A stretch of DNA of 64,000 nt, taken from NCBI GenBank assembly GCA_016931325.1, contig JAFGFC010000110.1:13710-77709 (forward strand), in the 5' to 3' direction. The translations under genes and the position numbers were made by a program. Of this stretch, positions 1 through 64,000 are shown piece after piece. Numbering within the stretch: position 1 is the first letter of the stretch; the number at the start of each line of letters is the position of its first letter. This stretch comes from Spirochaetota bacterium. GTDB taxonomy: Bacteria; Spirochaetota; JAHITG01; JAFGFC01. Under the pieces are notes generated by a model that had not been told where the DNA came from, searched no databases, and was given only the letters and a program-made list of their open reading frames with translations.

Positions 1-1110
1 GCTGCTTCTCAAAGAGGGCAGGGAACGTTTGCCGGCAATGAGTCTTTTAATAAAATTGTACTGAGTGTAATTATATCCTCCCCACCAGGGGGTATATTCC
101 GGATTGAGCCCCCACATGGGATCGATACAGGGGGAATTATCCAGGTCTGTTCCTATCCGGTATCCGTCCATACCCATTTCTGTACCGTAAAAAATAGAAG
201 TAGGCTCATGCCAGGTCAGGGTGAACCCCAAAGCCAGTCTCATCTTCCAGGAATCACCCCCGGCCCGCCTTAATCCTCTGTCCTTATCATGATTATCAAT
301 AAAGGAGACCATAATAGGATTGACCCCATATGTATTCTGGGCATTCTGTATCTCTGACCAGAATGTCCCGGAATCAATGGACTGATAAAAGGCCCATTTA
401 ATGATCCCGCCGGCGCCATACTCTTCCAGCGGGAAATCAAAGCAACCGTCCAGTTCATCCCCGTTCTTTACATAGTCCCCTATTTTCCAGGCTCCGTCAA
501 ATATCTCGCCGAACAGGTACCGGTCAGGAAATTTTTCTTTTAACCGGTTCCTGACATACTTCCAGTATTGATGACCATGGTCCACGGGATTCCCGTCAAA
601 TTTAGCATAATCCAGCCTGAACCCTTTCACTCCCTTGGCAGACCAGTGCGTTAAAGTATCGGAAAAGTACTGCTGTACTTCGGCCATGCCGGTTGTCCAT
701 TCCGGCCAGTCTCCCCAGGGGCTGTTATAGATCCCGGCCCAGTCAGGGTTATTGTCCACAATGGGCCCGCCCCCGATGGCTGTGCCCGGCCAATCAATGA
801 TCAGATCAATACCGTTCTGTTTCAATACTTTAACAAAATTTTTGAACTCTGCTTCCGTACCAAAATACTCATCCACGTTCCACCAGTCATAGGTATTATA
901 ACCGGCCGCTCCCCCGGCCCCGAATTTCATGGGCGGGGCAATGTAGATACAGTTGATATTAAGGCTTCTTAAATAATCCAGATTATCCAGGATCCCCTTA
1001 AAGTCACCACCTTTTCTTTTTGTATCTCCTGTAGGGTCATTGGAAGGATCCCCGTTAAAAAAACGATCCACAAAGATAAAATAGATAATGGAATTCTGGA
1101 CCCAGCCGGC
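1..1110 (-). other. GH13 catalytic (beta/alpha)8 domain portion of the giant ORF
   Basis: Hand translation gives AGWVQNSIIYFIFVDRFFNGDPSND, then GFRLDYAKF (Asp codon 610-612), LFGEIFD (Glu codon 505-507) and FIDNHDKDR (His-Asp codons 286-291). These match GH13 regions I-IV. Confidence 0.85.
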
Positions 1111-4100
1111 TGAATCCGCTCCGGTGGTCGGAAAAGAAGGCACAGAGGTATGGCCAGGTTCAACACCGGTCAAAGCCAGTATTTCGCCATTGGTGGTGAT
1201 CTCACAACTGAGATAATAATCCAGAACCTGATCAGACATGCTGTCCCAGCTGTCAGAATTTGTGGCAATCACATCCAGAGCATCAGGTGTCGCATTTCCA
1301 TCAATGGCTTCGACAGAACCGCTGGAATTTTTAAAAATAGCGACACTTAGATTGATTTCCTGACTCAAAAATCTGGATGCACCACCAATCTTGCTCAGGG
1401 GTATGGCGCATTCGATGGTTCTGTCTGATGAATTGTCGTTATATATACCCTTCTGCCAGTTCCCGTAACTGGTATCACAGGCATAACAGGTGTCATATGA
1501 TGCACCCGAAAGGATCTTTATCTGATATTCCCAGTTCACCTCTGAAGAGACATAAAGATCGGCTGAAGATATACCACGGCCGATAAAGGCTCTTGTTGAG
1601 GAATAATCGTCATTATCAATAGAGACCTGGATAAAATGTTCTCCATCAGCCCATGGTTTGCTGTTGGTAAATTTAAAATAAAGGTAAAGATTATAATAAT
1701 CAAAAGCGATCTTGAATTTTTCCATATCAAGATTGGTATAGCTGTTTCTGGCATCCTGTACTTTGTCTTTCCAGATACCCATCCCATTGGAGATAAACGT
1801 GGTGTTGGCCCCTAAATTCTTATCGGCCCAGTCAGAGGAATTGCTGTCGATGGTGATACGGCTGACATAAATTCCATCACTGAAAGGGCCGTACTCTCCT
1901 GTAACGCCCAGTCCATTCTTTGCTTTTATTTTAGCGTAATAGAACTGTCCTCTGGCAAGACCTGCGGCCGTATAGAAGGTCTGGTTGCCGGCAAGTTGCA
2001 CATCATTTAAAATATTGGTCCCACCCGGCGAGGTCCCCACGCAGATATAATAGTTGGATATTCCTGTAGGATCAATGGAACAAGCCCAGTGAAAGACGAC
2101 ATCTCCATCGCCGTCTTCAAGGCCGCTGTAAGAATTATAATTGTCCTTGTTCAGGTAATCCCATACTATACCGGCGTTTGGAGAAGAGACATCAACATTG
2201 AAACGTATATTGGAAGCCATGGAGGAGAGGGTCCCTGAAAGGTCTCTGGCATAAACATGCCAGAAGTAATTGGTGAATCCATAGGGGAGATTTTCAGGCA
2301 CGGTAAAAGAGTTGCTTTTTATATTGACACGGTAGATATTCCAGCTATTGGTGGAAAGCCCGATTTCCAGGTAATAACCTGTTATATCTCCTCCGCCTGC
2401 GGCAGACCAGGACAGCGTCGGTGTCAGATCGCTTATTGTGGCATTATGGGCCGGCGAAAATCCCCCGGGGGTAGCCGGCGGATTGTTGGTCACGGTATTA
2501 TTGGCATCCAGATCAACATCAAAATAAAAATCCAGCCTGTTGTCTCCCAGTTCTTCCTCCCGGGAGGAAAGACCGCCGGCATAATTGATCAAATTCGTGG
2601 CTGAGGAAAGACCAATACCCATAACATCCAGAGCGCCATTCCCGATAAAATCTACGGAAGAGTCCACATCGTTAGCCCAACCCACATAATCTTTATAGAC
2701 AGCCAGACTGAACCGTGCTTTTTTATCTCCCCCCAGATGGCAGATACTTCGTTTTATCCTGGCTTCAGCAATATCCAGCGTTTTATGGATCAAAAAGCAG
2801 GCATTCGTGTTTGATTGAACAGTCCAATTCAGTTCCCCCGCTTTTTTTGTTTCCACTCTGGTATCACCGATCAGGCTTGAATGGAACAGAAGATTGACAT
2901 CAGCCAGTCTTTCGTCCAGGCTGCCATGGTAATTGCTGCCCAGGGTGAGTCCCATCTCATCGCCTATCTCATCTGTTCCGCCGGACTGATTGGTATCCAG
3001 GGCTACGGCAATACCGATCCTGTAATCCTCTATGATATCATGGAAGCGAAAAAGAAAGTAAAGATAAGTGCTGTCCGATTTTATATGGAATTCAGTCAGA
3101 TCGAAATTATCAGGGTGATCAAGGGAAACATCATTCCGCACGTCATTTTTCCTGTCATACCAGATGAATTCATTATTGGTGAATTTAGAAGAGTTCGTGA
3201 TAAGCGACACAGAATCCATCCATTTGTTTAAAAGCACCACGGATTTTTCTGAAGCAACAGAAGAAGAATACTGGTCCCCGTCATAAAGGTACGCAACGCA
3301 GTGCCATTTTTCTCCTGATCTTAAATTCGATATCTTTGACTGGAAAGGCTTGACGCTGTCAACAGAACTGAAGTTGGACTGGAACCCATCGTTTTTATAC
3401 CAGTCAAAGTAACAGATCAAAGGGTCACCATCCTTATCCGTGGCTGAAGTGATATTGGCTGTGAGAACATCGTTTGTAAAGACATATTGGGGAGACAGGG
3501 TTATATCCTGGGGCGGCAGAGGAGGAGAATTGCCAACAACAAATTCGAACGCATTATCTCTGGCTGTTTGCCTGTTGCTGGTGGTGGTGGAGTTCTCAGA
3601 GCCGAAATTATAGGTGATCATCCCGTTTCGGATGACAGAAGTGTAATACCTGACGATTTTATTTTTCGCAAAGTAACCCAGAGAAGATCGTAAATAGATA
3701 TTATTGCCTGATTTATGATAGGGTTTAAGAACGCTTACATTGGTTGAACTCCAGTTATTGGTCGTATAGAAGACCTCAGCCTGATCATACCCGTCATAAG
3801 GGAAGACGCCGACAGTAATAATGACCTCATCTGAAGAATCAACTGAAACAGGATTTCTCATTGTGCCCAGACCTGCCACTTCTTCTCTTCCCGGATAATG
3901 CCATGTGTTTATCCCGGCATACTGTATTCTGTATAATAATTTCGAGTTTAATGTTGAGGCGCTGTCCCCGTAATCATTGGCGCTGGGATCAAACGGCACA
4001 CAGTCAGAGACACCGGGTTTATCTTCAGCCGGCCGGAAATAAAAGATCATGCCCAGCTTGTCGTCAACAAGGCTTCCCAGCTCTTTTAAAGGGATTCTGA

Positions 4101-7100
4101 ATTCACCCCACCCATTGGTGGGAGCGGCAAAATCCTTGTTCAATTGCAGGTCAAGCTCATCCCAGCCTATTTTTGTTTCATTCCAGATATATTTTATCAA
4201 ACGGCCGAATGTCGCCTGATCGCTTTTCAGCCATCCTTCCACCCATATATCAGGCTTGAAATCCCAGCTCACCTTGGTTGTCCCGCCCGAGATAAAGGGG
4301 TCGTCCTCATTGCCAAAGGGATCATGCTTGGACTCGAAAACAAAACCCCAGTGTGACGATTTATCATAACCTGAGGAGGTCTCGTCCCAGGGGTCCTTAT
4401 GCATGGTCCATCCGATATAGAGGTAGTTTGGATCATTGGACAGATAGAGGTCTTCTGCGTAATTATAGGGGAGATTGGACTGAACAGAGGACCCGTGAGG
4501 CGTTGTGCCCCAGTCAGCATCCTTGATACCGTCAATAAAGGGCGAAAAGGGTGAGGTTGTGGCAGAGGGCACCTGCTGGGTTTCAATGGTCTGGAAACTC
4601 CACACCGGAGCGGCCGGGCTTGTCATGCCACGCCTGTCCCTTCCCCTTATCCTCCAGTAAAAGCTCAACCCGTCAGGCAGAGATTCCGTCAGGGTATAAT
4701 TGGTATTGGTCAGATTGACGCGCAAAAGCACGGTACCGTTCAGATTGGTCACAGAAGAGAGTTCCAGAAGGTATGATGTGATCACATCATCGCCGTCAAT
4801 GATCCTGTTCCATTTTAAAGTGGGGGTCAAACTAACATTGGTGGCGTTATTCGTGGGTGATGGGTTAGAAGAGGAAGGAGGCGCAAGATTCGTCACTTTG
4901 CCGTCAGAACGGATATCCAGTTCTACCCAGAAATCAATATCCCCGTCAGAGATATCCTCATTCCAGCTGCTTTTGTCATTATATTTATCATTTGTATAAA
5001 AACGGCTGATCGACAAACTGTCAACCGCATCGCAGGTGGGGTAGGTGTATGTGGAATCGCCGCTGTTGGCCCATACAGGCGGCACAGCGTTCTTGCAGAA
5101 GGCAAAAGAGAACCTCGCTTTTTTATTCCCCTTCAGGCCCACATCCTGCCGGGCGATCCTGGCTTCGATAAGGTTGTCGGTGGGATCAATATAGCAGGTG
5201 TCAGAACCGTCAGTGGGCGGGGGGAACCAGGAACCGGAGTTGGTAAAAAGCTCGATCTTGGTCACGCTCAGACCCACATCATGGATAATGACATTATATT
5301 CCCCGTAATGCGAATTAGCGTTGGCTTTGCCGTAATCCCCCCCGATCAGGATGCCGGAGTCATCAGCCATCCAGTTCATGGAGGTATCGCCGGCATTCTG
5401 GTCTGTATCGATCGAGACAGCAACATAGGGTTTCGTGATATCATTGATATCCCTGTATCGGAATAGAAGATAGATATAATTACTGTCAAAGGTGACCCTT
5501 GTCTCGGTCATATCATAATTGCCAAGATTGGCCGTATCGAAATCACCCCTTTCGTCAGAGTTCTTGTCCTTGAAGATCCATTCATTGCTTGAGAGAACAG
5601 CGATATTCACCTGGTCAGGGGATAGACCGTGCCAGTCATCATCATCACCGTCAATGATCTTGAACGCGGCCGGAGAGGTGAATGAGGCTACAGTGCTCCA
5701 AAGTCCCTGCCGGCCATGCTCATCATAGGCCTGGACACGCCAGTAGTAGAGTGTATTGGCCAGAAGAGGGGTTTCAATGGCATAGTTCGTTCCGTACACG
5801 CTTTTATTCTCGAAAAAAGTGGTGAAATTACTGTACTCGCTGATCTGGAAAACATAGAAATAAACGCTGTCGCCGTCAGCATCAACTGGCCGGCTCCATA
5901 AAAAGGCGGGATTATAATCACCTGATCTGGTACTGACGGGAAAAGCAGGATCGGGTGAGGCCGGTGAATTATTATTGGGCTGGATCACGCATGAGGCGTT
6001 AAAGTCCAGGTCAAAGAAAAAGTCGATCACACCGTCCGGTGATTCTTTTACCTCGTTCCAGGTCTCGCCTGGCTGGGGTGTGATGCAGTCCATGGCATCT
6101 GACTGGTACCGTTCCATGGTATAGCCGTTACTGTCCTGGGCCACCATCACGGTGAAACGCAAAGTGGCATTCCTGGGATCAAGGCCCAGATCGTTCCAGC
6201 TGATGGCCGCTTCGATCGTGTCGAAATAATCAGAAGAGCTTTTTACGCCATTGGTGATCCTGGTCCAGTCCTTGAGATAGTACCTCACATCAGCATACGG
6301 GATGACCAGCTCCTTTTCCCAAAAAGCATTGGTGTTCACTTTGGTGTCAGCCAGGTCGCCAAAATATTCCTGTCCGGAAGACGGGGCTAGATTGGTATCG
6401 ATACTCAAGGCGATATAGGGATAGCCGTTGGTCAGATCTTTCATCCTGACAAGGATGTAAAGGGAATTGGTATCCGAGGTGAGCCGCATCTCTGTCAGTT
6501 CATAATTATTGGTCCCGCCGGCATAGGTCAGGGTTAACCGTATATCATTATCCGCATCTTTCCAGATCCACTCGTTAGAAGAGATGACAGAACTGTTGGT
6601 CACACTGGCAGAAGTCCCTTTCCAGTCTGAAGGGTCGCCGTCTATGAGGCGGATGCCGCTCACATCATAGGAAAAATTGGCTCCGGAATGATTGTTGATA
6701 TTGATGGACATGAGGTCAGGATAGTTATCCAGGTCATTGCCAAAAGCCCAGTTGGTGGAAGTGGAGAGGATATAGTATTCCACAGTGCAGATCTTGTTCA
6801 AAGCCGGGATCGAGGCGGTATAGACCGTTGTGTTGCTTAAAACCGTGAGCACAAAATTATCAGAACCCCAGCTGTCCGTGGTGTACCGGATATAGATCCT
6901 CTCTTCAGAGCATTTGGTAGCGCTTAATTTTACTTTTATCTGGACAGGATCGGTTACGATCACCTGGCCGGCAGAGTTGTCCGTAACAGATGTGATCTTG
7001 ATGGGGGAAGAGGAGGTGGGCAGAAAGCCGAAACGTTCTGGAGTTCCTGACGGATTGGCAGGAGAGGTGACCGTGATATAGGGGTTGGCAAAGAGAAAAT

Positions 7101-7413
7101 TGGTGAATTTAGCATCGGTATTATTACCCTGATCATTCCTGGGTATGTCCCATGTCTTATTATATCCGGTGATCCAGTATCCCGCAGACCACCCATTTTG
7201 ATCCAGCCAATTATCTTTTTGTAATTTAAAATAACTTCCATTAGCCGGCTGGATGATCCGTTTCACATAACCCGGCGGGCTGTTCGTGGCATACATGGTG
7301 CTGGTCGAATTAAGATTCCAGCCATTATAAGTACCCGGGATGTACATGGCTGCTTCCATCTTCGTGACAAGTAAAACAAGTGGCATTATCAATATGATCT
7401 TGAACATTTTCAT
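1..7413 (-). CDS. Secreted multidomain GH13 (alpha-amylase family) glycoside hydrolase, at least 2471 codons, 3' end beyond window edge
   Basis: Minus-strand frame is open from ATG 7413..7411 to base 1. I hand-translated it and met no stop; it is absent from the ORF track because no stop lies in the window, and all tracked minus ORFs here are in another frame. N-terminal signal peptide MKMFKIILIMPLVLLVTKMEAA. The interior has four repeated glucan-binding-like modules plus FN3-like domains. The last visible ~370 aa carry GH13 conserved regions. Confidence 0.9.
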   Translation of the reverse strand, partial: MKMFKIILIMPLVLLVTKMEAAMYIPGTYNGWNLNSTSTMYATNSPPGYVKRIIQPANGSYFKLQKDNWLDQNGWSAGYWITGYNKTWDIPRNDQGNNTDAKFTNFLFANPYITVTSPANPSGTPERFGFLPTSSSPIKITSVTDNSAGQVIVTDPVQIKVKLSATKCSEERIYIRYTTDSWGSDNFVLTVLSNTTVYTASIPALNKICTVEYYILSTSTNWAFGNDLDNYPDLMSININNHSGANFSYDVSGIRLIDGDPSDWKGTSASVTNSSVISSNEWIWKDADNDIRLTLTYAGGTNNYELTEMRLTSDTNSLYILVRMKDLTNGYPYIALSIDTNLAPSSGQEYFGDLADTKVNTNAFWEKELVIPYADVRYYLKDWTRITNGVKSSSDYFDTIEAAISWNDLGLDPRNATLRFTVMVAQDSNGYTMERYQSDAMDCITPQPGETWNEVKESPDGVIDFFFDLDFNASCVIQPNNNSPASPDPAFPVSTRSGDYNPAFLWSRPVDADGDSVYFYVFQISEYSNFTTFFENKSVYGTNYAIETPLLANTLYYWRVQAYDEHGRQGLWSTVASFTSPAAFKIIDGDDDDWHGLSPDQVNIAVLSSNEWIFKDKNSDERGDFDTANLGNYDMTETRVTFDSNYIYLLFRYRDINDITKPYVAVSIDTDQNAGDTSMNWMADDSGILIGGDYGKANANSHYGEYNVIIHDVGLSVTKIELFTNSGSWFPPPTDGSDTCYIDPTDNLIEARIARQDVGLKGNKKARFSFAFCKNAVPPVWANSGDSTYTYPTCDAVDSLSISRFYTNDKYNDKSSWNEDISDGDIDFWVELDIRSDGKVTNLAPPSSSNPSPTNNATNVSLTPTLKWNRIIDGDDVITSYLLELSSVTNLNGTVLLRVNLTNTNYTLTESLPDGLSFYWRIRGRDRRGMTSPAAPVWSFQTIETQQVPSATTSPFSPFIDGIKDADWGTTPHGSSVQSNLPYNYAEDLYLSNDPNYLYIGWTMHKDPWDETSSGYDKSSHWGFVFESKHDPFGNEDDPFISGGTTKVSWDFKPDIWVEGWLKSDQATFGRLIKYIWNETKIGWDELDLQLNKDFAAPTNGWGEFRIPLKELGSLVDDKLGMIFYFRPAEDKPGVSDCVPFDPSANDYGDSASTLNSKLLYRIQYAGINTWHYPGREEVAGLGTMRNPVSVDSSDEVIITVGVFPYDGYDQAEVFYTTNNWSSTNVSVLKPYHKSGNNIYLRSSLGYFAKNKIVRYYTSVIRNGMITYNFGSENSTTTSNRQTARDNAFEFVVGNSPPLPPQDITLSPQYVFTNDVLTANITSATDKDGDPLICYFDWYKNDGFQSNFSSVDSVKPFQSKISNLRSGEKWHCVAYLYDGDQYSSSVASEKSVVLLNKWMDSVSLITNSSKFTNNEFIWYDRKNDVRNDVSLDHPDNFDLTEFHIKSDSTYLYFLFRFHDIIEDYRIGIAVALDTNQSGGTDEIGDEMGLTLGSNYHGSLDERLADVNLLFHSSLIGDTRVETKKAGELNWTVQSNTNACFLIHKTLDIAEARIKRSICHLGGDKKARFSLAVYKDYVGWANDVDSSVDFIGNGALDVMGIGLSSATNLINYAGGLSSREEELGDNRLDFYFDVDLDANNTVTNNPPATPGGFSPAHNATISDLTPTLSWSAAGGGDITGYYLEIGLSTNSWNIYRVNIKSNSFTVPENLPYGFTNYFWHVYARDLSGTLSSMASNIRFNVDVSSPNAGIVWDYLNKDNYNSYSGLEDGDGDVVFHWACSIDPTGISNYYICVGTSPGGTNILNDVQLAGNQTFYTAAGLARGQFYYAKIKAKNGLGVTGEYGPFSDGIYVSRITIDSNSSDWADKNLGANTTFISNGMGIWKDKVQDARNSYTNLDMEKFKIAFDYYNLYLYFKFTNSKPWADGEHFIQVSIDNDDYSSTRAFIGRGISSADLYVSSEVNWEYQIKILSGASYDTCYACDTSYGNWQKGIYNDNSSDRTIECAIPLSKIGGASRFLSQEINLSVAIFKNSSGSVEAIDGNATPDALDVIATNSDSWDSMSDQVLDYYLSCEITTNGEILALTGVEPGHTSVPSFPTTGADSAGWVQNSIIYFIFVDRFFNGDPSNDPTGDTKRKGGDFKGILDNLDYLRSLNINCIYIAPPMKFGAGGAAGYNTYDWWNVDEYFGTEAEFKNFVKVLKQNGIDLIIDWPGTAIGGGPIVDNNPDWAGIYNSPWGDWPEWTTGMAEVQQYFSDTLTHWSAKGVKGFRLDYAKFDGNPVDHGHQYWKYVRNRLKEKFPDRYLFGEIFDGAWKIGDYVKNGDELDGCFDFPLEEYGAGGIIKWAFYQSIDSGTFWSEIQNAQNTYGVNPIMVSFIDNHDKDRGLRRAGGDSWKMRLALGFTLTWHEPTSIFYGTEMGMDGYRIGTDLDNSPCIDPMWGLNPEYTPWWGGYNYTQYNFIKRLIAGKRSLPSLRSS

Positions 7414-7416
7414 ACG

Positions 7417-8370
7417 TTAAAATTTTATGCCAAATCCGGCCTTGTGGTTCAGGGCCGCCTGTTCAAACCCGCTCAGCATATAGTTCAAGGCATAATTGAT
7501 GCTGAAACGGCTCACTTCATACCCGGCTCCAAAAGCCAGATAGGTGAAATTGATGCCGGTCCGGATGGAAAATTTATCAACCGGTCTCATTTCCAAACCG
7601 AACGACAGGTCATAATCGTTCTTCAGATAGGTGAAATCAAAAAGAAGAGCGATCTCTTTCATGCCCAGGCTCTTTTTAATGGAATATTTTATTCCCGCTT
7701 TGATAAGACGCTCTATACTGTCCTCGCCCAAGATCCCGATATCCGTGCTGACAAGGTTCAGGATGCAGAGTCCCGCATCCAGATCCTCCAGAACATTAAA
7801 GAAAAGCCCCAAATCCATGGCAAAGCCTGTGATCTTTGATGAATAGCTCTTGAAAAAGGATCGATTGTAGACGTTCTCTCCATACTCGTTATGGAGATAC
7901 TTTAAAGCGATCCCCAGCGACCCTTGAGGTTCCATATTTAAAAGGCCGCTTATTTCAGAACTGAAGGCCAGCCCCAGGACCTGTATGGTGTTCAATTCAT
8001 GATAGGAAAAAGAGTGATAGTATATTCCAATAGCGGATTGAGACCCTATGGGGGACACAAGCCCCAGGCCAAGCGAGTAAATATTAACCGCATAATAGCC
8101 GTCATCAGGGGTGAGCGCGCTTTCCGAGTTCAGCCCTGTCAGGTATTGATTGTAATCCATCTCCAGCAGGGTGTTTTTAATATTATAAAAGGCAGCCGGG
8201 TTATAGTACAGAGACTCTGCCTGCCCTGAACAGGCCACAAAAGCGCCCCCTGTTCCGCTGGATCTGGCATTCTCCGGCAGGGGCAGATGATAGCTATAGA
8301 CCTGTGAACAGACGGTCAGAACAAGTACAATGACCCGGCTCATAAATACAAGTGATCTTTTCCTGCTCAT
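7417..8370 (-). CDS. PorV/PorQ-like outer-membrane beta-barrel protein
   Basis: The tracked ORF starts at TTG 8388, overlapping the upstream TGA. ATG at 8370 gives the signal peptide MSRKRSLVFMSRVIVLVLTVCSQVYS. Motif SSGTGGAFVACSGQAESLYYNPAAF resembles the PorV/PorQ-family N-terminus. Alternating strand pattern, ends ...KAGFGIKF. Its stop lies 3 nt before the giant GH13 start. Confidence 0.6.
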   Translation of the reverse strand: MSRKRSLVFMSRVIVLVLTVCSQVYSYHLPLPENARSSGTGGAFVACSGQAESLYYNPAAFYNIKNTLLEMDYNQYLTGLNSESALTPDDGYYAVNIYSLGLGLVSPIGSQSAIGIYYHSFSYHELNTIQVLGLAFSSEISGLLNMEPQGSLGIALKYLHNEYGENVYNRSFFKSYSSKITGFAMDLGLFFNVLEDLDAGLCILNLVSTDIGILGEDSIERLIKAGIKYSIKKSLGMKEIALLFDFTYLKNDYDLSFGLEMRPVDKFSIRTGINFTYLAFGAGYEVSRFSINYALNYMLSGFEQAALNHKAGFGIKF

Positions 8371-8384
8371 ATCTTTATTGCCTG

Positions 8385-8765
8385 TCAATCCACCACAATG
8401 AGGGAATTGCCGTCAGCATCATAGGCGCTTTCTCCGTTCGGATCAGCTCGCCAGTCAGAATCATCCACAACAAATTTATATTTGTATCGCCCGGGTTTCA
8501 AAGGCACGACAATTGACCAGACCCCTTCTTCATTTTTCTTCATTATAATGGCTTTTTCGCTGGCCCCGTATTCCCAGTTATTGAATTCTCCGGCCAGGGT
8601 GACGCGTCGGGCTGACGGGGCATAATACTGGAACAGTATCCCTCCTTCCACTTTTTGAGGCTTGGGAAATCTCGGCTTTACATATCTTAATATACCGCAG
8701 GATAGGACAAAATTCAAAAAAAGGACAAAGAGAACAAAGACAATTATTTTTTTCATGTGCATCAC
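8385..8765 (-). CDS. Small lipoprotein consisting of a CBM48/AMPK-type glycogen-binding module
   Basis: Signal peptide with lipobox-like VLSC. ILFQYYAPSARRVTLAGEFNNWE...GVWSIVVPLKPGRYKYKFVVDDSDWRADP matches the CBM48 (AMPK1_CBM) pattern. Confidence 0.75.
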   Translation of the reverse strand: MMHMKKIIVFVLFVLFLNFVLSCGILRYVKPRFPKPQKVEGGILFQYYAPSARRVTLAGEFNNWEYGASEKAIIMKKNEEGVWSIVVPLKPGRYKYKFVVDDSDWRADPNGESAYDADGNSLIVVD

Positions 8766-8768
8766 CTT

Positions 8769-10421
8769 TTAAAAACGGACATTCGCTCTGATCGTAATAA
8801 AATGGTTCTTTGCCAGCTCATTTTCAGCCCTGAACAGGGAGTCATATGATGCTGGTTCATACCGGTCATTCTCCAGATAGGAATTTAAAGCATATTCAAA
8901 ACCATATTGGGCATCATGCAACAGGACCGGATCCAGGCCGTAATCCAGGCCGACATTAATAGTACGGCTGATCTCATATTTCAATCCCACAAAGCCGTTC
9001 AAGAATTGTTTCCCAATTGAACAATCATTATCTTTGAAATCAAACCTGTAATCTTTGAATCGAAGGCTGATCAGAGTTGATAGATCCTTTAAAAGCGAAA
9101 AAAGGATCCCTGACCGCACTTCCAGACTGTTTATATCCCAGAGCGGCCCCTGGATCTTCCTGTACCGGGCATCCGGAAGAAAAGAGCAAAGGCCCAGATC
9201 AATACGGTTTTTTGTTGTCAGGCCCATGTCCTTTTCAATGGAAGACAGAAAGTATTTTTTATCGAAATTATACGTATCAAGATATCCGGTGATCACATCC
9301 CGGCTGGTCTGACCGGCCCAGAGAGAGGCTTTCAGGTCCAGGGATTTTGACATATACTTTATATTGAAACGCACCTGAGAGTATTCCGGATCGGTCCTGA
9401 TCACATCCACGGTATTGTTCGTGGAATCAAATTCGAATCTCTGTTCTTCACCGTTTTTTATTATAAAAGAAGTTTCCAGGACAATGTCAGACAGCTCCAG
9501 CTTGACTCCTGTGCCCATGATAAGGAAATTAAAATTGTCCGATCGCAAATAGGATTCAATGGGAATGCCGCCTTCTTTCTGGGTCAGCCTGGCAAAAAAA
9601 CCGCCGTTCTTTTTATGCATCCCGGCCTCAGCCCATAGGGTTATCATCTCCTGAGGATTAACACTGGCTTCCAGAGTGGCCCTTATCTCATTGTCATTGG
9701 CCGGATCATGCATGGAGTTGGTCATGAATTCATACCAGACACCTTCAACTTCCGCCCAGCTGTCCCGGTTCACTTCAGGAAGAGTAAAATCCTGCTGTAT
9801 GAAAACAAGATTCGCGCTTAAATCAGCCAGGCCCAGATCAAGGCCTGTTTTATTAATGAGCAGGTATTTTTCATTCTGATCATCTGCCGGAACTGCCAGG
9901 CAATTTTTTTGAGTGAGCCTGTCCTTTGAATAATAAAAAGAAAGGCCATAATGATCCTGGCCGAATTTCAAGAATTCCGGAGCCGGTTCCCCATAAAACA
10001 GAACAGGGGCAAGATATGGCTCGCCATAATCGTCCAGAAGCCTCAGCCCGTCGTCAAATTCCAGCACCCGTTTCCGATAGAACAGCTCGATCTGGCCGGT
10101 ATCATGGAAATATCCGACAAAGGCCCGGAAAGCCTTGAAAGAAGCATAGCTCAGTCGGGTATCCAGAACAAACCCGGCCTGGCCTCTCAGATCCCGGTTG
10201 TCATGAAAAAGAAAATTAAGAAAGAAAAGGTTATTGATCTCTTTTATTTTCAGGGAATCATAATCCGGGCTGTTGGTCCTTTTTTCCAGAGACAGGGTAT
10301 TAAAATAGTACAACTCCCCTGTCAAGCCCAGTTGGAATTCGGCCTGCCCTTCGATATCGCTCTGCGCCCGGCCGGGGGAGATCAGGATCAGAAAAAACAG
10401 TATGGATATTAAGGCTTTCAA
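8769..10421 (-). CDS. Large outer-membrane beta-barrel protein (paralogue of the 669-aa neighbour)
   Basis: Signal peptide MKALISILFFLILISPGRAQS. Tyr/Phe/Gly/Asp-rich alternating strands. Ends NHFITIRANVRF with an aromatic C-terminus. The C-terminal third aligns by eye with the 669-aa protein (GLDYGLD..GFEYALN...HFITIRANVRF versus GYGIDF..GFAYYLN...HFITLKGEFSF). ATGA overlap with the upstream gene. Confidence 0.6.
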   Translation of the reverse strand: MKALISILFFLILISPGRAQSDIEGQAEFQLGLTGELYYFNTLSLEKRTNSPDYDSLKIKEINNLFFLNFLFHDNRDLRGQAGFVLDTRLSYASFKAFRAFVGYFHDTGQIELFYRKRVLEFDDGLRLLDDYGEPYLAPVLFYGEPAPEFLKFGQDHYGLSFYYSKDRLTQKNCLAVPADDQNEKYLLINKTGLDLGLADLSANLVFIQQDFTLPEVNRDSWAEVEGVWYEFMTNSMHDPANDNEIRATLEASVNPQEMITLWAEAGMHKKNGGFFARLTQKEGGIPIESYLRSDNFNFLIMGTGVKLELSDIVLETSFIIKNGEEQRFEFDSTNNTVDVIRTDPEYSQVRFNIKYMSKSLDLKASLWAGQTSRDVITGYLDTYNFDKKYFLSSIEKDMGLTTKNRIDLGLCSFLPDARYRKIQGPLWDINSLEVRSGILFSLLKDLSTLISLRFKDYRFDFKDNDCSIGKQFLNGFVGLKYEISRTINVGLDYGLDPVLLHDAQYGFEYALNSYLENDRYEPASYDSLFRAENELAKNHFITIRANVRF

Positions 10422-12427
10422 AATGAAAACTCTCCTTTAAGGGTAATAAAATGCTGGCCGGATAGTTTTTCCTCTGCTTCTTTGAAAAAAGGCCATTTTT
10501 TTGAGACCTGATCGTTCAGATAATAAGCAAAGCCATCGCGATGTTTTTCATCGATTTCAAAATCAATTCCGTATCCCAGGGTTATCCTGAAGCGATTGAT
10601 GACCTTCCACAAACAGCCGGCATAAACATTATAAAAGGTCCGGTCAAAGGAGTAAAAAACGCCTTTTTCTATGAATTCAGAATAATCATAATGTTTGATC
10701 CTTAAGGCTGTTTTTACATCCCATCTGGCGGTCAAGTTATAGACGAGAACAAGATGGCCTTCTCCGGTACCGCTTTGCCATTTCTTGTCCTGGCCAAAGA
10801 AGATATCTCTCTGATAATAGCGGTTGAACCAGAGATCGATCAGGACATGGATATCTTTTACAGGCTCTATTTTTACATTGTTTCTGGCCACGAATTTTTT
10901 ATAACAACCGAAAAGCGTTCTGTTATAGAAATTATTCTCGTCAAAATACACCGGGTAATTAAAAAAGCGGACTGTTTCATCAGCCTGTACAAGATCGATC
11001 TGTATGTCCCAGAAGAAGGGTATGAAGGCGACCTTGAATTTTGTTTTTGTGATCGAACGGAAAGTCATGACAGAGGGTGTGATCGAATCTAAAAAACCCG
11101 GGGAAAGCCGGATCGAATCCAGTTGGAAAGAAAGTTCTTCTTTGATGTTTTTTATGCCTGTACGCAAGCCGATGATGAATTCTTCACCCGAGAAGGAAGT
11201 TTCATAAAAATATATATTTTTGGGATAGGTCGAAGAATAGCTGGCATAATCAACAGGCAGATCGTATCCGTCACCCAGTACGGTCTTCATATAAAAACCG
11301 CCCTGTTTATTCTTTATCACATACTCTGTGAAAAGATCCAGAAAATCCACGATCTGAAGGTGGCCCATGACCCCGAAACGGGACAGGTTAAATTCATCAT
11401 CCTCAAGGAAAAGCGAATTCTGCTCGATCTGCAAACGGCCATCTGAAATGGGTGAGTTGATCCAATCCGAAGCATCCGGCCTCGGGTAATCATTCCCCTC
11501 CAGGATCCCTTTCTTTACCATTCCTAAAAGCCCTATTTTAGCCCTGCCGAAATCTCTTTTTAGAACACCGCCCAGCACGTCAAAATTTTTAAACAGGGAA
11601 CGGGCGAAAAACCCCTTGAATTCAAAATATCGGGAAAGGATCTGGGCAGCGATACCCCGGTAATTGTAACCCAGCTGGCTTGATTCCTGCCGCGTATCAT
11701 AGAATTCCACGGGGAAGACGAACCGGGCATAACCGCTGGAATAAATAATACTGTCCAGACTGTGTAACGGGTCGTACAGGCCAAAAGAAGGGCAGTGGTT
11801 AAAGAAAAGAAGTGAGAACATCTTTGTATGAAGGGCCAGTTTCGATTGATACAGGCCAAGCCCTCCTGAAAGCGAGGTGTCAAGAGAGAGAAGCGTGTCC
11901 AGAAAAACATTCTCATTAATATAGATATGAGGTTCAAGCTCCAGTATATGCTTTTCCATCAGGGATGATCCCCTGTTCTTTGAAAAATCATAATAGGGAA
12001 GAGCGAGAAATAAGTAATGCCCGTTCAAAAAGATCCTGTCCGATCCTTTGATGTTGGCTTTTTTAACATAGGTGACCTTGAAACTTTCTCCCCCTTCCAG
12101 TACCATCTTGCCATGGATGATCTTGAGCTCAAAGACAATATTATCAGAGGGGATCCACTGCTCGTCATCTATGACGAATTTATATTCATAACGCCCGGGT
12201 GAAAGAGTGACAGGAATACTCCAGATGCCCATTTCATCTTTTTCTAAAACAGTTCCTGTCTTGTCCCAGTTATTGAAATTACCGGCCAGGGTCACTTTCC
12301 CGGCCTGGGGATGTTCGATAGAGAAGACCACTTTTTCGTCACGGTCCAGTTCAAGGGGAAATATCTCATAACCGCTCAATTGAACTGAGCTCTGTAAAAG
12401 AATCAGTATGAAAATCAATCTTTTCAT
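10418..12427 (-). CDS. CBM48 glycogen-binding module fused to a large outer-membrane beta-barrel
   Basis: Signal peptide MKRLIFILILLQSSVQLSG. The N-terminus VVFSIEHPQAGKVTLAGNFNNWD...GIWSIPVTLSPGRYEYKFVIDDEQWIPSD fits CBM48. The remaining ~560 aa are beta-strand rich and end QHFITLKGEFSF. Confidence 0.7.
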   Translation of the reverse strand: MKRLIFILILLQSSVQLSGYEIFPLELDRDEKVVFSIEHPQAGKVTLAGNFNNWDKTGTVLEKDEMGIWSIPVTLSPGRYEYKFVIDDEQWIPSDNIVFELKIIHGKMVLEGGESFKVTYVKKANIKGSDRIFLNGHYLFLALPYYDFSKNRGSSLMEKHILELEPHIYINENVFLDTLLSLDTSLSGGLGLYQSKLALHTKMFSLLFFNHCPSFGLYDPLHSLDSIIYSSGYARFVFPVEFYDTRQESSQLGYNYRGIAAQILSRYFEFKGFFARSLFKNFDVLGGVLKRDFGRAKIGLLGMVKKGILEGNDYPRPDASDWINSPISDGRLQIEQNSLFLEDDEFNLSRFGVMGHLQIVDFLDLFTEYVIKNKQGGFYMKTVLGDGYDLPVDYASYSSTYPKNIYFYETSFSGEEFIIGLRTGIKNIKEELSFQLDSIRLSPGFLDSITPSVMTFRSITKTKFKVAFIPFFWDIQIDLVQADETVRFFNYPVYFDENNFYNRTLFGCYKKFVARNNVKIEPVKDIHVLIDLWFNRYYQRDIFFGQDKKWQSGTGEGHLVLVYNLTARWDVKTALRIKHYDYSEFIEKGVFYSFDRTFYNVYAGCLWKVINRFRITLGYGIDFEIDEKHRDGFAYYLNDQVSKKWPFFKEAEEKLSGQHFITLKGEFSF

Positions 12428-12429
12428 GT

Positions 12430-13932
12430 TTAAAAGCTTACCTTTAAATAAAGATGTATCTTATGTTCCATATTATTGTCCGATTCCACAAAGTCATCGT
12501 CGTTCACCAGGTCATTGTTGACAAAACTGTCATTCCCATACTCGAGATAAAAATCCGTGCCGGGGCCGAAATTGTACTGGATCTGGGACCAGAGCGTATT
12601 GCGGCTCCGGTAGATCTCATCGACGACAAGAACACGGTTCAGACTTTTTAGTCTTTTAGTAATATTGATCGAGAATTCACTGCCATAGATATAACGAAGA
12701 TATTCTGACTTTATATTCTTTATCTTGAACTGAAGTTTAACAAAGGTGATCTCGTCGTTCATGGTCAGCTCCCAGAATAGATGAGACCATCTGTCATCCT
12801 GAAGATAGACAGATTGAGTGGTCCCGTCCAGTTTGGTGATCTGTATCCTGTCCCAGTTAAACTGATGTAATGTTTGATACCATATTTTAAGGTTGAAATT
12901 ATTGATGAATTCAATATAACTCTCGAAAAAATCATCTGTCTGGCTGTACGTAATTGTATGTTTTTTGTAATAATCCCTGTGATAGGTGAATGTTACGGCT
13001 TTTAAGGGTGGCCGGTATTTCGTCTCGACAAAGTAACCCCTCTGGTCATACCGGTTATCATTGTCGTACTCTTTGGAAAGATAGGCCCTGAAATGCTCTC
13101 CTATCTCTCTGGCAGATAAAATAAGATCAATATCACCGGCCCCCAGGCCGAGAGCCTGAAAATCAAGATTCCTGCGATATTCGATCTTGAAGGCGTCATC
13201 ATTCTCTTTCAGGGTATAATCGCCGGGGGTGTCGCTTTTTGCGCCTTCTACCGTAAAATAATTTTTCAGAATATTGAACCACACATCAGCGGCAACGACC
13301 ACATTGTAATTATTCAAGCCCCCGGGCCATTTCTTGTAAGTGGTTGTGGCGCCCAGGCGCAGCTTTTCTTTTATCAGATCATCGTAGACCCTCAGGCCAT
13401 AACCGTCGACCTGCTGTTCATACATATGGGCATTGAAAAATTTCAGGTGAAACCCGGGCATGAACCCATCCATCTCCAGAGACGCCCCTGCTACTTTTGA
13501 CGTGTCGGTGGCCCCATCGTAATCCCATTTGTCTTTGTCATTGTTCACCAGATTTAAAAGCGGATCGCCCAGGAAGAAGCGGTTCTGTTTGGCAAAAAGA
13601 AAGATATCAAACCGGTCCCGGCTGCCTATTCTGTAATGAACATGGGACTCGGCCAGTTGAAAGAGCTGATTTTTATACTGGGAATTTTCTCCATAAGCCG
13701 TATGATCATAGTTGGCATAGGTTTTTATAAAAAAATCAACGCTTTCCAGAGGATTGGTAAAGAAACGAAGTTCCAATCTGTGCCAGGGATAATCCAGCTG
13801 CCATTTATAACTGCCTGTATCACGCCTGATATCGAACGATGTCTCATAACTCCCGTTCAGGTATGTTTCAGCCTGAATGCCAAGCGGAAGACCAAGCAGG
13901 ATAATGATTAAATTTATGATCGGTTTCATCAT
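12430..13932 (-). CDS. Large outer-membrane beta-barrel protein
   Basis: Signal peptide MMKPIINLIIILLGLPLGIQAETY. Aromatic-rich alternating strands. Ends HKIHLYLKVSF. Only 2 nt separate it from the next gene, and it has an ATGA overlap with the upstream gene. Confidence 0.55.
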   Translation of the reverse strand: MMKPIINLIIILLGLPLGIQAETYLNGSYETSFDIRRDTGSYKWQLDYPWHRLELRFFTNPLESVDFFIKTYANYDHTAYGENSQYKNQLFQLAESHVHYRIGSRDRFDIFLFAKQNRFFLGDPLLNLVNNDKDKWDYDGATDTSKVAGASLEMDGFMPGFHLKFFNAHMYEQQVDGYGLRVYDDLIKEKLRLGATTTYKKWPGGLNNYNVVVAADVWFNILKNYFTVEGAKSDTPGDYTLKENDDAFKIEYRRNLDFQALGLGAGDIDLILSAREIGEHFRAYLSKEYDNDNRYDQRGYFVETKYRPPLKAVTFTYHRDYYKKHTITYSQTDDFFESYIEFINNFNLKIWYQTLHQFNWDRIQITKLDGTTQSVYLQDDRWSHLFWELTMNDEITFVKLQFKIKNIKSEYLRYIYGSEFSINITKRLKSLNRVLVVDEIYRSRNTLWSQIQYNFGPGTDFYLEYGNDSFVNNDLVNDDDFVESDNNMEHKIHLYLKVSF

Positions 13933-14786
13933 AGTTCAAACGTAATATCGAGTTGATACTGGTTGCCCAGATCAGAATGGGCCATCAGTCCAAAATCGAT
14001 TCTCATGTAGGGGAAGGCCAGGCCGATCCCCAGATTCGCTGTCTCGTTTTTTCCCATCCCGGCGCGTACCGCTACTGTTCGATAAAAAATGAATTCGCTG
14101 CCAATTTTGGTAAGGGGTTCGAGTCCTTTGATGAATTCTTCCTCTATAAAGATAGAAAAATCCCTGATAACATTTATTTTTGATCCAAGCTCAAAGGATG
14201 TGGTATTTTTTGTGATGATAGTTTCCTTTGAAAAAGCCAGCCTGGGATTATTCAAGTTTTTTCCTGAAAGGCCCACAAGGAAGAATTTGTTTAAATAAAA
14301 GATCAAGCCGAAATCAAAAGAAAAATGATTGATCCTGTCATTGATAGAATCCACTTCATCAGCCTCTTTTTCGAGCGTGTCCAGGATATATTTAAAAGAT
14401 AACCCTGCATGAAGGTTCCGGGAGAAAGAATACGAGAGAGACAACACAAAGAGGGTATGAGCGTAAAGATCTTCTGCGGTTATATTATATAACCCCGCGC
14501 CGAATCGAAAGGCCCGATAGGGTATGATGGCTGTCCCTCTGAGATAATAGAAATTATCAATGGAATAGATCGGCATGTAGGATAAAAGGAGGCTGTATTT
14601 TGATATTGAAAAGAGGCTGGCTGCGTTATTAAAAACAGCGTTAGGATCTTCTGTTACAGCGGACTGGACTCCCCCCAGGGCCAGACTTTTAGCCCCCCTG
14701 ATCATTTCCGCTCGGGCAGAGGGAATCAGCAGGATGAAAATAAGTATGCCAACGATATATTTTTTCATGGTCTTTTTTCTCATCAT
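13929..14786 (-). CDS. PorV/PorQ-like outer-membrane beta-barrel protein
   Basis: Signal peptide ...ILIFILLIPSARAEM. GAKSLALGGVQSAVTEDPNAVFNNAASL matches the PorV/PorQ-family N-terminal motif. About 260 mature residues of alternating strands. Confidence 0.6.
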   Translation of the reverse strand: MMRKKTMKKYIVGILIFILLIPSARAEMIRGAKSLALGGVQSAVTEDPNAVFNNAASLFSISKYSLLLSYMPIYSIDNFYYLRGTAIIPYRAFRFGAGLYNITAEDLYAHTLFVLSLSYSFSRNLHAGLSFKYILDTLEKEADEVDSINDRINHFSFDFGLIFYLNKFFLVGLSGKNLNNPRLAFSKETIITKNTTSFELGSKINVIRDFSIFIEEEFIKGLEPLTKIGSEFIFYRTVAVRAGMGKNETANLGIGLAFPYMRIDFGLMAHSDLGNQYQLDITFEL

Positions 14787-15919
14787 TCAATGAGAAAAAC
14801 AGGGATCTTTTTCACAATGGATATACCCATACTTTTCGCTTTAATATGGATCAGATACAATCCTGAATGTTGCTTGACGCCCCTGTCATCTGTCCCAAGC
14901 CATTCAAGACTCTGGTATCCGCCGGTTAACGAGGCATTGTCCTGAAGGGTTGATATCAGTTTGCCTTCTATATGATAGATCCTGGCTGTTACTCTGGCGT
15001 CTTTTGAGAGAAGATAGCGTATTGCGACGCTATCATTGACACCATCATCATTAGGAGAAAAGGACTTGTGGTCCACCTGGACATTTCTGATCTCCAGGGG
15101 CTGAAACTTCAAAGCGGTCACATTAATCGCCACCGTTGTATTATCCCTGATCCCCACCCCTATATCGGGAAGGCCGTTTGTGTCATTATCCAGTGTGATG
15201 ATCAGAAAATTATCCAGTATAATGGGTATGATGGAATCCGCGGGAAGGGTGTCTGAAGGATCAGGCGCTCCATCAGGCCCGCTTCGATCATCGCCAGCCA
15301 CAACCGCACCGACTATCTTTAACACAGCATTCGTTATGATATTAAAATCTCCCCGGGAGTACAGGACATTCCAGGGGATTTTGGCTTCCATGGCCCCGTC
15401 AAAAGAGCCCTGAAATGTCGCTTTAGATTGGATATCCCAGGTCTTTTCCGCGGCATTTTCTTCAGAAAGGATCTTCCAGAATTGAGGGGTATCGTTCCCG
15501 TCCCATGAGGCCAGAAAAAAATCCGGTGAGATATTTTCAAAGCTTATGATCCTTCTCCAGGCATTCAAGGAGGATACAGTATTTATTCCGTTGGTCTGCC
15601 CTGTATCAAAATAAAGGATCATGGAATTATCAGCGCAACTTCCATCCAGGCTGACATAAAGGTATTGTCTGTCCCAGGTCAGCTTTATTCTCGAAATATC
15701 ATTTCCCGTGCCCCATCGCGAGTCATTTTCTGATTCATGGAAAATACCGGTCAGATCAGGCGAGAGAAGGATCTGATCTGATTCGATGTCAAAATCAGAG
15801 CTGATACCGTCAATGGTTATCTGAGACGATTTGTTATCAGCCGATCGGCTGATAAGTTGTCCGGTAGAAAGGGTTCCCCACAGAACAAGGAAAAAGAAAA
15901 TTTTTATTGCCCAATTCAT
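14783..15919 (-). CDS. Secreted glycan-binding-like protein with FlgD-Ig / T9SS-type C-terminal domain
   Basis: Signal peptide MNWAIKIFFFLVLWGTLSTGQ. The N-terminal ITIDGISSDFD...LTWDRQYLYVSLDG domain resembles the CBM9-like segment of the giant GH13. The C-terminus FSPNDDGVNDSVAIRYLL...ARIYHIEGKLISTL...LEWLGTDDRGVKQHSGLYLIHIKA fits the FlgD Ig-like pattern. Confidence 0.6.
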   Translation of the reverse strand: MNWAIKIFFFLVLWGTLSTGQLISRSADNKSSQITIDGISSDFDIESDQILLSPDLTGIFHESENDSRWGTGNDISRIKLTWDRQYLYVSLDGSCADNSMILYFDTGQTNGINTVSSLNAWRRIISFENISPDFFLASWDGNDTPQFWKILSEENAAEKTWDIQSKATFQGSFDGAMEAKIPWNVLYSRGDFNIITNAVLKIVGAVVAGDDRSGPDGAPDPSDTLPADSIIPIILDNFLIITLDNDTNGLPDIGVGIRDNTTVAINVTALKFQPLEIRNVQVDHKSFSPNDDGVNDSVAIRYLLSKDARVTARIYHIEGKLISTLQDNASLTGGYQSLEWLGTDDRGVKQHSGLYLIHIKAKSMGISIVKKIPVFLIE

Positions 15920-15949
15920 AGTGCGAATGTCAGGGTGACAGAATCCGGT

Positions 15950-16936
15950 TCAATTACGCTTTCGGCCAAAGGTCATGATGTCCTGAATGGAATATTTTTT
16001 TGTTTCTGCCAACAGTTCCATTATATTGATCTGGGTATAACAGACACCTTTATCGTAGTAAATGGTCTTATTGGCCGAATTCTCTTTGTTGTTCTTTAAA
16101 ATATCTATAAGTGAAAGGAGGGAATTGGTGAAAAGAGCGATCCTGTTAATATCCCCTGACACAGCGATCTCTGTTTTTAACAGAGAACTAATCCCCTCCC
16201 TGGTCGCGCCAAAAGAAGCCACCTTGATCTCGATATCTTTTCTCATTTTACGTAGTTCACGGCCTAAGAGGACAGCCTGCGGATCTTCATCAACGATAAT
16301 TCCCCTGAGATCATTTGAAAGATGTGAGACCCAGAAGGAAAGCCTGTTCTTATCAAGTTTTTCCGGGTTGTCATAATAATTTGTAAAAACAGCAATATTA
16401 TTCTTCTCCTTCAGATACAGGGAAATGGAATGAACAAGCTGCTGCTGCCTCTCTGACGGGATTTTACAAAGAAAAAAAAGGAAAGAGTTCCTTTTTTTTC
16501 TGGTGAATTGGCAGAAAAGATCTCCCAGTCTCCTCCCCAGGTCTGAAAAATCAGTTCCAATGAAAAAATCATAGTATTGTTCATTGGTGATGTTGCTGGA
16601 GATCAGGGCTAATTTGATATCCCTTCTTTTTAGCATGCGGTATAATTTTTCAAGACGGTCGATATCCTCTTCTTCCGCAATAACAACGGATGCGCCCTTT
16701 TTAACAAAAAAGGCCACGTCTGACCGCAGGCGGGAAGAAGGAGAACAGGCGAATATCTTGAAATTCTCCTTGAAGGATATTTCCTTGGCTGTTTTTTCAA
16801 TTTCCTGATTCAGGTAGTGAAGGTTTTTATTTTTAAAATACAATCCGATTATATTATTCTGCTGTTTGCCGGCATAACAGCTCCAGAAGAGTAACGATAT
16901 CAAGATCAAAATATATGTTTTGATCTTCCGCATCAT
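15950..16936 (-). CDS. Exported, possibly lipidated, periplasmic-binding-protein type I-like protein (putative sugar binder or sensor)
   Basis: Signal peptide ILILISLLFWSC. Alternating beta-alpha pattern with VVIAEEEDIDRLEKLYRMLKRRDIKLALISS...FFIGTDFSDLGRRLG and LRGIIVDEDPQAVLLGRELRKM..IKVASFG, reminiscent of LacI/ribose-binding folds. The assignment is weak. Confidence 0.4.
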   Translation of the reverse strand: MMRKIKTYILILISLLFWSCYAGKQQNNIIGLYFKNKNLHYLNQEIEKTAKEISFKENFKIFACSPSSRLRSDVAFFVKKGASVVIAEEEDIDRLEKLYRMLKRRDIKLALISSNITNEQYYDFFIGTDFSDLGRRLGDLFCQFTRKKRNSFLFFLCKIPSERQQQLVHSISLYLKEKNNIAVFTNYYDNPEKLDKNRLSFWVSHLSNDLRGIIVDEDPQAVLLGRELRKMRKDIEIKVASFGATREGISSLLKTEIAVSGDINRIALFTNSLLSLIDILKNNKENSANKTIYYDKGVCYTQINIMELLAETKKYSIQDIMTFGRKRN

Positions 16937-16951
16937 ACTGTTTTTATGATC

Positions 16952-18238
16952 CTATTTACGCTTGGCGCTAAGAGAATGAAATAAGAGTTTTTCTTTTTGG
17001 GCCATTTTTGATATAAAAGGCTGCAGGTGGGCCAGTTTTTCCTTGGATAAATGAACGATCCCGATCCGTTTTATAAAATGATAAACACCCAGCTGGGAAT
17101 AAAAGCGGGCGCTTCCCATGGTGGGCAGTGTATGATTGGGTCCGGCAATATAATCTCCGGCTGATTCAGGGGAGTAAGATCCCAGAAAGATACAACCGGC
17201 ATTCTTTACCAGAGGCAGATATTTAAAGGGCGAATCCAACATGATTTCTAAATGTTCGGGGGCGATGGTGTTGGAGATCTTAAAAGCCTTATGAAGACTA
17301 TCGACGATAACGGCCTTGCCATGGGTTTTAATGGATTCCATTGCGATCGGGTTCTTATACTTGTTCAAGAGGGTGTTTAAAGATTTTCTGACCTTTCCGG
17401 CCAGAGATTTGCTTGGCGTAATTAAAATAGATGTGGCCATCTCATCATGCTCAGCCTGTGATAAAAGGTCTAACGCGATATGTTCAGGATTGGATGTTTC
17501 ATCCGCTATGATCACCACTTCGGTAGGCCCGGCGATCATATCGATATCAACATCACCGAAAACAAGTTTCTTAGCCATGGTCACATAAATATTACCCGGC
17601 CCGCAAATCTTGTCGACCCGGGGAATGGACTGTGTGCCATAGGCAAAAGCAGCGATAGCATGGGCGCCGCCAATTTTAAAAAGGTGTCTTATGTTTAAAA
17701 GATGTAACGTGGCCAGTATCTCATCCGGCACGGGTTTGTTATTTATCACCGGTGTGGTGATATAAATATTCTTTACTCCGGCTATCCGGGCGGGAATGAC
17801 GTTCATAATGATAGTGGAGGGATAAAGGGCTTTGCCTCCCGGTATATAGATCCCTACATTTTCAATAGGGGTGACGATCTGGCCTGTTATCTCGATGCCA
17901 TCCGCATCATCACGAAGCAAAAAGCCGCACTCTTTTTGAGAGTTATGGAATTTTTTAATTCGATCGATGCTCTTTTTTAAAGACTCTATAAAAAAAGGAT
18001 CGTTCTTTAAATATTTTTTGTAGGCTTTTTCAAAATTGCTCTTTTTCTCCTTGAGACCGAATCGGGTGAGATCGGTTTTATCAAAACCGAGAGCATAGCG
18101 GAAAAGAGCCTGATCTTTGTTCTTCCTGACATCATTAATGATAGAACTGACCCTTTCTTCAATACTGGTCATGTCATATTTGGCCAGCTGACGGAGAGAT
18201 TCCGGATTAAAATCCTTGTGATCGATAATTTTTAACAT
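16952..18238 (-). CDS. hisD: Histidinol dehydrogenase
   Basis: MLKIIDHKDF... with GIYIPGGKALYPSTIIMNVIPARIAGV, KICGPGNIYV, LSQAEHDE and DYIAGPNHTLPT motifs. ATG at 18238 overlaps the upstream TAA (TAATG). The tracked ORF is over-extended to 18322. Confidence 0.95.
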   Translation of the reverse strand: MLKIIDHKDFNPESLRQLAKYDMTSIEERVSSIINDVRKNKDQALFRYALGFDKTDLTRFGLKEKKSNFEKAYKKYLKNDPFFIESLKKSIDRIKKFHNSQKECGFLLRDDADGIEITGQIVTPIENVGIYIPGGKALYPSTIIMNVIPARIAGVKNIYITTPVINNKPVPDEILATLHLLNIRHLFKIGGAHAIAAFAYGTQSIPRVDKICGPGNIYVTMAKKLVFGDVDIDMIAGPTEVVIIADETSNPEHIALDLLSQAEHDEMATSILITPSKSLAGKVRKSLNTLLNKYKNPIAMESIKTHGKAVIVDSLHKAFKISNTIAPEHLEIMLDSPFKYLPLVKNAGCIFLGSYSPESAGDYIAGPNHTLPTMGSARFYSQLGVYHFIKRIGIVHLSKEKLAHLQPFISKMAQKEKLLFHSLSAKRK

Positions 18239-19023
18239 TATTTTCCCTCTGGTATCGGTTTGGCCTCTGGCCTGACCTGAGATTGAATAAAAAGGACACG
18301 CATTCTGGCTTCCCTGGCCCATGGGCTCTGGGGATGTTCATTTATCAGCTGGTTATAATATTGAAAAGCCTGATTGATGGCATTGGACAGTTCATGGATC
18401 TTTCCCAGCTGAAATAAGGCTTCCGCCTTCGCTGTGCCTTTAGGATACTCATGGATTATTTTTTGATAGGCCTGAACAGCTCCCTGGAAATTATTCAGCT
18501 GTTCATTGCAGCGGCCTACATTGAGCAATGCCAGGTCAGCAAAATATTTTTTAGAATACCTGTCGTAATATTCCTGATACTTGTTCAACGCATTATTGTA
18601 ATCCCCCAGATCATAGTAGGCATGGCCCTGATAGAATAAAGCGTCAGCGGCCGGGGGTGTATTGGAGAACTGATTAATGACGTATTGAAAACGCTTTATG
18701 CTTTCACCCATTTGATTCGCCCTTTCCTCGGGCGAAAGTTCAGGGTCGGACAAAGCCTTCCTGTAGGCGCCCAGGCCGTATTCAAAGTATGTATTGGCCT
18801 CGTTTACCTTATCGTAATAGTTTTTCAGATAGATCGGTGTGGCGATGATGAGGACACCTATGATCGCCAGTATGGTATAAGCCGTGGTTTTGTGCTGGAT
18901 AATCAGATGCCTGAGGTATAATCCTATATCAACAAGAATATTTTTTTTCATATCCTTGCGTTTTATTTTGCCAAAGATCTTATCCAGATTGAAATCTAAT
19001 TTAAAAGGTAATTTGAATGCCAT
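18238..19023 (-). CDS. Membrane-anchored tetratricopeptide-repeat protein (YbgF/CpoB-like repeats)
   Basis: One N-terminal TM helix (AYTILAIIGVLIIATPIYL), followed by TPR-like repeats: FYQGHAYYDLGDYNNALNKYQEYYDRY, ALLNVGRCNEQLNNFQGAVQAYQKIIHEYP and ALFQLGKIHELSNAINQAFQYYNQLINEHP. Confidence 0.7.
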   Translation of the reverse strand: MAFKLPFKLDFNLDKIFGKIKRKDMKKNILVDIGLYLRHLIIQHKTTAYTILAIIGVLIIATPIYLKNYYDKVNEANTYFEYGLGAYRKALSDPELSPEERANQMGESIKRFQYVINQFSNTPPAADALFYQGHAYYDLGDYNNALNKYQEYYDRYSKKYFADLALLNVGRCNEQLNNFQGAVQAYQKIIHEYPKGTAKAEALFQLGKIHELSNAINQAFQYYNQLINEHPQSPWAREARMRVLFIQSQVRPEAKPIPEGK

Positions 19024-19036
19024 GAGATTCTCCTCA

Positions 19037-20692
19037 TTATTTATCTGTTGTTTTTAAATTGATCATATCCCCTATACTCATCTTTTCTGTCGGTTCTTTT
19101 TTAAGGTATTGACTTATCTCTTCCTGGGATTTTATTTTTCTGTACTCTTTCAGGCTTAAAACCGCTCTTTTCTTTTTTTCATCAATTTCCAGAATAAGAC
19201 ACTTTATTTTTTCGCCTTTTTTAAGAAAGGCCTCAGGGTGTTCCACCTTGCGGTCAGAAAAATGAGAAAGAGGAATAAATCCTTCCATTTTGTTTTCTAC
19301 AAGCACGACAGCCCCTCGGGAAAATACTTTCTGAACAATACAATCGACAGGTTGTCTCGATTGACTTTTTTCCTGAAGAATATGCCACGGATTGACCTCA
19401 AGCTCCTTTAACCCCATCTTGACAAGATTCCTGGCTTTGTCGATATCCACAACGACAGCTGTCAGGGACTCTCCTTTCTTAAAAGCCTGTTTCCCGTGAT
19501 TGAATTTTTTTGTCCAGGAGACCTCGGCCAGTTCAATAAAGCCTTCAATATTCTTATCATCCGCAATCTCCACATAGGCTCCCGAGCCGGTGATGCGCTT
19601 GATGCGTACGTTGAGCTTTTGACCGACATTATATTTTTCATTGACCTTATCCCATGGATTGGGGAATACCTGTTTTAATCCCAGCTTTATTTTCTTAGTA
19701 ATCTTGTCAATATCCAGTATCTTAACCTGAACCTCATCACCGATAGATAATAATTCTTCAGGCTTTTTTGTATGCCTGGCCCATGTCAGATTCTCCAGAC
19801 TGATAAATCCGTCAATCCCTTCTTCTATCTCCACAAAAGCCCCGTAAGGCTTAATATCAACAACTTTCCCTCTGGCCATCATCCCTATCTGCAGGTGCTC
19901 TTCAATATGACTCCAGGGATTCGGGATAACACTTTTATGACTTAATACGATCCTCTCTGTTTTTTTATCAATAGAGATAACAATGGCTTTGACCTTTTGA
20001 TTGATGGAAACGATATCTTCACAGCTGGCAAAACGTTTCCAGCTCAGCTCTTTTTTCGGCACAAGTCCGTCAATACCCCCCAGATCTACAAAGATACCAA
20101 AATCCTTTATATTTTTTACCACCCCCTCAATAATATCACCTTCACTCAGTCGGGAGAACAGATCTTCTTTTTTCATTCTTGTGTTCTCTTTGATATACTC
20201 CCGGCGAGAAAGGATCACCCTGCCTTTGCGTTTATCCAGGCGAATGATCTTGAACATGAAGGTTTTATCTTTTAACTCTTCAAAATCATCAACCTTTTTT
20301 ATCTGACTGAAAGGTAAAAAAGCCTCTATTCCTATATCCACGGTATAACCATTGGATAATTTTTCTATAAATGTGCCGGAAATGTATCCGGTGTCATTGT
20401 GGATGGTCTCGATATTTTCCCATGCTTTTATAAAGGCCGCCTGCTCTTTTGACAGTTCTATTTCACCGGCTGATTCGTTCTTTTTGATAACCAGAACTTC
20501 AATCTCATCACCGATTTTTGGGGAGTAATCAAATTCACCAATGGGTATTCTACCTTCGATTTTGGCCCCGATATCAAGATAAACTCCTTCATTCGTGATC
20601 TGGACAACATGGCCTTTGACCAATTCCCCCTTTTCAATCTTTCTTATGATAGTCTCGTCCAAATTGATATCCTGCATTTTTATATCATCCAT
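19037..20692 (-). CDS. rpsA: 30S ribosomal protein S1 (six S1 domains)
   Basis: Repeated S1 motifs (G.V..I...G..V.l...i.G.i). Start chosen at MDDIKMQD (20692), just downstream of the ispH stop; the tracked ORF extends to 20752. ispH-rpsA adjacency is a common arrangement. Confidence 0.9.
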   Translation of the reverse strand: MDDIKMQDINLDETIIRKIEKGELVKGHVVQITNEGVYLDIGAKIEGRIPIGEFDYSPKIGDEIEVLVIKKNESAGEIELSKEQAAFIKAWENIETIHNDTGYISGTFIEKLSNGYTVDIGIEAFLPFSQIKKVDDFEELKDKTFMFKIIRLDKRKGRVILSRREYIKENTRMKKEDLFSRLSEGDIIEGVVKNIKDFGIFVDLGGIDGLVPKKELSWKRFASCEDIVSINQKVKAIVISIDKKTERIVLSHKSVIPNPWSHIEEHLQIGMMARGKVVDIKPYGAFVEIEEGIDGFISLENLTWARHTKKPEELLSIGDEVQVKILDIDKITKKIKLGLKQVFPNPWDKVNEKYNVGQKLNVRIKRITGSGAYVEIADDKNIEGFIELAEVSWTKKFNHGKQAFKKGESLTAVVVDIDKARNLVKMGLKELEVNPWHILQEKSQSRQPVDCIVQKVFSRGAVVLVENKMEGFIPLSHFSDRKVEHPEAFLKKGEKIKCLILEIDEKKKRAVLSLKEYRKIKSQEEISQYLKKEPTEKMSIGDMINLKTTDK

Positions 20693-20708
20693 AAAGCCGT
20701 AGAACTCC

Positions 20709-21557
20709 TCAGAAGGATTTGTATTTTTTAATGTATTGACTTGCCTCATCAATGACAGACTGGGGAGTGGAAGCTCCGGCAGTTATACCGATAATCTTTT
20801 TATTTTTCAGCCACTTTTTATCAAGTTCATTTATATTATCGATCCTTACCACATTCGGATTAATCGTTTTACACATCTGATACAGTCTATTTGTGTTGGC
20901 GCTGTGTTCACTGCCCATGACGATCATCAAATCGACCTGCCCGGCTAATTCCACAGCGGATTCCTGTCTGGTCCTTGTCGCGTCGCATATGGTATTAAAA
21001 ATACGTAATTCATAAATTTTGTCAACTAAAATATTTATTGCCATTTTAAAGTTCTCTATGGATTGAGTTGTTTGTGTGATAAGGGCTATTTTTTTATTCA
21101 TCATGGGAGGCAGAGATTTAAATTCGTCAACGGTCTCACAGATCCGGCAATTCTTCAGATTGCATTTAATGGTTTTCAGTTCGGCATGGTTTTTATCTCC
21201 GAATATCAGGATATAATAACCTTCCCTCTGAAGCCTTTCAGCGATATTCTTGATCTTGGTCACATAGGGGCAGGTGGCGTCATGATATTCAATTTTTGAA
21301 TCTTTTATTTTTTTCCTTAGATCATCCGGTATGCCATGAGCCCGGATAATAAGGACACCTTTTTTATTCTTTAGTTCATTAACATGTTTTACGATAACAA
21401 GGCCTTTTTGCTCAAGATAATCCCGTACAGTTTTATTGTGAACGATCTCACCCAGGGCAAAAACCTTTTTTTTCTCTTTTAACAGCTTTTCAGCCAGTTC
21501 AAAAGCCCGGTTAACACCCATGCAAAAGCCGGCGCATTTAGCGATTTTTACTTTCAT
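20709..21557 (-). CDS. ispH: 4-hydroxy-3-methylbut-2-enyl diphosphate reductase
   Basis: MKVKIAKCAGFCMGVNRAFE..., ATCPYVTKI, NTICDATRTRQ and MIVMGSEHSANTNRL are the three Cys ligand contexts typical of IspH/LytB. Confidence 0.93.
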   Translation of the reverse strand: MKVKIAKCAGFCMGVNRAFELAEKLLKEKKKVFALGEIVHNKTVRDYLEQKGLVIVKHVNELKNKKGVLIIRAHGIPDDLRKKIKDSKIEYHDATCPYVTKIKNIAERLQREGYYILIFGDKNHAELKTIKCNLKNCRICETVDEFKSLPPMMNKKIALITQTTQSIENFKMAINILVDKIYELRIFNTICDATRTRQESAVELAGQVDLMIVMGSEHSANTNRLYQMCKTINPNVVRIDNINELDKKWLKNKKIIGITAGASTPQSVIDEASQYIKKYKSF

Positions 21558-21572
21558 GGCAATGGATCCTTT

Positions 21573-23912
21573 TTAAAATAGTTTTTCTTTCAAAGACGAA
21601 AGGATTTTTTGAGGGGTGAAGGGGGGATGGGTCATTCTTATTCCACAGGCATGATAGATCGCATTCGAAATGGCCGGGACAGGCCCGTTTATAGAGATCT
21701 CGGAAACACTTTTCGCCCCATAGGGTCCTGTGGGTTCGCTGTAGCCCTGAACCAGTATGGTTGTTAACCCCGGCAGATCCGGAGTCATGTAGACTTTATA
21801 ATTTGAAAAATCGGCATTTAACAGCCTGCCGTCCTTGTCAAAAATAAACTCTTCGCATAGAGCATAACTGATACCATTCAGCACAGCCCCTTCAGTTTGT
21901 CCTTCAGCCAGTTTGGGATTGATGGCTGTTCCGCACTCTACAGCCGCAATATAGTTAACAACATTGACCTTACCTGTGGCTGTATCCACTTCAACTTCTG
22001 CAAAATGAGCGGCAAAAGGAGGAGGTGATTTATGAGTAATATGTGATCTGATAGAAGCGATCTGATGTTGATTTTTTTCATAAAGGGAATAAAGACCAAT
22101 ATCTTTGAATCTCACTTTTTTCCCGGATATCCTGCTTTTTACAGAACTGTTTTCAAGATAAAGATCTGAAATCGTTTCACCCATCATTTCAGAGGCTGTT
22201 TTTAATATCTGATCTTTGATCTCTTGAGACGCTTTTATAACGGCCTGGCCCGAGAGGTAGGTCGTGCTGGAGGCATAGGCTCCCACATCAAAAGGCGTCA
22301 TATCCGTATCAGAAGAATAGACAATAATTTTATTCACATCCACATGCAGGGTTTCCGAGGCCATCTGAGCCAGGATCGTATCACTCCCCGTACCCAGGTC
22401 CGTGGCTCCGACAAGGAGATTGAATGAACCATCCTCATTCATTTTAAGGAAAGCAGCCCCCATGTCAATATCAGGGATACTTGACCCCTGCATAAGGCAG
22501 ACCATTCCCACTCCTCGCCTGATGTGTCCTTTCCGGTTTTTATATTTTTCACGCTTTTGATACCAGCCTATGGCCCTGGCCCCTTTATCAATACATTCAT
22601 CCAGACCACATGATTCAATATTCTGGGGTACTCCTTCACGGCCTTCACCCAGGGCTTTGAATATAGGTGAGGTCTCACCTTCACGGATATGATTCTTCTT
22701 GTAGAAATCCAGTATGTCCATACCCAGCTTTTCCGCTATCATATCAGCCTGTATACCCATGGCAATGTATCCCTGGGTGGCTCCATAACCCCGGTAGGCT
22801 CCTCCTACCGGAAGATTGGTATAAACGCTTCGGGCGTGAAATCGGATATTATCACATTTCAAAAGGGGGAGGACCTTGCTTCCTGTATTACAGGCTACGG
22901 TCAGAGCATGGGAGCCATAAGCCCCCGTATTCATCAGCATATTCATATCAATGGCTGTCAGAGTACCATCAGATCTTACCCCGGTTCTTAATTTTATCTT
23001 CTGGGGATGCCTTGTCCGTGAAGAGATGAACTCCTCTTTTCGTGTATATTCCAGTTTAACAGGTCGACCGGTTTTCATTGTCAGAGCCGCACAGATATCT
23101 TCGACAAGCACTTCCTGCTTGCTTCCGAACCCTCCTCCGATACGGGGTTTAACAACGCGTATTTGACCGGTATCCAATTTCAACCTCTCAGCCACAATTC
23201 GTCTCACATGAAAAGGGACCTGGGTGGATGTTCTGATGACAAGCCGGCCTGATGAATCAAGAAATGTGATGACCACATGGGGCTCATTACAGCAATGGGC
23301 GGCATAATGAGCTGAATATTCGGCCTCAATAATATGACGGGCTTCTTTGAACCCTTTTTCAAGATCACCGGTAATAATTTTCACTTCTGAAGCCAGATTC
23401 TTTTTGGGTTGGTAATTAATAGGGAGAACCGTTCTGGCTTCCTTTTCGTCATGAATGATAGCCGCATTCTTTTTCAAGGCTTGTGCAGGATCAAGGATCT
23501 TATCAAGAACCTTATATCGTACCTTTATCAGTTTTAATGCCTTTTCAGCCATTACCTCACTTTCAGCCGCCACAGCCGCCACTCTGTCACCCACAAACCG
23601 GACCTTTTTATCAAGGATAAACGTATCATAAGGAGACGGCTCAGGATAACCCTGTCCTGCTGTTGTATGAGCTATACGCGGCAGGTCCTGATAGGTCAGG
23701 ACAGCATGAACTCCTTTTGATTTCCGGGCCAGGGTAACATCAATCTTTTGGATGAGAGCATGGGCATGGGGGGAGAAGAGAATTTTTGCATAAAGCATAT
23801 GGGGAAGATCGATGTCATCAGTGAATTGGGCCTTTCCTGTAGACAGCCCGAGCCCGTCGATCTTTTGGATATTCTTACCCACATATTTGTATGCTGTTTT
23901 ATGTTTTTTCAT
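21573..23912 (-). CDS. Xanthine dehydrogenase / aldehyde oxidase family molybdopterin-binding large subunit
   Basis: 779 aa. It has an a/b-hammerhead N-terminus (KYVGKNIQKIDGLGLSTGKAQFTDDI), GGGFGSK, RTRHPQ and GAYRGYGATQG motifs. No 2Fe-2S or FAD domains are present in the ORF. Confidence 0.9.
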   Translation of the reverse strand: MKKHKTAYKYVGKNIQKIDGLGLSTGKAQFTDDIDLPHMLYAKILFSPHAHALIQKIDVTLARKSKGVHAVLTYQDLPRIAHTTAGQGYPEPSPYDTFILDKKVRFVGDRVAAVAAESEVMAEKALKLIKVRYKVLDKILDPAQALKKNAAIIHDEKEARTVLPINYQPKKNLASEVKIITGDLEKGFKEARHIIEAEYSAHYAAHCCNEPHVVITFLDSSGRLVIRTSTQVPFHVRRIVAERLKLDTGQIRVVKPRIGGGFGSKQEVLVEDICAALTMKTGRPVKLEYTRKEEFISSRTRHPQKIKLRTGVRSDGTLTAIDMNMLMNTGAYGSHALTVACNTGSKVLPLLKCDNIRFHARSVYTNLPVGGAYRGYGATQGYIAMGIQADMIAEKLGMDILDFYKKNHIREGETSPIFKALGEGREGVPQNIESCGLDECIDKGARAIGWYQKREKYKNRKGHIRRGVGMVCLMQGSSIPDIDMGAAFLKMNEDGSFNLLVGATDLGTGSDTILAQMASETLHVDVNKIIVYSSDTDMTPFDVGAYASSTTYLSGQAVIKASQEIKDQILKTASEMMGETISDLYLENSSVKSRISGKKVRFKDIGLYSLYEKNQHQIASIRSHITHKSPPPFAAHFAEVEVDTATGKVNVVNYIAAVECGTAINPKLAEGQTEGAVLNGISYALCEEFIFDKDGRLLNADFSNYKVYMTPDLPGLTTILVQGYSEPTGPYGAKSVSEISINGPVPAISNAIYHACGIRMTHPPFTPQKILSSLKEKLF

Positions 23913-23964
23913 GATATTCTCCCATTTTCTTTTATTAATTTTACTTTAGATCCATATAGAATTG

Positions 23965-24038
23965 TTTTTCGTTTATGGTTCATCGTTTATCGTTTTGGAA
24001 AAAGCAAACCAAAAACGATGAACGAAGAACTACGAACA
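23965..24038. repeat. Imperfect palindrome built from tandem GTTYNNN heptamers (element A)
   Basis: The left arm gtttatg gttcatc gtttatc gttttgg, an A-rich loop aaaaagcaaa and the right arm ccaaaaa cgatgaa cgaagaa ctacgaa pair with one bulge and a few mismatches. Confidence 0.7.
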
Positions 24039-24071
24039 TAGTATACTTTATCCATACCCTGTGGCTAAAGT

Positions 24072-25220
24072 TTATATTAATTTTAATAACAACTCCTTTA
24101 TCTCATTTTTAGTAAAATCCCTGGGATTGTTCTTCCAACTGCCACCCTGGGCATCTTCAATAATACTATCGAGATCATCTATGGGGATAGAGAAAGATTT
24201 AAAGTCCCTTGGGATATGTAACACTTTGTTCATTTCAAAGATCTTTTCACAAAGATCCCCGGATGTTAGTTTATCAGAGCTTTTCTTGATCCCTAAAATA
24301 TGGGATATGAGAATATATTTTTGTGGATTATGGTCAAAGTTCAAACGGGTAATATAAGGTAAAAGAATAGCGCAGACCATGCCATGGGGAAGGTCGTATC
24401 TTCCGCCAAATGGTCTGGCCAGGGCATGGACAACTCCCAGACCGGCATTGGCCAGAGCGACACCACTGAAATAACTGGCCATCTGTAATTTTAGTCCTTT
24501 TTCGTGATCTTTAGGATCTTTTATAAAACCTGTTATATTCTCCTTGATCAGACCCATCCCGTCCTGACATAACAGATCAATGAACGGGTGGGTTTTTTTA
24601 CCGGTAAACGGTTCTATCAGCTGGGTCAGGGCATCCATGGCCGAAGAGGCAAGAACCAATTCAGGTGCTGTTGATAAAACAGATGGATCTAAAATAGCCA
24701 CCTGGGGAAGTAATTTTTCGCTTCTCAGGCTTCTTTTCAATTTTTTCAGGCTGTGATTGATAACCGCATTTTTTGTTACTTCTGACCCTGTTCCTGCTGT
24801 AGTAGGAATGGCGATCATGGGAATGGGGTCACAGGATATCTTTTTGTGGTCCTTTTCGATCTCAAGGTACTCTGTGACAGACCCGACATGAGTTAACATA
24901 CCGGAAATGGCTTTGGCCGTATCAAGACTGCTTCCTCCTCCCAGTCCGATGACAACAGAGGCCTTTAACTTTATCCCTATATTTTTTCCTTCATCAATTA
25001 TTTCTGTTGTGGGATTGGGCCGGACCTGATCAAAGACTTTGTATGATATATGCTCAGCGACCAGGGATTGGAGCAACTTATCCAACAAACCCGATGCTGT
25101 GCCGGATTTTTTACCCGTTACCACGAGGGCTTTGTCACCCATCATCCGGCAAATTTTCCCTGTTTCAGACAGGGCACCAAGGCCATAAATCAGTTGTTTA
25201 TTAAAAAAAACCGAGTTCAT
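24072..25220 (-). CDS. Iron-containing (group III) alcohol dehydrogenase
   Basis: VVIGLGGGSSLDTAKA, AIPTTAGTGSEVT, and the GVVHALARPFGGRYDLPHG metal-binding His context. Confidence 0.9.
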   Translation of the reverse strand: MNSVFFNKQLIYGLGALSETGKICRMMGDKALVVTGKKSGTASGLLDKLLQSLVAEHISYKVFDQVRPNPTTEIIDEGKNIGIKLKASVVIGLGGGSSLDTAKAISGMLTHVGSVTEYLEIEKDHKKISCDPIPMIAIPTTAGTGSEVTKNAVINHSLKKLKRSLRSEKLLPQVAILDPSVLSTAPELVLASSAMDALTQLIEPFTGKKTHPFIDLLCQDGMGLIKENITGFIKDPKDHEKGLKLQMASYFSGVALANAGLGVVHALARPFGGRYDLPHGMVCAILLPYITRLNFDHNPQKYILISHILGIKKSSDKLTSGDLCEKIFEMNKVLHIPRDFKSFSIPIDDLDSIIEDAQGGSWKNNPRDFTKNEIKELLLKLI

Positions 25221-25290
25221 GATCGCTCACTAATTATAAAAATGTTAACAGCTTTATTTGTTTTGTCAATGTTTTTAAATTTAAAAAATC

Positions 25291-25318
25291 TTGATTTAGA
25301 AAAAATAGTTATTATATT
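25291..25318 (+). promoter_or_regulatory. Candidate sigma-70 promoter for the DUF1844 operon
   Basis: TTGATT (25291-96), a 16-nt spacer, then TATATT (25313-18). AGGAGG lies 6 nt before ATG 25352. Confidence 0.3.
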
Positions 25319-25351
25319 ATACCCAAAACAAAGGCTTTATCAGGAGGAGCA

Positions 25352-25768
25352 ATGGCGAAAAAAAAGAAAGATGAATTAAAATCGGCCAGAAAGATAGCCG
25401 AAGAAAAAGCCAAAAAAGCCGAACAGAAAGCAAAAGAGAAAAAACCCCGGGAGGAAAAAGTATCTCAAGCCCGGTCAGATGAAACTCAAAAAACTTCAGA
25501 AAGATCACCCATGGACTTGACCTTTTCTTCTTATCTGATCATGCTGGGAGCTTTGGGGTGGCAGTTCTTGGGTAAAGTTCCTTCTCCTGCTACCGGGAAG
25601 ATCGAAAAAGATCTTATGCAGGCTAAACAGATCATTGATCTGTTAGAGATACTGGAAGAGAAGACAAAGAATAATCTTTCTCAGGATGAAGGAAATATTC
25701 TACGTTCTACTCTGGTTAATTTGAGATTGAATTATGTGGAGGAAGCCAAAAAAGGAGGAACATCTTAA
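25352..25768 (+). CDS. DUF1844-family protein
   Basis: Lys/Glu-rich N-terminus, then FSSYLIMLGALGWQFLGKVPSPATGKIEKDLMQAKQIIDLLEILEEKTKNNLSQDEGNIL...LRLNYVE, the pattern I associate with DUF1844. Confidence 0.75.
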   Translation: MAKKKKDELKSARKIAEEKAKKAEQKAKEKKPREEKVSQARSDETQKTSERSPMDLTFSSYLIMLGALGWQFLGKVPSPATGKIEKDLMQAKQIIDLLEILEEKTKNNLSQDEGNILRSTLVNLRLNYVEEAKKGGTS

Positions 25769-25861
25769 ATGCCTTGCGGAAGAAAAAGAAAACTATCAAA
25801 GATCAAAAAGCACAAATTAAAAAAGAGAAGAAAAAGAGACAGGCATAAGAAAAAGAGATAA
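25769..25861 (+). CDS. 30-codon hyperbasic peptide, bS22 / AURKAIP1-COX24-like
   Basis: ATG directly follows the DUF1844 TAA, and AGGAGG (25753-58) lies 10 nt upstream. Translation is MPCGRKRKLSKIKKHKLKKRRKRDRHKKKR, with 19 Lys/Arg plus 2 His out of 30 residues. It is below the 60-aa ORF-track cutoff. Confidence 0.6.
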   Translation: MPCGRKRKLSKIKKHKLKKRRKRDRHKKKR

Positions 25862-25875
25862 GGTGGCTGAGCTGA

Positions 25876-26859
25876 ATGAAAAAAGATGATAAACTGGTAG
25901 AGAGATTCTCTGTATTAAAGAATAAATTAGTAAAAGAGATCGAAAAGGTCATTATTGGACAGAAGATAATTCTGGAGAAATTTCTTATCGCTCTTTTAGC
26001 CAGAGGCCATTGCATTTTAATTGGTGTTCCGGGACTGGCCAAGACCCTTTTAGTAAAAGCTCTGGCTTCGGCTCTGGATCTCAATTTTAATCGTATACAG
26101 TTTACACCGGATCTGATGCCTTCCGATATAACCGGGAGTGATATTATTCAGGAGACGAAATCCGGCAAGAGGGAATTCCAGTTTATTTCCGGCCCTGTCT
26201 TTGCTAATATTATCCTGGCTGATGAGATCAACAGGACGCCACCCAAGACCCAGTCCGCTCTTCTTCAGGCCATGCAGGAGAAGATCATAACGGTCAACGG
26301 GAGGACCTATTCGATCGATCTTCCTTTTTTTGTTCTGGCCACGCAGAACCCCATTGAACAGGAAGGTACCTATCCTCTTCCGGAAGCGCAACTGGACCGG
26401 TTCATGTTCAGTATCCATATAGATTATCCGGATGAAAAAAGTGAAAAGGAAGTCGCGAAAAAAGACACCTCAGATAAAATCAAATTGATCAAAAAAGTAA
26501 TAAGCCGCAAGGATCTTTTGCAGATTCAGAGCATTGTGGAGGATGTCCCCATAGCGGATTATGTTCTGGATTATGCGGTCAAGATCATTAGGTTGACGCG
26601 ACCTGATAAGAATAATCCGGTAAAACTCATCAATAGATTCGTGGAATGGGGAGCCGGTCCCCGGGCTGCCCAACATCTGGTTCTCGCCGCAAAGGTAAAA
26701 GCTCTATTGGACAAACGGTATTCTGTTTCACGAGAGGATATTAATTTTGTTCTTTCCGATGTTCTTTCACACCGGATCATCACCAATTTCAATGCCGAAG
26801 CAGAAGGGATCAAATCTGACCAGATCATTGATGAGATAAAAAAATTCTTGAAAAAGTAG
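25876..26859 (+). CDS. MoxR-family AAA+ ATPase
   Basis: GHCILIGVPGLAKT (Walker A), ANIILADEINR (Walker B) and ATQNPIEQEGTYPLPEAQLDRF. Confidence 0.92.
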   Translation: MKKDDKLVERFSVLKNKLVKEIEKVIIGQKIILEKFLIALLARGHCILIGVPGLAKTLLVKALASALDLNFNRIQFTPDLMPSDITGSDIIQETKSGKREFQFISGPVFANIILADEINRTPPKTQSALLQAMQEKIITVNGRTYSIDLPFFVLATQNPIEQEGTYPLPEAQLDRFMFSIHIDYPDEKSEKEVAKKDTSDKIKLIKKVISRKDLLQIQSIVEDVPIADYVLDYAVKIIRLTRPDKNNPVKLINRFVEWGAGPRAAQHLVLAAKVKALLDKRYSVSREDINFVLSDVLSHRIITNFNAEAEGIKSDQIIDEIKKFLKK

Positions 26860-26862
26860 ATT

Positions 26863-27774
26863 ATGCCCGTTAAAACAAGCCAATATATCCTGCCCCATAA
26901 GATAGCCAAACTTAAAAATCTTTCTATTAAGGCCAAGACCATTGTCGAAGGATTAATTACCGGGTTGCATAAAAGTCCCCATCATGGATTTAATGTTGAA
27001 TTTAAAGAACACAGACAATACAATCCGGGAGATGATATAAAACATATTGACTGGCGGATCTTTGCCAAGACGGATAAATTTTTTATCAAGCGATTTGAAG
27101 AGGAAACGAATCTTTTTATCTATATCTTGCTGGATACAAGCCTTTCAATGGGTTTTAAATCGCCCAAATCATTGATTTCCAAGCTGGAATACAGCAAATA
27201 CCTGACGGCCTCTATTCTGTATCTGGCACTTCTTCAAAACGATGCAGGGGGCCTGACACTTTTTTCAAAAAACATTACGGATAATTTTTCACCTAAAAAA
27301 AGTTATGCTTATATTAATGAAATAACCAAAACTCTTGAAACTGTGAAACCCGGAGCAAAAAGCGAATTTAAAAATAATTTCACAAAAATAGCCGAGCAGA
27401 TCAAAAAGCGTTCTCTCATTATTATTGTTTCTGATTTTCTTGGAGACCTGCAGGATATTATTGATGGATTAAAGCACCTGAAAAGCAAAAAGAACGATAT
27501 TTTGCTTTTTGTTATTCATGACAGAGCGGAATATGAATTCCCTTACAAAGACAACATAAAATTTATTGATATGGAAAAAAATAATTTTTTAATTTTAAAC
27601 GCCTATTATATTAATGAAGAATACAGGAAAAATTTTTATCATCATTATGCCCAAATAAAAAGTTTTTCTTTAAAGTCAAGGATAGATTATTTCGCTTTTG
27701 ATACTCAAACAGATTTTGGAGAAAGTTTGAACAATTATCTTATAAAAAGAAATGAAGTACGCTTCAGGAAATAA
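26863..27774 (+). CDS. DUF58 (vWA-like) protein, MoxR partner
   Basis: GLHKSPHHGFNVEFKEHRQYNPGDDIKHIDWRIFAKTDKFFIKRFEEE...LLDTSLSM is the typical DUF58 signature. Its start is 3 nt after the MoxR stop. Confidence 0.88.
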   Translation: MPVKTSQYILPHKIAKLKNLSIKAKTIVEGLITGLHKSPHHGFNVEFKEHRQYNPGDDIKHIDWRIFAKTDKFFIKRFEEETNLFIYILLDTSLSMGFKSPKSLISKLEYSKYLTASILYLALLQNDAGGLTLFSKNITDNFSPKKSYAYINEITKTLETVKPGAKSEFKNNFTKIAEQIKKRSLIIIVSDFLGDLQDIIDGLKHLKSKKNDILLFVIHDRAEYEFPYKDNIKFIDMEKNNFLILNAYYINEEYRKNFYHHYAQIKSFSLKSRIDYFAFDTQTDFGESLNNYLIKRNEVRFRK

Positions 27775-27842
27775 AGCCCGCAGATCAGCATTTGGCATGG
27801 CCTTCAAATGAGAAATCTTGTTAAATGACGGTCCGGGACTTT

Positions 27843-28565
27843 TTAATTTTCCCATTCGGGATAAAAAAGAACCCGGGAACAGAATTGACAGTGAAATATT
27901 TCCATTCCCTTTCTGATGTCATGAACGGTCTGCGGAGGGAGTGACATATAGCAACCGGTACAAACCCCGTTCTTGACTCCTACAATGCCTACCCCTTCCT
28001 TATTCCTGGCAATGTATTCGTAATCAGACAAAATCTGCGGATCGATCTTCGATGCCAGTTTATCCCTCTCTTTGGTTAATGTTTCCAGTTCCTTTTTATT
28101 AATATTTTCTTTTTCTGCAATTTTTGTTTCCAGCTCGGCAATATTTTTCTTTTCTGCTTCAATGATCTGTTCTTCTTCTTTTAACTCTTTTTTAAGATTA
28201 TCGATCTGGTCGATTGTCTTTAAACCCTCATCTTCCATTTCGCTGATACTTTTCTTCGTGGCATTGATCTCGGCATCAATGGCATTCAGTTCTTTCGCGT
28301 TCTTTACCTGAGAAAGTTTGCCCTGGAGTTGCTTTAAATGGGCTTCTTTCCCCTTGATCTCACTTTCCATTTCCAAATGACTGACTTCTTTGGATTTGAG
28401 CTCTTTCTGTTTTTCTTCATAACTTTGAAGACGTGGTTCGAACTCTTCTTTTAATTTCTTTAATTCATTGGGCATCTTTTCCATCTCTTTTTTTGTGCTA
28501 TAGATCTTTAGATCGATCTTTTGCAGATCCACCAGTTGTAAAAGTTGTTCTTTAATAGACTTCAT
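27843..28565 (-). CDS. COG1579/DUF164 coiled-coil protein with C4 zinc ribbon
   Basis: Long heptad-rich coiled coil, then CTGCYMSLPPQ...HCQFCSRVLFY. It is paired with NIF3, as in many bacteria. Confidence 0.85.
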   Translation of the reverse strand: MKSIKEQLLQLVDLQKIDLKIYSTKKEMEKMPNELKKLKEEFEPRLQSYEEKQKELKSKEVSHLEMESEIKGKEAHLKQLQGKLSQVKNAKELNAIDAEINATKKSISEMEDEGLKTIDQIDNLKKELKEEEQIIEAEKKNIAELETKIAEKENINKKELETLTKERDKLASKIDPQILSDYEYIARNKEGVGIVGVKNGVCTGCYMSLPPQTVHDIRKGMEIFHCQFCSRVLFYPEWEN

Positions 28566-28574
28566 CCCACCTCC

Positions 28575-29393
28575 TTAATAGAAATAAATAGGATCGGTAT
28601 TAATATGAGAACATTCAAAAAGGATCTTTGAATCCAGAAAGATCTTTTTTAAATTTTGTTCCAGCAGGAATAACAGAACCTTTTCCGTATGATAATGCCC
28701 GGCATCGATCAGAGCGATGTTCATCTGTTCAGCCAGGGTGGCTGTGTGATATTTAATATCTGAAGTCAGCAGAACATCGATATGTTTATTGACGAGATCT
28801 TTTGTGATCAAGGATCCCCCTGACCCACCGCAGCTGCCAATTACTTTTACCTGTCGATCAAGTTCTCCAACATACCTGAGGTGCTTGATCTTTAATTTAT
28901 CTTTGATGATTTCCATCACTTTTTTAAGTGCCAGAGGGGTCTCCAATTGGCCATAACTGCCCAGCCCGATATCAGGATTATGTAAATCTCTTTCGATCGG
29001 TTTGATTTTTTTCAGAGGAAAGATATCCGACAGAGCATGAAAATAGATCTTATCCAAATTCGTGTGCAATGCGATCAGAGCGATATTGGTCCGCAAGAGT
29101 TCTTTGATGGCATACGCGGTGTAATCTTCAAACGCCCGAAGATTGTGAAAAGGCCTGAAGATAAGGGGATGATGGGTTATGATAACATTAAAATTATTTT
29201 TTGAGGCGTATTCTATAATGCCGTGAGATACATCCAGGGTCAAGAGAACCCTTTTCACAATGACATTGTCATTGGCTATTTGTATTCCTACGTTATCCCA
29301 TTTTTCCGCAAGGCAATAAGGAAATTTCTTTTCTAATTTTTCTGCGAATTGTACGAGACTATAATTTTTCAAACTAATATCCTTGGTACGCAC
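28575..29393 (-). CDS. Nif3-family dinuclear-metal protein (GTP cyclohydrolase 1 type 2 homologue)
   Basis: WDNVGIQIAN, VIITHHPLIF, ALHTNLD and DAGHYHTE motifs. GTG start at 29393. Confidence 0.88.
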   Translation of the reverse strand: MRTKDISLKNYSLVQFAEKLEKKFPYCLAEKWDNVGIQIANDNVIVKRVLLTLDVSHGIIEYASKNNFNVIITHHPLIFRPFHNLRAFEDYTAYAIKELLRTNIALIALHTNLDKIYFHALSDIFPLKKIKPIERDLHNPDIGLGSYGQLETPLALKKVMEIIKDKLKIKHLRYVGELDRQVKVIGSCGGSGGSLITKDLVNKHIDVLLTSDIKYHTATLAEQMNIALIDAGHYHTEKVLLFLLEQNLKKIFLDSKILFECSHINTDPIYFY

Positions 29394-29414
29394 ACCATTT
29401 TATAAAAACATGTC

Positions 29415-29488
29415 TGGGCCCGCCAGGACTCGAACCTGGGACCCGTTGATTATGAGTCAACTGCTCTAACCAGCTGAGCTACGGGCCC
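29415..29488 (-). tRNA. tRNA with CAU anticodon (elongator Met or lysidine-type Ile2)
   Basis: The reverse complement GGGCCCGTAGCTCAGCTGGTTAGAGCAGTTGACTCATAATCAACGGGTCCCAGGTTCGAGTCCTGGCGGGCCCA folds as a cloverleaf. The anticodon loop is CTCATAA. No CCA is encoded. Confidence 0.9.
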
Positions 29489-29526
29489 TGTCTCTTTTAC
29501 TATCATATAAAGTCCTTCGCGTTATT

Positions 29527-29555
29527 TATATAACATTTTTTTGCTTTGGAGTCAA
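29527..29555 (-). promoter_or_regulatory. Candidate sigma-70 promoter for tRNA(CAU)-NIF3 transcription
   Basis: Minus strand reads TTGACT (29555-50), a 17-nt spacer, then TATATA (29532-27), about 40 nt upstream of the tRNA 5' end. Confidence 0.4.
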
Positions 29556-29636
29556 GTAATTTTTAGTAAAATTTCATATTTTATGGCTTAATAAGATCCC
29601 GTGAAGAGAACAAATAGGAATTCCTATGCTCCAGGC

Positions 29637-29894
29637 TCAAAACAGGGGTTTTATATCATAGTCTTTTTGGGAATCAGGACCATCATTTTTATTGTTCTCT
29701 GATTCCCGCTTAAGAATGACCTCTATTTTTTGCTCTGCTTCCTCAAGCTTTTTCTTGCAGAACTTGGACAGTTTTATCCCTTCTTCAAAAAGCTCGATTG
29801 ATTTATCCAGGTCAAAATTATCAGACTCAAGTTTAGAGACAATATCTTCCAGCCGTTTCATGGCCTGTTCAAATCCCGGTTCTTTTTTATTCAT
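29637..29894 (-). CDS. xseB: Exodeoxyribonuclease VII small subunit
   Basis: FEQAMKRLEDIVSKLESDNFDLDKSIELFEEGIKLSKFCKKKLEEAEQKIEVI. Confidence 0.9.
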   Translation of the reverse strand: MNKKEPGFEQAMKRLEDIVSKLESDNFDLDKSIELFEEGIKLSKFCKKKLEEAEQKIEVILKRESENNKNDGPDSQKDYDIKPLF

Positions 29895-29901
29895 AAAAAG
29901 A

Positions 29902-29929
29902 AAGATAGAGCTTTAAATTGGAATGTCAA
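29902..29929 (-). promoter_or_regulatory. Candidate promoter abutting the xseB start
   Basis: Minus strand reads TTGACA (29929-24), a 16-nt spacer, then TATCTT (29907-02). Only 7 nt (TCTTTTT, no SD) follow before ATG 29894. Confidence 0.3.
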
Positions 29930-29965
29930 CTTCAAGCCTCGTGGCAGGACAAGGCAGCGAGATAT

Positions 29966-30811
29966 TTAACCGGAAAGATAATCCTTTAAAAAAGAGAATT
30001 TTTTTCTGATTTTTTCAAGGGCTTTCATTTCGATCTGGCGGATGGATTCCGGTGAAAGGCCGATGATTTCCCCGGTCTGCTTTAAACTGTAAATTTTACC
30101 GTCATGGAAACCAAATCTATATTTAATAATTTCAGCTTCTCTTTCCATAAGGGTTTTTAAAACCTGGCTTGTTTCCTCTTTTAACAGATTCCTTATAGCA
30201 ATGGTTTCAGGATGATATTCCTCATTTACATAACCTGACATTAAAGACGGCTGAAAATTTTGCTTAATAGCCTCATTCAGGGAGATACAGGGAGCGAGGC
30301 AACCTAACAGCTCTTCCACTTTCTTCTTTTCAAGACCTGATTCAGATGATATTTCTTCTACGGTCGGGTATCGGTTCAGGGATTTCATGAGATGATTTAA
30401 TCCTTTCTTAATGCGGATCAGCATTTCGCCTTTTCTCAAGGGAAGTTTTATGCTTTTCTGATGCTTGATCAGAAATCGGAAAATGGATTGCTTGATCCAG
30501 GCCGAGGCATAGGTGGAGAATTTTACATGTCTTTTATAATTGAATTTATCGACGGCGATGATCAACCCTACATTCCCTTCCTGAATAAGGTCCATAATAT
30601 TAACACCAGGAATTAAGAAATGCATGGCAATTTTAATAACGAGTTTAAGATTGCATTCGATAAGTCTTTTTCGGGCTATTTGGTCACCCCGTGACACCTT
30701 CCTGGCGACCTTGTACTCTTCTTCGGGGGATAAAGGGGGATTTGATTTAAGGATATTGGTTATATAATATTTGTAATTATCTTCCCTTAACTCATACCTG
30801 GCTTTTTTCAT
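29966..30811 (-). CDS. Sigma-70 family RNA polymerase sigma factor (RpoD/RpoS-like, no region 1.1)
   Basis: Region 2 is LIQEGNVGLIIAVDKFNYKRHVKFSTYASAWIKQSI. Region 4 is SLKQTGEIIGLSPESIRQIEMKALEKIR. AAGGAGGT SD lies 8 nt upstream. Confidence 0.9.
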   Translation of the reverse strand: MKKARYELREDNYKYYITNILKSNPPLSPEEEYKVARKVSRGDQIARKRLIECNLKLVIKIAMHFLIPGVNIMDLIQEGNVGLIIAVDKFNYKRHVKFSTYASAWIKQSIFRFLIKHQKSIKLPLRKGEMLIRIKKGLNHLMKSLNRYPTVEEISSESGLEKKKVEELLGCLAPCISLNEAIKQNFQPSLMSGYVNEEYHPETIAIRNLLKEETSQVLKTLMEREAEIIKYRFGFHDGKIYSLKQTGEIIGLSPESIRQIEMKALEKIRKKFSFLKDYLSG

Positions 30812-31044
30812 AAGAATTACCTCCTTGCCTTCATCTGTATATTACTGCAATTAATATGCCATATTGTCCCGCGGGTTTTATGATTATTATTATTGATATA
30901 TATACAATAATAAAATAACGATAAAAATGATGCTCCATGGCAAAGGCTCTATAATGCTTTTATTACTCTCATCATGTATAATATTTACTCAAAGGATAAT
31001 AAATGCAATAATTTGCATTTTATCATCCGGAGGGTAAAAATTTC

Positions 31045-31072
31045 TTGAAAACGAAGACCTGACCGTTATATT
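31045..31072 (+). promoter_or_regulatory. Candidate sigma-70 promoter for the amidohydrolase-rnf transcription unit
   Basis: TTGAAA (31045-50), a 16-nt spacer, then TATATT (31067-72), 23 nt before ATG 31096. Confidence 0.35.
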
Positions 31073-31095
31073 AGGAAGAACGTGAGTGATAAAAA

Positions 31096-32403
31096 ATGGC
31101 CAGACTATTATTAAAAGATGGATTTGTGGTTTTTCCCGATAAAATACGCAAAGTTGATCTATTACTGAAGGATAAAAAAATCGAGTCCATCAAACCTTCC
31201 CTTGATCGGAATCAAGCCAATATTATATCTGTCAGGGACCGGTATATCCTGCCGGGCGGGATCGATGTCCATACCCACATGGAGTTGAAGGTAAAAAATA
31301 ACATGGTCTGCTCGGACGATTTTTATACCGGGTCAAAGGCCGCTCTCAAAGGTGGCATAACAACTTTTTTTGGATTTGCTTATCAGGATAAAAAAGAGAC
31401 CCTGCTCAAGGCTTACCGGCGTACTTATAAGAGCGCTTTAAAAAAAAGCCAGTGTTCTTTTCGCCTTCATGCCGGGATTTTAAACGTTGAGATGAATATT
31501 GAAAAGCAGATCGCCCAATGTATAACAAAGGGCGTAAGGACCTTTAAGGTCCATTTAAACGATCCTGATGTGGACAGCGGCTTTTTATTAAGAATATTTA
31601 AAATCATATCCCGATATAAAGGAATATTACTTGTACATTGCGAGGATGGAAAAATCGTTCAGCATAATACATCAGAGTATGTTCGTTCGAATAAGAAACA
31701 GATACGATTTTACCCCCAAACAAGGAAAAATTTTGTTGAAACGATATCTATTGATCTGGTCATTCAATTGGCCAGAGAGTTTGGCACGAGGATCTATATT
31801 GTTCATGTAACCACCCGTGAGGGGTTAATGTCGATTGAAAGAGCTAAAAAAGAAGAGTCCCTGTGGGTCGAGGCGGAGACAACACCCCATTACCTTTTAT
31901 TAAATGAATCATTATACAGAAAGGATCAGTCCTATCTCAATACCTGTACACCGCCTTTCAGAAGCACATCTGACAATAAAGCCCTCTGGGAAGGTTTGAA
32001 AAAAGGTATTATTAAGGTCGTCAGCACTGACCACTGCCCTTTTTTAAAGGAGCAGAAAGCCAGGGGTATGGATGACTTTACGAAATTACCCTATGGGATA
32101 GGCGGAATAGAAACCCTTTATCCTCTCATGCTGTCTGAGGGTACCAAGAGGGCTATGAATTATTCACAGATAAGCAATCTAATATCCTACAATCCTTCAA
32201 AGATATTTAATCTTTATCCGTTAAAAGGTGTTATCCGTCCCGGATCGATCGCTGATCTGGTGATTTATAATCCGAAACAGTCTTATCGACTGACTAAAAA
32301 CGATCTTGTTTCTCATTGTGACCATTCACCTTATGAAGGCTGGAAGATAAATGGTAAAATTGAAAAGGTGATATTTGAAGGAAGGATTATCAGTACCCAG
32401 TAA
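31096..32403 (+). CDS. Dihydropyrimidinase / D-hydantoinase-like cyclic amidohydrolase
   Basis: PGGIDVHTHME, DDFYTGSKAALKGGITT, RTFKVHLN (Lys to be carboxylated), VHCEDG and VVSTDHCPF. Confidence 0.8.
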   Translation: MARLLLKDGFVVFPDKIRKVDLLLKDKKIESIKPSLDRNQANIISVRDRYILPGGIDVHTHMELKVKNNMVCSDDFYTGSKAALKGGITTFFGFAYQDKKETLLKAYRRTYKSALKKSQCSFRLHAGILNVEMNIEKQIAQCITKGVRTFKVHLNDPDVDSGFLLRIFKIISRYKGILLVHCEDGKIVQHNTSEYVRSNKKQIRFYPQTRKNFVETISIDLVIQLAREFGTRIYIVHVTTREGLMSIERAKKEESLWVEAETTPHYLLLNESLYRKDQSYLNTCTPPFRSTSDNKALWEGLKKGIIKVVSTDHCPFLKEQKARGMDDFTKLPYGIGGIETLYPLMLSEGTKRAMNYSQISNLISYNPSKIFNLYPLKGVIRPGSIADLVIYNPKQSYRLTKNDLVSHCDHSPYEGWKINGKIEKVIFEGRIISTQ

Positions 32404-32483
32404 TTATGTTTTTTTAAAACTTGTACATAGTATTGAAAGAGCTTGACAAGCGTTTTAAAAATAATATTATAAACCTTTCAAAA

Positions 32484-33803
32484 ATGTGGTATTCAGGGCT
32501 TAAAATTAAAACATTTCGAACTGGCGGTGTGCATCCTCATGAATACAAGGGATTGACCGAAGAATGTTCGATCATCAATTTTCCCGTACCACAGAAAGTG
32601 ATCATTCCTTTATCCCAGCATATTGGTAAAACAGCAAAGGCCCTGGTAAAAAAAGGGGATATGGTTTCTGAATATCAGCTCATCGGCCAGAAAGACGGTA
32701 AGATATCGGCTAATGTGCATTCCAGTATCCCTGGAAAGGTTGTTGATGTCGTTATGGCCTGTATTTTGAATTATCAGGTTCTGTCTGTTGTTATCCAACT
32801 GGAAGGTGAGTTTAAAACCGGAAATCTCAAGAAAGATGAGTGGGAGCCCTTGAAAAAAGAAGAGATCCTGAAAAGGATTGAATCAGCCGGGATTGTGGGA
32901 ATGGGGGGAGCCGGGTTTCCGACTGATTTTAAATTATCTCCGCCTCCGGATAAGAAGATAGATACGCTTCTGGTTAACGGGGTAGAATGCGAGCCTTACC
33001 TCACTTCCGATTACAGGCTTATGATGGAAAAGACCGATGAGATCGTGGAAGGGATCAAGATAGTGAAAAAGGTACTGGGTGTTCGAACCGTTTTTTTAGG
33101 GATTGAACTGAATAAGAAAAAGGCCATAAAAAAATTCAAAGACAGGCTTACTTCGGAAAGTAATATCCATGTTGTTCCTCTGAAAGTAAAATATCCTCAG
33201 GGCGGGGAAAAACAGCTGATAAAAGCGATTTTGAAACGGCAGGTTCCCTCCGGCGGATTGCCTTTTGATGTAGGTGTTATCGTCAGCAATATCGCCACGG
33301 TTTATGCTGTTCGTGAAGCGGTTCTCTTTCAGAAACCTCTGACAGAGAGAGTCGTTACAGTCGCAGGGACGATCGTTGAAAAATGCGGGAATTATAAAAT
33401 AAGGGTCGGGACAACGGTCAGTGAGGTGATCAAGGAGGTTGGGATCCATGGCCCTATTGGCAAGGTTATTATGGGAGGCCCTATGATGGGAATCAACGTA
33501 TCAACTGTTGAAGCTCCTGTTATGAAAGGTACTTCAGGCATACTTTTTTTTAGTGAAAAAGAGGCGCGGAGTATAGATTATTCCTTTTATAAACCCTGTA
33601 TCCATTGTTCCAAATGTCTTGAGGCGTGTCCTGTTAATTTAAATCCCAGTATGCTTTCCATCCTGGGTGAGATGGAGAAATGGGAGGATATGAAAGGGTA
33701 TCATCTTCAGGATTGCATCGAGTGCGGATGTTGCAGTTTTGTCTGTCCGTCCAGGCGTCCTATTGTGGGATGGGTAAAGGCCGGAAAAGCTCTTTCGGCT
33801 TAA
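32484..33803 (+). CDS. rnfC: Rnf complex subunit C
   Basis: Start chosen at MWYSGLKIKTFRTGGVHPHEYK; the tracked TTG at 32421 is probably over-extended. GMGGAGFPT. Two 4Fe-4S motifs, CIHCSKCLEACP and CIECGCCSFVCP. Confidence 0.9.
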   Translation: MWYSGLKIKTFRTGGVHPHEYKGLTEECSIINFPVPQKVIIPLSQHIGKTAKALVKKGDMVSEYQLIGQKDGKISANVHSSIPGKVVDVVMACILNYQVLSVVIQLEGEFKTGNLKKDEWEPLKKEEILKRIESAGIVGMGGAGFPTDFKLSPPPDKKIDTLLVNGVECEPYLTSDYRLMMEKTDEIVEGIKIVKKVLGVRTVFLGIELNKKKAIKKFKDRLTSESNIHVVPLKVKYPQGGEKQLIKAILKRQVPSGGLPFDVGVIVSNIATVYAVREAVLFQKPLTERVVTVAGTIVEKCGNYKIRVGTTVSEVIKEVGIHGPIGKVIMGGPMMGINVSTVEAPVMKGTSGILFFSEKEARSIDYSFYKPCIHCSKCLEACPVNLNPSMLSILGEMEKWEDMKGYHLQDCIECGCCSFVCPSRRPIVGWVKAGKALSA

Positions 33804-33811
33804 GGAGAAAT

Positions 33812-34792
33812 ATGTATCGTTTAAGTGTATCACCACATATTCACTCAAAGGCGAGTGTTTCCAGGATCATGTGGACTTTTATAGTGGCCCTGATGCCGGC
33901 TATGGCAGCCTCGATCTGGTTTTTTGGGCCCAGAGCCCTGTATCTTGAAATTATATCTGTGGCCACAGCGGTCATAACGGAATTATTAACAGGATTGTTA
34001 TTAAAAAAAAGGATCACCCTCTCAGATGGGTCTGCCGTTATCACAGGGCTTTTAGTGGCTTTTAATATGCCTGTTTCTGTTCCTTATTATGTTCCGATTG
34101 TTGGTTCATTTTTTGGAATTGCGATTGTCAAACAGTTATTTGGCGGTCTGGGATATAATATTTTCAATCCGGCACTGGCCGCCAGGGTCTTTGTTATGTT
34201 TGCCTGGTTGCCGGAAATGACCACCTGGAATGCTCCTCTGACAACCAGCGGTTTTTCAAAATTGGCCGGGTTTAATTTTTCCATCGATACAATAACAACT
34301 GCCACACCCCTGGCCATTGCCAAGATGAAAGGTATGGCTGGATTGTTAACCGAGTTCGGATCAAAAATGGGCATGTATAAAGATCTGTTTTTAGGGAAAT
34401 GCCCGGGATGTATTGGTGAAACATCAGCCCTGGCTCTTCTTTTAGGGGCCGGATTATTGTTATTAACAAAGATCATAAGATGGCCGATCCCTTTATCCTA
34501 TCTGGCGACAGTAGTCTTGATCTGCCTTCTATCCGGAAATGACCCCATATTTCATCTGTTATCAGGCGGACTAATATTAGGGGCTTTTTTTATGGCCACT
34601 GATTATGTAACCAGTCCGATGACCCCAAAAGGTATGATCCTCTTTGGTGTGGGGTGTGGACTTGTTACTATGGTTTTAAGGTTAAAAGGAGGTCTGCCGG
34701 AAGGGGTCTCGTTCTCGATTCTTTTTATGAATGCCCTGGCTCCTCTCATTGACCGATATTTTAAAAATCCCGTTCTAGGGGTAAAAACATGA
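33812..34792 (+). CDS. rnfD: Rnf complex subunit D
   Basis: MYRLSVSPHIHSKASVSRIMWTFIVALMPA is a typical RnfD/NqrB start. It is a polytopic membrane protein with ITTATPLA at the expected flavinylation region. The tracked ORF start (33680) overlaps rnfC and is rejected. Confidence 0.9.
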   Translation: MYRLSVSPHIHSKASVSRIMWTFIVALMPAMAASIWFFGPRALYLEIISVATAVITELLTGLLLKKRITLSDGSAVITGLLVAFNMPVSVPYYVPIVGSFFGIAIVKQLFGGLGYNIFNPALAARVFVMFAWLPEMTTWNAPLTTSGFSKLAGFNFSIDTITTATPLAIAKMKGMAGLLTEFGSKMGMYKDLFLGKCPGCIGETSALALLLGAGLLLLTKIIRWPIPLSYLATVVLICLLSGNDPIFHLLSGGLILGAFFMATDYVTSPMTPKGMILFGVGCGLVTMVLRLKGGLPEGVSFSILFMNALAPLIDRYFKNPVLGVKT

Positions 34793-35391
34793 AGATACAG
34801 GAATTAAGCAAAGGTTTATTTAAAGAGAACCCTATTCTTGTTCTCATGCTTGGTTTATGTCCGACTCTGGCTGTTTCTACAAAAGCCATATATGGCATCG
34901 GTATGGGCGCCGCTGTTATTTTTGTATTAACCTGTTCCAATGTGATCATTTCTCTTATCAAGGATTTTATTCCTGACAAAATAAGGATTCCCAGTTATAT
35001 CGTGGTGATCGCCACTTTTGTAACAATCGTGGATTATGTTATGAAAGCTTACACACCGGAGCTTCATAAATCCCTGGGCATTTTTATCCCTCTCATTGTC
35101 GTCAACTGTATCATACTCGGCAGAGCAGAGGCCTTTGCTGCGAAAAAAAATGTGCTTGACTCTTTTTTCGATGGTATTGGTATGGGATTGGGATTTACCC
35201 TGGCCCTTACCCTGATCGCTGTTATAAGGGAGATTCTTGGAGCCGGAACTATCACCTTGAAGCTTTTAGGTTATGGCTGGATCGTTGAAATACCTCATTT
35301 AAATCCCATGATTGTTATGATCCTGCCACCGGGAGCTTTTATCACGATCGGTTTAATACTGGGATTTTCTAATATTCTGAAAAAGCGATAA
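34789..35391 (+). CDS. rnfE: Rnf complex subunit E
   Basis: NPILVLMLGLCPTLAVST...LGIFIPLIVVNCIILGRAEAFA. ATGA overlap with rnfD. Confidence 0.9.
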   Translation: MKIQELSKGLFKENPILVLMLGLCPTLAVSTKAIYGIGMGAAVIFVLTCSNVIISLIKDFIPDKIRIPSYIVVIATFVTIVDYVMKAYTPELHKSLGIFIPLIVVNCIILGRAEAFAAKKNVLDSFFDGIGMGLGFTLALTLIAVIREILGAGTITLKLLGYGWIVEIPHLNPMIVMILPPGAFITIGLILGFSNILKKR

Positions 35392-35437
35392 GAATTAAAA
35401 GAATACAAGGAGTTTTGAAAAGGACTTTGGAGTTTTC

Positions 35438-36019
35438 ATGGAGCATTATTTGATTATCATTGTCAGCGCGGCTTTTATCAATAATTTTGTTCTCTCCCGT
35501 TTCCTTGGACTATGTCCTTTTATCGGGGTATCGAAAAGGCTGGACTCGGCGCTGGGTATGGGAATGGCGGTTATCTTTGTTTTAACCTTTGCTTCTGTGA
35601 TCACCTATATGATCCACCGTTTCCTCCTTCTTCCTTATCATTTGGAATTTTTAAAGACCATTTCTTTTATTTTGGTTATTGCCACGCTGGTGCAGTTCGT
35701 TGAAATGGTGATCCATAAGACGGCACCGACCCTTTACGAGTCTTTAGGTATTTATTTGCCTCTCATTACCACCAATTGTGCTGTACTGGGAGCGGCTCTT
35801 TTGAATATTAATGAGAATTATAACCTTCTGGAAAGCGCTCTTAATGGCTTTGGGGCCGGTGTAGGGTTCACTGTCGCTTTAATACTGATGGCCAGTATAA
35901 GGGAAAAACTCGAACTGGCCAGAGTTCCCCGGAGTTTCAAGGGGGCTCCTATCACCTTTATTATTGCCGGGATCCTTTCCTTAATATTTTTATGTTTTAA
36001 AGGAATTATTGCGGAGTAA
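35438..36019 (+). CDS. rnfA: Rnf complex subunit A
   Basis: AAFINNFVLSRFLGLCPFIGVS...LGIYLPLITTNCAVLGAAL. Confidence 0.9.
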   Translation: MEHYLIIIVSAAFINNFVLSRFLGLCPFIGVSKRLDSALGMGMAVIFVLTFASVITYMIHRFLLLPYHLEFLKTISFILVIATLVQFVEMVIHKTAPTLYESLGIYLPLITTNCAVLGAALLNINENYNLLESALNGFGAGVGFTVALILMASIREKLELARVPRSFKGAPITFIIAGILSLIFLCFKGIIAE

Positions 36020-36085
36020 AATATCAAGTAATATTTTAAAGCGCAGAGTGAGTACAAAGTGCAAAGTAATTTTTCGGAGTAATAA

Positions 36086-36916
36086 ATGACATTATTGATC
36101 ATTATATCAGCCGCCAGTATCGGAGGATTGGGTCTTTTCTTTGGTATTATTTTGGGAATAGCGGCGAAGTTTTTTAAAACTGACATGGATTCAAGGATCA
36201 AAGATATCGAAGAGATCCTGCCGGGCATAAACTGCGGAGCCTGCGGTTTCCCAGGATGCTCGGGTTATGCCAAAGCCCTGGTGAAACAGGATGTGGATAT
36301 ATCACTGTGTATTCCGGGAGCCAGCCAGGTACAGGCCAGGATCGCTGCGATCATGGGCAAAGAGACAAAAGATAAAGAGAGTCTGATCGCCAAGGTAAGG
36401 TGTGTAGGGGATAAAGATACCGTTGCCAGAACAGGGTATTATCTGGGTGTAAAAAGCTGTTCGCTGGCACAGATCACTGTCGGTGGTGATAAAGCCTGTG
36501 CTTATGGATGCCTGGGTTATGGGGATTGTGCGGCGGTCTGTCCTTTTGATGCTATTCACATGGGTAAGGACAAACTTCCTCATGTTGACGAAAAGAAATG
36601 CACAGGCTGTGGGCTTTGCGTCAAAGCCTGTCCAAGAAATATTATAGAGATGGTCAATAAAAGAGATTATTTCTTTATTAAATGTGTTTCAAAGGATTTT
36701 GGCCCTGCCGTTTCTAAAGTATGCAAAAAAGGATGCATTGGTTGTGGCATCTGCGCTCGTGTGAACAATAATGAGGGGATCAGAATGGAGAATAATCTTC
36801 CGGTTGTTGATCATAAAGAATTTAAAGGGGATGTAACCGGGGCGCAAAAGTGTCCCACCAGGGTGATAGAGTTTTTAAAAGAGAAGTGGGAGGAAAAAAA
36901 GCATGAAAAAGATTAA
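36086..36916 (+). CDS. rnfB: Rnf complex subunit B (N-terminal anchor plus polyferredoxin)
   Basis: TM helix, [13 protein letters not shown], then several CxxCxxCxxxCP motifs ([22 protein letters not shown]). Confidence 0.88.
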
Positions 36917-37397
36917 AGGGAAGGTATGGAAATTCGGTGAAAACATCAATACCGATGAGATTATCCCGGCCCGCTATTTAAACACAGATGACCCGAAGGA
37001 ACTCGCCAGCCATTGTATGGAGGATGCTGATCCGGAATTCATAAAAAAATACAGCCAGGGGGATATTATAGTGGCCGGTAAAAATTTTGGTTCCGGGTCC
37101 TCCCGCGAGCATGCTCCTTTAAGTATAAAAGCCGCTGGTATTGCTTCTGTTGTGGCTGACTCCTTTGCCAGAATTTTTTACCGCAACGCGATCAATATAG
37201 GGCTCCCTATTTTATCCATAGCAGGGATATCAGAAAAGGTGGACCAGGGAGATGAGTTGGAGATCGATTTTGCTAATGGAGAAGTGAAAAATATAACCAA
37301 AAACCAAACTTATAAAGCTGATCCCTTTCCTGAATTTATGCAACAGATCATTAATTCCGGCGGTTTGATGAGCTATATTATGCAGGAGGGTCAATAG
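36903..37397 (+). CDS. leuD: Aconitase-family swivel-domain small subunit (3-isopropylmalate / homoaconitate dehydratase small subunit type)
   Basis: [21 protein letters not shown]...[44 protein letters not shown]. Overlaps the rnfB end by 14 nt. No large subunit is present in the window. Confidence 0.8.
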
Positions 37398-38095
37398 GAA
37401 ACGAGCATGTCTCCCAGATCGCTGTTTTTGATCAAATTAACCCTTAGAGATCTTGTATCTCCGGCATTGATCTTTATCTTTTTGTTTCTTTTTTGAAGAT
37501 ACTCGCTTATATCTTTGAAATAATTGACCTGTTCAAGGCCAAAAAGTTTAATCCCATTAATGTTAAAAATGACCTTGGAAATTTCAGAGGTTAATTTTTT
37601 TTCGACTTCCTGGACGATCAGGGAATTGTCTGTTTTTTCATAATCTCCGGTCAGGGCTACAGTTAAGATATTCTCTGTTATTTTCATGTTAATATTCAAA
37701 TTGGAATTGATCTGATGTTCGGATTTGAAATTTTGATACATCTGATCGATACGCTTGACCAGTTCATCAACATCAAAGGGCTTGGCCAGATAATCTTTTA
37801 TGCCCAGTTTGAGCAGTTTAAGCACGATCTCTTTATTGGTATGAGCTGATATGATCAGGATGGGTATATTTTTCGTCTCCGGTGAATCTTTTAGTCTTAC
37901 ACAGGTCTGGTAACCGTCCAGGCGGGGTAACATGATATCCATAATGATAACATCAGGATGTTCCTGTTTGGTTTTGGACAGCGCTGAATAACCATTATCT
38001 GCTTTTAATACAATGAATTTTCCTTCCAGGGTCTCTTCCAGCAGATCCAGAACATCAGGATCATCATCGACTACCAGTATTTTCTTTTCTTCCAT
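37391..38095 (-). CDS. Response regulator receiver domain fused to a STAS-like C-terminal domain
   Basis: The REC domain shows [29 protein letters not shown] and YLAKPFD. The C-terminus [21 protein letters not shown]...[20 protein letters not shown]...KIKINAGD follows an anti-sigma-antagonist (STAS) pattern. Confidence 0.8.
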
Positions 38096-38369
38096 AATTA
38101 GCCCCCTGATCAGAGATTCGTTCCTTAAATAAATATTACTGCAACTTTTATACCACTTTTATATATTTCGTAATAATTAAAAAATGTAAAAATGATAATT
38201 ACAGCTCATATAATAGGGCAAAAAGGGAAAACCCGGCAAAATGCTGCGTTAATAAAAAAGGATGAGTAGTTTTTAAGCAGCGGGAGGTTAATTAATATAC
38301 AATGGGATTTCCTGTTTAAAAGGATCGGATTTATCAAAAAGGGGTAAGGCATCCTTAATGTGATAGTAG

Positions 38370-38397
38370 TTGACCCTATGTTAAATTATATTATATT
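38370..38397 (+). promoter_or_regulatory. Candidate sigma-70 promoter for the J-domain operon
   Basis: TTGACC (38370-75), a 16-nt spacer, then TATATT (38392-97), about 40 nt before ATG 38438. Confidence 0.3.
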
Positions 38398-38437
38398 AAT
38401 TTTAGACCGTTCACTTAATTGATCCAATGTAAAATAT

Positions 38438-39109
38438 ATGGCTATAAAAAATTTCTATGATTTATTAAACCTTGACTTTCAGGCTTCCACAGAGGCGGTC
38501 AAGCGACATTACAGGATACTGGTAAAACGGTATCATCCGGATTCCGGTTGTGAAGAGGCTTCGGAAGAGATGTTCAGACTGATAACACAGGCCTATAAGA
38601 TATTAACGGATGAAAAAAAACGACTGAAATATAATGAAAAGCTTTTCAGGATAAAAGTAAAAAAACCCCGGGTGCAGATCCCCAGGCCCAAGATCAAGGT
38701 CATCTATTCTCGTTCACTGGGTGTCCTGGCCAAACGGGGATTTTTTATTACCCGATTAAGTTCAAAAGCCCGAAGGAAAAGAGACATTAAATATGATATA
38801 GAAGTCTTTATTGATTATTATCAGGCACAGAAAGGGGGTGTCATCGATATTTTTGTTCCCACAAAGTATCCTTGCCCGTACTGTCAGGGCAGTGATCACT
38901 ATTGCCGTTTGTGTGAAGGGAAGAGCTATATTATACGTTCGCAACCGATCAAAGTACTGGTCCCGGCTTCACCGGCTTCGGGTGAGATCTTTGAGATCGA
39001 TCTGGGAAAGATAAAACAAAAAAATTGTGCCGTTATCCGGGCTCAGAAATTACGGATCAAGATCATCCTGTCCCATCAAAAGACCACCTTCAAACAATTG
39101 CCGGGATGA
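38438..39109 (+). CDS. J-domain protein with a single degenerate DnaJ-type zinc finger
   Basis: NFYDLLNLDFQASTEAVKRHYRILVKRYHPDSG carries the HPD motif. No G/F region. CPYCQGSDHYCRLCEGKSY is followed by a DnaJ CTD-like IKVLVPASPASGEIFEI. Confidence 0.85.
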   Translation: MAIKNFYDLLNLDFQASTEAVKRHYRILVKRYHPDSGCEEASEEMFRLITQAYKILTDEKKRLKYNEKLFRIKVKKPRVQIPRPKIKVIYSRSLGVLAKRGFFITRLSSKARRKRDIKYDIEVFIDYYQAQKGGVIDIFVPTKYPCPYCQGSDHYCRLCEGKSYIIRSQPIKVLVPASPASGEIFEIDLGKIKQKNCAVIRAQKLRIKIILSHQKTTFKQLPG

Positions 39110-39116
39110 ATATATA

Positions 39117-41933
39117 ATGAATTTTTACAAAGGTAAATACTTTATTTTCCTCCGTTCCTCATCCTCTCCTGCTTTCATCAAGTTCAAAGGCAAAGACGAA
39201 CAATATTTTTCTGCCAATACGTTTCTGGGTGAAAAGATCTTATGCTATGCTATTCAGGACATCAAAATAGGGAAGGAAGAGATCCTCTATGAGTCGTCTG
39301 TTCCTTTTCCTGATTTTGAAGTAGCCGGTGTATTAACCCATTATCGAATCGACCAGAAGATAAATTATATGATCTTTAATCCCAGTCAGAGATCCTTTGA
39401 TATCAAGATCATTGTTACAGATCAGGCAGGATATATTCGATTTAATAAAACTCATATATTCTATAACCATACAGGATGGATCAATGAGAGTTTTTTCCTG
39501 GTACGGGAAGGGGATTACAGAATGCTTTTTTATCTGGATGGACAATTCATTTTTTCAAAGAACCTTTCTGTTGAAAAGAAAAAAAATACACCTGTGATCG
39601 ATATCATTCATTCCGATGGAGAGAAGATTCAATTTAAATTATTCAGCGATAAGGACGAGATTGTCTCTGATCTGCAGGTCAAGGAGGAATCGATTGTCAA
39701 CGGGAAGAAGATCTGTCGAACCATTGAAGAGAAGATCCCCACAAAACGCAGTATGCTGTATGTTCCTGTAAAAAAGGTATTCGAAGACATAGACCGGCTT
39801 GGTATGATTTCCAGGCTGGCTTTGGACGGGAAGTTCAACCCTCAAGGTGTATTCAAGATCATCTCGGCTATGAAAGAGATGAATGAAATGGAGGAAATAA
39901 AATTCATTAAAAATCTTTTCACCAGCGATCCTGATATAGCCTACGCTTTGACAGAAGAGATCTTTGACTATGAATTATTATTTAATATCCCTGTCCCCCA
40001 GGCTCGGGAGATATTAGACAACATGGACGATGATCTTGTCCTTTTGGCTTTCAAAGGAGCTCTGGAAAAGAGGAAAAGATTTTTTCAGGATAATATTTCG
40101 CAGAAGAGATGGGACCTGCTCAAGCCCCAGATCAATGATAAGAAGATCCTGTCGGAAAGAGAATATCATATTGTAAAACAAAAGATAGGAACTCATGTAC
40201 GCAGTTTTTTCCAGAAAAGATACGGGTGTCTTATCGAGATTCAGCATCCGGCAGAGAAAAGAGCCAAGATCCAGTCGATCTATAACAAAGTCATATATGA
40301 TGAAACGCGGAAACTCTATACCTATTTTTTACCGCCGGTTGATTCAGCGGGTTATTATACAACCACGTTCGATCTTGAAGACGATCAGCAGCTGGCTATC
40401 ATCGGGAAGCGGGATAAAAAAGAGGAAATGATCTTTTATGAATACTGTCACTATGAAACGGAAGCGTTCTGGGAGATCGTTACGGTGGATGAGAAATTCA
40501 TACACTTTCATTTCTCACATGACCTCTCAGATCTGCAGGTCATTGTGCTTGACGAAAAAGGCAGACTGGCCTGTCTGTTTGAGACAGAAAGGATTTATCA
40601 GGACGAGATCATCAGAGTAAAATATCATTTCCTTAACCGATGCCGGGTGTTGATCGGAGGGGTCTGTAAAAAAGAAAAAAGGCTTGTAGAGGCTGATGTC
40701 TTTCTTTTTATTTTTCCCAATAGAAAAAAAACCTTTTTTATTCCGGAATATTCTATCCCCGGGGAAAAATTGCCCCTGAGCGATCTGAGCGCAAAGAGAG
40801 GAAGGCTTTTTGTTTCGACAACAGATATCGGTATTTTCTACAATGATCTTTATCATAATTTTATTGAATTGAGCCGGGCCAGAGATGTAACCATACCGCT
40901 TGATCAGAAGGGGGGAGAAAAAATATGCTTCATCGAAGATCAGGAAAAGGATTTTGTTCCCAATATGTTGCACAATACTGTTGAAAAGATACAGATCTTT
41001 TTTCATGAGGGAGGGGAACTCGATATCGCCTCGAGTGTGGTTTATCTTTTTCATCCGGTCGTCGCTTATTTTATATCTTATAAAAATAACAACGAAGGCA
41101 AAATCATTATCTATAATCCTTCCCAAAAGCTTTGTGAATATGAGATCAAGATCGATACAGATCTTGTTTCAGAAAAAGGGACTTTCAAAGCTGAACGGTT
41201 TACAACAGAAGTCAAATTTCAAAATTATATTTTTATTAGGATCAAGAATATCTACGGACGGTTCCAGTACGGGCTGGAGCGACAAAAAGGGGGTCAGGAT
41301 GAAAGCGTGATCGACATTGTTAAAAAACAGGGAAGGGAAGAACTGCTTGAACTGGTAAAGAAATGGCTTTCTCTTGAAAAAGAATATAATCTTTTACATT
41401 TGTTGTTGGCTATCAAGATAGCCTTTCTTCAGAATGATGAGACAGCTTTGAGATTTCTTCTTCATAACCTTGATGATCAATTTGAAAAGGATGGGCTTTT
41501 ACGACTGAAGGTGTCACATGAATATAACAGGAATGATACAGCTCTGGCTTTGGAATATTTGGGGATATTCATGAAGGGAAAAAACGAAGATATGTATAAT
41601 TTGACCATGAACGCGCTGGAGCATGTCAGAAAGGATGATATAAGATCACCTTCTTTGTGGATATACGGGAAACGATTTTCTGAAGAATATGGACGGAGAA
41701 TAAGATATATAAAAGAAAAATTAAAGGGCCCAATGGCCCTTTCGGCCGAACATAGCCTGAGCCTGTATCACAGTATCCTGTTTACGAAATGGAAAAAGGA
41801 AAAAACAAAAATAGAGCTGAAGCCCGTCGTGTTTGCCAGGGATTTTTATTTAGAACGGGCACACATGGTACTGGACATCTATCTGCTTGGTTCACCTTTC
41901 CGATCATTACAAAAAGCAAAGGGATTCATCTAA
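39117..41933 (+). CDS. 938-aa cytoplasmic protein of unknown function with an internal FliG C-terminal-like segment
   Basis: ATG 39117 lies 7 nt after the J-protein stop; the tracked start 39027 overlaps that gene. Residues encoded around 39850-40225 (FIKNLFTSDPDIAYALTEEIFDYELLFNIPVPQAREILDNMDDDLVLLAFKGALEKRKRFFQDNISQKRWDLL) align by eye with the E. coli FliG MFVFENL...LLIALKGAEPPLREKFLRNMSQRAADIL region. No signal peptide or TM helix. Confidence 0.7.
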   Translation: MNFYKGKYFIFLRSSSSPAFIKFKGKDEQYFSANTFLGEKILCYAIQDIKIGKEEILYESSVPFPDFEVAGVLTHYRIDQKINYMIFNPSQRSFDIKIIVTDQAGYIRFNKTHIFYNHTGWINESFFLVREGDYRMLFYLDGQFIFSKNLSVEKKKNTPVIDIIHSDGEKIQFKLFSDKDEIVSDLQVKEESIVNGKKICRTIEEKIPTKRSMLYVPVKKVFEDIDRLGMISRLALDGKFNPQGVFKIISAMKEMNEMEEIKFIKNLFTSDPDIAYALTEEIFDYELLFNIPVPQAREILDNMDDDLVLLAFKGALEKRKRFFQDNISQKRWDLLKPQINDKKILSEREYHIVKQKIGTHVRSFFQKRYGCLIEIQHPAEKRAKIQSIYNKVIYDETRKLYTYFLPPVDSAGYYTTTFDLEDDQQLAIIGKRDKKEEMIFYEYCHYETEAFWEIVTVDEKFIHFHFSHDLSDLQVIVLDEKGRLACLFETERIYQDEIIRVKYHFLNRCRVLIGGVCKKEKRLVEADVFLFIFPNRKKTFFIPEYSIPGEKLPLSDLSAKRGRLFVSTTDIGIFYNDLYHNFIELSRARDVTIPLDQKGGEKICFIEDQEKDFVPNMLHNTVEKIQIFFHEGGELDIASSVVYLFHPVVAYFISYKNNNEGKIIIYNPSQKLCEYEIKIDTDLVSEKGTFKAERFTTEVKFQNYIFIRIKNIYGRFQYGLERQKGGQDESVIDIVKKQGREELLELVKKWLSLEKEYNLLHLLLAIKIAFLQNDETALRFLLHNLDDQFEKDGLLRLKVSHEYNRNDTALALEYLGIFMKGKNEDMYNLTMNALEHVRKDDIRSPSLWIYGKRFSEEYGRRIRYIKEKLKGPMALSAEHSLSLYHSILFTKWKKEKTKIELKPVVFARDFYLERAHMVLDIYLLGSPFRSLQKAKGFI

Positions 41934-42832
41934 TGTTATCACTGTCATTAAATTGGCTCAAGAAAGAACCGATTGTGAGAGATGACATCAGGATGGTGAA
42001 GGAGATGGGATTCAACAGGGTGGAGTTGCACTGGTATTATCCACAAGAATACCTTGCGGCATTAAAACGTGACCTTGAAAATGAGAATGTCAGGACCCCG
42101 TCAATACACAATCCTCTTTCCTTCAGGGGATGTGATGTCAATGTTGATCTGGCCCATAAAGACAGGAGAGTCAGAGAAGCATCAATAAAAGTCACAAAGA
42201 AGACCATTGAGGCAGCCGTCTTTCTCGGCGCCGAGTATGTGGTCCTTCACGTGGGGAACATTGATTTTTCAGATTTTGAAGAAGATAAAGATCTTGTTTT
42301 CGAGCTGTACAGAAAAGAGAACAGGATCACACCTCCACTTGAGAAACTCAGAACAAAATTTATACAGTACAGGCAGGATCATGCTCCTGTTCATTTAAAG
42401 TTTTCCAAACAGAGTCTGGAGGAGCTTTTGACTTTTGCCGGCTCCCGTGGGATAAAACTGGGAATTGAATCACGGTATTATCCCCATGAGATCCCATCCC
42501 TTGAAGAGATAAAAGAGATAATAGAATATTTTAACGACCCCTTTATTGGTTTCTGGCATGATGTGGGGCATACAACAGTTCAGGAGCGCCTGGGCTTTTA
42601 TACAACGGGTGAACATCTTGCCACCTTGCATCCTTATATTTTTGGATTTCATCTTCATGATATAAAAGAAAATCTGCGGGATCATCTGGCCCCCGGACAG
42701 GGAGGATTCGATTTTTATACCCTTAAAGAGTATGTAAAAAAGGGCAGGCCTCTGGTTCTGGAAGTTTTTCATGCTACGAAAAAAGAGGTCCTTGATGGAC
42801 GTATTCTTCTGGAAAAAATATTGGGTCTTTAA
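41933..42832 (+). CDS. Xylose-isomerase-like TIM-barrel protein (sugar phosphate isomerase/epimerase / AP-endonuclease-2 fold)
   Basis: TAATG overlap with the 938-aa gene. GFNRVELHW, AEYVVLHVG, KLGIESRY, FWHDVGH and FHLHD are metal-ligand-type motifs of this fold. Confidence 0.78.
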   Translation: MLSLSLNWLKKEPIVRDDIRMVKEMGFNRVELHWYYPQEYLAALKRDLENENVRTPSIHNPLSFRGCDVNVDLAHKDRRVREASIKVTKKTIEAAVFLGAEYVVLHVGNIDFSDFEEDKDLVFELYRKENRITPPLEKLRTKFIQYRQDHAPVHLKFSKQSLEELLTFAGSRGIKLGIESRYYPHEIPSLEEIKEIIEYFNDPFIGFWHDVGHTTVQERLGFYTTGEHLATLHPYIFGFHLHDIKENLRDHLAPGQGGFDFYTLKEYVKKGRPLVLEVFHATKKEVLDGRILLEKILGL

Positions 42833-43017
42833 AACCAGAGACAGGTAAGTACAAAGTCCGAAATCTTTCATAGCACGCGGGTCGAATCCCAGCCCTCCTG
42901 ACGAATTCGACCACAACGTTAGAGGTTTATAGCAATACAGCGGTCAAATCTTTACCATCCATGGATTTGACCCGATGTACTTTTTGTACATAGAATTTCG
43001 AACCTGTTTAAAACCCC

Positions 43018-43045
43018 TTGACATTTTTAAAAAAGGAGTTATCTT
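43018..43045 (+). promoter_or_regulatory. Candidate promoter for tRNA-Gly (and possibly tig)
   Basis: TTGACA (43018-23), a 16-nt spacer, then TATCTT (43040-45), 16 nt before the tRNA 5' end. Confidence 0.35.
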
Positions 43046-43061
43046 ATAGACGTATGAATCT

Positions 43062-43134
43062 GCGGGAGTAGCTCAGTTGGTAGAGCGTCACCTTGCCAAG
43101 GTGAATGCCGCGGGTTCAAGTCCCGTCTCCCGCT
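43062..43134 (+). tRNA. tRNA-Gly (GCC)
   Basis: GCGGGAGTAGCTCAGTTGGTAGAGCGTCACCTTGCCAAGGTGAATGCCGCGGGTTCAAGTCCCGTCTCCCGCT. The acceptor GCGGGAG pairs with CTCCCGC. The anticodon loop is TTGCCAA. No CCA is encoded. Confidence 0.93.
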
Positions 43135-43151
43135 CATAGGATTTTTTTACT

Positions 43152-44492
43152 ATGAAAGTTGACGCTCAAGTAGTGAATAAAGAAGCTACAAAAGCGGTTT
43201 TATCCGTGGAAGTAGATGAAAAAAGTGTGACTGATCAATTTGCACAAGTTTCAAGAATTTTTCAGGAAAAATCCAATATTAAAGGATTTCGACCGGGAAA
43301 AGCTCCCCTTGATATAATAAAATCCAAATTTAAAGACCAGATCAACCATAATGTCCTTGAGAATTTATTGACACCGGCTATTCAGGAATCTCTCTCATCC
43401 GCTCAATTAAAGCTATTTGCGTCTCCCAGGGTTCGAGATATTCAGATATCAGAAGGAAGCCCTTTGAAATTCAATCTGGAGATCGAATTACAGCCTGAAG
43501 TTGAATTGTGCAAGTACAAGGATTTAACTTTTCACAGGGACGAGTACAAGGTCGATCAAAAAGATATAGACACAGAACTGGAAAAATTGAGGAATCATTA
43601 TGCCGATTATATTACAAAGGACAATAATATTGTAGAAGAAAGTGATATTGTAACCTTGAAAATGGAAACTTTCCATAATGGAGAGATCGTCAAGGAGTAT
43701 ACAACAGAAAATTATAAGACAGAGATGGATAAAACCAAGATCATGGATAAGATCTTTAATGCTGTCATACGGTCCCGTGTCGGTGATATAAAGGAAGTTG
43801 AAGTGGAATATCCCCAGAATTTTACGGATCAGATGCTGGCCGGAAAGAAAATTCAATACAAGATTACCATTAAAGAATCTAAAAAAAAACAGCTGCCTGA
43901 ACTGGATGACGAATTTGCCAAAGATGTGGGTGAATATAAAAAGATAGATGAACTGACACAGGCTATAGAGCATCAGCTGGTTGATGCCGGAAAAGCAAGG
44001 GCCGAGCAGAATCTGGAAAATTCGATCATAGAAAAGGTCATACAGGACTCTAAATTTAAAATTCCTGAAAGCATGATCGATGCCCAGTATAACTATCTTT
44101 ATAATGACTGGCAGAGGTCTTTGCAATCTCGAGGATATAATGTAAATGACATGATACAGAAAAAAGTGATCAACCCGGAAAAGATACAGGCAGAGATGCG
44201 AAAGTCAGCCTTAAAGGATTTAAAGGTATATCTGGCTTTAAAGAACATCAGGGAAAAAGAGAATATCCAGGTGGCTGAAGATGAGATCGATGATGAAATA
44301 AAGAAATATGCCCAAAAATACAATAAAAAATTTGAAGAATACAAGAAACAATTTAACGAGCAGGCCATAGAAACGATAAAACAACAGATAGGAAATATAA
44401 AGGCCATTAATTTTTTAAAAGAGAATAACAAGATCAAAAAAGGCAAAAAGTTAAAATTTGAGCAGATCATGAAAACGGAGGTGTCATCTTGA
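43152..44492 (+). CDS. tig: Trigger factor
   Basis: The N-terminal ribosome-binding region contains GFRPGKAP. The length and the tig-clpP-clpX-lon synteny also fit. Confidence 0.93.
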
Positions 44493-45091
44493 ACCTTGTT
44501 CCCATCGTTGTAGAACAGACAGCCAGAGGTGAGCGAGCCTTTGATATTTATTCCAGGCTTTTAAAAGAGCGGATCATTTTTATTTCAACCGCTATAGATG
44601 AAGATTTAGCCAATCTTATTGTTGCTCAAATGCTTTTTCTGGAGGCAGAAGATCCGGAAAAGGATATTTTTCTGTATGTCAATACGGCCGGTGGCATGGT
44701 AACAGCCGGATTGGCTATTTATGATACAATACAGTATATTAAACCCGATGTATCGACCATCTGTATCGGTCAGGCTTCCTCCATGGGAGCCCTTCTGTTG
44801 GCTGCCGGTACCAAAGGCAAGAGATTTTCTCTACCCAACTCCAGGATCATGATTCATCAGCCTTTGGGTGGAGTTCAGGGGCAGGCCACAGATATTGATA
44901 TTCAAGCTAAGGAAATTTTAAGAATGCGCGATTTACTTAATAAGATACTGTCCAATCATACAGGACAGAAGATAGAAAGGGTAGCCAAGGATACAGACAG
45001 GGATTTTTTTATGTCGCCTGAAGAGGCCAAGGAATATGGGATCATTGATCAGGTCATTCATAAAAAAATAGTTAAAAGAGCCAAGGAGTAA
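44489..45091 (+). CDS. clpP: ATP-dependent Clp protease proteolytic subunit
   Basis: TTG start overlaps the tig TGA, and GGAGGTG lies 6 nt upstream. [33 protein letters not shown] and MIHQP. Confidence 0.96.
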
Positions 45092-45095
45092 CGCT

Positions 45096-46376
45096 ATGCC
45101 TAAATCCACAAAGCCTACTGAAGAAGTAAAGTGTTCCTTTTGTGGCAAGAAAGAAAGCGAAGAGCTGTACAAGATCATACAGGGACCCGGTGTATTTATA
45201 TGCAGTGAGTGTGTTGAGCTGGCTAAACAGATTGTGGATGAAAATTACAAATTTCATGAAAAAGAAGCCATTCACCGTTTGCCGAAACCGGCAGAGATAA
45301 AAAAATATCTGGATGAATATATTGTGGGACAGGATTATGCTAAAAAGGTCATCTCCGTAGCCGTGTACAATCATTATAAACGGATACAGTTCAATACAGC
45401 CAAACGCCAGAGCAACACAAAAGACAATATCGATATTGAAAAGAGTAACATTCTTTTGATCGGACCGACGGGCAGTGGTAAAACCCTTATTGCCAAAACA
45501 CTGGCTAAAATATTGAATGTCCCTTTTGCCATAGCCGATGCCACCTCTCTCACGGAAGCGGGTTATGTGGGAGAAGATGTGGAGAATATTCTTCTAAGGC
45601 TTATTCAGAATTCCGAAGATGATGTATCAAAAGCAGAGATGGGTATTATCTATATTGATGAGATCGACAAGATCGCCAGAAAAACAGACAGTCCCTCCAT
45701 TACCCGGGATGTGTCCGGTGAGGGTGTTCAGCAGGCTTTACTCAAGATTTTAGAGGGGACTCTGGCCAATGTCCCTCCTCAAGGCGGAAGGAAACATCCT
45801 CATCAGGAATTTATAAAGATCAATACGGATAATATTCTTTTTATCCTGGGAGGAGCGTTTATTGGGCTGGATGACATCATTATGAAAAGGATCGCTAACT
45901 CATCCATGGGATTCGGGGCTGATATTAAATCAAGAAAAGATAAAGACAAAAGTATCGGTACTATACTCAGGAATGCCAACCCTGATGATCTCGTCAAGTA
46001 TGGTTTTATCCCGGAGTTTGTCGGGCGAATTCCCGTTGTCTCTGTTTGTGATGCTTTAACGGAAGAAGATTTTATAAAGATATTGACCAAGCCGAAAAAC
46101 TCACTAGTCAAACAGTATCAAAAGATATTCGAGATAGAAGGAGTGAAATTAACCTTTTCTGACAAGGCTTTGGACACAGTAGCCCATCTGGCCATCAAGA
46201 GGCAGACAGGAGCCAGAGGCCTTCGTTCTATATTAGAGCAGACCATGCTGGATATTATGTATGAACTTCCCTCTATTAAGAATATTTCCGAGTGTATTAT
46301 TACAGAAAAGACGATATTAAAGAAAGAAAAACCAAAATTAAACTTTTTTCAAGCCATAGAGGCTAAAGGCGCATGA
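45096..46376 (+). CDS. clpX: ATP-dependent Clp protease ATP-binding subunit ClpX
   Basis: Zinc-binding CSFCGK...[23 protein letters not shown] and [10 protein letters not shown]. Confidence 0.97.
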
Positions 46377-48877
46377 AGATCATTGGGACCTCAAAAGACA
46401 AAAATAACAAGACGAAAGATTTTTTAGATGAACCTGACAAGATATATCCCGTTATCCCTCTTAAGAATCTTGTTGTTTTTCCTTCCATGGTAACTCCCTT
46501 TATTGTGGGGAGGAAATTTTCCATCACCGCTATTGAGACTGCCATGAAAATGGATAAAAAAATAGTTCTGGTGATGCAGAAGCGCGCCAATGTGCAGAGT
46601 CCTTCAGCCAAAGATCTTCATAAAGTAGGAACGATCTGTGAGATCCTGCAGATTCTGAAAATCCCGGATGGGACCATCAAGGTCCTTGTTGAAGGTTTGA
46701 AAAGAGCGGAAATAAAAAAGGTCTTTACCCAGGGAGAGGCCTTCACGGCCAAGGTGTTCATCCCCCCGGTCAGGATTGATAAAAATCAGGAGATGGAGAT
46801 CGAAGCCCTGGTGCGGAATGTGGTTCAGCTCTTTGACAAGTATTCCAAGTTGAATAAAAAAATACCTCCTGAAACGATCGTGACCACAATGAATACAGAT
46901 TCGGCTGAAGATATGATCGATATCATAGCCAGCCAGCTGGGGTCCAAACCTTCATCCAAGCAAAAGTTATTATCTATTTTTGATCTTACCGGCCGCTTGA
47001 AGGAATTAACGCAATTATTACAGAAAGAGATTGAAATACTCAACGTAGAAAAGGATGTTCAGGAGAAAGTCCGTGATAATATGCAAAAAACCCAGAGAGA
47101 ATATTACCTGCAGGAACAATTAAAGGTGATCAAAAAAGAGCTGGGTGAAAAAGGGGAATACCTTGACGACATCACCGAGCTGAAAAAAGCGATTAAAAAA
47201 GCCAAGTTGCCGAAAGAGCCATTGGAGAAATGCAAAAAAGAGATCGCCAGGCTGGAAAAGATGCCCCCGATGTCAGCTGAAGCTTCTGTCATACGGACTT
47301 ATATTGACTGGATCCTGGATCTGCCCTGGCATTATAAAACAAAGGATCAGAACGATATCAAAAAGGCCGCTAAAATACTGGATGAAGATCATTATGGATT
47401 AAAGAAAGTCAAAGAGAGGATTCTGGAATATATGGCGGTCCGTCAGATCGCTGATAAATTAAAGGGGCAGATACTCTGTTTTGTGGGCCCTCCCGGGGTG
47501 GGAAAGACATCACTGGCTCGTTCTATTGCCCGGTGTTTGAATCGTAATTTTGTCAGGATATCTCTTGGCGGCGTAAGGGACGAAGCTGAGATAAGAGGCC
47601 ATAGAAGGACTTATGTCGGGGCCTTGCCCGGCCGTATCGTACAGGGAATGAAGAAGGCCAAATCGAAAAATCCTGTCTTTTTAATGGATGAAATAGATAA
47701 AATGAGCACAGATTTCAGAGGTGACCCTTCAGCCGCCCTGTTAGAGGTGCTGGATCCCGAACAGAACAATTCTTTTTCCGATCATTATTTAGAACTGGCT
47801 TATGATCTTTCGGATGTCTTTTTTATTACCACGGCTAATTCGCCCTATAATATTCCCAGACCCCTTCTGGACAGGATGGAGACGATCGAGCTGGCCGGTT
47901 ATACAGAATATGAAAAGCTGCATATTGCCAGCCAGTTCCTGATACCGAAACAGTTAAAAGAGCATGGGTTAAAAGAGGATAACATCAGGTTCCAGAGTAA
48001 TATCATACTGGAGATCATTCGCTATTATACACGTGAGGCAGGAGTAAGGGAGCTCGAGCGGACGATAGCTACCATCTGTCGCAAAGTAGCAAAAAGGATC
48101 GTGGAAGAGAACAAACAGGTCAATATACGTATCAACAGCCATCTGATCCATAAATATCTCGGTGTAAAAAAATATCGTTACGGAGCGGCTGAACAGAAAA
48201 ATGAGATAGGTGTGGCTACCGGTCTGGCCTGGACCGAAGCCGGGGGTGACATTCTGTCAATTGAAGTTTCTGTAGTGCCGGGAACGGGCAAGCTGATCCT
48301 TACCGGCAAACTCGGTGAGATCATGCAGGAATCAGCTCAGGCGGCTTTATCCTATGCCCGCTCAAAGACAAAACAGTATCACCTTCTGGAAGGGTTTTAT
48401 AAAAAATATGACATCCATATCCATGTCCCGGAAGGGGCTGTGCCGAAAGATGGTCCCTCAGCCGGTATCACGATCGCCACGGCGCTCATTTCCGCCTTAG
48501 GGAAGATCCCGGTGAGAAAAGATGTGGCCATGACAGGCGAAATAACTCTGAGGGGAAAGATCCTTCCCATCGGCGGTCTGAAGGAAAAGGTCCTTTCCGC
48601 TTCCCGCTCCAATATCAATCATGTCATTTTACCCTTTGAGAATAAAAAGGATTTTGAAGAGATCCCCAAGGATATCCAGAAAAGGATGAAATTTTATTTT
48701 GTGAAACACATGGAGCAGGTATTAAAAGTATCCCTTTCAGAACCAAAATTTATCAAATCGGACAAAGGGGAGGTTATCAGTTACCAGAAGAAAAAACCCC
48801 CGATGAAGAAGAAAAAAAGAACAAGATCTGTTAAAATAAAAGACTGGAAGAATAATGAGATCCAACCTGAAGCTTAG
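46373..48877 (+). CDS. lon: Lon protease (LonA)
   Basis: LON N-domain ([22 protein letters not shown]), [17 protein letters not shown] and [10 protein letters not shown] catalytic Ser. There is a Lys-rich C-terminal tail of about 45 aa. Confidence 0.96.
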
Positions 48878-49739
48878 TTTTATAATCTTGCTCTCCGTCT
48901 TTATTTTCTATCAGTGTCAGACAGAGTTTCAGCTTCCCAAAAGGATAATCAATTCCCCCATGAATGTTGTGGCTTTGCCCACCAATCAGGGAATTATTGT
49001 AACATTTTACGGCAATAATTTTGAAGAGGGTTTCAAAGGTTACAACATATATGTCAGTCCAACACCGGGCCCGGGCTCATTAAATATTCCACCGGTGAAA
49101 AATGAGTATGGCGGTCTGCCAACTATTCTATGGGGGTCTTCAGGAGTTTACCCGGATGCCTCACAGAAGAGCTATGTGACCATCAGGTCTGATTCCTACA
49201 ATCATCGGATTACCAACAATCAAAGCTATTATATTACCGTCACAGCCTACCTGATCGTTAATAACAATGAATATGAAAGTGATCACAGTAATGAAGCGCA
49301 GGTAACACCGGGTGATGAAGGAGAATCGGAAATATTCAACCACAGGATATCAGGGAAATCGAATGATGGTATTGTCTTTTATTCTTCCGGACAGGCGCAC
49401 CTCACCAATGCCCCGGATACGTTAACATCCGGCTGGGGGGGAGATTTTGTTTTTGAACTGAATCAGGTCGCTGCTTCTGTCCTTCCCTATATTGTTATAA
49501 AGTCCAATGGAGATGGTTTTCAGGATCTGGGATATTATGCAAGCATGAAAGAGCTAACGTCCATACCGACAAGCGGTTATCTTCAGGGAGATATTTCTGT
49601 ACCGGCTAAAAATAATCATCTCTATATTCTCCATAAACCCTTGATAGGAAAATACATCAAAATCTATGTTCTCTCGGCTCCCGAGGGTCAGGCTTCTGTC
49701 ACAAGTGACGTCAGCCTGAAAATAAAATGGGCCTACTGA
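48855..49739 (+). CDS. Hypothetical exported protein (FN3-like N-terminal region)
   Basis: Signal peptide [16 protein letters not shown]. Contains PMNVVALPTNQGIIVTFYG..FKGYNIYVSPTPG. No recognisable catalytic motifs. Overlaps the lon 3' end by 23 nt. Confidence 0.5.
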   Translation: MRSNLKLSFIILLSVFIFYQCQTEFQLPKRIINSPMNVVALPTNQGIIVTFYGNNFEEGFKGYNIYVSPTPGPGSLNIPPVKNEYGGLPTILWGSSGVYPDASQKSYVTIRSDSYNHRITNNQSYYITVTAYLIVNNNEYESDHSNEAQVTPGDEGESEIFNHRISGKSNDGIVFYSSGQAHLTNAPDTLTSGWGGDFVFELNQVAASVLPYIVIKSNGDGFQDLGYYASMKELTSIPTSGYLQGDISVPAKNNHLYILHKPLIGKYIKIYVLSAPEGQASVTSDVSLKIKWAY

Positions 49740-49748
49740 TTTAGTTCA

Positions 49749-49811
49749 TAGTTCTTAGTTCATAGTTTTTAGTTTAAGGATTTAAAACCAGGAACTATGA
49801 ACCAAGAACTA
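49749..49811. repeat. Hairpin built from tandem GTTCWTA heptamers (element B)
   Basis: tagttcttagttcatagtt (49749-67) pairs with aactatgaaccaagaacta (49793-811), 18 of 19 bp, with a 25-nt loop. The left flank continues the heptamer register (gttcata gttctta gttcata gttttta). Confidence 0.8.
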
Positions 49812-49836
49812 TAATTAAAAACAGGAGGTTTTTTTA

Positions 49837-50859
49837 ATGGGCAGCGTTAAGGATTTAGAAGTTTTAGAAGAACCAACAGATAAGAAGGCAGGCCTGGGTC
49901 GGTTCGTTTTTTCAGACCGATATTCGGTATTTGATTGGGGAGAGATGCCTGACCATATTAAAAATAAGGGAAGATCCCTTTGCCTTATAGGGGCTTGGTT
50001 TTTTGAAAGATTAAAGGGGATGGGCATCAAAAGTCATTATAAAGGGCTGGTTGAGAACGGGCAGGTCAGGTCAATAAACAATGTGGGGTCTCCCCCTGAT
50101 ACTTTGGAGGTAAAGCTCTTACGAGTTTTAAAACCCCGGTTGAATAAGGGCCATTATGATTATTCTCTGTATAAGACCCAGACCGGCAATTTTCTGATCC
50201 CGCTGGAAGTGATATACAGGAACAGTCTTCCCCCTTCTTCCAGTGTCTTTAAAAGGTTGAACAATAATTCATTAAAGCTGAAAGACATCGGGCTGAACAA
50301 AATCCCTGAGCCCGGGCAAAAGCTGGAAAACCCCCTATTGGATGTATCGACGAAACTGGAAGAGATAGACCGATATATGGACTGGAAAGAGGCTCAGAAT
50401 ATATCCGGTTTGACCGATCAGGAACTGAGCCGGATAAAAGAGATCACGTTAATTATCAATCAATTAATCACGGACGAAGTTCAACAATTGGGCCTGCAGC
50501 ATGAAGACGGCAAGATAGAGTTCGGTATGGATGAGAACAGGCAGATCGTTCTGGTCGATGTTCTGGGAACGCCGGATGAATGCCGGTTTACCTACAAGGG
50601 GATCCCTGTCTCTAAAGAAGCAGCCCGGATATTCTACCGAAAAACGGAATGGTTCAAAGAGGTGGAGGAGGCCAAAAAGAAGGACAAGGTTAACTGGAAG
50701 AAACGGGTCTCATCCCCTCCGCCGCCTTTATCATCCCGGCTCCAGGAATTGATTCCCCATCTTTATCAGTCCTTTTGTAATCAAATAACAAAAAAACAGT
50801 GGTTCAATGTCCCTTCGTTGGAAGAGGTTATGGCGGGGATTGATGAGGCTTTGAAATAG
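49837..50859 (+). CDS. purC: Phosphoribosylaminoimidazole-succinocarboxamide (SAICAR) synthase, long form
   Basis: GSVKDLEV...GLGRFVFSDRYSVFDWGEMPD..I.NKG and LIPLEVIYRN. Confidence 0.9.
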   Translation: MGSVKDLEVLEEPTDKKAGLGRFVFSDRYSVFDWGEMPDHIKNKGRSLCLIGAWFFERLKGMGIKSHYKGLVENGQVRSINNVGSPPDTLEVKLLRVLKPRLNKGHYDYSLYKTQTGNFLIPLEVIYRNSLPPSSSVFKRLNNNSLKLKDIGLNKIPEPGQKLENPLLDVSTKLEEIDRYMDWKEAQNISGLTDQELSRIKEITLIINQLITDEVQQLGLQHEDGKIEFGMDENRQIVLVDVLGTPDECRFTYKGIPVSKEAARIFYRKTEWFKEVEEAKKKDKVNWKKRVSSPPPPLSSRLQELIPHLYQSFCNQITKKQWFNVPSLEEVMAGIDEALK

Positions 50860-50866
50860 GACAAAA

Positions 50867-51733
50867 TCATCGGGCCAGTTCAAGTATTTCAGGTATCTTC
50901 TCTTCAAAATTGATGGCCATGATATGAACACCATCGGCAAATTTTCTTAACTCCTTGATCAGAGAAGCACAGATCTGAAGACCGCGCTTTAAAGGGTCAG
51001 ACGCTTTTTCAATATCAACTATGATATCTTCAGGGATCACGATCCCGGGCACCTTTTCATTCAGGACACGGGCCATTTTGGCTGATTTTAAAGGAAGGAT
51101 ACCTGCCAGAAATCTTATCTTTTTATGTTTTATATTGTTCAAGAATGTTTTAAAAAGACCGGCATCAAAGATCGCCTGAGTTTGAAAGAACCGGGCTCCT
51201 GATTCGATCTTCTTTTCTATCATATGATACTGAAGGGCCATATTTTCATAGACCGGATTGCATACGGCTCCGATCAATAGATCAGTTTTGCCGGAAAGTT
51301 TATGGCCTTGAAGGTCCACGCCGTTATTCAGGCCTTTCGCTGTCCGGATCAACTGGATCGTATCCAGATCATAGACAGGCTTGGCCTCAGGGTGATCCCC
51401 ATTATTGGGATGGTCACCGGAAAGGGCCAGGGTATTTTTTATCCCCATGGCTGAAGCCCCGATAAGGTCAGACTGAAGGGCTAACCGGTTACGGTCGCGG
51501 CAGGTGATCTGATAGATGGGGTCTGTCTTTGCATCCAGAAGGATCCTTGAGGCCGCCAGAGAAGAGATGCGCATGACAGCCCTCTGGTTATCCGTCACGT
51601 TGATCCCATCGACCAGATGCTTTAAAAGACCGGCCTTTTGCACAAAACCGGTGATGTCGGTTCCTTTCGGTGGAAAGATCTCTGATGTAATAACAAACTG
51701 TTTATCTTTTAATGCTTTTCGAAAGTTCATCAT
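50867..51733 (-). CDS. metF: Methylenetetrahydrofolate reductase, short MetF type
   Basis: FVITSEIFPPKG, INVTDNQRAVMR, QITCRDRNR and LALSGDHP. Confidence 0.9.
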   Translation of the reverse strand: MMNFRKALKDKQFVITSEIFPPKGTDITGFVQKAGLLKHLVDGINVTDNQRAVMRISSLAASRILLDAKTDPIYQITCRDRNRLALQSDLIGASAMGIKNTLALSGDHPNNGDHPEAKPVYDLDTIQLIRTAKGLNNGVDLQGHKLSGKTDLLIGAVCNPVYENMALQYHMIEKKIESGARFFQTQAIFDAGLFKTFLNNIKHKKIRFLAGILPLKSAKMARVLNEKVPGIVIPEDIIVDIEKASDPLKRGLQICASLIKELRKFADGVHIMAINFEEKIPEILELAR

Positions 51734-51736
51734 TTA

Positions 51737-51790
51737 GGTTCGACGTTCGAGGTTCGACGTTCGACGTTAAAAAAACGAAGAAAGCGAACC
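51737..51790. repeat. Tandem GTTCGAS heptamers with a partial inverted arm (element C)
   Basis: g gttcgac gttcgag gttcgac gttcgac gtt, an aaaaaaa loop, then cgaagaa agcgaacc. The right arm resembles the right arm of element A (cgatgaa cgaagaa ctacgaa). Confidence 0.7.
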
Positions 51791-51809
51791 ACCCTATCTG
51801 GGTAGAACT

Positions 51810-52448
51810 CTATTTTCTCCATTCAATTTTCTGCGGATGAGGCGATTTTTTCTTTGGAGGCAAGTAGGATTTGTGCTTTTTAGAAAAGTTCTTTTCATTT
51901 GACTTAAAGATGAGATTCCAGACACAGTCATTTTCGACAAGAGCTTCACATTTTCCGTTCTTTGATCCGCCACAGGGACCGTTAATAAATCCCTTAGGGC
52001 ACCTTGTGATCACGCAGACTCCATCCGTTGATTCCAGCTGGCAATCTCCGCAGAGAGAACAGAATTGTTGAAACGAACCCAGCCTTTTTTCATTGGCCAG
52101 AAAGACCGTATCCAGGGCTGGATGAAGTTTTATCTTCACAAACTCACCGAATGACTGGACACCGGCCCCGCAGGCCATGACAATAAGTGAATCAGCTTGC
52201 TCGATTTTTTTCTTGTTTTTATTGATAAAAAGCCGCACCTGGCGCTGATCACAGACAGCATCAATAACGGCTGTCATCAAAATGATATATCCTTTTTTTC
52301 CCAGTTTATCTTTCAGCTCCTGGACCTGTTTTTCTCCTCCGGTTTGAAAGGTTGTGGCGCAGAGACCACAGCCCACAATAATGATATTTTTTTCTCCGGA
52401 CAGATACTTGAGCAGGACCTTGAGTTCTTTTTGCTTGGTGGCTATCAC
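51810..52448 (-). CDS. metV: MTHFR C-terminal-domain / zinc-ribbon protein (MetV type)
   Basis: IIVGCGLCAT, VMACGAGVQ, CSLCGDC and ITRCPKGFINGPCGGSKNGKCE. Lies directly upstream of metF. Confidence 0.82.
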   Translation of the reverse strand: MIATKQKELKVLLKYLSGEKNIIIVGCGLCATTFQTGGEKQVQELKDKLGKKGYIILMTAVIDAVCDQRQVRLFINKNKKKIEQADSLIVMACGAGVQSFGEFVKIKLHPALDTVFLANEKRLGSFQQFCSLCGDCQLESTDGVCVITRCPKGFINGPCGGSKNGKCEALVENDCVWNLIFKSNEKNFSKKHKSYLPPKKKSPHPQKIEWRK

Positions 52449-52455
52449 TTAGAAG

Positions 52456-52917
52456 TTATCCTCCATTTTCATACTGGGTGATAATATCGATCACCTCACC
52501 AGGAGATTTGGCATTTTTCAGCTTGTCCCTTATCAGGGGAGGTTGAACAAGTCTGGCTATATTGGACAAAGCGGCGACATGGGGACCCGAAGCCCCCGGG
52601 GGTGCCAGTAACAGAAAAAAGATATGGGAATATTCACCGTCCATGGAATTAAAATCAACACCTTCAGCCGAGATGCCAATTGACATGGAAAGAGCCGTGA
52701 CAGCGGCTGTTTTCGCATGAGGAACAGCGATCCCTTTTTCCAGACCTGTGGAACCTTTTTTTTCGCGTTCCATAACATCATGAAACGCCAATTCTTTATC
52801 CTTTAATTTCCCGGCCTTGACTAAGAGGTCCAAAAGCTCTTTTATCACAGATTCTTTCTCCAATTCCTGTAAATGAACTGTAATGGCCTTTTCATCAAGA
52901 ATATCTAAAAGACTCAT
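52456..52917 (-). CDS. PTS EIIA type-2 domain protein (PtsN-like)
   Basis: KESVIKELLDLL, EREKKGSTGLEKGIAVPHAK (active-site His context) and IFFLLLAP. Confidence 0.85.
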   Translation of the reverse strand: MSLLDILDEKAITVHLQELEKESVIKELLDLLVKAGKLKDKELAFHDVMEREKKGSTGLEKGIAVPHAKTAAVTALSMSIGISAEGVDFNSMDGEYSHIFFLLLAPPGASGPHVAALSNIARLVQPPLIRDKLKNAKSPGEVIDIITQYENGG

Positions 52918-52959
52918 TCGTCGTACCTCCTAACCTTATCACCTTACAAGGGAAACAAG

Positions 52960-53442
52960 TTACAGATTTTCATATAACATTTCAACTTTTTTATCATTTT
53001 TTACAATAATAACATGGCTGGGGGCTTCCCGCATGATCCTTTCCATTTCATCATAAGAGGCTTCTCTTACACTTATGATCTTTCGAAGTTGACCCAAAAG
53101 GATCAGATCGATCTGGTTTTCCTTACTCAGGGTAACCACTTCATTGTGGACAATGCCCTTTTTGATTATTTTTTTAATAGTGACACCTTTGGCGCTGGCC
53201 TTGGTCTCAACCTGATGAAGATATTTATCTGCATCCTGTTCCATCTCTTTTTCATAATCAATTTTTTCTTCTTCGATAAAAATACGGGCTTTTAATAGCT
53301 CATTTAAAGCTTTTTCATTAATCACATAAACGACATAAAGCTCAGCAGAAAGAAGCTTGGACAGATAGATCCCGTACAACGAAGCTGTCAGGGATTCCGA
53401 TGAGCCGTCAATCACTACCATTAATTTATTGATTTTATTCAT
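52960..53442 (-). CDS. Universal stress protein family
   Basis: LMVVIDGSSESLTASLYGIYLSKLLSAELYVVYV and DLILLG... match the Usp fold pattern. Confidence 0.82.
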   Translation of the reverse strand: MNKINKLMVVIDGSSESLTASLYGIYLSKLLSAELYVVYVINEKALNELLKARIFIEEEKIDYEKEMEQDADKYLHQVETKASAKGVTIKKIIKKGIVHNEVVTLSKENQIDLILLGQLRKIISVREASYDEMERIMREAPSHVIIVKNDKKVEMLYENL

Positions 53443-53496
53443 GATGATAAACCCTTATCATTATCGAAACGAATGATACCCGTGATAAATTATTTT

Positions 53497-54777
53497 TCAT
53501 TCCTGTTTTACGATCAGCTGCAGATGTTTTATATCAATGACTTTTATCCGACTGCCTTTTTTTATCTTTTGATTATTCAGTCCGATAGCCTGCCACCTTT
53601 CTCCCGCCACGAAAACCTCTCCCCTGGGATCCAGATCTGATCGGGCGTATCCGGTCTCTCCGATGATCCCTTCCTGTCCGGTTTGAACTTTGGCAAACTG
53701 CACTTTCACGCCAAAATAAGCCAGAAGAAGGAAGAACCCAATGGTGAAAACAGCAGCGGATATCAAAACAACCGGTGAGATCTGCAAGAATTTTGCCGAG
53801 GTTCTTAAAAGCATGACAGAACCAAGGACAAAGGAGACGGCCGCCCCAATACCCAGGATTCCTCCGGAGGCGATCTTTAATTCGAGGATAAAAAGGACAA
53901 TGCTGAGAAAGATCAAGATCAGCCCGGCTAAATTTATAGGCAGGGTATTCAGGGCAAAAAAAGCCAGGATCAGACAGATACTTCCCACGACCCCCGGGAA
54001 TCCAATACCAGGGGAAGAGAATTCAGCCATAATACCGTAAATTCCTAAAAGTAGCAGGATATAAGCGATATTGGGATGAGAGATAGAAAATAAAAATTTT
54101 TCAAGGATATTCATCTGTCGTTCTTCAAATTGAGCCTTTTGTAATTGGAGGAGAATATCTCCTGTATCCCTTTTAATTTTGTAATTTTCCAGTTGTTTTT
54201 TCAGTTCCTTCAGATCAACAGCCAGAAGATCAGCAATATTTTTTTGCCTGGCTTCCCAGGCTGTGATAGACACACTTTTCGTCACCATGAGCCTGGCCAG
54301 ATCCGGATTTTTTCCTCTTTTTCTGGCAATGCCAATTATAAAAGCCACAGTATCATTCACGATCTTTTTTTCCATCTCACGGTCGATCTTCTGACCCAGG
54401 TTGACCGGATGGGCAGCCCCGATATGAGAAGTGGGCGACATGGCCAGCACGTCACAGGCAAGCATGATAAACGCTCCGGCTGAAGCAGCCCGGGCTCCTT
54501 CAGGACTGACATAACCGATCAAAGGGGAAGAGGTATTCATGATCTTGAGAACAATATCACGGGTGGCCTCTAACAGACCGCCGGGTGTATCTATTTTAAT
54601 AATGATGATCCCGTCACCTTTCTTGTCGACCGTATCGATCGTATCAATTAAAAAAGAGGCCAGTACTGAATTGATAACACCCTCAACATCGATCACATAG
54701 ATCTTTTCAAATGTTCTGGCATTGAGAGAGGGGATAAAAAGGCACAGGGCCAGGATAACTGTTAATAAAGATTTCAT
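53497..54777 (-). CDS. NfeD-family membrane-bound ClpP-class serine protease
   Basis: VIDVEGVINSV, IDTPGGLLEATRDI and ASAGAFIMLACD, followed by 4-5 TM helices and a C-terminal OB-like NfeD domain (VFVAGERWQA). Confidence 0.88.
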   Translation of the reverse strand: MKSLLTVILALCLFIPSLNARTFEKIYVIDVEGVINSVLASFLIDTIDTVDKKGDGIIIIKIDTPGGLLEATRDIVLKIMNTSSPLIGYVSPEGARAASAGAFIMLACDVLAMSPTSHIGAAHPVNLGQKIDREMEKKIVNDTVAFIIGIARKRGKNPDLARLMVTKSVSITAWEARQKNIADLLAVDLKELKKQLENYKIKRDTGDILLQLQKAQFEERQMNILEKFLFSISHPNIAYILLLLGIYGIMAEFSSPGIGFPGVVGSICLILAFFALNTLPINLAGLILIFLSIVLFILELKIASGGILGIGAAVSFVLGSVMLLRTSAKFLQISPVVLISAAVFTIGFFLLLAYFGVKVQFAKVQTGQEGIIGETGYARSDLDPRGEVFVAGERWQAIGLNNQKIKKGSRIKVIDIKHLQLIVKQE

Positions 54778-54847
54778 AAAAAAAATTTATTGAAAAATTA
54801 CCTGTTTGTCAACATATTTAAAAGGACAAAGAAACCACAGAGCGCAT

Positions 54848-54877
54848 CCTTTAGGAATCGTGTAAACGATTCCAAGG
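54848..54877. other. Stable hairpin capped by a GTAA tetraloop in the nfeD / helicase intergenic region
   Basis: The stem cctt(ta)ggaatcgt, loop gtaa and stem acgattccaagg give 12 bp with a 2-nt bulge. Confidence 0.5.
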
Positions 54878-55012
54878 ACCTGACCCTGAGAATTTCTCAA
54901 GAGAAATTCCCAGGGGCAGAAAACAATAAAATTTTAAACTAAAATACACAAATATTTTTTTATTTATCTTATCCAGTGAATTCAGAGTCTTCAGAGGTTT
55001 CTCTTTTAAATG

Positions 55013-55040
55013 TTGACAAAGAAGAAAAAAAAAGTATAAT
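55013..55040 (+). promoter_or_regulatory. Consensus sigma-70 promoter positioned for a leaderless mRNA
   Basis: TTGACA (55013-18), a 16-nt spacer, then TATAAT (55035-40). ATG 55047 starts 7 nt after the -10 hexamer with no SD in between (AACGGT). Confidence 0.6.
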
Positions 55041-55046
55041 AACGGT

Positions 55047-58000
55047 ATGCATTTCATCGCAGATTTTCATATTCATTCGCAGTACTCCAGGGCCACAAGC
55101 AAACAATGTGAGATCCCTTCCCTATATGCATGGTCCACTATAAAAGGAATATCGGTTCTGGGAACCGGGGATTTTACCCATCCGGCCTGGTACAAGCAGC
55201 TGAAAGAGACCCTCACGGGTGATGACAGCGGTCTTTTTAAAGTAAAAGAAAATATTAAAAAAGACAGGTCTTTTCCATATCCTGTCCTTTCCGGCAGAGA
55301 TGTAAAATTTATCCTGTCAGCCGAGATCAGCTGTATCTACAAGAAGAACGATAAGGTTCGAAAGATCCATAACCTGATCATGATGCCGGATTTTGAAAGT
55401 GTAGAAAGGTTGAATAAAAAATTATCTTCCATTGGAAATATTGTTTCTGACGGAAGGCCTATTTTAGGCCTGGACAGCAAGGCCCTTCTCGAGATTATAC
55501 TGGAGATCAATGAGAATTCTATCTTTATACCGGCCCATATATGGACCCCCTGGTTCTCTCTTTTCGGGGCTAAATCCGGCTTTAATACCATAGAAGAATG
55601 TTTTGAAGATCTCACGAAGGAGATCTTTGCTCTTGAAACAGGATTATCCTCTGACCCGGCCATGAACTGGCGATTATCCGCCCTTGACCGGTTTAACCTG
55701 ATATCCAATTCCGATGCTCATTCTCCCCTTAATATTGCCAGGGAGGCCAATCTGTTCAACACAGAACTTGATTTTTTTCATATTCGCAAAGCCCTGAAGG
55801 ACAAGAGATCAAAAGAATTTTTAGGTACACTGGAATTTTATCCTGAAGAAGGTAAGTATCATTATGATGGACACAGGAATTGCCAGACCAGGCTGACACC
55901 CAGAGAAGCCATTCGGAACAAATATCTCTGCCCGGTTTGCGGCAAGCCCATAACCATAGGTGTCCTTCACAGAGTGGAACATCTGGCAGACAGGGAAGAA
56001 GGGTTCAGGCCTGAGGATGCCAAAGATTTTGAAAGTTTGATTCCCCTGACAGAGGTCATTGGAGAGAGTCTGGGAGTGGGAAAATCAAGTAAAAAGGTCG
56101 AAATCCTTTATCATCAGTTGGTTTCAGCTCTGGGAGATGAACTGAGTATTTTAAGGCATATCCCTCTGGAAGAGATTAAAAAATATTCTACGGCCATTAT
56201 AGCCGAAGGGATCCGACGTGTAAGGGGAAAAAAGCTAAAGATCCTTCCCGGGTATGATGGTGAATACGGGAAAATATCTATTTTCACCGAAGAGGAGAGA
56301 ACGGATAATGCCGCTCAGCTGTTGCTTTTATCCATACGGAAAGAAGAAAAAGAAAATGAAAAAGAAAAAAAAGAAAAAGTGAAAGCAAAGGTGTTTAAAG
56401 ACACAAGGAAGAAAAAGATAAAAGAAGGCATCAATGAAGAACAAAGAGAGGTTATCAAAGAAATGGAAGGCCCTGTCATTGTCCTGGCCGGACCGGGAAC
56501 AGGGAAAACGTATACCCTGATCCAAAGGATAGAATATCTTATAAAGCATAATGTTGATCCTTGTCATATTCTGGCCATTACCTTTACGAATAAAGCCGCC
56601 ATAGAGATAAAAAACAGGACCAGAGACAGGGTTTCAGGGGATATCACAGTAGGTACATTTCATACCATTGCCCTTTCCCTTCTAAGAGAGAACAACATAA
56701 AGAAAAGAATATTTGATACGATGGACTGTTTGCAGATCATTAAAGAGATCAGGAAAGAATGGGACATTCAGGCCCCGGCGGTTGAGTTAAAGGAAAAAAT
56801 TTCTTTGATCAAAGTCAAGAAAGAACCCGTGGCCATAGAGGAGAGGGAGACGGCAAAGGTCTTTCAGGCCTATGAGGAGAAATTAGATGCTCTTCAGGCC
56901 ATGGATTATGATGATATTATTATTGAAGCCTTTCATCTTTTAAAAGAGAATAAAGGGATTTTAAAAACATACCGGGAAAGGTTCTCTTTTCTTCTGGTAG
57001 ATGAATTCCAGGACATTAACAGGCTTGAATATGAATTTATTACGTTGCTGGCCGGGGAAGGAAAAAATCTTTTTGTTATTGGTGACCCTGACCAGTCGAT
57101 CTATCAGTTCAGGGGCGCCTGTGGGGATTTTTTATACCGGCTGAAAGAGGATTTTCCTTCCTCCAGGATCTTTTCTCTGAAAAAAAATTACAGGAACCCC
57201 CGGGATTTGCTCAAGGCCGCTTTGCACCTTATAAAGGATGTATCACAGAATATCAGATCAGAAGACGATATCATCTCTGAGATCGAACAGGTCGATCCCT
57301 TGAGTCTTATTACCGCACCCACGGACCTTTCCGCGTGCATCCAGATCGCTAAAATGATTACTAAGGAGTTTGGCGGGTCCTCGATGCAGCAGGCAGACAG
57401 TCTGGATGAAAAAAACGCCAGGAGTTTTTCTGATTTTGCCATACTGGTAAGGGCCTCTTTTCTCATCCCTCTGATAGAAGAAGTTCTGGCCAAGGAAGGG
57501 ATTCCTTACAGGTTGTACGGTGAAAGATCATTCTTTGAGAAAAAGATACCCCGCTTTATCATTAATTCTTTGAAACTTGTCCGGGAAGGATTTTCCCCGT
57601 TCCGTTTTTTTCAAATGCTTGATTATTTTGATGAGAAATTAAAAATAAAAGCGGGCTCATGTCTTCTGGATCATGAGAACCTGGATCTTGTATTACAATT
57701 TGCCGGATCATTCAAAGAGCAGAAAAAGGCTAAAATAAATGTATTTGTGTCAATGGTAAAGTCAATGCTGTCCTCACCTTTGAAAAGTCCATCATGTTAT
57801 ATAGAACAGATGGAAGGACTTTTTAATGGTGATGAAGATTTCGAACGTATGAAGAGGATATCGCAGGTCTATCCCTCTTTAGATGATCTGTTGCAGGTGA
57901 TCCTGACAGGGAAAGATCAGGATCTCGTGCAACCCTCTCAGGCCCATCATGCGGCCGAGTATGTATCGCTTATGACGATCCATGCGGCCAAGGGGCTTGA

Positions 58001-58280
58001 ATTTCCTGTTGTCTTTCTCTATGGATTCAATCAAGAGATCCTTCCTTACAAGCAAGCTGATGGGAAAGAGGAGAAGAGGCTTTTTTATGTTGCCATGACC
58101 CGCTGCCGGGAAAAATTATATCTTGTGACGCCTCAAAAGTTGAGACTGTTCGGACAGGACAGGGCATTGAATGTCTCTGATTTTTTACAGAGCATCCCGG
58201 ATCAATATATAAAAAAGATAGAGAAAGAGTTTAAATTTAAAAAGAAACAAAAGGTGGACCAGCTGGCTTTGTTCCAGTAA
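55047..58280 (+). CDS. Fusion of an EndoQ-like (TIGR00375-type) PHP nuclease with a UvrD/PcrA-family SF1 helicase
   Basis: The N-terminal ~420 aa show FIADFHIHSQYSRATS, GTGDFTHPAW, IPAHIWTPWFSL, LISNSDAHSP, GKYHYDGHRNC, CPVCGKPITIGVLHRV and ILPGYDGEYGKISIF. A Lys/Glu linker follows. Then come the helicase motifs AGPGTGKT, LLVDEFQD, VIGDPDQSIYQFRGA, KKNYRN, TIHAAKGLEFPVVF and LFYVAMTRCREKLYL. Confidence 0.88.
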   Translation: MHFIADFHIHSQYSRATSKQCEIPSLYAWSTIKGISVLGTGDFTHPAWYKQLKETLTGDDSGLFKVKENIKKDRSFPYPVLSGRDVKFILSAEISCIYKKNDKVRKIHNLIMMPDFESVERLNKKLSSIGNIVSDGRPILGLDSKALLEIILEINENSIFIPAHIWTPWFSLFGAKSGFNTIEECFEDLTKEIFALETGLSSDPAMNWRLSALDRFNLISNSDAHSPLNIAREANLFNTELDFFHIRKALKDKRSKEFLGTLEFYPEEGKYHYDGHRNCQTRLTPREAIRNKYLCPVCGKPITIGVLHRVEHLADREEGFRPEDAKDFESLIPLTEVIGESLGVGKSSKKVEILYHQLVSALGDELSILRHIPLEEIKKYSTAIIAEGIRRVRGKKLKILPGYDGEYGKISIFTEEERTDNAAQLLLLSIRKEEKENEKEKKEKVKAKVFKDTRKKKIKEGINEEQREVIKEMEGPVIVLAGPGTGKTYTLIQRIEYLIKHNVDPCHILAITFTNKAAIEIKNRTRDRVSGDITVGTFHTIALSLLRENNIKKRIFDTMDCLQIIKEIRKEWDIQAPAVELKEKISLIKVKKEPVAIEERETAKVFQAYEEKLDALQAMDYDDIIIEAFHLLKENKGILKTYRERFSFLLVDEFQDINRLEYEFITLLAGEGKNLFVIGDPDQSIYQFRGACGDFLYRLKEDFPSSRIFSLKKNYRNPRDLLKAALHLIKDVSQNIRSEDDIISEIEQVDPLSLITAPTDLSACIQIAKMITKEFGGSSMQQADSLDEKNARSFSDFAILVRASFLIPLIEEVLAKEGIPYRLYGERSFFEKKIPRFIINSLKLVREGFSPFRFFQMLDYFDEKLKIKAGSCLLDHENLDLVLQFAGSFKEQKKAKINVFVSMVKSMLSSPLKSPSCYIEQMEGLFNGDEDFERMKRISQVYPSLDDLLQVILTGKDQDLVQPSQAHHAAEYVSLMTIHAAKGLEFPVVFLYGFNQEILPYKQADGKEEKRLFYVAMTRCREKLYLVTPQKLRLFGQDRALNVSDFLQSIPDQYIKKIEKEFKFKKKQKVDQLALFQ

Positions 58281-58315
58281 AAAAAGACGAAGAAGAAAGA
58301 TCAGGATAAAGGAAT

Positions 58316-59302
58316 ATGGATCTGAGAAAATTAAAAATAGGGATCATCGGCTGTGGCCGGTGGGGGATGACCCATCTTAAAGTCCTTTCCCGCATGGTGA
58401 AAAAAGAACAGTTGTTCATGTCTGATACGGATAAAAAGAAGTTATCTCAGGGTTCTTTATCCGTGAACAGGACCTATCATGATTATAAAAGAATGATAAA
58501 AGAGAATCAATTGAACTGTGTATTTGTTGTGTCCTCAACGATACACCATTATACCATTGCCAGGTACTGTCTTGAACAGGGACTGGATGTTTTTATTGAA
58601 AAACCCATGACAGTGAAAAGCAGCCAGGCTTTTGAACTCGTAACCCTGAGCCGGGGAAAAAAAAGATTGCTCGTTCCCGGTCACATCTTTTTATATAAAA
58701 AGGCCTTTGAAAGAATAAGATCCGAGTTTAACAGGGATGAAAAACATAATTTATTTATCATGAAAAGGCTCAATAACGGTCCGGCTATCCTGGATGAAGG
58801 CGTTATCTTCGATCTGGCCGTACATGACATATATATGTGTCTTCATCTCTTGGGTTCTTCTCCTGTTTCGGTCTTTGCTAAGGGGGTATTTAAGAATAAG
58901 GCTCTTGTCGGAGCCAGTATCATCTTAACGTTCAAGAATGCTCTTGTTACGATCCTGTCCGGATGGCTCGGACTGGGATCCGCCAGAGGGGTTCATATCC
59001 TCAACGGCAATAAGGAATTTATCTGGGAGGATATTGATCCACCGTCGCTGGTTATAAAAAAATCACTGAAGAAAAAAAAGAGAACCTTTCAAAATAAAAG
59101 GATCGATCTTGAAGGCCCCTGTGCCGCACAGGATGTGATCTCTTCTTTTACGGAGAACGCCCTTATGGAGGAGGACAGATTGTTTTTGCAGTCCTGCCTC
59201 ACAAGAAGATCTTTTGTAAAACCTGAGGAAGGGTATATGACCGTCAGGATCATGGAGATGATCTCAAAATCTTTAAAAAGCTCCAGAGAGGTAACCCTGT
59301 GA
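58316..59302 (+). CDS. Gfo/Idh/MocA-family NAD(P)-dependent oxidoreductase (WbpB/GnnA-like)
   Basis: KIGIIGCGRWG Rossmann motif, VFIEKPM, and its context upstream of a DegT aminotransferase. Confidence 0.85.
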   Translation: MDLRKLKIGIIGCGRWGMTHLKVLSRMVKKEQLFMSDTDKKKLSQGSLSVNRTYHDYKRMIKENQLNCVFVVSSTIHHYTIARYCLEQGLDVFIEKPMTVKSSQAFELVTLSRGKKRLLVPGHIFLYKKAFERIRSEFNRDEKHNLFIMKRLNNGPAILDEGVIFDLAVHDIYMCLHLLGSSPVSVFAKGVFKNKALVGASIILTFKNALVTILSGWLGLGSARGVHILNGNKEFIWEDIDPPSLVIKKSLKKKKRTFQNKRIDLEGPCAAQDVISSFTENALMEEDRLFLQSCLTRRSFVKPEEGYMTVRIMEMISKSLKSSREVTL

Positions 59303-60420
59303 AATTTCTGGATCTCACATGGCAGTTTGACCAGATCGAAGGACTGGGAGAAAAGATCGTTGAACTGGTAAGAAAAGGGACACTGGTCCTTTCCGATGAA
59401 GTAACCAGGTTCGAAAATCTCTGGGCCGGATACATTGGATCGAAATATTGTGTGGGATTGAATTCAGGTACAGATGCTTTGACTCTGGCTTTGAAGGCGG
59501 GAGGAATAAAAAAAGGCGACAGGGTCCTTGTTCAAACCAACACTTTCGCTTCCACGGTCTATGCGATTGTACAGAACGGAGGCATTCCTGTCTTTCTGGA
59601 TATCGACAGCCGGTACGGTTGCCTGGATAGGAAAGATCTGGAAAAAAAAGTGAAAAGCGCAAAGCCAAAGGCCATGATCATGGTCCACCTGTACGGCGGC
59701 GCTTTTTTTGCGTCCCAGATCGCTGATATGGCCAGAAAGGATAATATCCTGCTTATTGAAGATTGCGCTCAGGCCCATGGGGCTAAATGGAAAGATAAAA
59801 AGGCCGGAACGTTCAGTGATATCAGCTGTTTTTCCTTTTTCCCTTCCAAGAATCTGGGAGCCACAGGGGATGCCGGTTGTATCTGTACGGATAATTCAGA
59901 CTATGCTGAAAAGGTTCTGATGTACAGGAATATCGGATCGAAAATGAAAAATGTGCATGAACTGGAATGGGGAACGAACAGCCGATTAGACGCGTTGCAC
60001 GCTCTGGTCCTAACGGAAAAATTAAAATTTCTGGACAAATGGAATGAAAAAAGAAGAAGAATCGCCCAGAGGTACAGGACGGCTTTATCAAAACTGCCTC
60101 TTTTTATTTACCATGAACATCCTGAGGCTTACCATGTTTATCATCAATTTGTCGTCATGGCGAAAAACAGACAAAAGGTCATGGATCATTTACGATCCCA
60201 TAATATACCTGTTCTTATCCATTATCCGACAGCCTGTCATAAACAAAAGGCCTTTAAACAATACGCTCATGGGTCTTTGCCTGTTTCAGAAAAAATTATT
60301 GAACATCACTTTTCACTGCCTATGTCGCCTCACCTGACTCAAAGGGAAGTTGATCTTGTATGTGAGAAATTAGCGGAGGTGCTTGAAAATGAAGAAGAAT
60401 TCAAACCTCTATATCGTTAA
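59299..60420 (+). CDS. DegT/DnrJ/EryC1/StrS-family PLP-dependent sugar aminotransferase (WbpE/GnnB-like)
   Basis: [23 protein letters not shown] and [15 protein letters not shown] (PLP Lys). ATGA-type overlap with the upstream gene. Confidence 0.92.
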
Positions 60421-60925
60421 AGGGCAATTCTCTATTGTAAACGGTGATATTGGCGAAGAGACCGTCATATGGAATTTTGTGAATATCATGGAAGGGGCCC
60501 GCGTGGGAAAAAGGTGCACGGTCTGTGATTATGTTTTCATAGAAACAGGAGCTGATATAGGCAATGATGTGATCATAAAGAACAATGTACAGATCTGGAA
60601 AGGTGTGACCATAGCCGATGCCGTGTTTGTGGGGCCGGGTGTGGTTTTTGTGAATGACAGATATCCCCGGAGCAGGATGATAAAGCAGATACAATCCGGC
60701 CACGATCCCGAGGATGAGTATGCTGTTAGAGAGAGGGATTGGCTGGAAAAGACCGTATTACAGAAAGGCTGTTCAATCGGAGCCAATGCAACGATCCTGT
60801 GCGGCGTCAAGATCGGTGAGATGGCCATCATCGGAGCCGGTTCCGTTGTTTTGAAAGATGTGCCGCCCCGGTCTGTCGTGGCGGGGAATCCGGCAAAGAT
60901 CATAAGGAGAAATATTGACAGATGA
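60389..60925 (+). CDS. Left-handed beta-helix (hexapeptide-repeat) N-acetyltransferase (WbpD/WxcM-like)
   Basis: Hexapeptide repeats [31 protein letters not shown] and [28 protein letters not shown] at 60389; the tracked TTG is at 60383. Confidence 0.85.
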
Positions 60926-61638
60926 GAAAACCAAATTCACTGTCCATTGGCGTCATGGCCTATAATGAAGAAGAGTATCTTGAAAGAACAGTAAAAGATG
61001 CCATCCAGGTGTTGAACAGAACAGGTCTGGATTATGAAATACTCATCTTTAATGATGGAAGCAGTGACAGGACGGGTCAGATCGCCATTCATCTGGCCAG
61101 AAAGAATAAAAGGATAAAAGTGATCCATCACCGGGTGAATAAAGGCGTGGGGATCTCGATAAGGGAGGCCATAAAGAAAGCCTCCAAAGAATTTTTTACC
61201 TATATACCGGGAGATTATCAGTTCGATATCAAAAGTATCAATCGGTATGTCCGGCATATGGAAGATCATGATTGTTTAATAGGTTATATCATCAATACAA
61301 AGATCAGACAATGGTACAGGAGAGTGGCTTCCCAGATATTTGCTAACGTTATCAAGCTTTTATTCCATATCGATATAAAGTATACCAATGGATTCAATTT
61401 TATAAAAAGCCGGATGCTGAAAAGTATTCATTTTTCTTCGACCGGGCATACGATCTCCAGCGAGATTATCGTCAAGGTACTCAAATTCAGAAAAGCCCGC
61501 TTCAAGAATATCCCCTTCAAACTGGTGAAAAAAGATGTTGATGTGTCCACAGCCTTTAAACCGGGAAGCATTGTTAATGCAATGTGGTCAACGTTTTTAT
61601 TGTGGAAAGATATCACCATTCTGAGAAAGAAATTCTAA
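60922..61638 (+). CDS. Family 2 glycosyltransferase
   Basis: [27 protein letters not shown] and the YIPGDYQ (DxD-like) context. Confidence 0.87.
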
Positions 61639-62567
61639 GAGGGTTTTTTTAAATATTTTTCGATCTGTTTGATGACCGTATCCCTATCGATAAATTTTAT
61701 ACAGGCTTTTTTATAAGGGCAGGTCGGGTTCATGCAGGGGATACATTCCCGTTTTATGGGAGGAAGGATCTTTACACCGCGGTTATACATGTAGACCTCA
61801 TTGGAAAACGTTGGTCCGTAAAGAGCCACCACTTTTTTCTTCAACGCCAGGGCCAGATGCAGGCCCAGGCTGTCGTGAGTGACAATGAGGCGGCAGGAGT
61901 TCAACCAATCGATATATTCTTCAATGTTTGACAGACCCTTCTGACGGCTGACCGTATACTTTCTTTTAAGACGCTTTTCCATCTCGTCCCAGTTCTCGCT
62001 TCCCCAGTGCTTGGTGGGCCACTTGGCGCCAATATGGTGGTTCAGCCCGATATCAAAGACTTCTTTGGAGCGTGGTTTATAGCCCAGGATATACTCTTCG
62101 CCGTTCCATTTGGCGCCCAAAAGCTCGTACAGAAAGTCCTGATAGGTCTGTTTGGAGAGTTTTTTCTTGAGCTCATTGTCCATACTGATGGAAAGCACCT
62201 TTTCAGCCCCCTGAAAGGCCTCGATCTGTCCATCCACAGGATTGAGACGAAATCCATATTTTTTTCCGGCCTTTATATTGTTGACCAGAGCGCAGATACC
62301 CGGTACTTTTTCAAGGTTGACCACCACATCGAAATACTCTGACTGAAGCTGAAGAACGGATAAGAGGTCAAAAGGAACAATACGGTCGATATGTTTAATT
62401 CCTCTGAGAAGGGGGATGCCATGTTCATCGGCAAGCCAGGTGACATGATCGTTTTTGTAAAGATGAAGCACGACCGTGGAGCGGAAAACGTCTCCCAGGC
62501 TTATGCTCTTTTCTATACGCTCGTCTAAAAATTCAGCCCAGCCTATTTTAACGATTAACACTTTCAT
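61635..62567 (-). CDS. Family 9 glycosyltransferase (heptosyltransferase-like)
   Basis: MKVLIVKIGWAE..., and the C-terminal LIVTHDSLGLHLALALKKKVVALYGPT matches the GT9 signature. Confidence 0.83.
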   Translation of the reverse strand: MKVLIVKIGWAEFLDERIEKSISLGDVFRSTVVLHLYKNDHVTWLADEHGIPLLRGIKHIDRIVPFDLLSVLQLQSEYFDVVVNLEKVPGICALVNNIKAGKKYGFRLNPVDGQIEAFQGAEKVLSISMDNELKKKLSKQTYQDFLYELLGAKWNGEEYILGYKPRSKEVFDIGLNHHIGAKWPTKHWGSENWDEMEKRLKRKYTVSRQKGLSNIEEYIDWLNSCRLIVTHDSLGLHLALALKKKVVALYGPTFSNEVYMYNRGVKILPPIKRECIPCMNPTCPYKKACIKFIDRDTVIKQIEKYLKKPS

Positions 62568-63466
62568 TTTTTAAAGAATTTTATATCCACTGATGTATGA
62601 CCGAATATCTGGAGTCGGTTGGTCTTTACCTTTATATCACAGGGGTTGCAATGCCCGAACCAGGCGCATTCCCTGTAGATGTCTTCCAGCTGGAATTCCG
62701 GGTCCAGTATGTGGCCTACAGGCACGCGTCTTTCATAAAAATCACTGTGGCACTTGTAGACATGGCCTGTCGGGCCCATGATCAGCTCCGTGGTCCTGCA
62801 AAGAACATTTTTTTTTACTTTCATGGAGACCGCTTCAGGATATTTATAGGTGCCATAGAGTTTGCCCTTGTATTCGCCCAGAAATTCCTTTGTCCGGAAA
62901 TCAATATTCATTTTTTTGCATTTTCCCTGAACGTCCAGTATATGTTTCTCCTGAAGCGGATGCATAACACCATAGAGGCCGATCTTGAAGCCGGCTTTCT
63001 GCATTTTCAGGACTTTTTTTATGGTCTTATTCAAATCCATCTGCTGCGGATGATAGGAGACCCGGATGGGAGCGTAAGGGGCAATTCTGTTCAGCCTTTC
63101 AGGGTCCACTTTCTTGATGAATTCGTCGACATCAAACTGCAGGTTGGTCAGAATATCAATATTGATGTCCTTTCTGATATGATTGATAATATAGATAAAA
63201 TCAGGGTGCAGAGACGGCTCACCCCCTCCGAAGGTTACGGGAACATCATCCCTTGATCTGATCCTGTTGATGGCCCGTACCCAGTCATCTCCGGTCATGA
63301 TCATTTTTAAAAATTTTCCTTCTTCATAATGATTGATACAGTAAGAACATTTCAGATTGCACCCCATAAAGATAAAGCAGGCGATATAATTATAGGTTTC
63401 AGGGATCTTTATTTCACTTAAATCTGCCTGTTTGAAAAAATCAAGGATACTTTGTTTTTTTCGCAT
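62564..63466 (-). CDS. Radical SAM protein
   Basis: FMGCNLKCSYCINHY (CxxxCxxC) and VTFGGGEPSLHP. A C-terminal Cys-rich stretch CHSDFY...CAWFGHCNPC is present. ATGA overlap with the GT9 gene. Confidence 0.87.
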   Translation of the reverse strand: MRKKQSILDFFKQADLSEIKIPETYNYIACFIFMGCNLKCSYCINHYEEGKFLKMIMTGDDWVRAINRIRSRDDVPVTFGGGEPSLHPDFIYIINHIRKDINIDILTNLQFDVDEFIKKVDPERLNRIAPYAPIRVSYHPQQMDLNKTIKKVLKMQKAGFKIGLYGVMHPLQEKHILDVQGKCKKMNIDFRTKEFLGEYKGKLYGTYKYPEAVSMKVKKNVLCRTTELIMGPTGHVYKCHSDFYERRVPVGHILDPEFQLEDIYRECAWFGHCNPCDIKVKTNRLQIFGHTSVDIKFFKK

Positions 63467-63474
63467 TGTGAATG

Positions 63475-64000
63475 TCAGTCTGACTTTCGTCTTTCTTTTA
63501 TAAATTGTCGTAAAAGAGGTTTATTGACTTGAAGGATAAAAAATTGCCTCTGATTCCCTGTGTTCGGGACGTAGCCCCCTTTGGGATTGATAAAGAACCG
63601 GGGATAGGACTGGATGACCCGGTCGAGGGAAGGCCTTGATACATAATCAAATCCGGTCTGTGTCAGAAGGACATAATCAAAGTCCATATCCTTTATAAAT
63701 TCCAGGATGGCAAACGTATTGGTCGTCACCTGATGGGTGGCTGATTGTCTCTGTGAATACCAGTAAAAGTATTCCCCTTTGCGGGAGAGGACTTTGGTAT
63801 CCTCCGGCGTGTTGACCCTGAACCATTTGGCCAGCTCCAGATAATGGGTAAAGACCGGATCATACTGGAAATTTCGTTCAATGGACATCAGTTCGGATGT
63901 CCGGGAAAAAGAAAAATAGACAAGGATAAAGACCAGAATGCCGAAAACGATCCGGGTATAATTTTTTGTCATGCGCCTTACAAGCTGGTAAAGGCCGTAG
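63475..64000 (-). CDS. Membrane-anchored protein, probably the C-terminal part of a longer (GT39/ArnT-like?) ORF that starts beyond the window
   Basis: The tracked ORF starts at ATG 63972, but the same frame stays open to base 64000 (...YGLYQLVRRMTKN...). One TM helix (IVFGILVFILVYFSF) is followed by a soluble domain. The functional guess is weak. Confidence 0.45.
   Translation of the reverse strand, partial: YGLYQLVRRMTKNYTRIVFGILVFILVYFSFSRTSELMSIERNFQYDPVFTHYLELAKWFRVNTPEDTKVLSRKGEYFYWYSQRQSATHQVTTNTFAILEFIKDMDFDYVLLTQTGFDYVSRPSLDRVIQSYPRFFINPKGGYVPNTGNQRQFFILQVNKPLLRQFIKERRKSD

Follow-up and report, generated by a model that had tools for sequence, protein, structure and literature searches.

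A cassette of predicted plug-less outer-membrane barrels and CBM48 modules in a candidate T9SS-linked alpha-glucan utilisation locus

Nine consecutive genes in a 64,000-nucleotide stretch of DNA (the window) are, on balance, best read as a T9SS-linked alpha-glucan (starch/glycogen) utilisation locus of an uncultured Gram-negative bacterium, with large barrels as its maltodextrin route; we lean towards this reading without holding it firmly. The core of the locus is a cassette of a CTD surface protein, a PorV-like barrel, a 500-aa barrel (B500), a CBM48::barrel fusion and a small CBM48 protein. This cassette is present in more than 60 loci of MAGs labelled Cloacimonadota, Eisenbacteria, Zixibacteria, Fibrobacteraceae, Gemmatimonas and WOR-3, and all carriers are uncultured MAGs. 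No description of the cassette was found in the literature, in agreement with the initial annotation, which considered the architecture unlike described systems. The cassette recurs beside amylases and maltose-type importers in many little-studied phyla and is therefore probably their equivalent of the Bacteroides Sus system.

Organisation of the locus

The initial annotation described nine minus-strand genes joined by short overlaps and gaps, and the same coordinates were obtained from the open reading frame list and from reading the junctions:

15950-16936, minus strand, PBP-like gene, 328 aa
14783-15919, minus strand, CTD surface-protein gene, 378 aa
13929-14786, minus strand, first PorV/PorQ/PorP-family barrel gene, 285 aa
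12430-13932, minus strand, B500 gene, 500 aa
10418-12427, minus strand, CBM48::barrel gene, 669 aa
8769-10421, minus strand, B550 gene, 550 aa
8385-8765, minus strand, small CBM48 lipoprotein gene, 126 aa
7417-8388, minus strand, second PorV/PorQ-family barrel gene, 323 aa
1-7413, minus strand, N-terminal part of the GH13 gene, open frame to base 1, 2471 codons

Direct reading of the junction sequences gave ATGA at 14783-86 and 13929-32, so that the 285-aa barrel gene overlaps both flanking genes by 4 nt, and TTGA at 10418-21 and 8385-88. The intergenic gaps measure 2 nt (12428-29), 3 nt (8766-68), 3 nt (7414-16) and 30 nt (15920-49). The initial annotation took these spacings to imply one translationally coupled operon. 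After a gap of only 15 nt the minus-strand run goes on to 23912 with hisD (16952-18322), a TPR gene, rpsA and ispH; position 16936 is therefore a functional rather than a structural boundary. The closest relative, L006, has a 4-nt overlap between hisD and the PBP gene. The locus also extends beyond the window edge, and in the syntenic locus L087 seven further genes follow, the last of which encodes an alpha-glucan phosphorylase.

The 328-aa product of the first gene had been called an exported PBP-like protein, and its Peripla_BP_4 match lies just over the cutoff (35.6 vs 35.1 bits). It is exported, has a possible lipobox (LFWSC) and has no PDB relative by sequence. The gene is kept solely in L006, where the homologue is 46% identical; in L087 a TrmB-type sugar regulator takes its place.

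Conservation and neighbours of the cassette

The cassette was found in 33 genome loci from many phyla. A search from the B500 side, in which CBM48 was not used, yielded 39 metagenome loci; 30 of these were informative, and 28 of them have the start of a CBM48 domain no more than 900 nt downstream of B500. Usual neighbours are MalEFG-like ABC importers, GH13 or GH57 enzymes, and a debranching enzyme or phosphorylase; GH57, glycogen debranching enzyme, GH13, alpha-glucan phosphorylase and a TrmB sugar regulator share cassette loci. At least one importer component lies beside the cassette in 19 of the 33 genome loci, and in L005 the SBP most resembles binding proteins for maltose, maltodextrin and acarbose. 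Synteny of the CBM48::barrel with alpha-glucan genes, which the initial annotation suggested seeking in MAG collections, is conserved across phyla. Its statement that no inner-membrane importer is encoded is correct for the window, and L087 has none either, but this reflects the lineage or the window edge, as an SBP and permeases of the MalEFG-like type adjoin the cassette in at least 13 of the 33 genome loci.

The giant enzyme was confirmed as GH13 (PF00128, 1.2e-34 in the protein encoded at 1-7413). Its full length is 3270 aa (P0133), of which the window holds the N-terminal 2471. The protein is secreted and contains four repeat modules of ~240 aa (confirmed by BLAST) together with fn3 and Ig domains, and its catalytic domain is of the cyclomaltodextrinase/neopullulanase type, with PDB sequence matches reaching ~1e-32 to 3e-34. 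The C-terminal 800 aa, outside the window, comprise fn3 and weak CBM20-like modules, and no CTD is detectable at the C-terminus. The giant GH13 does not accompany every cassette: no GH13 adjoins it in L001 and L003.

A family of large barrels

HMM searches of the window proteins returned no match to TonB_dep_Rec, Plug, SusD, LamB, OprB or ABC permease (E<=0.1). The locus is thus, as proposed earlier, without a TonB-dependent SusC, a SusD or a LamB signature, and its three large proteins fall outside the TBDT, SusC, LamB and OprB families. Neither the large window barrels nor 34 diverse family members matched any Pfam or NCBIfam model.

The AF2 model of B500 (pLDDT 81, pTM 0.71) is a plug-less barrel of ~22-24 strands whose Foldseek matches are TBDT and usher barrels only (TMq 0.43-0.56, 7-10% identity); no PDB sequence match was found for B500, which forms 107 representative clusters among 1.84 billion proteins. 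For the 669-aa protein, a model of moderate confidence with unmodelled loops (pLDDT 70, pTM 0.60) consists of a beta-sandwich followed by a plug-less barrel of ~22 strands, and it matches generic large barrels only (TM 0.2-0.33). The structural neighbours of both models are exclusively 22- to 26-strand barrels of low identity. The proposed Foldseek comparison of the two models thus revealed large barrels with neither a plug domain nor a close PDB relative. The 550-aa protein (B550) qualifies as a barrel by homology: it aligns to the 669-aa barrel by hhalign (99.9% probability, E 4e-31) and by BLASTP (5e-07 across 320 aa), and the 669-aa barrel aligns in turn to B500 (hhalign, 97.8% probability, E 1e-12). 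By these alignments, the B500, B550 and 669-aa barrels form one superfamily for which there is no Pfam or NCBIfam model. B550 has no CBM48 and is a lineage-specific extra paralogue of the 669-aa barrel, restricted to the close relatives L001, L003, L006, L007 and L087. An open barrel of 22-24 strands would need something occluding its pore.

CBM48 modules

Both CBM48 assignments were upheld. The 126-aa protein, with lipobox VLSC, matches CBM_48 (6.2e-15) and AMPK1_CBM (1.7e-13) and carries FNNW, YKF and W binding motifs. In the 669-aa protein, the CBM48 occupies residues ~25-112 at the N-terminus (CBM_48, 1.3e-08), and W54, K83 and W91 are invariant. Among 134 CBM48 domains from cassette loci, the positions aligned to AMPK beta1 W100, K126 and W133 are kept in 129, 127 and 109, respectively. 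In most loci the CBM48::barrel gene is followed by one for a small CBM48 protein; in other phyla there are between one and three of these, or forms that carry two CBM48 modules. Judged by loop-length parity in the model, the fused CBM48 would lie on the periplasmic/lumen side. The initial annotation envisaged a barrel carrying its own glycogen-binding module for capture; the fusion is real, but surface capture is doubtful because loop parity puts the module on the periplasmic side. Taken with the preceding analyses, neither a match to a known barrel family, nor a non-barrel fold, nor a failed CBM48 or GH13 assignment, nor an already described synteny was encountered.

Surface proteins and T9SS pairing

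The 378-aa protein is a secreted surface protein with a conserved N-terminal domain of ~220 aa that is without family assignment and matches the N-terminus of large homologues, not their Glucodextran_C domain. The FlgD-Ig tail reported earlier is seen as matches just under cutoff (FlgD_ig 6.3e-05, CHU_C 9.3e-05) and is a T9SS-type C-terminal sorting domain (motif FSPNDDGVND...WxGxDxxG) combining type A, type B and FlgD_ig features. When 17 aligned CTD tails were compared, TIGR04131 type B was matched in 14, the PorU CTD in 15 and type A in 10. Homologues of 375-2100 aa head the cassette in most loci.

Both small barrels resemble PorV/PorQ proteins, as had been claimed: the 285-aa barrel matches PorV_fam NF033709 (3.6e-12) and PorP/SprF (8.5e-06), and the 323-aa barrel matches PorV_fam (1.1e-12), PorV (4.7e-07) and PorQ (6.2e-07). 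Their NF033709 scores are 46-48 bits against a 90-bit cutoff, and the window's PorV-like and CTD matches all lie under curated cutoffs. Orthologues of the 285-aa barrel matched PorV_fam in 18 of 18 aligned cases (best 6e-26); those of the 323-aa barrel were found in L003 and L087. L087 has a 994-aa protein whose type A CTD scores 26.1 bits (cutoff 23), directly followed by a PorV/PorQ protein (104.8 bits, cutoff 90). The 285-aa barrel presumably serves the CTD protein encoded upstream of it as cognate shuttle or anchor. Pairing of PorV-like genes with T9SS-type cargo is not new, since cognate T9SS cargo-shuttle pairs have been described, such as SprB-SprF and PG1035-PorP (PMC9143113, PMC12618676). 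The arrangement is the same, with a CTD gene followed by a small PorV/PorQ/PorP barrel gene (15919-13929 in the window, and in L087), but these pairs lie outside Bacteroidota, form part of a glycan utilisation locus and, in the window, score under family cutoffs with a tail of mixed type. T9SS has been reported in further FCB phyla (PMC11285876). The T9SS-type signals make the host lineage appear FCB-like, and we infer that the locus depends on T9SS.

Proposed function and alternative explanations

In the pathway that we favour, the giant cell-surface GH13 would cleave the polymer extracellularly, and the T9SS-type CTD surface proteins would be held at the outer membrane by the PorV/PorP-like barrels encoded directly downstream. 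Maltodextrins would then cross the outer membrane via the large plug-less beta-barrels, of which the ancient pair B500 and CBM48::barrel probably forms a heteromer, with B550 as a third paralogue in this lineage. The fused CBM48, and probably also the small CBM48 lipoprotein, may receive or ratchet the glucan chain in the periplasm, from where it would pass to a MalE-type binding protein and ABC importer, presumably encoded elsewhere in the genome. Gene content, domain identities, the barrel fold, paralogy of the three barrels, the kept CBM48 binding residues and the cross-phylum synteny are observed, whereas sugar transport by the barrels, its direction, heteromer formation and the periplasmic placement of CBM48 are what we infer. 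Counting against this pathway are the moderate confidence of the 669-aa model, the under-cutoff PorV-like and CTD matches, the need for an element occluding the barrels, a GH13 with no detectable CTD, the absence of an importer from the window and L087, the lack of an adjacent GH13 in L001 and L003, and the likeness of a periplasmic domain fused to a barrel to polysaccharide exporters.

Alternatively, the barrels could be structural anchors or scaffolds for a surface amylase/binding complex (an 'amylosome'), with sugars entering via unrelated porins. Very large surface proteins do lie beside every cassette, PorV/PorP-like barrels such as those next to them act as anchors under the T9SS paradigm (PMC9143113), and a giant GH13 with no detectable CTD needs other attachment. 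However, 22-24 strands far exceed the need of an anchor, the PorV/PorP-type anchors of this locus being only ~285-320 aa; a CBM48 that is periplasmic by loop parity cannot help a surface complex; and the tight linkage to MalEFG-type importers suits an uptake route. We therefore regard a scaffolding role as doubtful.

An usher-like secretion or assembly pore for the giant surface proteins seems improbable. The usher barrels FimD and PapC are among the best Foldseek matches of B500 (TMq 0.50-0.56), but at only 7-10% identity, and TBDT barrels fit about equally well; moreover, the usher plug, the N- and C-terminal domains and a chaperone gene are all absent. A very large exported protein always adjoins the cassette and the GH13 has no recognisable T9SS signal, as such a pore would lead one to expect, yet the leading large proteins have T9SS-type CTDs, so an export route is already present, and a protein pore needs no strictly conserved glucan-binding residues in CBM48.

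Export of an alpha-glucan (capsule or exopolysaccharide), with the periplasmic CBM48 guiding polymer into the barrel like the periplasmic domains of PgaA, BcsC or AlgK/AlgE, is very improbable. The loci share no conserved glucan synthase or polymerase; what is conserved around the cassette serves catabolism or import (GH13, GH57, debranching enzyme, phosphorylase, maltose-type SBP and permeases, TrmB), and a secreted GH13 would degrade the product. In favour of export, a periplasmic polymer-binding N-terminal domain with a large barrel resembles polysaccharide exporters, and glycosyltransferase and epimerase genes lie divergently upstream in L007. A divergent but ordinary SusC/SusD, LamB or TonB-dependent MalA-like system is scarcely credible: although TBDT barrels are among the Foldseek neighbours of both models, the window proteins and 34 diverse members lack Plug, TonB_dep_Rec, SusD and LamB matches, the barrel has no PDB sequence match (TM-scores 0.2-0.56, 7-10% identity), and B500 is all barrel from the signal peptide on, which leaves no space for a plug or TonB box.

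Comparison with known systems

The proposed T9SS-linked uptake locus resembles the Bacteroides SusCDEFG/PULs in combining a surface GH13 amylase, starch-binding proteins and a ~22-strand outer-membrane barrel in one locus, with a regulator that responds to sugar (TrmB in L087) and catabolic enzymes further downstream. It differs in having no plugged, TonB-box SusC and no SusD lid, in a distinct barrel family outside Pfam, and in a binding module that is a CBM48 fused to the barrel N-terminus and predicted to be periplasmic. Where Sus uses lipid anchors, the surface proteins here have T9SS-type CTDs and dedicated PorV-like barrels.

The proteobacterial LamB and MalEFGK2 route would share TonB-independent crossing, followed by a MalE-type protein and CUT1 ABC importer, which adjoins the cassette in many phyla. 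LamB, however, is an 18-strand homotrimer, whereas here two or three paralogous ~22-24-strand barrels occur with a fused CBM48 and a CBM48 lipoprotein, and no LamB/OprB match was found. Caulobacter MalA, a TonB/ExbBD-dependent maltodextrin receptor (cited in PMC6851124), is likewise a ~22-strand outer-membrane barrel for maltodextrins. MalA has a plug and is TonB-dependent, whereas the window proteins have no plug, TonB box or TBDT match. The exporters PgaA, BcsC and AlgE/AlgK also join a periplasmic polymer-interacting domain to an outer-membrane barrel. These have 16-18-strand barrels and TPR domains and lie in synthase operons; here, in contrast, the domain is a CBM48 and the context is catabolic and import-related.

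Organization of the locus

The locus is best described as a putative glycan utilisation locus whose core is a new outer-membrane module. The nine consecutive minus-strand genes that the initial annotation had placed between base 16936 and the window edge were recovered in the ORF list with identical coordinates, and the close spacing described there was borne out when the junction sequences were read: neighbouring genes overlap by ATGA at 14783-86 and 13929-32 and by TTGA at 10418-21 and 8385-88, and are otherwise separated by 2 nt (12428-29), 3 nt (8766-68 and again 7414-16) or 30 nt (15920-49). The last gene has 2471 codons inside the window and is still open at base 1. By reading of the sequence, each of the nine proteins carries an N-terminal signal peptide, and a lipobox is seen in the 126-aa protein and probably also in the 328-aa PBP-like protein, whose Peripla_BP_4 match lies marginally over the cutoff. 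Three genes encode the large barrels:

12430-13932 (-): 500-aa barrel (B500)
10418-12427 (-): 669-aa protein with a CBM48 domain followed by a barrel (with its orthologues, the CBM48::barrel)
8769-10421 (-): 550-aa barrel (B550)

Upstream of 16936 the same strand continues, after only 15 nt, with hisD, a TPR gene, rpsA, ispH and a molybdopterin oxidoreductase gene, and in L006, a locus from a close relative, hisD and the PBP gene overlap by 4 nt. The upstream limit at 16936 is therefore a functional boundary and not a proven transcriptional one. Scans for consensus promoters (51 promoter-like sites versus 40 +/- 6 expected) and for terminators (21 terminator-like sites versus 18.5 expected) did not rise above background and allowed no operon boundary to be drawn. 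As listed, the hisD ORF (16952-18322 (-)) overlaps the TPR gene (18238-19023 (-)) by 85 nt and opens with a 28-residue extension that does not look homologous; the true start is probably an internal ATG (MLKIIDHK...).

CBM48 modules

Both predicted CBM48 domains were found with the two family models, PF02922 and PF16561 (cutoffs 22.4 and 26.8 bits). Bit scores are 55.7 and 51.0 for the 126-aa lipoprotein (E ~6e-15) and 35.5 and 35.3 for the N-terminal domain of the 669-aa protein (E ~1e-08). The motifs FNNW, YKF and W align with what we take to be the carbohydrate contacts W100, K126 and W133 of AMPK beta1. The equivalents of these residues are nearly invariant, being kept in 129, 127 and 109, respectively, of the 134 CBM48 domains from cassette loci, which speaks for real glucan binders and against mere re-use of the fold.

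A weak match to the NCBIfam T9SS plug model NF052315 (model positions 295-345 of 385, E 1.5e-4) also falls on the CBM48 core of the 126-aa lipoprotein (8385-8765 (-)). This is a hint that a sandwich of the CBM48 type forms part of the T9SS plug; that such a sandwich is able to plug a large barrel is only a lead.

Fold and family of the large barrels

The initial annotation described the large proteins as beta-barrels, and structure prediction agrees for the two that were modelled. In the AlphaFold2 model of the 669-aa protein (pLDDT 70, pTM 0.60), an N-terminal beta-sandwich, which is the CBM48 domain and not a plug, is followed by ~22 long antiparallel strands. In that of B500 (pLDDT 81, pTM 0.71), ~22-24 strands fill the whole chain and the barrel begins directly after the signal peptide. 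For both proteins, the PDB structures returned by Foldseek are all large barrels of a generic kind, with 7-10% identity: SlpA, LptD and the TonB-dependent transporter (TBDT) OprC for the 669-aa model (TM 0.2-0.33), and TBDT barrels together with the FimD/PapC ushers for B500 (TMq 0.43-0.56). No match to the barrels was found in a PDB sequence search.

The 669-aa and 550-aa proteins are paralogues (BLASTP 5e-07; hhalign 99.9%, E 4e-31). Between B500 and the 669-aa barrel, single-sequence BLAST finds nothing and shallow profile comparison gives a weak signal; their homology is visible only with broader alignments, in which the two families align over the first 40% of the barrel (hhalign 97.8%, E 1e-12). 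The barrels have in common a motif, F-x-L/F-x-D-P/G-L-x-x-L, which lies in the long loop, modelled at low confidence, that joins strands 5 and 6. Neither the 500-aa nor the 550-aa protein matches any Pfam or NCBIfam model, and no Pfam match was found in 34 diverse B500 members. When 1.84 billion representative proteins were searched exhaustively with the profile, only 107 B500 clusters came out. The B500 family is thus rare and unnamed.

Known outer-membrane glycan systems had been reported absent from the locus, and the searches are consistent with this. Neither the plug (PF07715) nor the TonB_dep_Rec barrel (PF00593) was matched at E<=0.1 in the nine proteins or the 34 B500 members, and SusD/RagB was found neither in the window proteins nor among the called genes of related loci (L001-L007 and L087). 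LamB (PF02264) and OprB models gave no match in the window proteins or the B500 members, and the predicted barrels have ~22-24 strands, as against 18 and 16. No ABC permease model was matched among the nine locus proteins at E<=0.1.

Conservation of the cassette

A word-indexed search found ~7 full-length relatives of the 669-aa protein, with the same gene order on their contigs. Synteny around the CBM48::barrel is indeed conserved in MAG collections, as documented by 33 genome loci and 39 metagenome loci. The genome loci, all distinct and with a common core, come from a scan seeded on CBM48 motifs, in which each GTDB species was represented by a single genome, and from local BLAST comparison of all locus ORFs with the window proteins. 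The core consists, in order, of a large or small surface protein with a T9SS-type C-terminal sorting domain (CTD), a PorV-like barrel, B500, the CBM48::barrel (640-930 aa) and between one and three small CBM48 proteins; B550 and the second PorV-like gene are restricted to close relatives of the window. All carriers of the cassette are MAGs, labelled Cloacimonadota, Eisenbacteria, Zixibacteria, Fibrobacteraceae, Gemmatimonas, WOR-3, Lindowbacteria and 'Spirochaetes'.

Because the genome scan was seeded on CBM48, it was repeated from the B500 side on metagenome contigs, using a narrower alignment (A6), as the broad one (A5) has no sufficiently conserved stretch. This second scan yielded the metagenome loci. 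When adjacency is counted by domain coordinates, 28 of the 30 informative loci have a CBM48 domain that starts at most 900 nt downstream of B500, and a PorV-like gene lies ahead of B500 in 18-21 of 25. B500 and the CBM48::barrel therefore form a nearly obligate pair that is specific for alpha-glucan modules.

One metagenome contig, L095 (Ga0272442_10000739, 8001-9446 and downstream), carries the CTD protein, the PorV-like barrel and B500 but, alone among the long loci, has no CBM48 gene within 8 kb downstream. This may be a cassette variant with a different partner.

Possible connection to type IX secretion

The 378-aa surface protein scores 19-20 bits with TIGR04131 (cutoff 35), 14.6-17 with TIGR04183 (cutoff 23) and 23.3 with FlgD_ig (cutoff 27). 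The FlgD-Ig tail initially assigned to it is thus supported by a FlgD_ig/CHU_C-like match, but one that stays just under the cutoff; orthologous tails pass FlgD_ig, for example that of L005 (32.2 bits). Within the C-terminal 100 residues, the protein and its orthologues share the motif (N)PFSPNGDGxxD ... WDGxDxxG, and the aligned CTD tails match type B in 14, the PorU CTD in 15 and type A in 10 of 17 cases. Directly downstream of the CTD protein, a PorV-family barrel is encoded in 18/18 cases.

The 285-aa and 323-aa barrels match the PorV/PorQ family at ~1e-12, their scores of 46.5 and 48.2 bits lying below the cutoff of 90 (NF033709). The PorV_fam match is present in all 18 aligned orthologues of the 285-aa barrel (best 6e-26), and a paralogue in the syntenic locus L087 passes the cutoff. 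In Bacteroidota, type B cargo is paired in the same arrangement with cognate PorP/SprF-like shuttles or anchors (PMC9143113, PMC12618676), and reports of T9SS extend to further FCB phyla, among them Fibrobacterota, Cloacimonadota and Gemmatimonadetes (PMC11285876). Because the order of CTD protein and downstream PorV-like gene matches these described cargo-anchor pairs, the PorV-like proteins, earlier called PorV-type shuttles, are best read as probable locus-specific anchors of the CTD proteins. No T9SS core gene (SprA/Sov, PorKLMN) was found among the larger ORFs scanned in the 64-kb window.

The N-terminal domain of the 378-aa protein was also considered as a Glucodextran_C module. This was rejected, since its counterpart in alignments with the large homologues is their N-terminal domain, and their Glucodextran_C is found at another position. 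An HMM of the GH13 repeat modules does not match it, and BLAST against the GH13 protein gives only E 0.07. The glycan-binding role first assigned to the protein is therefore no more than putative.

The giant GH13 protein

The GH13 assignment holds clearly (PF00128, 120.8 bits, E 1.2e-34, cutoff 22). The catalytic domain is nearest to cyclomaltodextrinase, neopullulanase and maltogenic amylase structures, with PDB sequence matches down to 3e-34. A database copy of the same protein, P0133, gives the full length as 3270 aa. Read by eye, regions II (GFRLDYAKF), III (FGEIFDG) and IV (FIDNHD) look intact, and region I (DLIIDWPG; window 1-1128 (-)) is atypical, without the usual histidine. Four repeat modules of ~240 aa were found (pairwise BLAST 1e-5 to 1e-28):

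residues 251-473: first repeat module
residues 583-839: second repeat module
residues 1388-1640: third repeat module
residues 1846-2076: fourth repeat module

The fourth is weakly similar to Glucodextran_C, and its orthologue in another protein, P0134, is over the cutoff for this family. No T9SS CTD was detected in the 3270-aa protein, although its neighbours carry CTD-type tails.

Import and catabolic context

An SBP_bac_1 gene and two BPD_transp_1 permease genes lie beside the cassette in 13 of the 33 genome loci, and at least one importer component in 19, many contigs ending too early to tell. The binding protein of L005 has its closest similarity to those for maltose, maltodextrin and acarbose. 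Genes for GH13, GH57 and glycogen-debranching (GDE_C) proteins follow the cassette in several loci. L087 is fully syntenic with the window, and its giant GH13 (3299 aa) is 53% identical. The genes flanking its shared part are, in order:

head of L087: TrmB-type sugar regulator
19893-21903, directly after GH13: two tandem paralogous secreted proteins of ~330 aa (phmmer 1e-37 between them)
after this pair: 994-aa fn3 protein, type A T9SS CTD over cutoff
after the 994-aa protein: PorV/PorQ protein (104.8 bits, passing the cutoff of 90)
next: 374-aa protein
next: CBM48-like lipoprotein
next: alpha-glucan phosphorylase

The two ~330-aa proteins have no family match. Such a pair probably also lies just beyond base 1 of the window.

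Predicted topology and proposed function

If strand 1 of the 669-aa barrel is assumed to start in the periplasm, as in canonical outer-membrane proteins, the long loops of the model (43, 31, 30, 25 and 39 residues) all have extracellular parity and the turns of the other parity are all 2-4 residues; B500 follows the same pattern. CBM48 is linked to strand 1 by ~15-20 residues. From loop parity and this linker, the fused CBM48 should therefore be periplasmic or in the lumen, not at the surface, to judge from a model of moderate confidence. This speaks against the surface glycan capture originally proposed for the fused module, which more likely receives, ratchets or gates an incoming chain than captures starch outside the cell.

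Overall, the balance tips slightly towards the locus being an alpha-glucan uptake route. In this scheme, the giant GH13 would depolymerise glucan at the surface, maltodextrins would pass a heteromer of B500 and the CBM48::barrel (with B550 in addition in the window lineage), CBM48 modules would capture the chain in the periplasm, and a MalEFG-type system would import it. A more specific reading, which we offer tentatively, is that B500 and the CBM48::barrel form an unknown, TonB-independent class of translocon, a plug-less heteromer of 22-24-strand barrels with CBM48 as plug or Brownian ratchet. Its loop 3, folding inward with the motif F-x-L-x-D-P-L-x-x-L, would be conserved, and the periplasmic CBM48 would respond to substrate and draw long alpha-glucan chains into the periplasm. 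Such a translocon would be the SusC/SusD counterpart in Cloacimonadota, Fibrobacterota, Zixibacteria, Eisenbacteria, Gemmatimonadota and allied candidate phyla.

Other roles for the barrels appear less probable. That they are scaffolds or anchors of a surface amylase complex is unlikely. It is more doubtful still that they are an usher-like assembly pore for the giant proteins; the usher likeness of B500 is at fold level only (TMq 0.50-0.56, 7-10% identity), and usher and chaperone HMMs gave no match in the window proteins. This protein-pore reading, as well as the very improbable one in which the cassette exports alpha-glucan, is opposed by the import and catabolic gene context, the conserved CBM48 binding residues and the lack of a synthase. 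There is hardly any likelihood that the locus is a known system, merely divergent; it resembles a Bacteroidota PUL and the LamB/MalEFGK logic in function, but does not belong with SusC, SusD, LamB or TBDT systems.

The phyla concerned dominate sediments, digesters and soils and have few or no cultures. To our knowledge, how large glycan fragments pass the outer membrane in bacteria outside Bacteroidota and Proteobacteria is largely unknown. The uptake reading offers a candidate open to testing: a conserved module of five genes that combines a new barrel family, a fused putative glycogen-binding domain and an apparently strict alpha-glucan specialisation, present in at least eight phylum-level groups. 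Its outer-membrane core family has neither a Pfam/NCBIfam model nor a solved structure, and a full-text literature search, which was not exhaustive and included one Cloacimonadota paper, found no description of the cassette. If confirmed, the module would represent a third starch-uptake architecture beside SusCD and LamB, provide a marker by which alpha-glucan use can be annotated in MAGs, and carry the cargo-anchor logic of T9SS over to glycan utilisation loci outside Bacteroidota.

Remainder of the window

No transporter or CAZyme gene was found among the larger ORFs scanned in the rest of the window, which appears housekeeping-like, and no rRNA lies within the 64 kb. The features are as follows:

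25876-27774 (+): MoxR-like gene (read from sequence) with DUF58/VWA genes
29415-29488 (-): tRNA
32421-37397 (+): Rnf complex operon
39027-41933 (+): 968-aa ORF
43062-43134 (+): tRNA
43152-48877 (+): trigger factor-ClpX-Lon

The sole Pfam match of the 968-aa ORF, at residues 296-393 (2.7e-09), is the FliG C-terminal domain; FliG-like proteins do not usually have such an architecture.

Follow-up and report, generated by a model that had tools for sequence, protein, structure and literature searches.

A FliG-type module within a predicted macroglobulin-like chain, encoded beside a small J-domain protein in uncultured flagellated spirochaetes

Three closely spaced plus-strand genes lie within the 64,000-nucleotide stretch of DNA analyzed here (the window), encoding a 223-aa J-domain protein (38438..39109; assigned by Pfam DnaJ, NCBIfam profiles and a family alignment), a 938-aa cytoplasmic multidomain protein (39117..41933; Pfam, family alignment, AlphaFold2 model and structure searches) and a xylose-isomerase-like TIM-barrel protein of 299 aa (41933..42832; Pfam PF01261). 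The J gene ends in TGA and is followed, after a 7-nt gap, by the ATG of the large gene at 39117, whose TAA (41931-41933) overlaps the ATG of the TIM-barrel gene (41933-41935) in a TAATG junction; coordinates and junctions, when re-derived, agreed with the tight linkage reported in an initial annotation of this DNA. The longest open reading frames of the large and TIM-barrel genes begin at 39027 and 41789, respectively. We preferred the shorter starts, 39117 because the resulting N-terminus is conserved across the family alignment and 41933 because relatives of the TIM-barrel protein are ~305 aa long and align with 92-99% of the resulting 299 residues. About 40 nt 5' of the J gene, within a 342-nt AT-rich intergenic region, a consensus scan found a promoter-like site (TTGACC, 16-nt spacer, TATATT; 38370..38397, plus strand; 10 of 12 hexamer positions), to be read as a pattern match only, with 20 such sites in the region compared to 13.6 +/- 3.9 in shuffles. 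Downstream of the operon lie tig-clpP-clpX-lon (43152-48877), with a tRNA-Gly gene and promoter-like sites between the operon and tig.

A Pfam scan of the window ORFs detected no flagellar genes, as the initial annotation had observed. Its further suggestion of a non-flagellated FCB-type lineage had to be abandoned: the genome encodes a full set of flagellar markers comprising FliG, FliM, FlhA, FliF, MotA and six flagellin-type ORFs, two relatives are labelled as spirochaetes and the closest relative is labelled as an uncultured Spirochaetia bacterium. The host is a flagellated, uncultured sediment spirochaete. Flagellar genes were present in every class genome tested, and all genomes carrying a 938-aa-type protein are flagellated.

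The central feature of the large protein is a FliG C-terminal module, consisting of ARM_C and a six-helix torque domain, at residues 243-369 (39843..40223, plus strand). Pfam FliG_C aligned to residues 266-363 over positions 2-99 of its 108-position profile, with 37.8 bits (cut-off 23.3) and E 2.5e-9, and a phmmer search of the PDB retrieved Salmonella FliG (E 8e-5) with the same alignment as one previously drawn by eye. The predicted structure of residues 243-369 superposes on Salmonella FliG 8wo5_B5 with a Z score of 12.6 and an rmsd of 2.6 Å (126 aligned residues, 21% identity) and on 1qc7_B with Z 11.9 and rmsd 1.9 (88 aligned); across the FliG matches, Z ranged from 11.9 to 12.6 and rmsd from 1.9 to 3.0. 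Six of six long relatives scanned also exceeded the Pfam FliG_C cut-off (34.9-43.3 bits). The torque-helix likeness first noticed by eye is thus real, borne out by a curated profile, a sequence hit and the fold. Both FliG_C sub-domains and the position of the hinge motif are kept, as are the equivalents of FliG K264 and R281. None of nine family members has acidic residues in place of the torque-helix pair D288/D289 (Salmonella numbering), and the 938-aa protein carries no basic residue at the R297 position, which makes the canonical FliG-MotA charge interface unlikely. The FliG of the same genome, a canonical homologue scoring 489 bits, retains the D288/D289 pair and a basic residue at the R297 position.

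Beta-sandwich domains flank this internal module on both sides. In an AlphaFold2 model built from a 10-row alignment (mean pLDDT 79.5, pTM 0.78), residues 1-215 (39117..39761, plus strand) form N-terminal beta-sandwich domains according to the secondary structure of the model, of which residues 65-155 adopt a filamin/macroglobulin-type Ig-like fold (single-domain Z 9-12, rmsd 1.8-2.8, 85-91 residues). The family alignment and the model place further beta-sandwich domains at residues 371-732 (371-535 and 564-732; 40227..41312, plus strand), residues 564-732 being missing from shorter family members. They are followed in the model by a C-terminal helical domain at residues 737-925 (41325..41891, plus strand), with pLDDT ~75-89 in the full chain and only 52 when modelled alone. 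The beta-domains matched the bacterial alpha-2-macroglobulins 4rtd (Z 13.0, rmsd 4.0, 258 aligned) and 4u48 (Z 12.9, rmsd 4.0, 304 aligned), the values of 12.9-13.0 coming from two structure searches, one independent of Foldseek. Some macroglobulin/TEP alignments extend into the C-terminal helical domain (4u4j 63..927; 2pn5 66..885). The FliG-type module is therefore, as modelled, inserted in an alpha-2-macroglobulin-like beta-sandwich chain with a helical domain after it.

Such a chain raises the idea of a cytoplasmic counterpart of alpha-2-macroglobulin that traps proteases or serves in proteostasis. The best whole-chain structural matches are indeed bacterial alpha-2-macroglobulins and complement/TEP proteins, and tig, clpP, clpX and lon lie downstream, but TM-scores reach only 0.18-0.35, no Pfam macroglobulin family matched at E up to 1, and the CxEQ thioester motif, a hydrophobic leader and a lipoprotein signal were looked for in the 938-aa protein and are absent. 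In addition, the intervening tRNA-Gly gene and promoter-like sites set tig apart from the operon, and the large gene of relatives is not adjacent to protease genes, leaving this explanation extremely improbable. The protein also lacks any transmembrane-grade hydrophobic stretch and matched no enzyme family, in keeping with its first description as soluble and devoid of obvious catalytic motifs.

The J-protein carries a J domain at residues 5-66 (Pfam DnaJ 63.9 bits, cut-off 27.8) with HPD at residues 33-35. A Lys/Arg-rich linker takes the place of a G/F region; at residues 90-103 it contains the motif YSRSLGxLAKRGFF, which is invariant. Two CxxCxG motifs (C146/C149 and C156/C159) make up one zinc site, all four cysteines of which are invariant among 21 J-family members, and a short, beta-rich C-terminal part follows. 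The HPD, the missing G/F region and the single CxxCxG..CxxCxG finger agree with the initial annotation. The protein is net basic (46 K+R, 21 D+E). Likeness to canonical DnaJ extends to residue 167-185 (TIGR02349: residues 5-167 on 1-174 of 354; NF010894: residues 2-185), and the dnaJ locus of the same genome is 28% identical over query residues 4-169 (tblastn). Judged from sequence, the gene 5' of the large gene appears to encode a small, dedicated DnaJ-type protein that has the J domain and a single zinc site but a shortened client-binding part.

The long protein was found in all six genomes of the order and all seven of the class, at only 25-40% identity. Three more of 41 phylum genomes sampled encode, at full length, a shorter form whose homology spans residues 4-523 (hhalign probability 99.8, E 3.6e-29). 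A close J orthologue is encoded in six of seven class genomes, with a C-terminal part 43-83% identical. It lies immediately 5' of the large gene in G000, G001 and G004. In G005, the J gene at a contig end and the large gene at the start of another contig, both on the plus strand, are compatible with adjacency; in G002 and G006 the two genes fall on different contigs, and no J orthologue was found in G003 (95% complete). Because the seven class genomes are related, shared gene order does not amount to seven independent observations.

A further member of the cluster in relatives is the gene for a long coiled-coil protein that ends in a DUF6115 domain. In G002, G004 and G005 this gene lies just 5' of the J gene, and in G003 it lies 5' of the large gene with one 95-aa ORF in between; the G000 copy is on another contig. 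These proteins comprise 838-921 aa, and their C-terminal domain matches DUF6115 at or just below the cut-off and DUF2802 weakly (24.6 bits, cut-off 33.5).

These patterns bear on whether the J-protein might be a general spirochaete DnaK co-chaperone whose position reflects inherited gene order in a narrow clade, without a functional link. Distant homologues of its C-terminal part occur in 22 of 41 phylum genomes, 15 of them without the long protein, so that the J-protein may not be specific to the latter; the pair is unlinked in G002 and G006, and G003 yielded no J orthologue. Against this, adjacency outlasts divergence of the large protein down to 26% identity (G004), the 7-nt gap here suggests co-transcription and the J gene stays in a three-gene cluster that, in G002-G005, has been rearranged without being broken up. 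We consider mere neighborhood unlikely; the linkage to the large gene in several relatives supports a specialised, lineage-restricted co-chaperone, as far as gene content can tell.

The TIM-barrel gene behaves differently. Its product is xylose-isomerase-like as originally proposed (PF01261, 96.8 bits against 31.1), and the TAATG overlap that couples it to the large gene would favor a tripartite system for recruiting Hsp70, the enzyme acting together with J-protein and scaffold. The coupling was seen in this genome only, however: a search of five related genomes found no relative at E <= 1e-3, genes 3' of the large gene differ among G002, G003 and G004, and the closest relatives, at no more than 37% identity, are annotated as sugar phosphate isomerase/epimerase and labelled Omnitrophota or Deltaproteobacteria. 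The triad suggested earlier failed this co-conservation check and is very improbable; the TIM-barrel gene is, on sequence comparison, a putative passenger specific to this genome and outside the system.

The 938-aa protein is a predicted soluble cytoplasmic scaffold of one small class of uncultured, flagellated spirochaetes. We tentatively favor, as a possibility with less than even likelihood, a scaffold associated with the flagellar motor or the cell pole, whose assembly would involve DnaK. The J-protein would bring DnaK to the scaffold, or to a complex joined by it, for assembly or remodelling, and the FliG_C module may make a motor-type FliG_C contact with the FliG middle domain, FliM or the MotA stator. 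On this view the scaffold could play an auxiliary or regulatory part at the flagellar motor or its polar assembly site. In favor of this reading are the FliG_C match by sequence and fold, the macroglobulin-like array, the conservation, the J linkage, the flagellar genes and the retained K264 and R281, together with the precedent of Vibrio SflA, a J-domain protein acting on flagellar formation (PMC7226244). It is weakened by the lost acidic pair, by the absence of a flagellar operon beside the J, large or coiled-coil gene in the loci examined, by the unlinked or missing J genes and by G000, where just two MotA/ExbB homologues imply no spare stator.

Several of these points would suit a non-flagellar scaffold, its FliG_C-type module being a general protein-interaction domain, as in the related MgtE N-domain. 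Such a protein would organise another cytoplasmic or polar structure with the coiled-coil protein, and the J-protein and DnaK would serve as assembly factors. Besides the altered torque helix and the lack of adjacent flagellar genes, at three of three loci the short cousins have HEAT-repeat and cNMP-binding genes, not motility genes, as neighbors, and coiled-coil proteins with a DUF6115-like end occur throughout the phylum (35 of 41 genomes). Conversely, sequence and fold match FliG_C itself, with no Pfam MgtE_N match at E up to 1, both sub-domains are kept including the hinge motif position, and every genome with the protein is flagellated. We regard this alternative as only slightly less likely than the motor- or pole-associated scaffold.

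Compared to known systems, the 938-aa protein combines familiar parts in an undescribed architecture, a FliG torque domain within a macroglobulin-like chain, with its own putative co-chaperone encoded alongside. Residues 243-369 have the FliG C-terminal fold at 20-22% identity to solved FliGs, but the 938-aa protein lacks FliG_N and FliG_M, exceeds the ~340 aa of FliG, has lost the D288/D289/R297 equivalents and scores 23.1 bits with TIGR00207 (cut-off 226.7). Type I DnaJ (TIGR02349) shares the J domain with HPD and sequence through the first zinc site; the J-protein, at 81.5 bits (cut-off 377.2), has only two of the four CxxCxG repeats and is missing the G/F region, the second C-terminal domain and the dimerisation end. 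TopJ of Mycoplasma is a specialised J-protein linked to the motility organelle; at ~800 aa it differs from the 223-aa J-protein, which NCBIfam TopJ models match in the J domain only. The J-domain protein SflA of Vibrio represses flagellar formation (PMC7226244); unlike the small J-protein, it sits in the membrane and has a periplasmic TPR portion. The second FliG paralogue of Borrelia burgdorferi, FliG1, is treated as a FliG homologue in a review and described there as asymmetrically localised and dispensable for flagellar synthesis (PMC7225975). Like FliG1, the 938-aa protein is an additional FliG-related protein in a spirochaete besides the essential FliG; by description, it shares the C-terminal module only, the greater part of the chain consisting of beta-sandwich and helical domains unrelated to FliG. 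FipA, a polar determinant of gamma-proteobacteria, binds FlhF through DUF2802, and its homologues are reported as absent from spirochaetes (PMC11620751). As FipA is a 163-aa membrane protein and the coiled-coil neighbor has 838-921 aa, the likeness is a lead only. With E. coli ECAM, Salmonella A2M and complement/TEP proteins, the 938-aa protein has in common a macroglobulin-type beta-sandwich chain with an inserted or appended helical domain, at ~12% identity to alpha-2-macroglobulins and a low global TM-score, a structural likeness for which homology is not established; unlike the periplasmic or secreted bacterial alpha-2-macroglobulins, it is cytoplasmic and carries no thioester motif.

The three closely packed plus-strand genes described in the initial annotation (38438-42832) were verified, with their coordinates and both junctions. 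A 223-aa DnaJ-type protein (J-protein; 38438-39109, stop TGA) is encoded 7 bases upstream of a 938-aa protein (large protein; 39117-41933, ATG 39117, stop TAA 41931-41933), and the final A of this TAA is the first base of the ATG opening a gene for a 299-aa TIM-barrel protein (41933-42832). Longer ORFs are available from GTG 39027 and ATG 41789; the shorter starts (39117 and 41933) were preferred because relatives agree with them. In the family alignment, large proteins share the N-terminus ‘M-x-F-x-K-G-K-Y-F’, and TIM-barrel relatives of ~305 aa span 92–99% of the 299-aa version. A promoter-like site (38370-38397) lies within the 342-nt gap between the operon and a divergent minus-strand gene (37391-38095) for a 234-aa response regulator with a receiver domain at residues 6-116. 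Farther upstream, genes resembling RnfC, RnfD, Rnf-Nqr (two genes) and RnfB form an rnf-type operon, with an aconitase-C-domain gene after them (32421-37397); this is ordinary anaerobe energy metabolism. Directly 3′ of the operon, tRNA-Gly(GCC) (43062-43135), tig, clpP, clpX and lon form a single plus-strand row (43062-48877), an ordinary proteostasis cluster that is not kept beside the large gene in relatives. Rfam returned this tRNA and no other RNA over 37000-44000, and PADLOC matched none of the three operon proteins. No RNA dataset appeared among the sequencing runs listed as matching this DNA, and the single run with a full match may be the source sample.

The xylose-isomerase-like identity assigned to the TIM-barrel protein was supported by PF01261 (96.8 bits versus 31.1), with residues 20-282 aligned to profile positions 2-233 of 249. 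It matched no specific NCBIfam equivalog, the best being IolO (37.9 bits versus 300). The proposed co-conservation of all three genes did not hold, as a TIM-barrel relative was present in none of five related genomes (78–96% complete) at E ≤ 1e-3. Genes 3′ of the large gene vary among three relatives of the same class (G002, G003 and G004), and in a fourth (G001) the 463 nt from the large gene to the contig end contain no called ORF of at least 90 aa. The closest TIM-barrel relatives, at ≤37% identity, are labeled Omnitrophota and Deltaproteobacteria. The TIM-barrel gene is a passenger in the genome holding the window (G000).

The FliG C-terminal domain (FliG_C) is the rotor surface where flagellar torque is generated and, to our knowledge, has scarcely been seen as a portable module beyond FliG and close paralogues. 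In the large protein, Pfam identified FliG_C at residues 266-363 (37.8 bits versus 23.3). A phmmer search of PDB sequences retrieved Salmonella FliG (E = 8e-5) with the same alignment to the FliG torque domain that had initially been drawn by eye, and superposition agreed. Residues 243-369 superposed on 8wo5_B5 with Z 12.6 and an rmsd of 2.6 Å over 126 residues (21% identity) and comparably on 4fhr_B, 3hjl and 1lkv, while a search independent of Foldseek placed 1qc7_B on the module (Z 11.9, rmsd 1.9, 88 residues).

The remainder of FliG is missing. The large protein scored 23.1 bits (hmmscan) or 25.2 bits (six-frame search) against TIGR00207 (cut-off 226.7), compared to 489.4 bits for the canonical FliG of G000, which reached 157 bits on FliG_C. 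Pfam at E up to 1 matched neither FliG_N nor FliG_M, the model is all-beta over residues 1-215, and structural FliG alignments begin at model residue 226 at the earliest, corresponding to FliG residue 194 onward. Thus, the FliF-binding N-terminal and FliM-binding middle domains are absent, whereas ARM_C and the six-helix bundle are both kept. We aligned the module to Salmonella FliG and to the FliG of G000, with numbering counted on 8umd_B. The hinge motif position reads I-F-D-Y in the large protein and I-F-D-F in most relatives. We take K264, R281, D288, D289 and R297 of FliG (Salmonella/E. coli numbering) to define the stator interface. Two of these charges are kept (K264 as K313, R281 as K330) and three are lost (D288 to P337, D289 to Q338, R297 to S346); the D288/D289 positions are acidic in none of nine family members. 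In contrast, the FliG of G000 retains E-D and R at the D288/D289/R297 positions. Lacking FliG_N and FliG_M as well as the acidic pair and the R297 equivalent, the large protein is therefore not a FliG, and to judge from these residues, the classical MotA charge interface is probably not preserved.

Pfam and NCBIfam identified no other family above curated cut-offs in the large protein, and Pfam at E up to 1 added one unrelated subthreshold family and no macroglobulin family. The protein is cytoplasmic: it has no transmembrane-grade stretch and no leader, and its 19-residue hydropathy peaks at 1.58 at residue 635, away from the N-terminus. AlphaFold2 with a ten-row family alignment gave a model with mean pLDDT 79.5 and pTM 0.78, comprising beta-rich (1-215), helical (218-369), beta-rich (371-535), beta-rich (564-732) and helical (737-925) segments. 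The last of these reached pLDDT 52 when modeled by itself, and the ESM Atlas model of the whole protein was poor (pLDDT 0.38) and gave no usable feature match. Foldseek against the PDB listed alpha-2-macroglobulins, complement C3/C5, TEP1 and CD109 at the top (E 8e-16 to 1e-10), with TM-scores of only 0.18-0.35. VIA-align, run on Foldseek's list, separated two distinct likenesses, one to the FliG C-terminal domain and the other to bacterial alpha-2-macroglobulin. The beta domains aligned to 4rtd (Z 13.0, rmsd 4.0, 258 residues) and 4u48 (Z 12.9, rmsd 4.0, 304 residues); the second, Foldseek-independent search agreed, with 4u48_A at Z 12.9. A macroglobulin-type array of beta-sandwiches is therefore present as a fold-level likeness, but the CxEQ thioester motif, export signal and profile match of the thioester superfamily are all missing. 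We call the large protein macroglobulin-like in build and not a member of the macroglobulin family.

In the J-protein, the HPD motif (residues 33-35), absent G/F region and single zinc site reported earlier were all verified on the sequence. PF00226 (DnaJ) scored 63.9 bits (cut-off 27.8), the linker is Lys/Arg-rich, and two CxxCxG motifs precede the end at residue 223. Against TIGR02349, the profile of type I DnaJ, it scored 81.5 bits (cut-off 377.2), with residues 5-167 on profile positions 1-174 of 354; DnaJ likeness hence extends through the first zinc site. Considering this extent, the absent G/F region and the two CxxCxG motifs, it is a DnaJ-derived J-protein that is truncated and has a single zinc center. 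It shares the HPD-bearing J domain with type I DnaJ but lacks the G/F region, the four CxxCxG repeats (two zinc sites), the two C-terminal domains and the dimerization end. G000 contains four J-domain loci in all, and its own dnaJ locus is 28% identical over residues 4-169 by tblastn. The J family is small, comprising 19 proteins in a 5.8-billion-protein set, and highly conserved: their C-terminal parts are 56–83% identical, and the YSRSLGxLAKRGFF motif and four cysteines never vary. Among the best 60 of 73 PDB matches to the family profile, the J domain alone was aligned. A metagenome scan with the J-family alignment yielded 80 loci dominated by ordinary DnaJ genes and zero orthologues, with long matches at most 30% identical.

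The large protein itself is rare. Exhaustive phmmer of 1.84 billion representatives retrieved 20 proteins at E ≤ 1e-3 and nine at E ≤ 1e-30, query included. A word-index search returned the query alone (one match among 6449 candidates), and a four-row alignment searched against genome contigs detected one locus, on a G001 contig. The family is known only from uncultured organisms. Its long form, at 25–40% identity, occurs in six of six genomes of the order and seven of seven of the class, and was not seen beyond the class among 41 genomes sampled across the phylum. Across one spirochaete class, every genome thus retains this cytoplasmic protein (938 aa in G000), in which a FliG_C module is embedded in an otherwise macroglobulin-like build.

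Linkage to the J gene is partial. J orthologues were present in six of the seven class genomes (G000, G001 with 74%, G004 with 57%, G002 with 51% and G005 with 50% identity, and G006 with 180 bits) and were not found in the 95% complete G003; 15 more genomes carry distant homologues of the C-terminal part, for a total of 22 of 41. The J gene directly precedes the large gene in G000, G001 and G004. In G005, it closes contig C270 and the large gene opens contig C45, both on the plus strand, making adjacency possible, and in G002 and G006 the two genes occupy separate contigs. Complex prediction of the full J-protein (223 aa) with large-protein residues 1-775, excluding the last 163 residues, scored 0.00, which weighs neither for nor against binding. 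The two proteins might be unrelated neighbors, which we consider unlikely: the established function of J domains, the 7-nt spacing and the adjacency kept in G004 at 26% large-protein identity suggest that the J-protein would deliver DnaK to the large protein as a scaffold, or to the scaffold's complex.

G002, G004 and G005 have an 838–921-aa coiled-coil gene before the J gene; in G003 it precedes the large gene with one 95-aa ORF between them. G000 carries its copy alone on contig C26 (7435-10062). From these arrangements, we deduce a recurrent class unit of coiled-coil, J and large-protein genes that is variously split. At the coiled-coil C-terminus, DUF6115 (cut-off 27) scored 27.4–29.5 bits in G003 and G004 and 25.9 bits in G002, with no match in G005; for the G000 copy, hmmscan gave 28.1 bits and the six-frame search 35.5 bits. 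DUF6115-like ends are widespread, occurring in 35 of the 41 sampled genomes in ORFs of ~170 to 3700 aa, mostly >800 aa; the papers retrieved on this point contained no mention of DUF6115. At the same end, DUF2802 fell short of its cut-off of 33.5, with 24.6 bits for the copy in G000 and 22.9 bits for that in G004. DUF2802 is described in one report as the FlhF-binding domain of FipA, whose homologues are there stated to be absent from spirochaetes (PMC11620751). FipA is a small membrane-anchored protein; the coiled-coil neighbors are 838–921 aa long and their DUF2802 matches are subthreshold. Other genes near the unit were observed in G005: a gene for a receiver plus HATPase_c_2 protein (L040:2-742) upstream of the coiled-coil gene and, ~2.3 kb 3′ of the large gene, a minus-strand PilZ-domain gene (L017:4654-5265), with M23 peptidase/HEAT and NUDIX genes in between.

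Residues 4-523 of the large protein are homologous to proteins of 480–540 aa (hhalign probability 99.8, E = 3.6e-29, 499 columns); the long form, therefore, consists of this core plus residues 564-925. The short form was full-length in three of 41 genomes (G012, G026 and G039) and is present in two further spirochaete families. At all three loci (L021:3131-6692 in G012, L022:3986-7927 in G039 and L023:160-4009 in G026), it faces a HEAT-repeat gene head-to-head, and a gene with a cNMP-binding domain comes after the latter. This second conserved neighborhood of the FliG_C-core family hints at cyclic-nucleotide control.

The host was initially placed in a non-flagellated FCB-type lineage, which proved wrong. 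Relatives carry spirochaetal labels (‘uncultured Spirochaetia bacterium’ for the contig of the closest relative, G001, and a ‘Spirochaetes bacterium’ MAG for the G004 J-protein), and G000 (95% complete, 204 contigs) encodes canonical FliG, FliM, FlhA, FliF and MotA, the last adjoining FliM and FlhA on contig C190, together with six Flagellin_N ORFs, five of them of 209–302 aa. A FliG-sized ORF was present in 39 of the 41 genomes. The exceptions, G001 and G006, contain FlhA and five to seven flagellin matches. The large protein as a substitute for absent FliG in these two genomes was set aside: contigs stop within ~1.2 kb past the FliF match in all three of G000 (C170), G001 (C215) and G006 (C22) (loci L147-L149), and fliG opens another G000 contig (C45). 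The missing genes are most likely due to assemblies recurrently breaking between fliF and fliG. Separately, G006 encodes stand-alone FliG middle-domain proteins, namely a 113-aa ORF (47.8 bits; L146:4774-5115, minus strand) and a second piece (36.1 bits; L145:6097-6345, minus strand). One such piece adjoins a 204-aa FliM-like gene (51 bits; L145:5440-6054, minus strand), apart from the fliF contig; tblastn detected no counterpart of these proteins in G000.

The FliG_C identity of the module and the flagellated hosts point to the large protein as a motor or pole accessory, a role that we put forward tentatively as possible, short of probable. The weak DUF2802 link of the coiled-coil neighbor's end is in line with this role, and a precedent exists in Vibrio, where the J-domain protein SflA represses the formation of flagella (PMC7226244). 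More weakly than the delivery of DnaK, we infer that the FliG_C module may make a motor-type contact, and the scaffold would therefore act either at the motor itself or where the motor is assembled. Against an accessory role stand the lost acidic pair of the torque helix, the absence of an adjoining flagellar gene in the loci examined, the number of MotA/ExbB homologues in G000 (two), which leaves no stator to spare, and the genes for HEAT and cNMP-binding proteins beside the short cousins. The large protein could instead be a non-flagellar scaffold, which we rate as somewhat unlikely. Within the accessory reading, a more specific version has FliG_C on a macroglobulin-like ring docking to the C-ring, through an ARM_C to FliG-middle contact, or to stators, with DnaK loading or removing it via its own J-protein; such a new flagellar motor accessory is, in our estimation, improbable.

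In the spirochaete phylum, how the two polar sets of motors are controlled asymmetrically is an open question. If the docking version were true, it would provide chaperone-driven switching, braking or differentiation of the motors at the two cell ends in a spirochaete class. Should the module more generally keep motor-type contacts, the large protein would represent a new class of motor accessory and offer a bacterial example of a motility machine with a J-protein of its own; should it make none, the FliG_C fold would have been recruited into other cytoplasmic assemblies.

The architecture of the large protein is new but assembled from known parts. The literature searched, mostly titles and abstract openings, described no large FliG_C-containing protein or FliG-linked J-protein in spirochaetes. 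The closest known systems are FliG and FliG1, the latter outlined as a spirochaetal FliG paralogue (PMC7225975), bacterial alpha-2-macroglobulins in fold only and, for the J-protein, truncated DnaJ-type co-chaperones.
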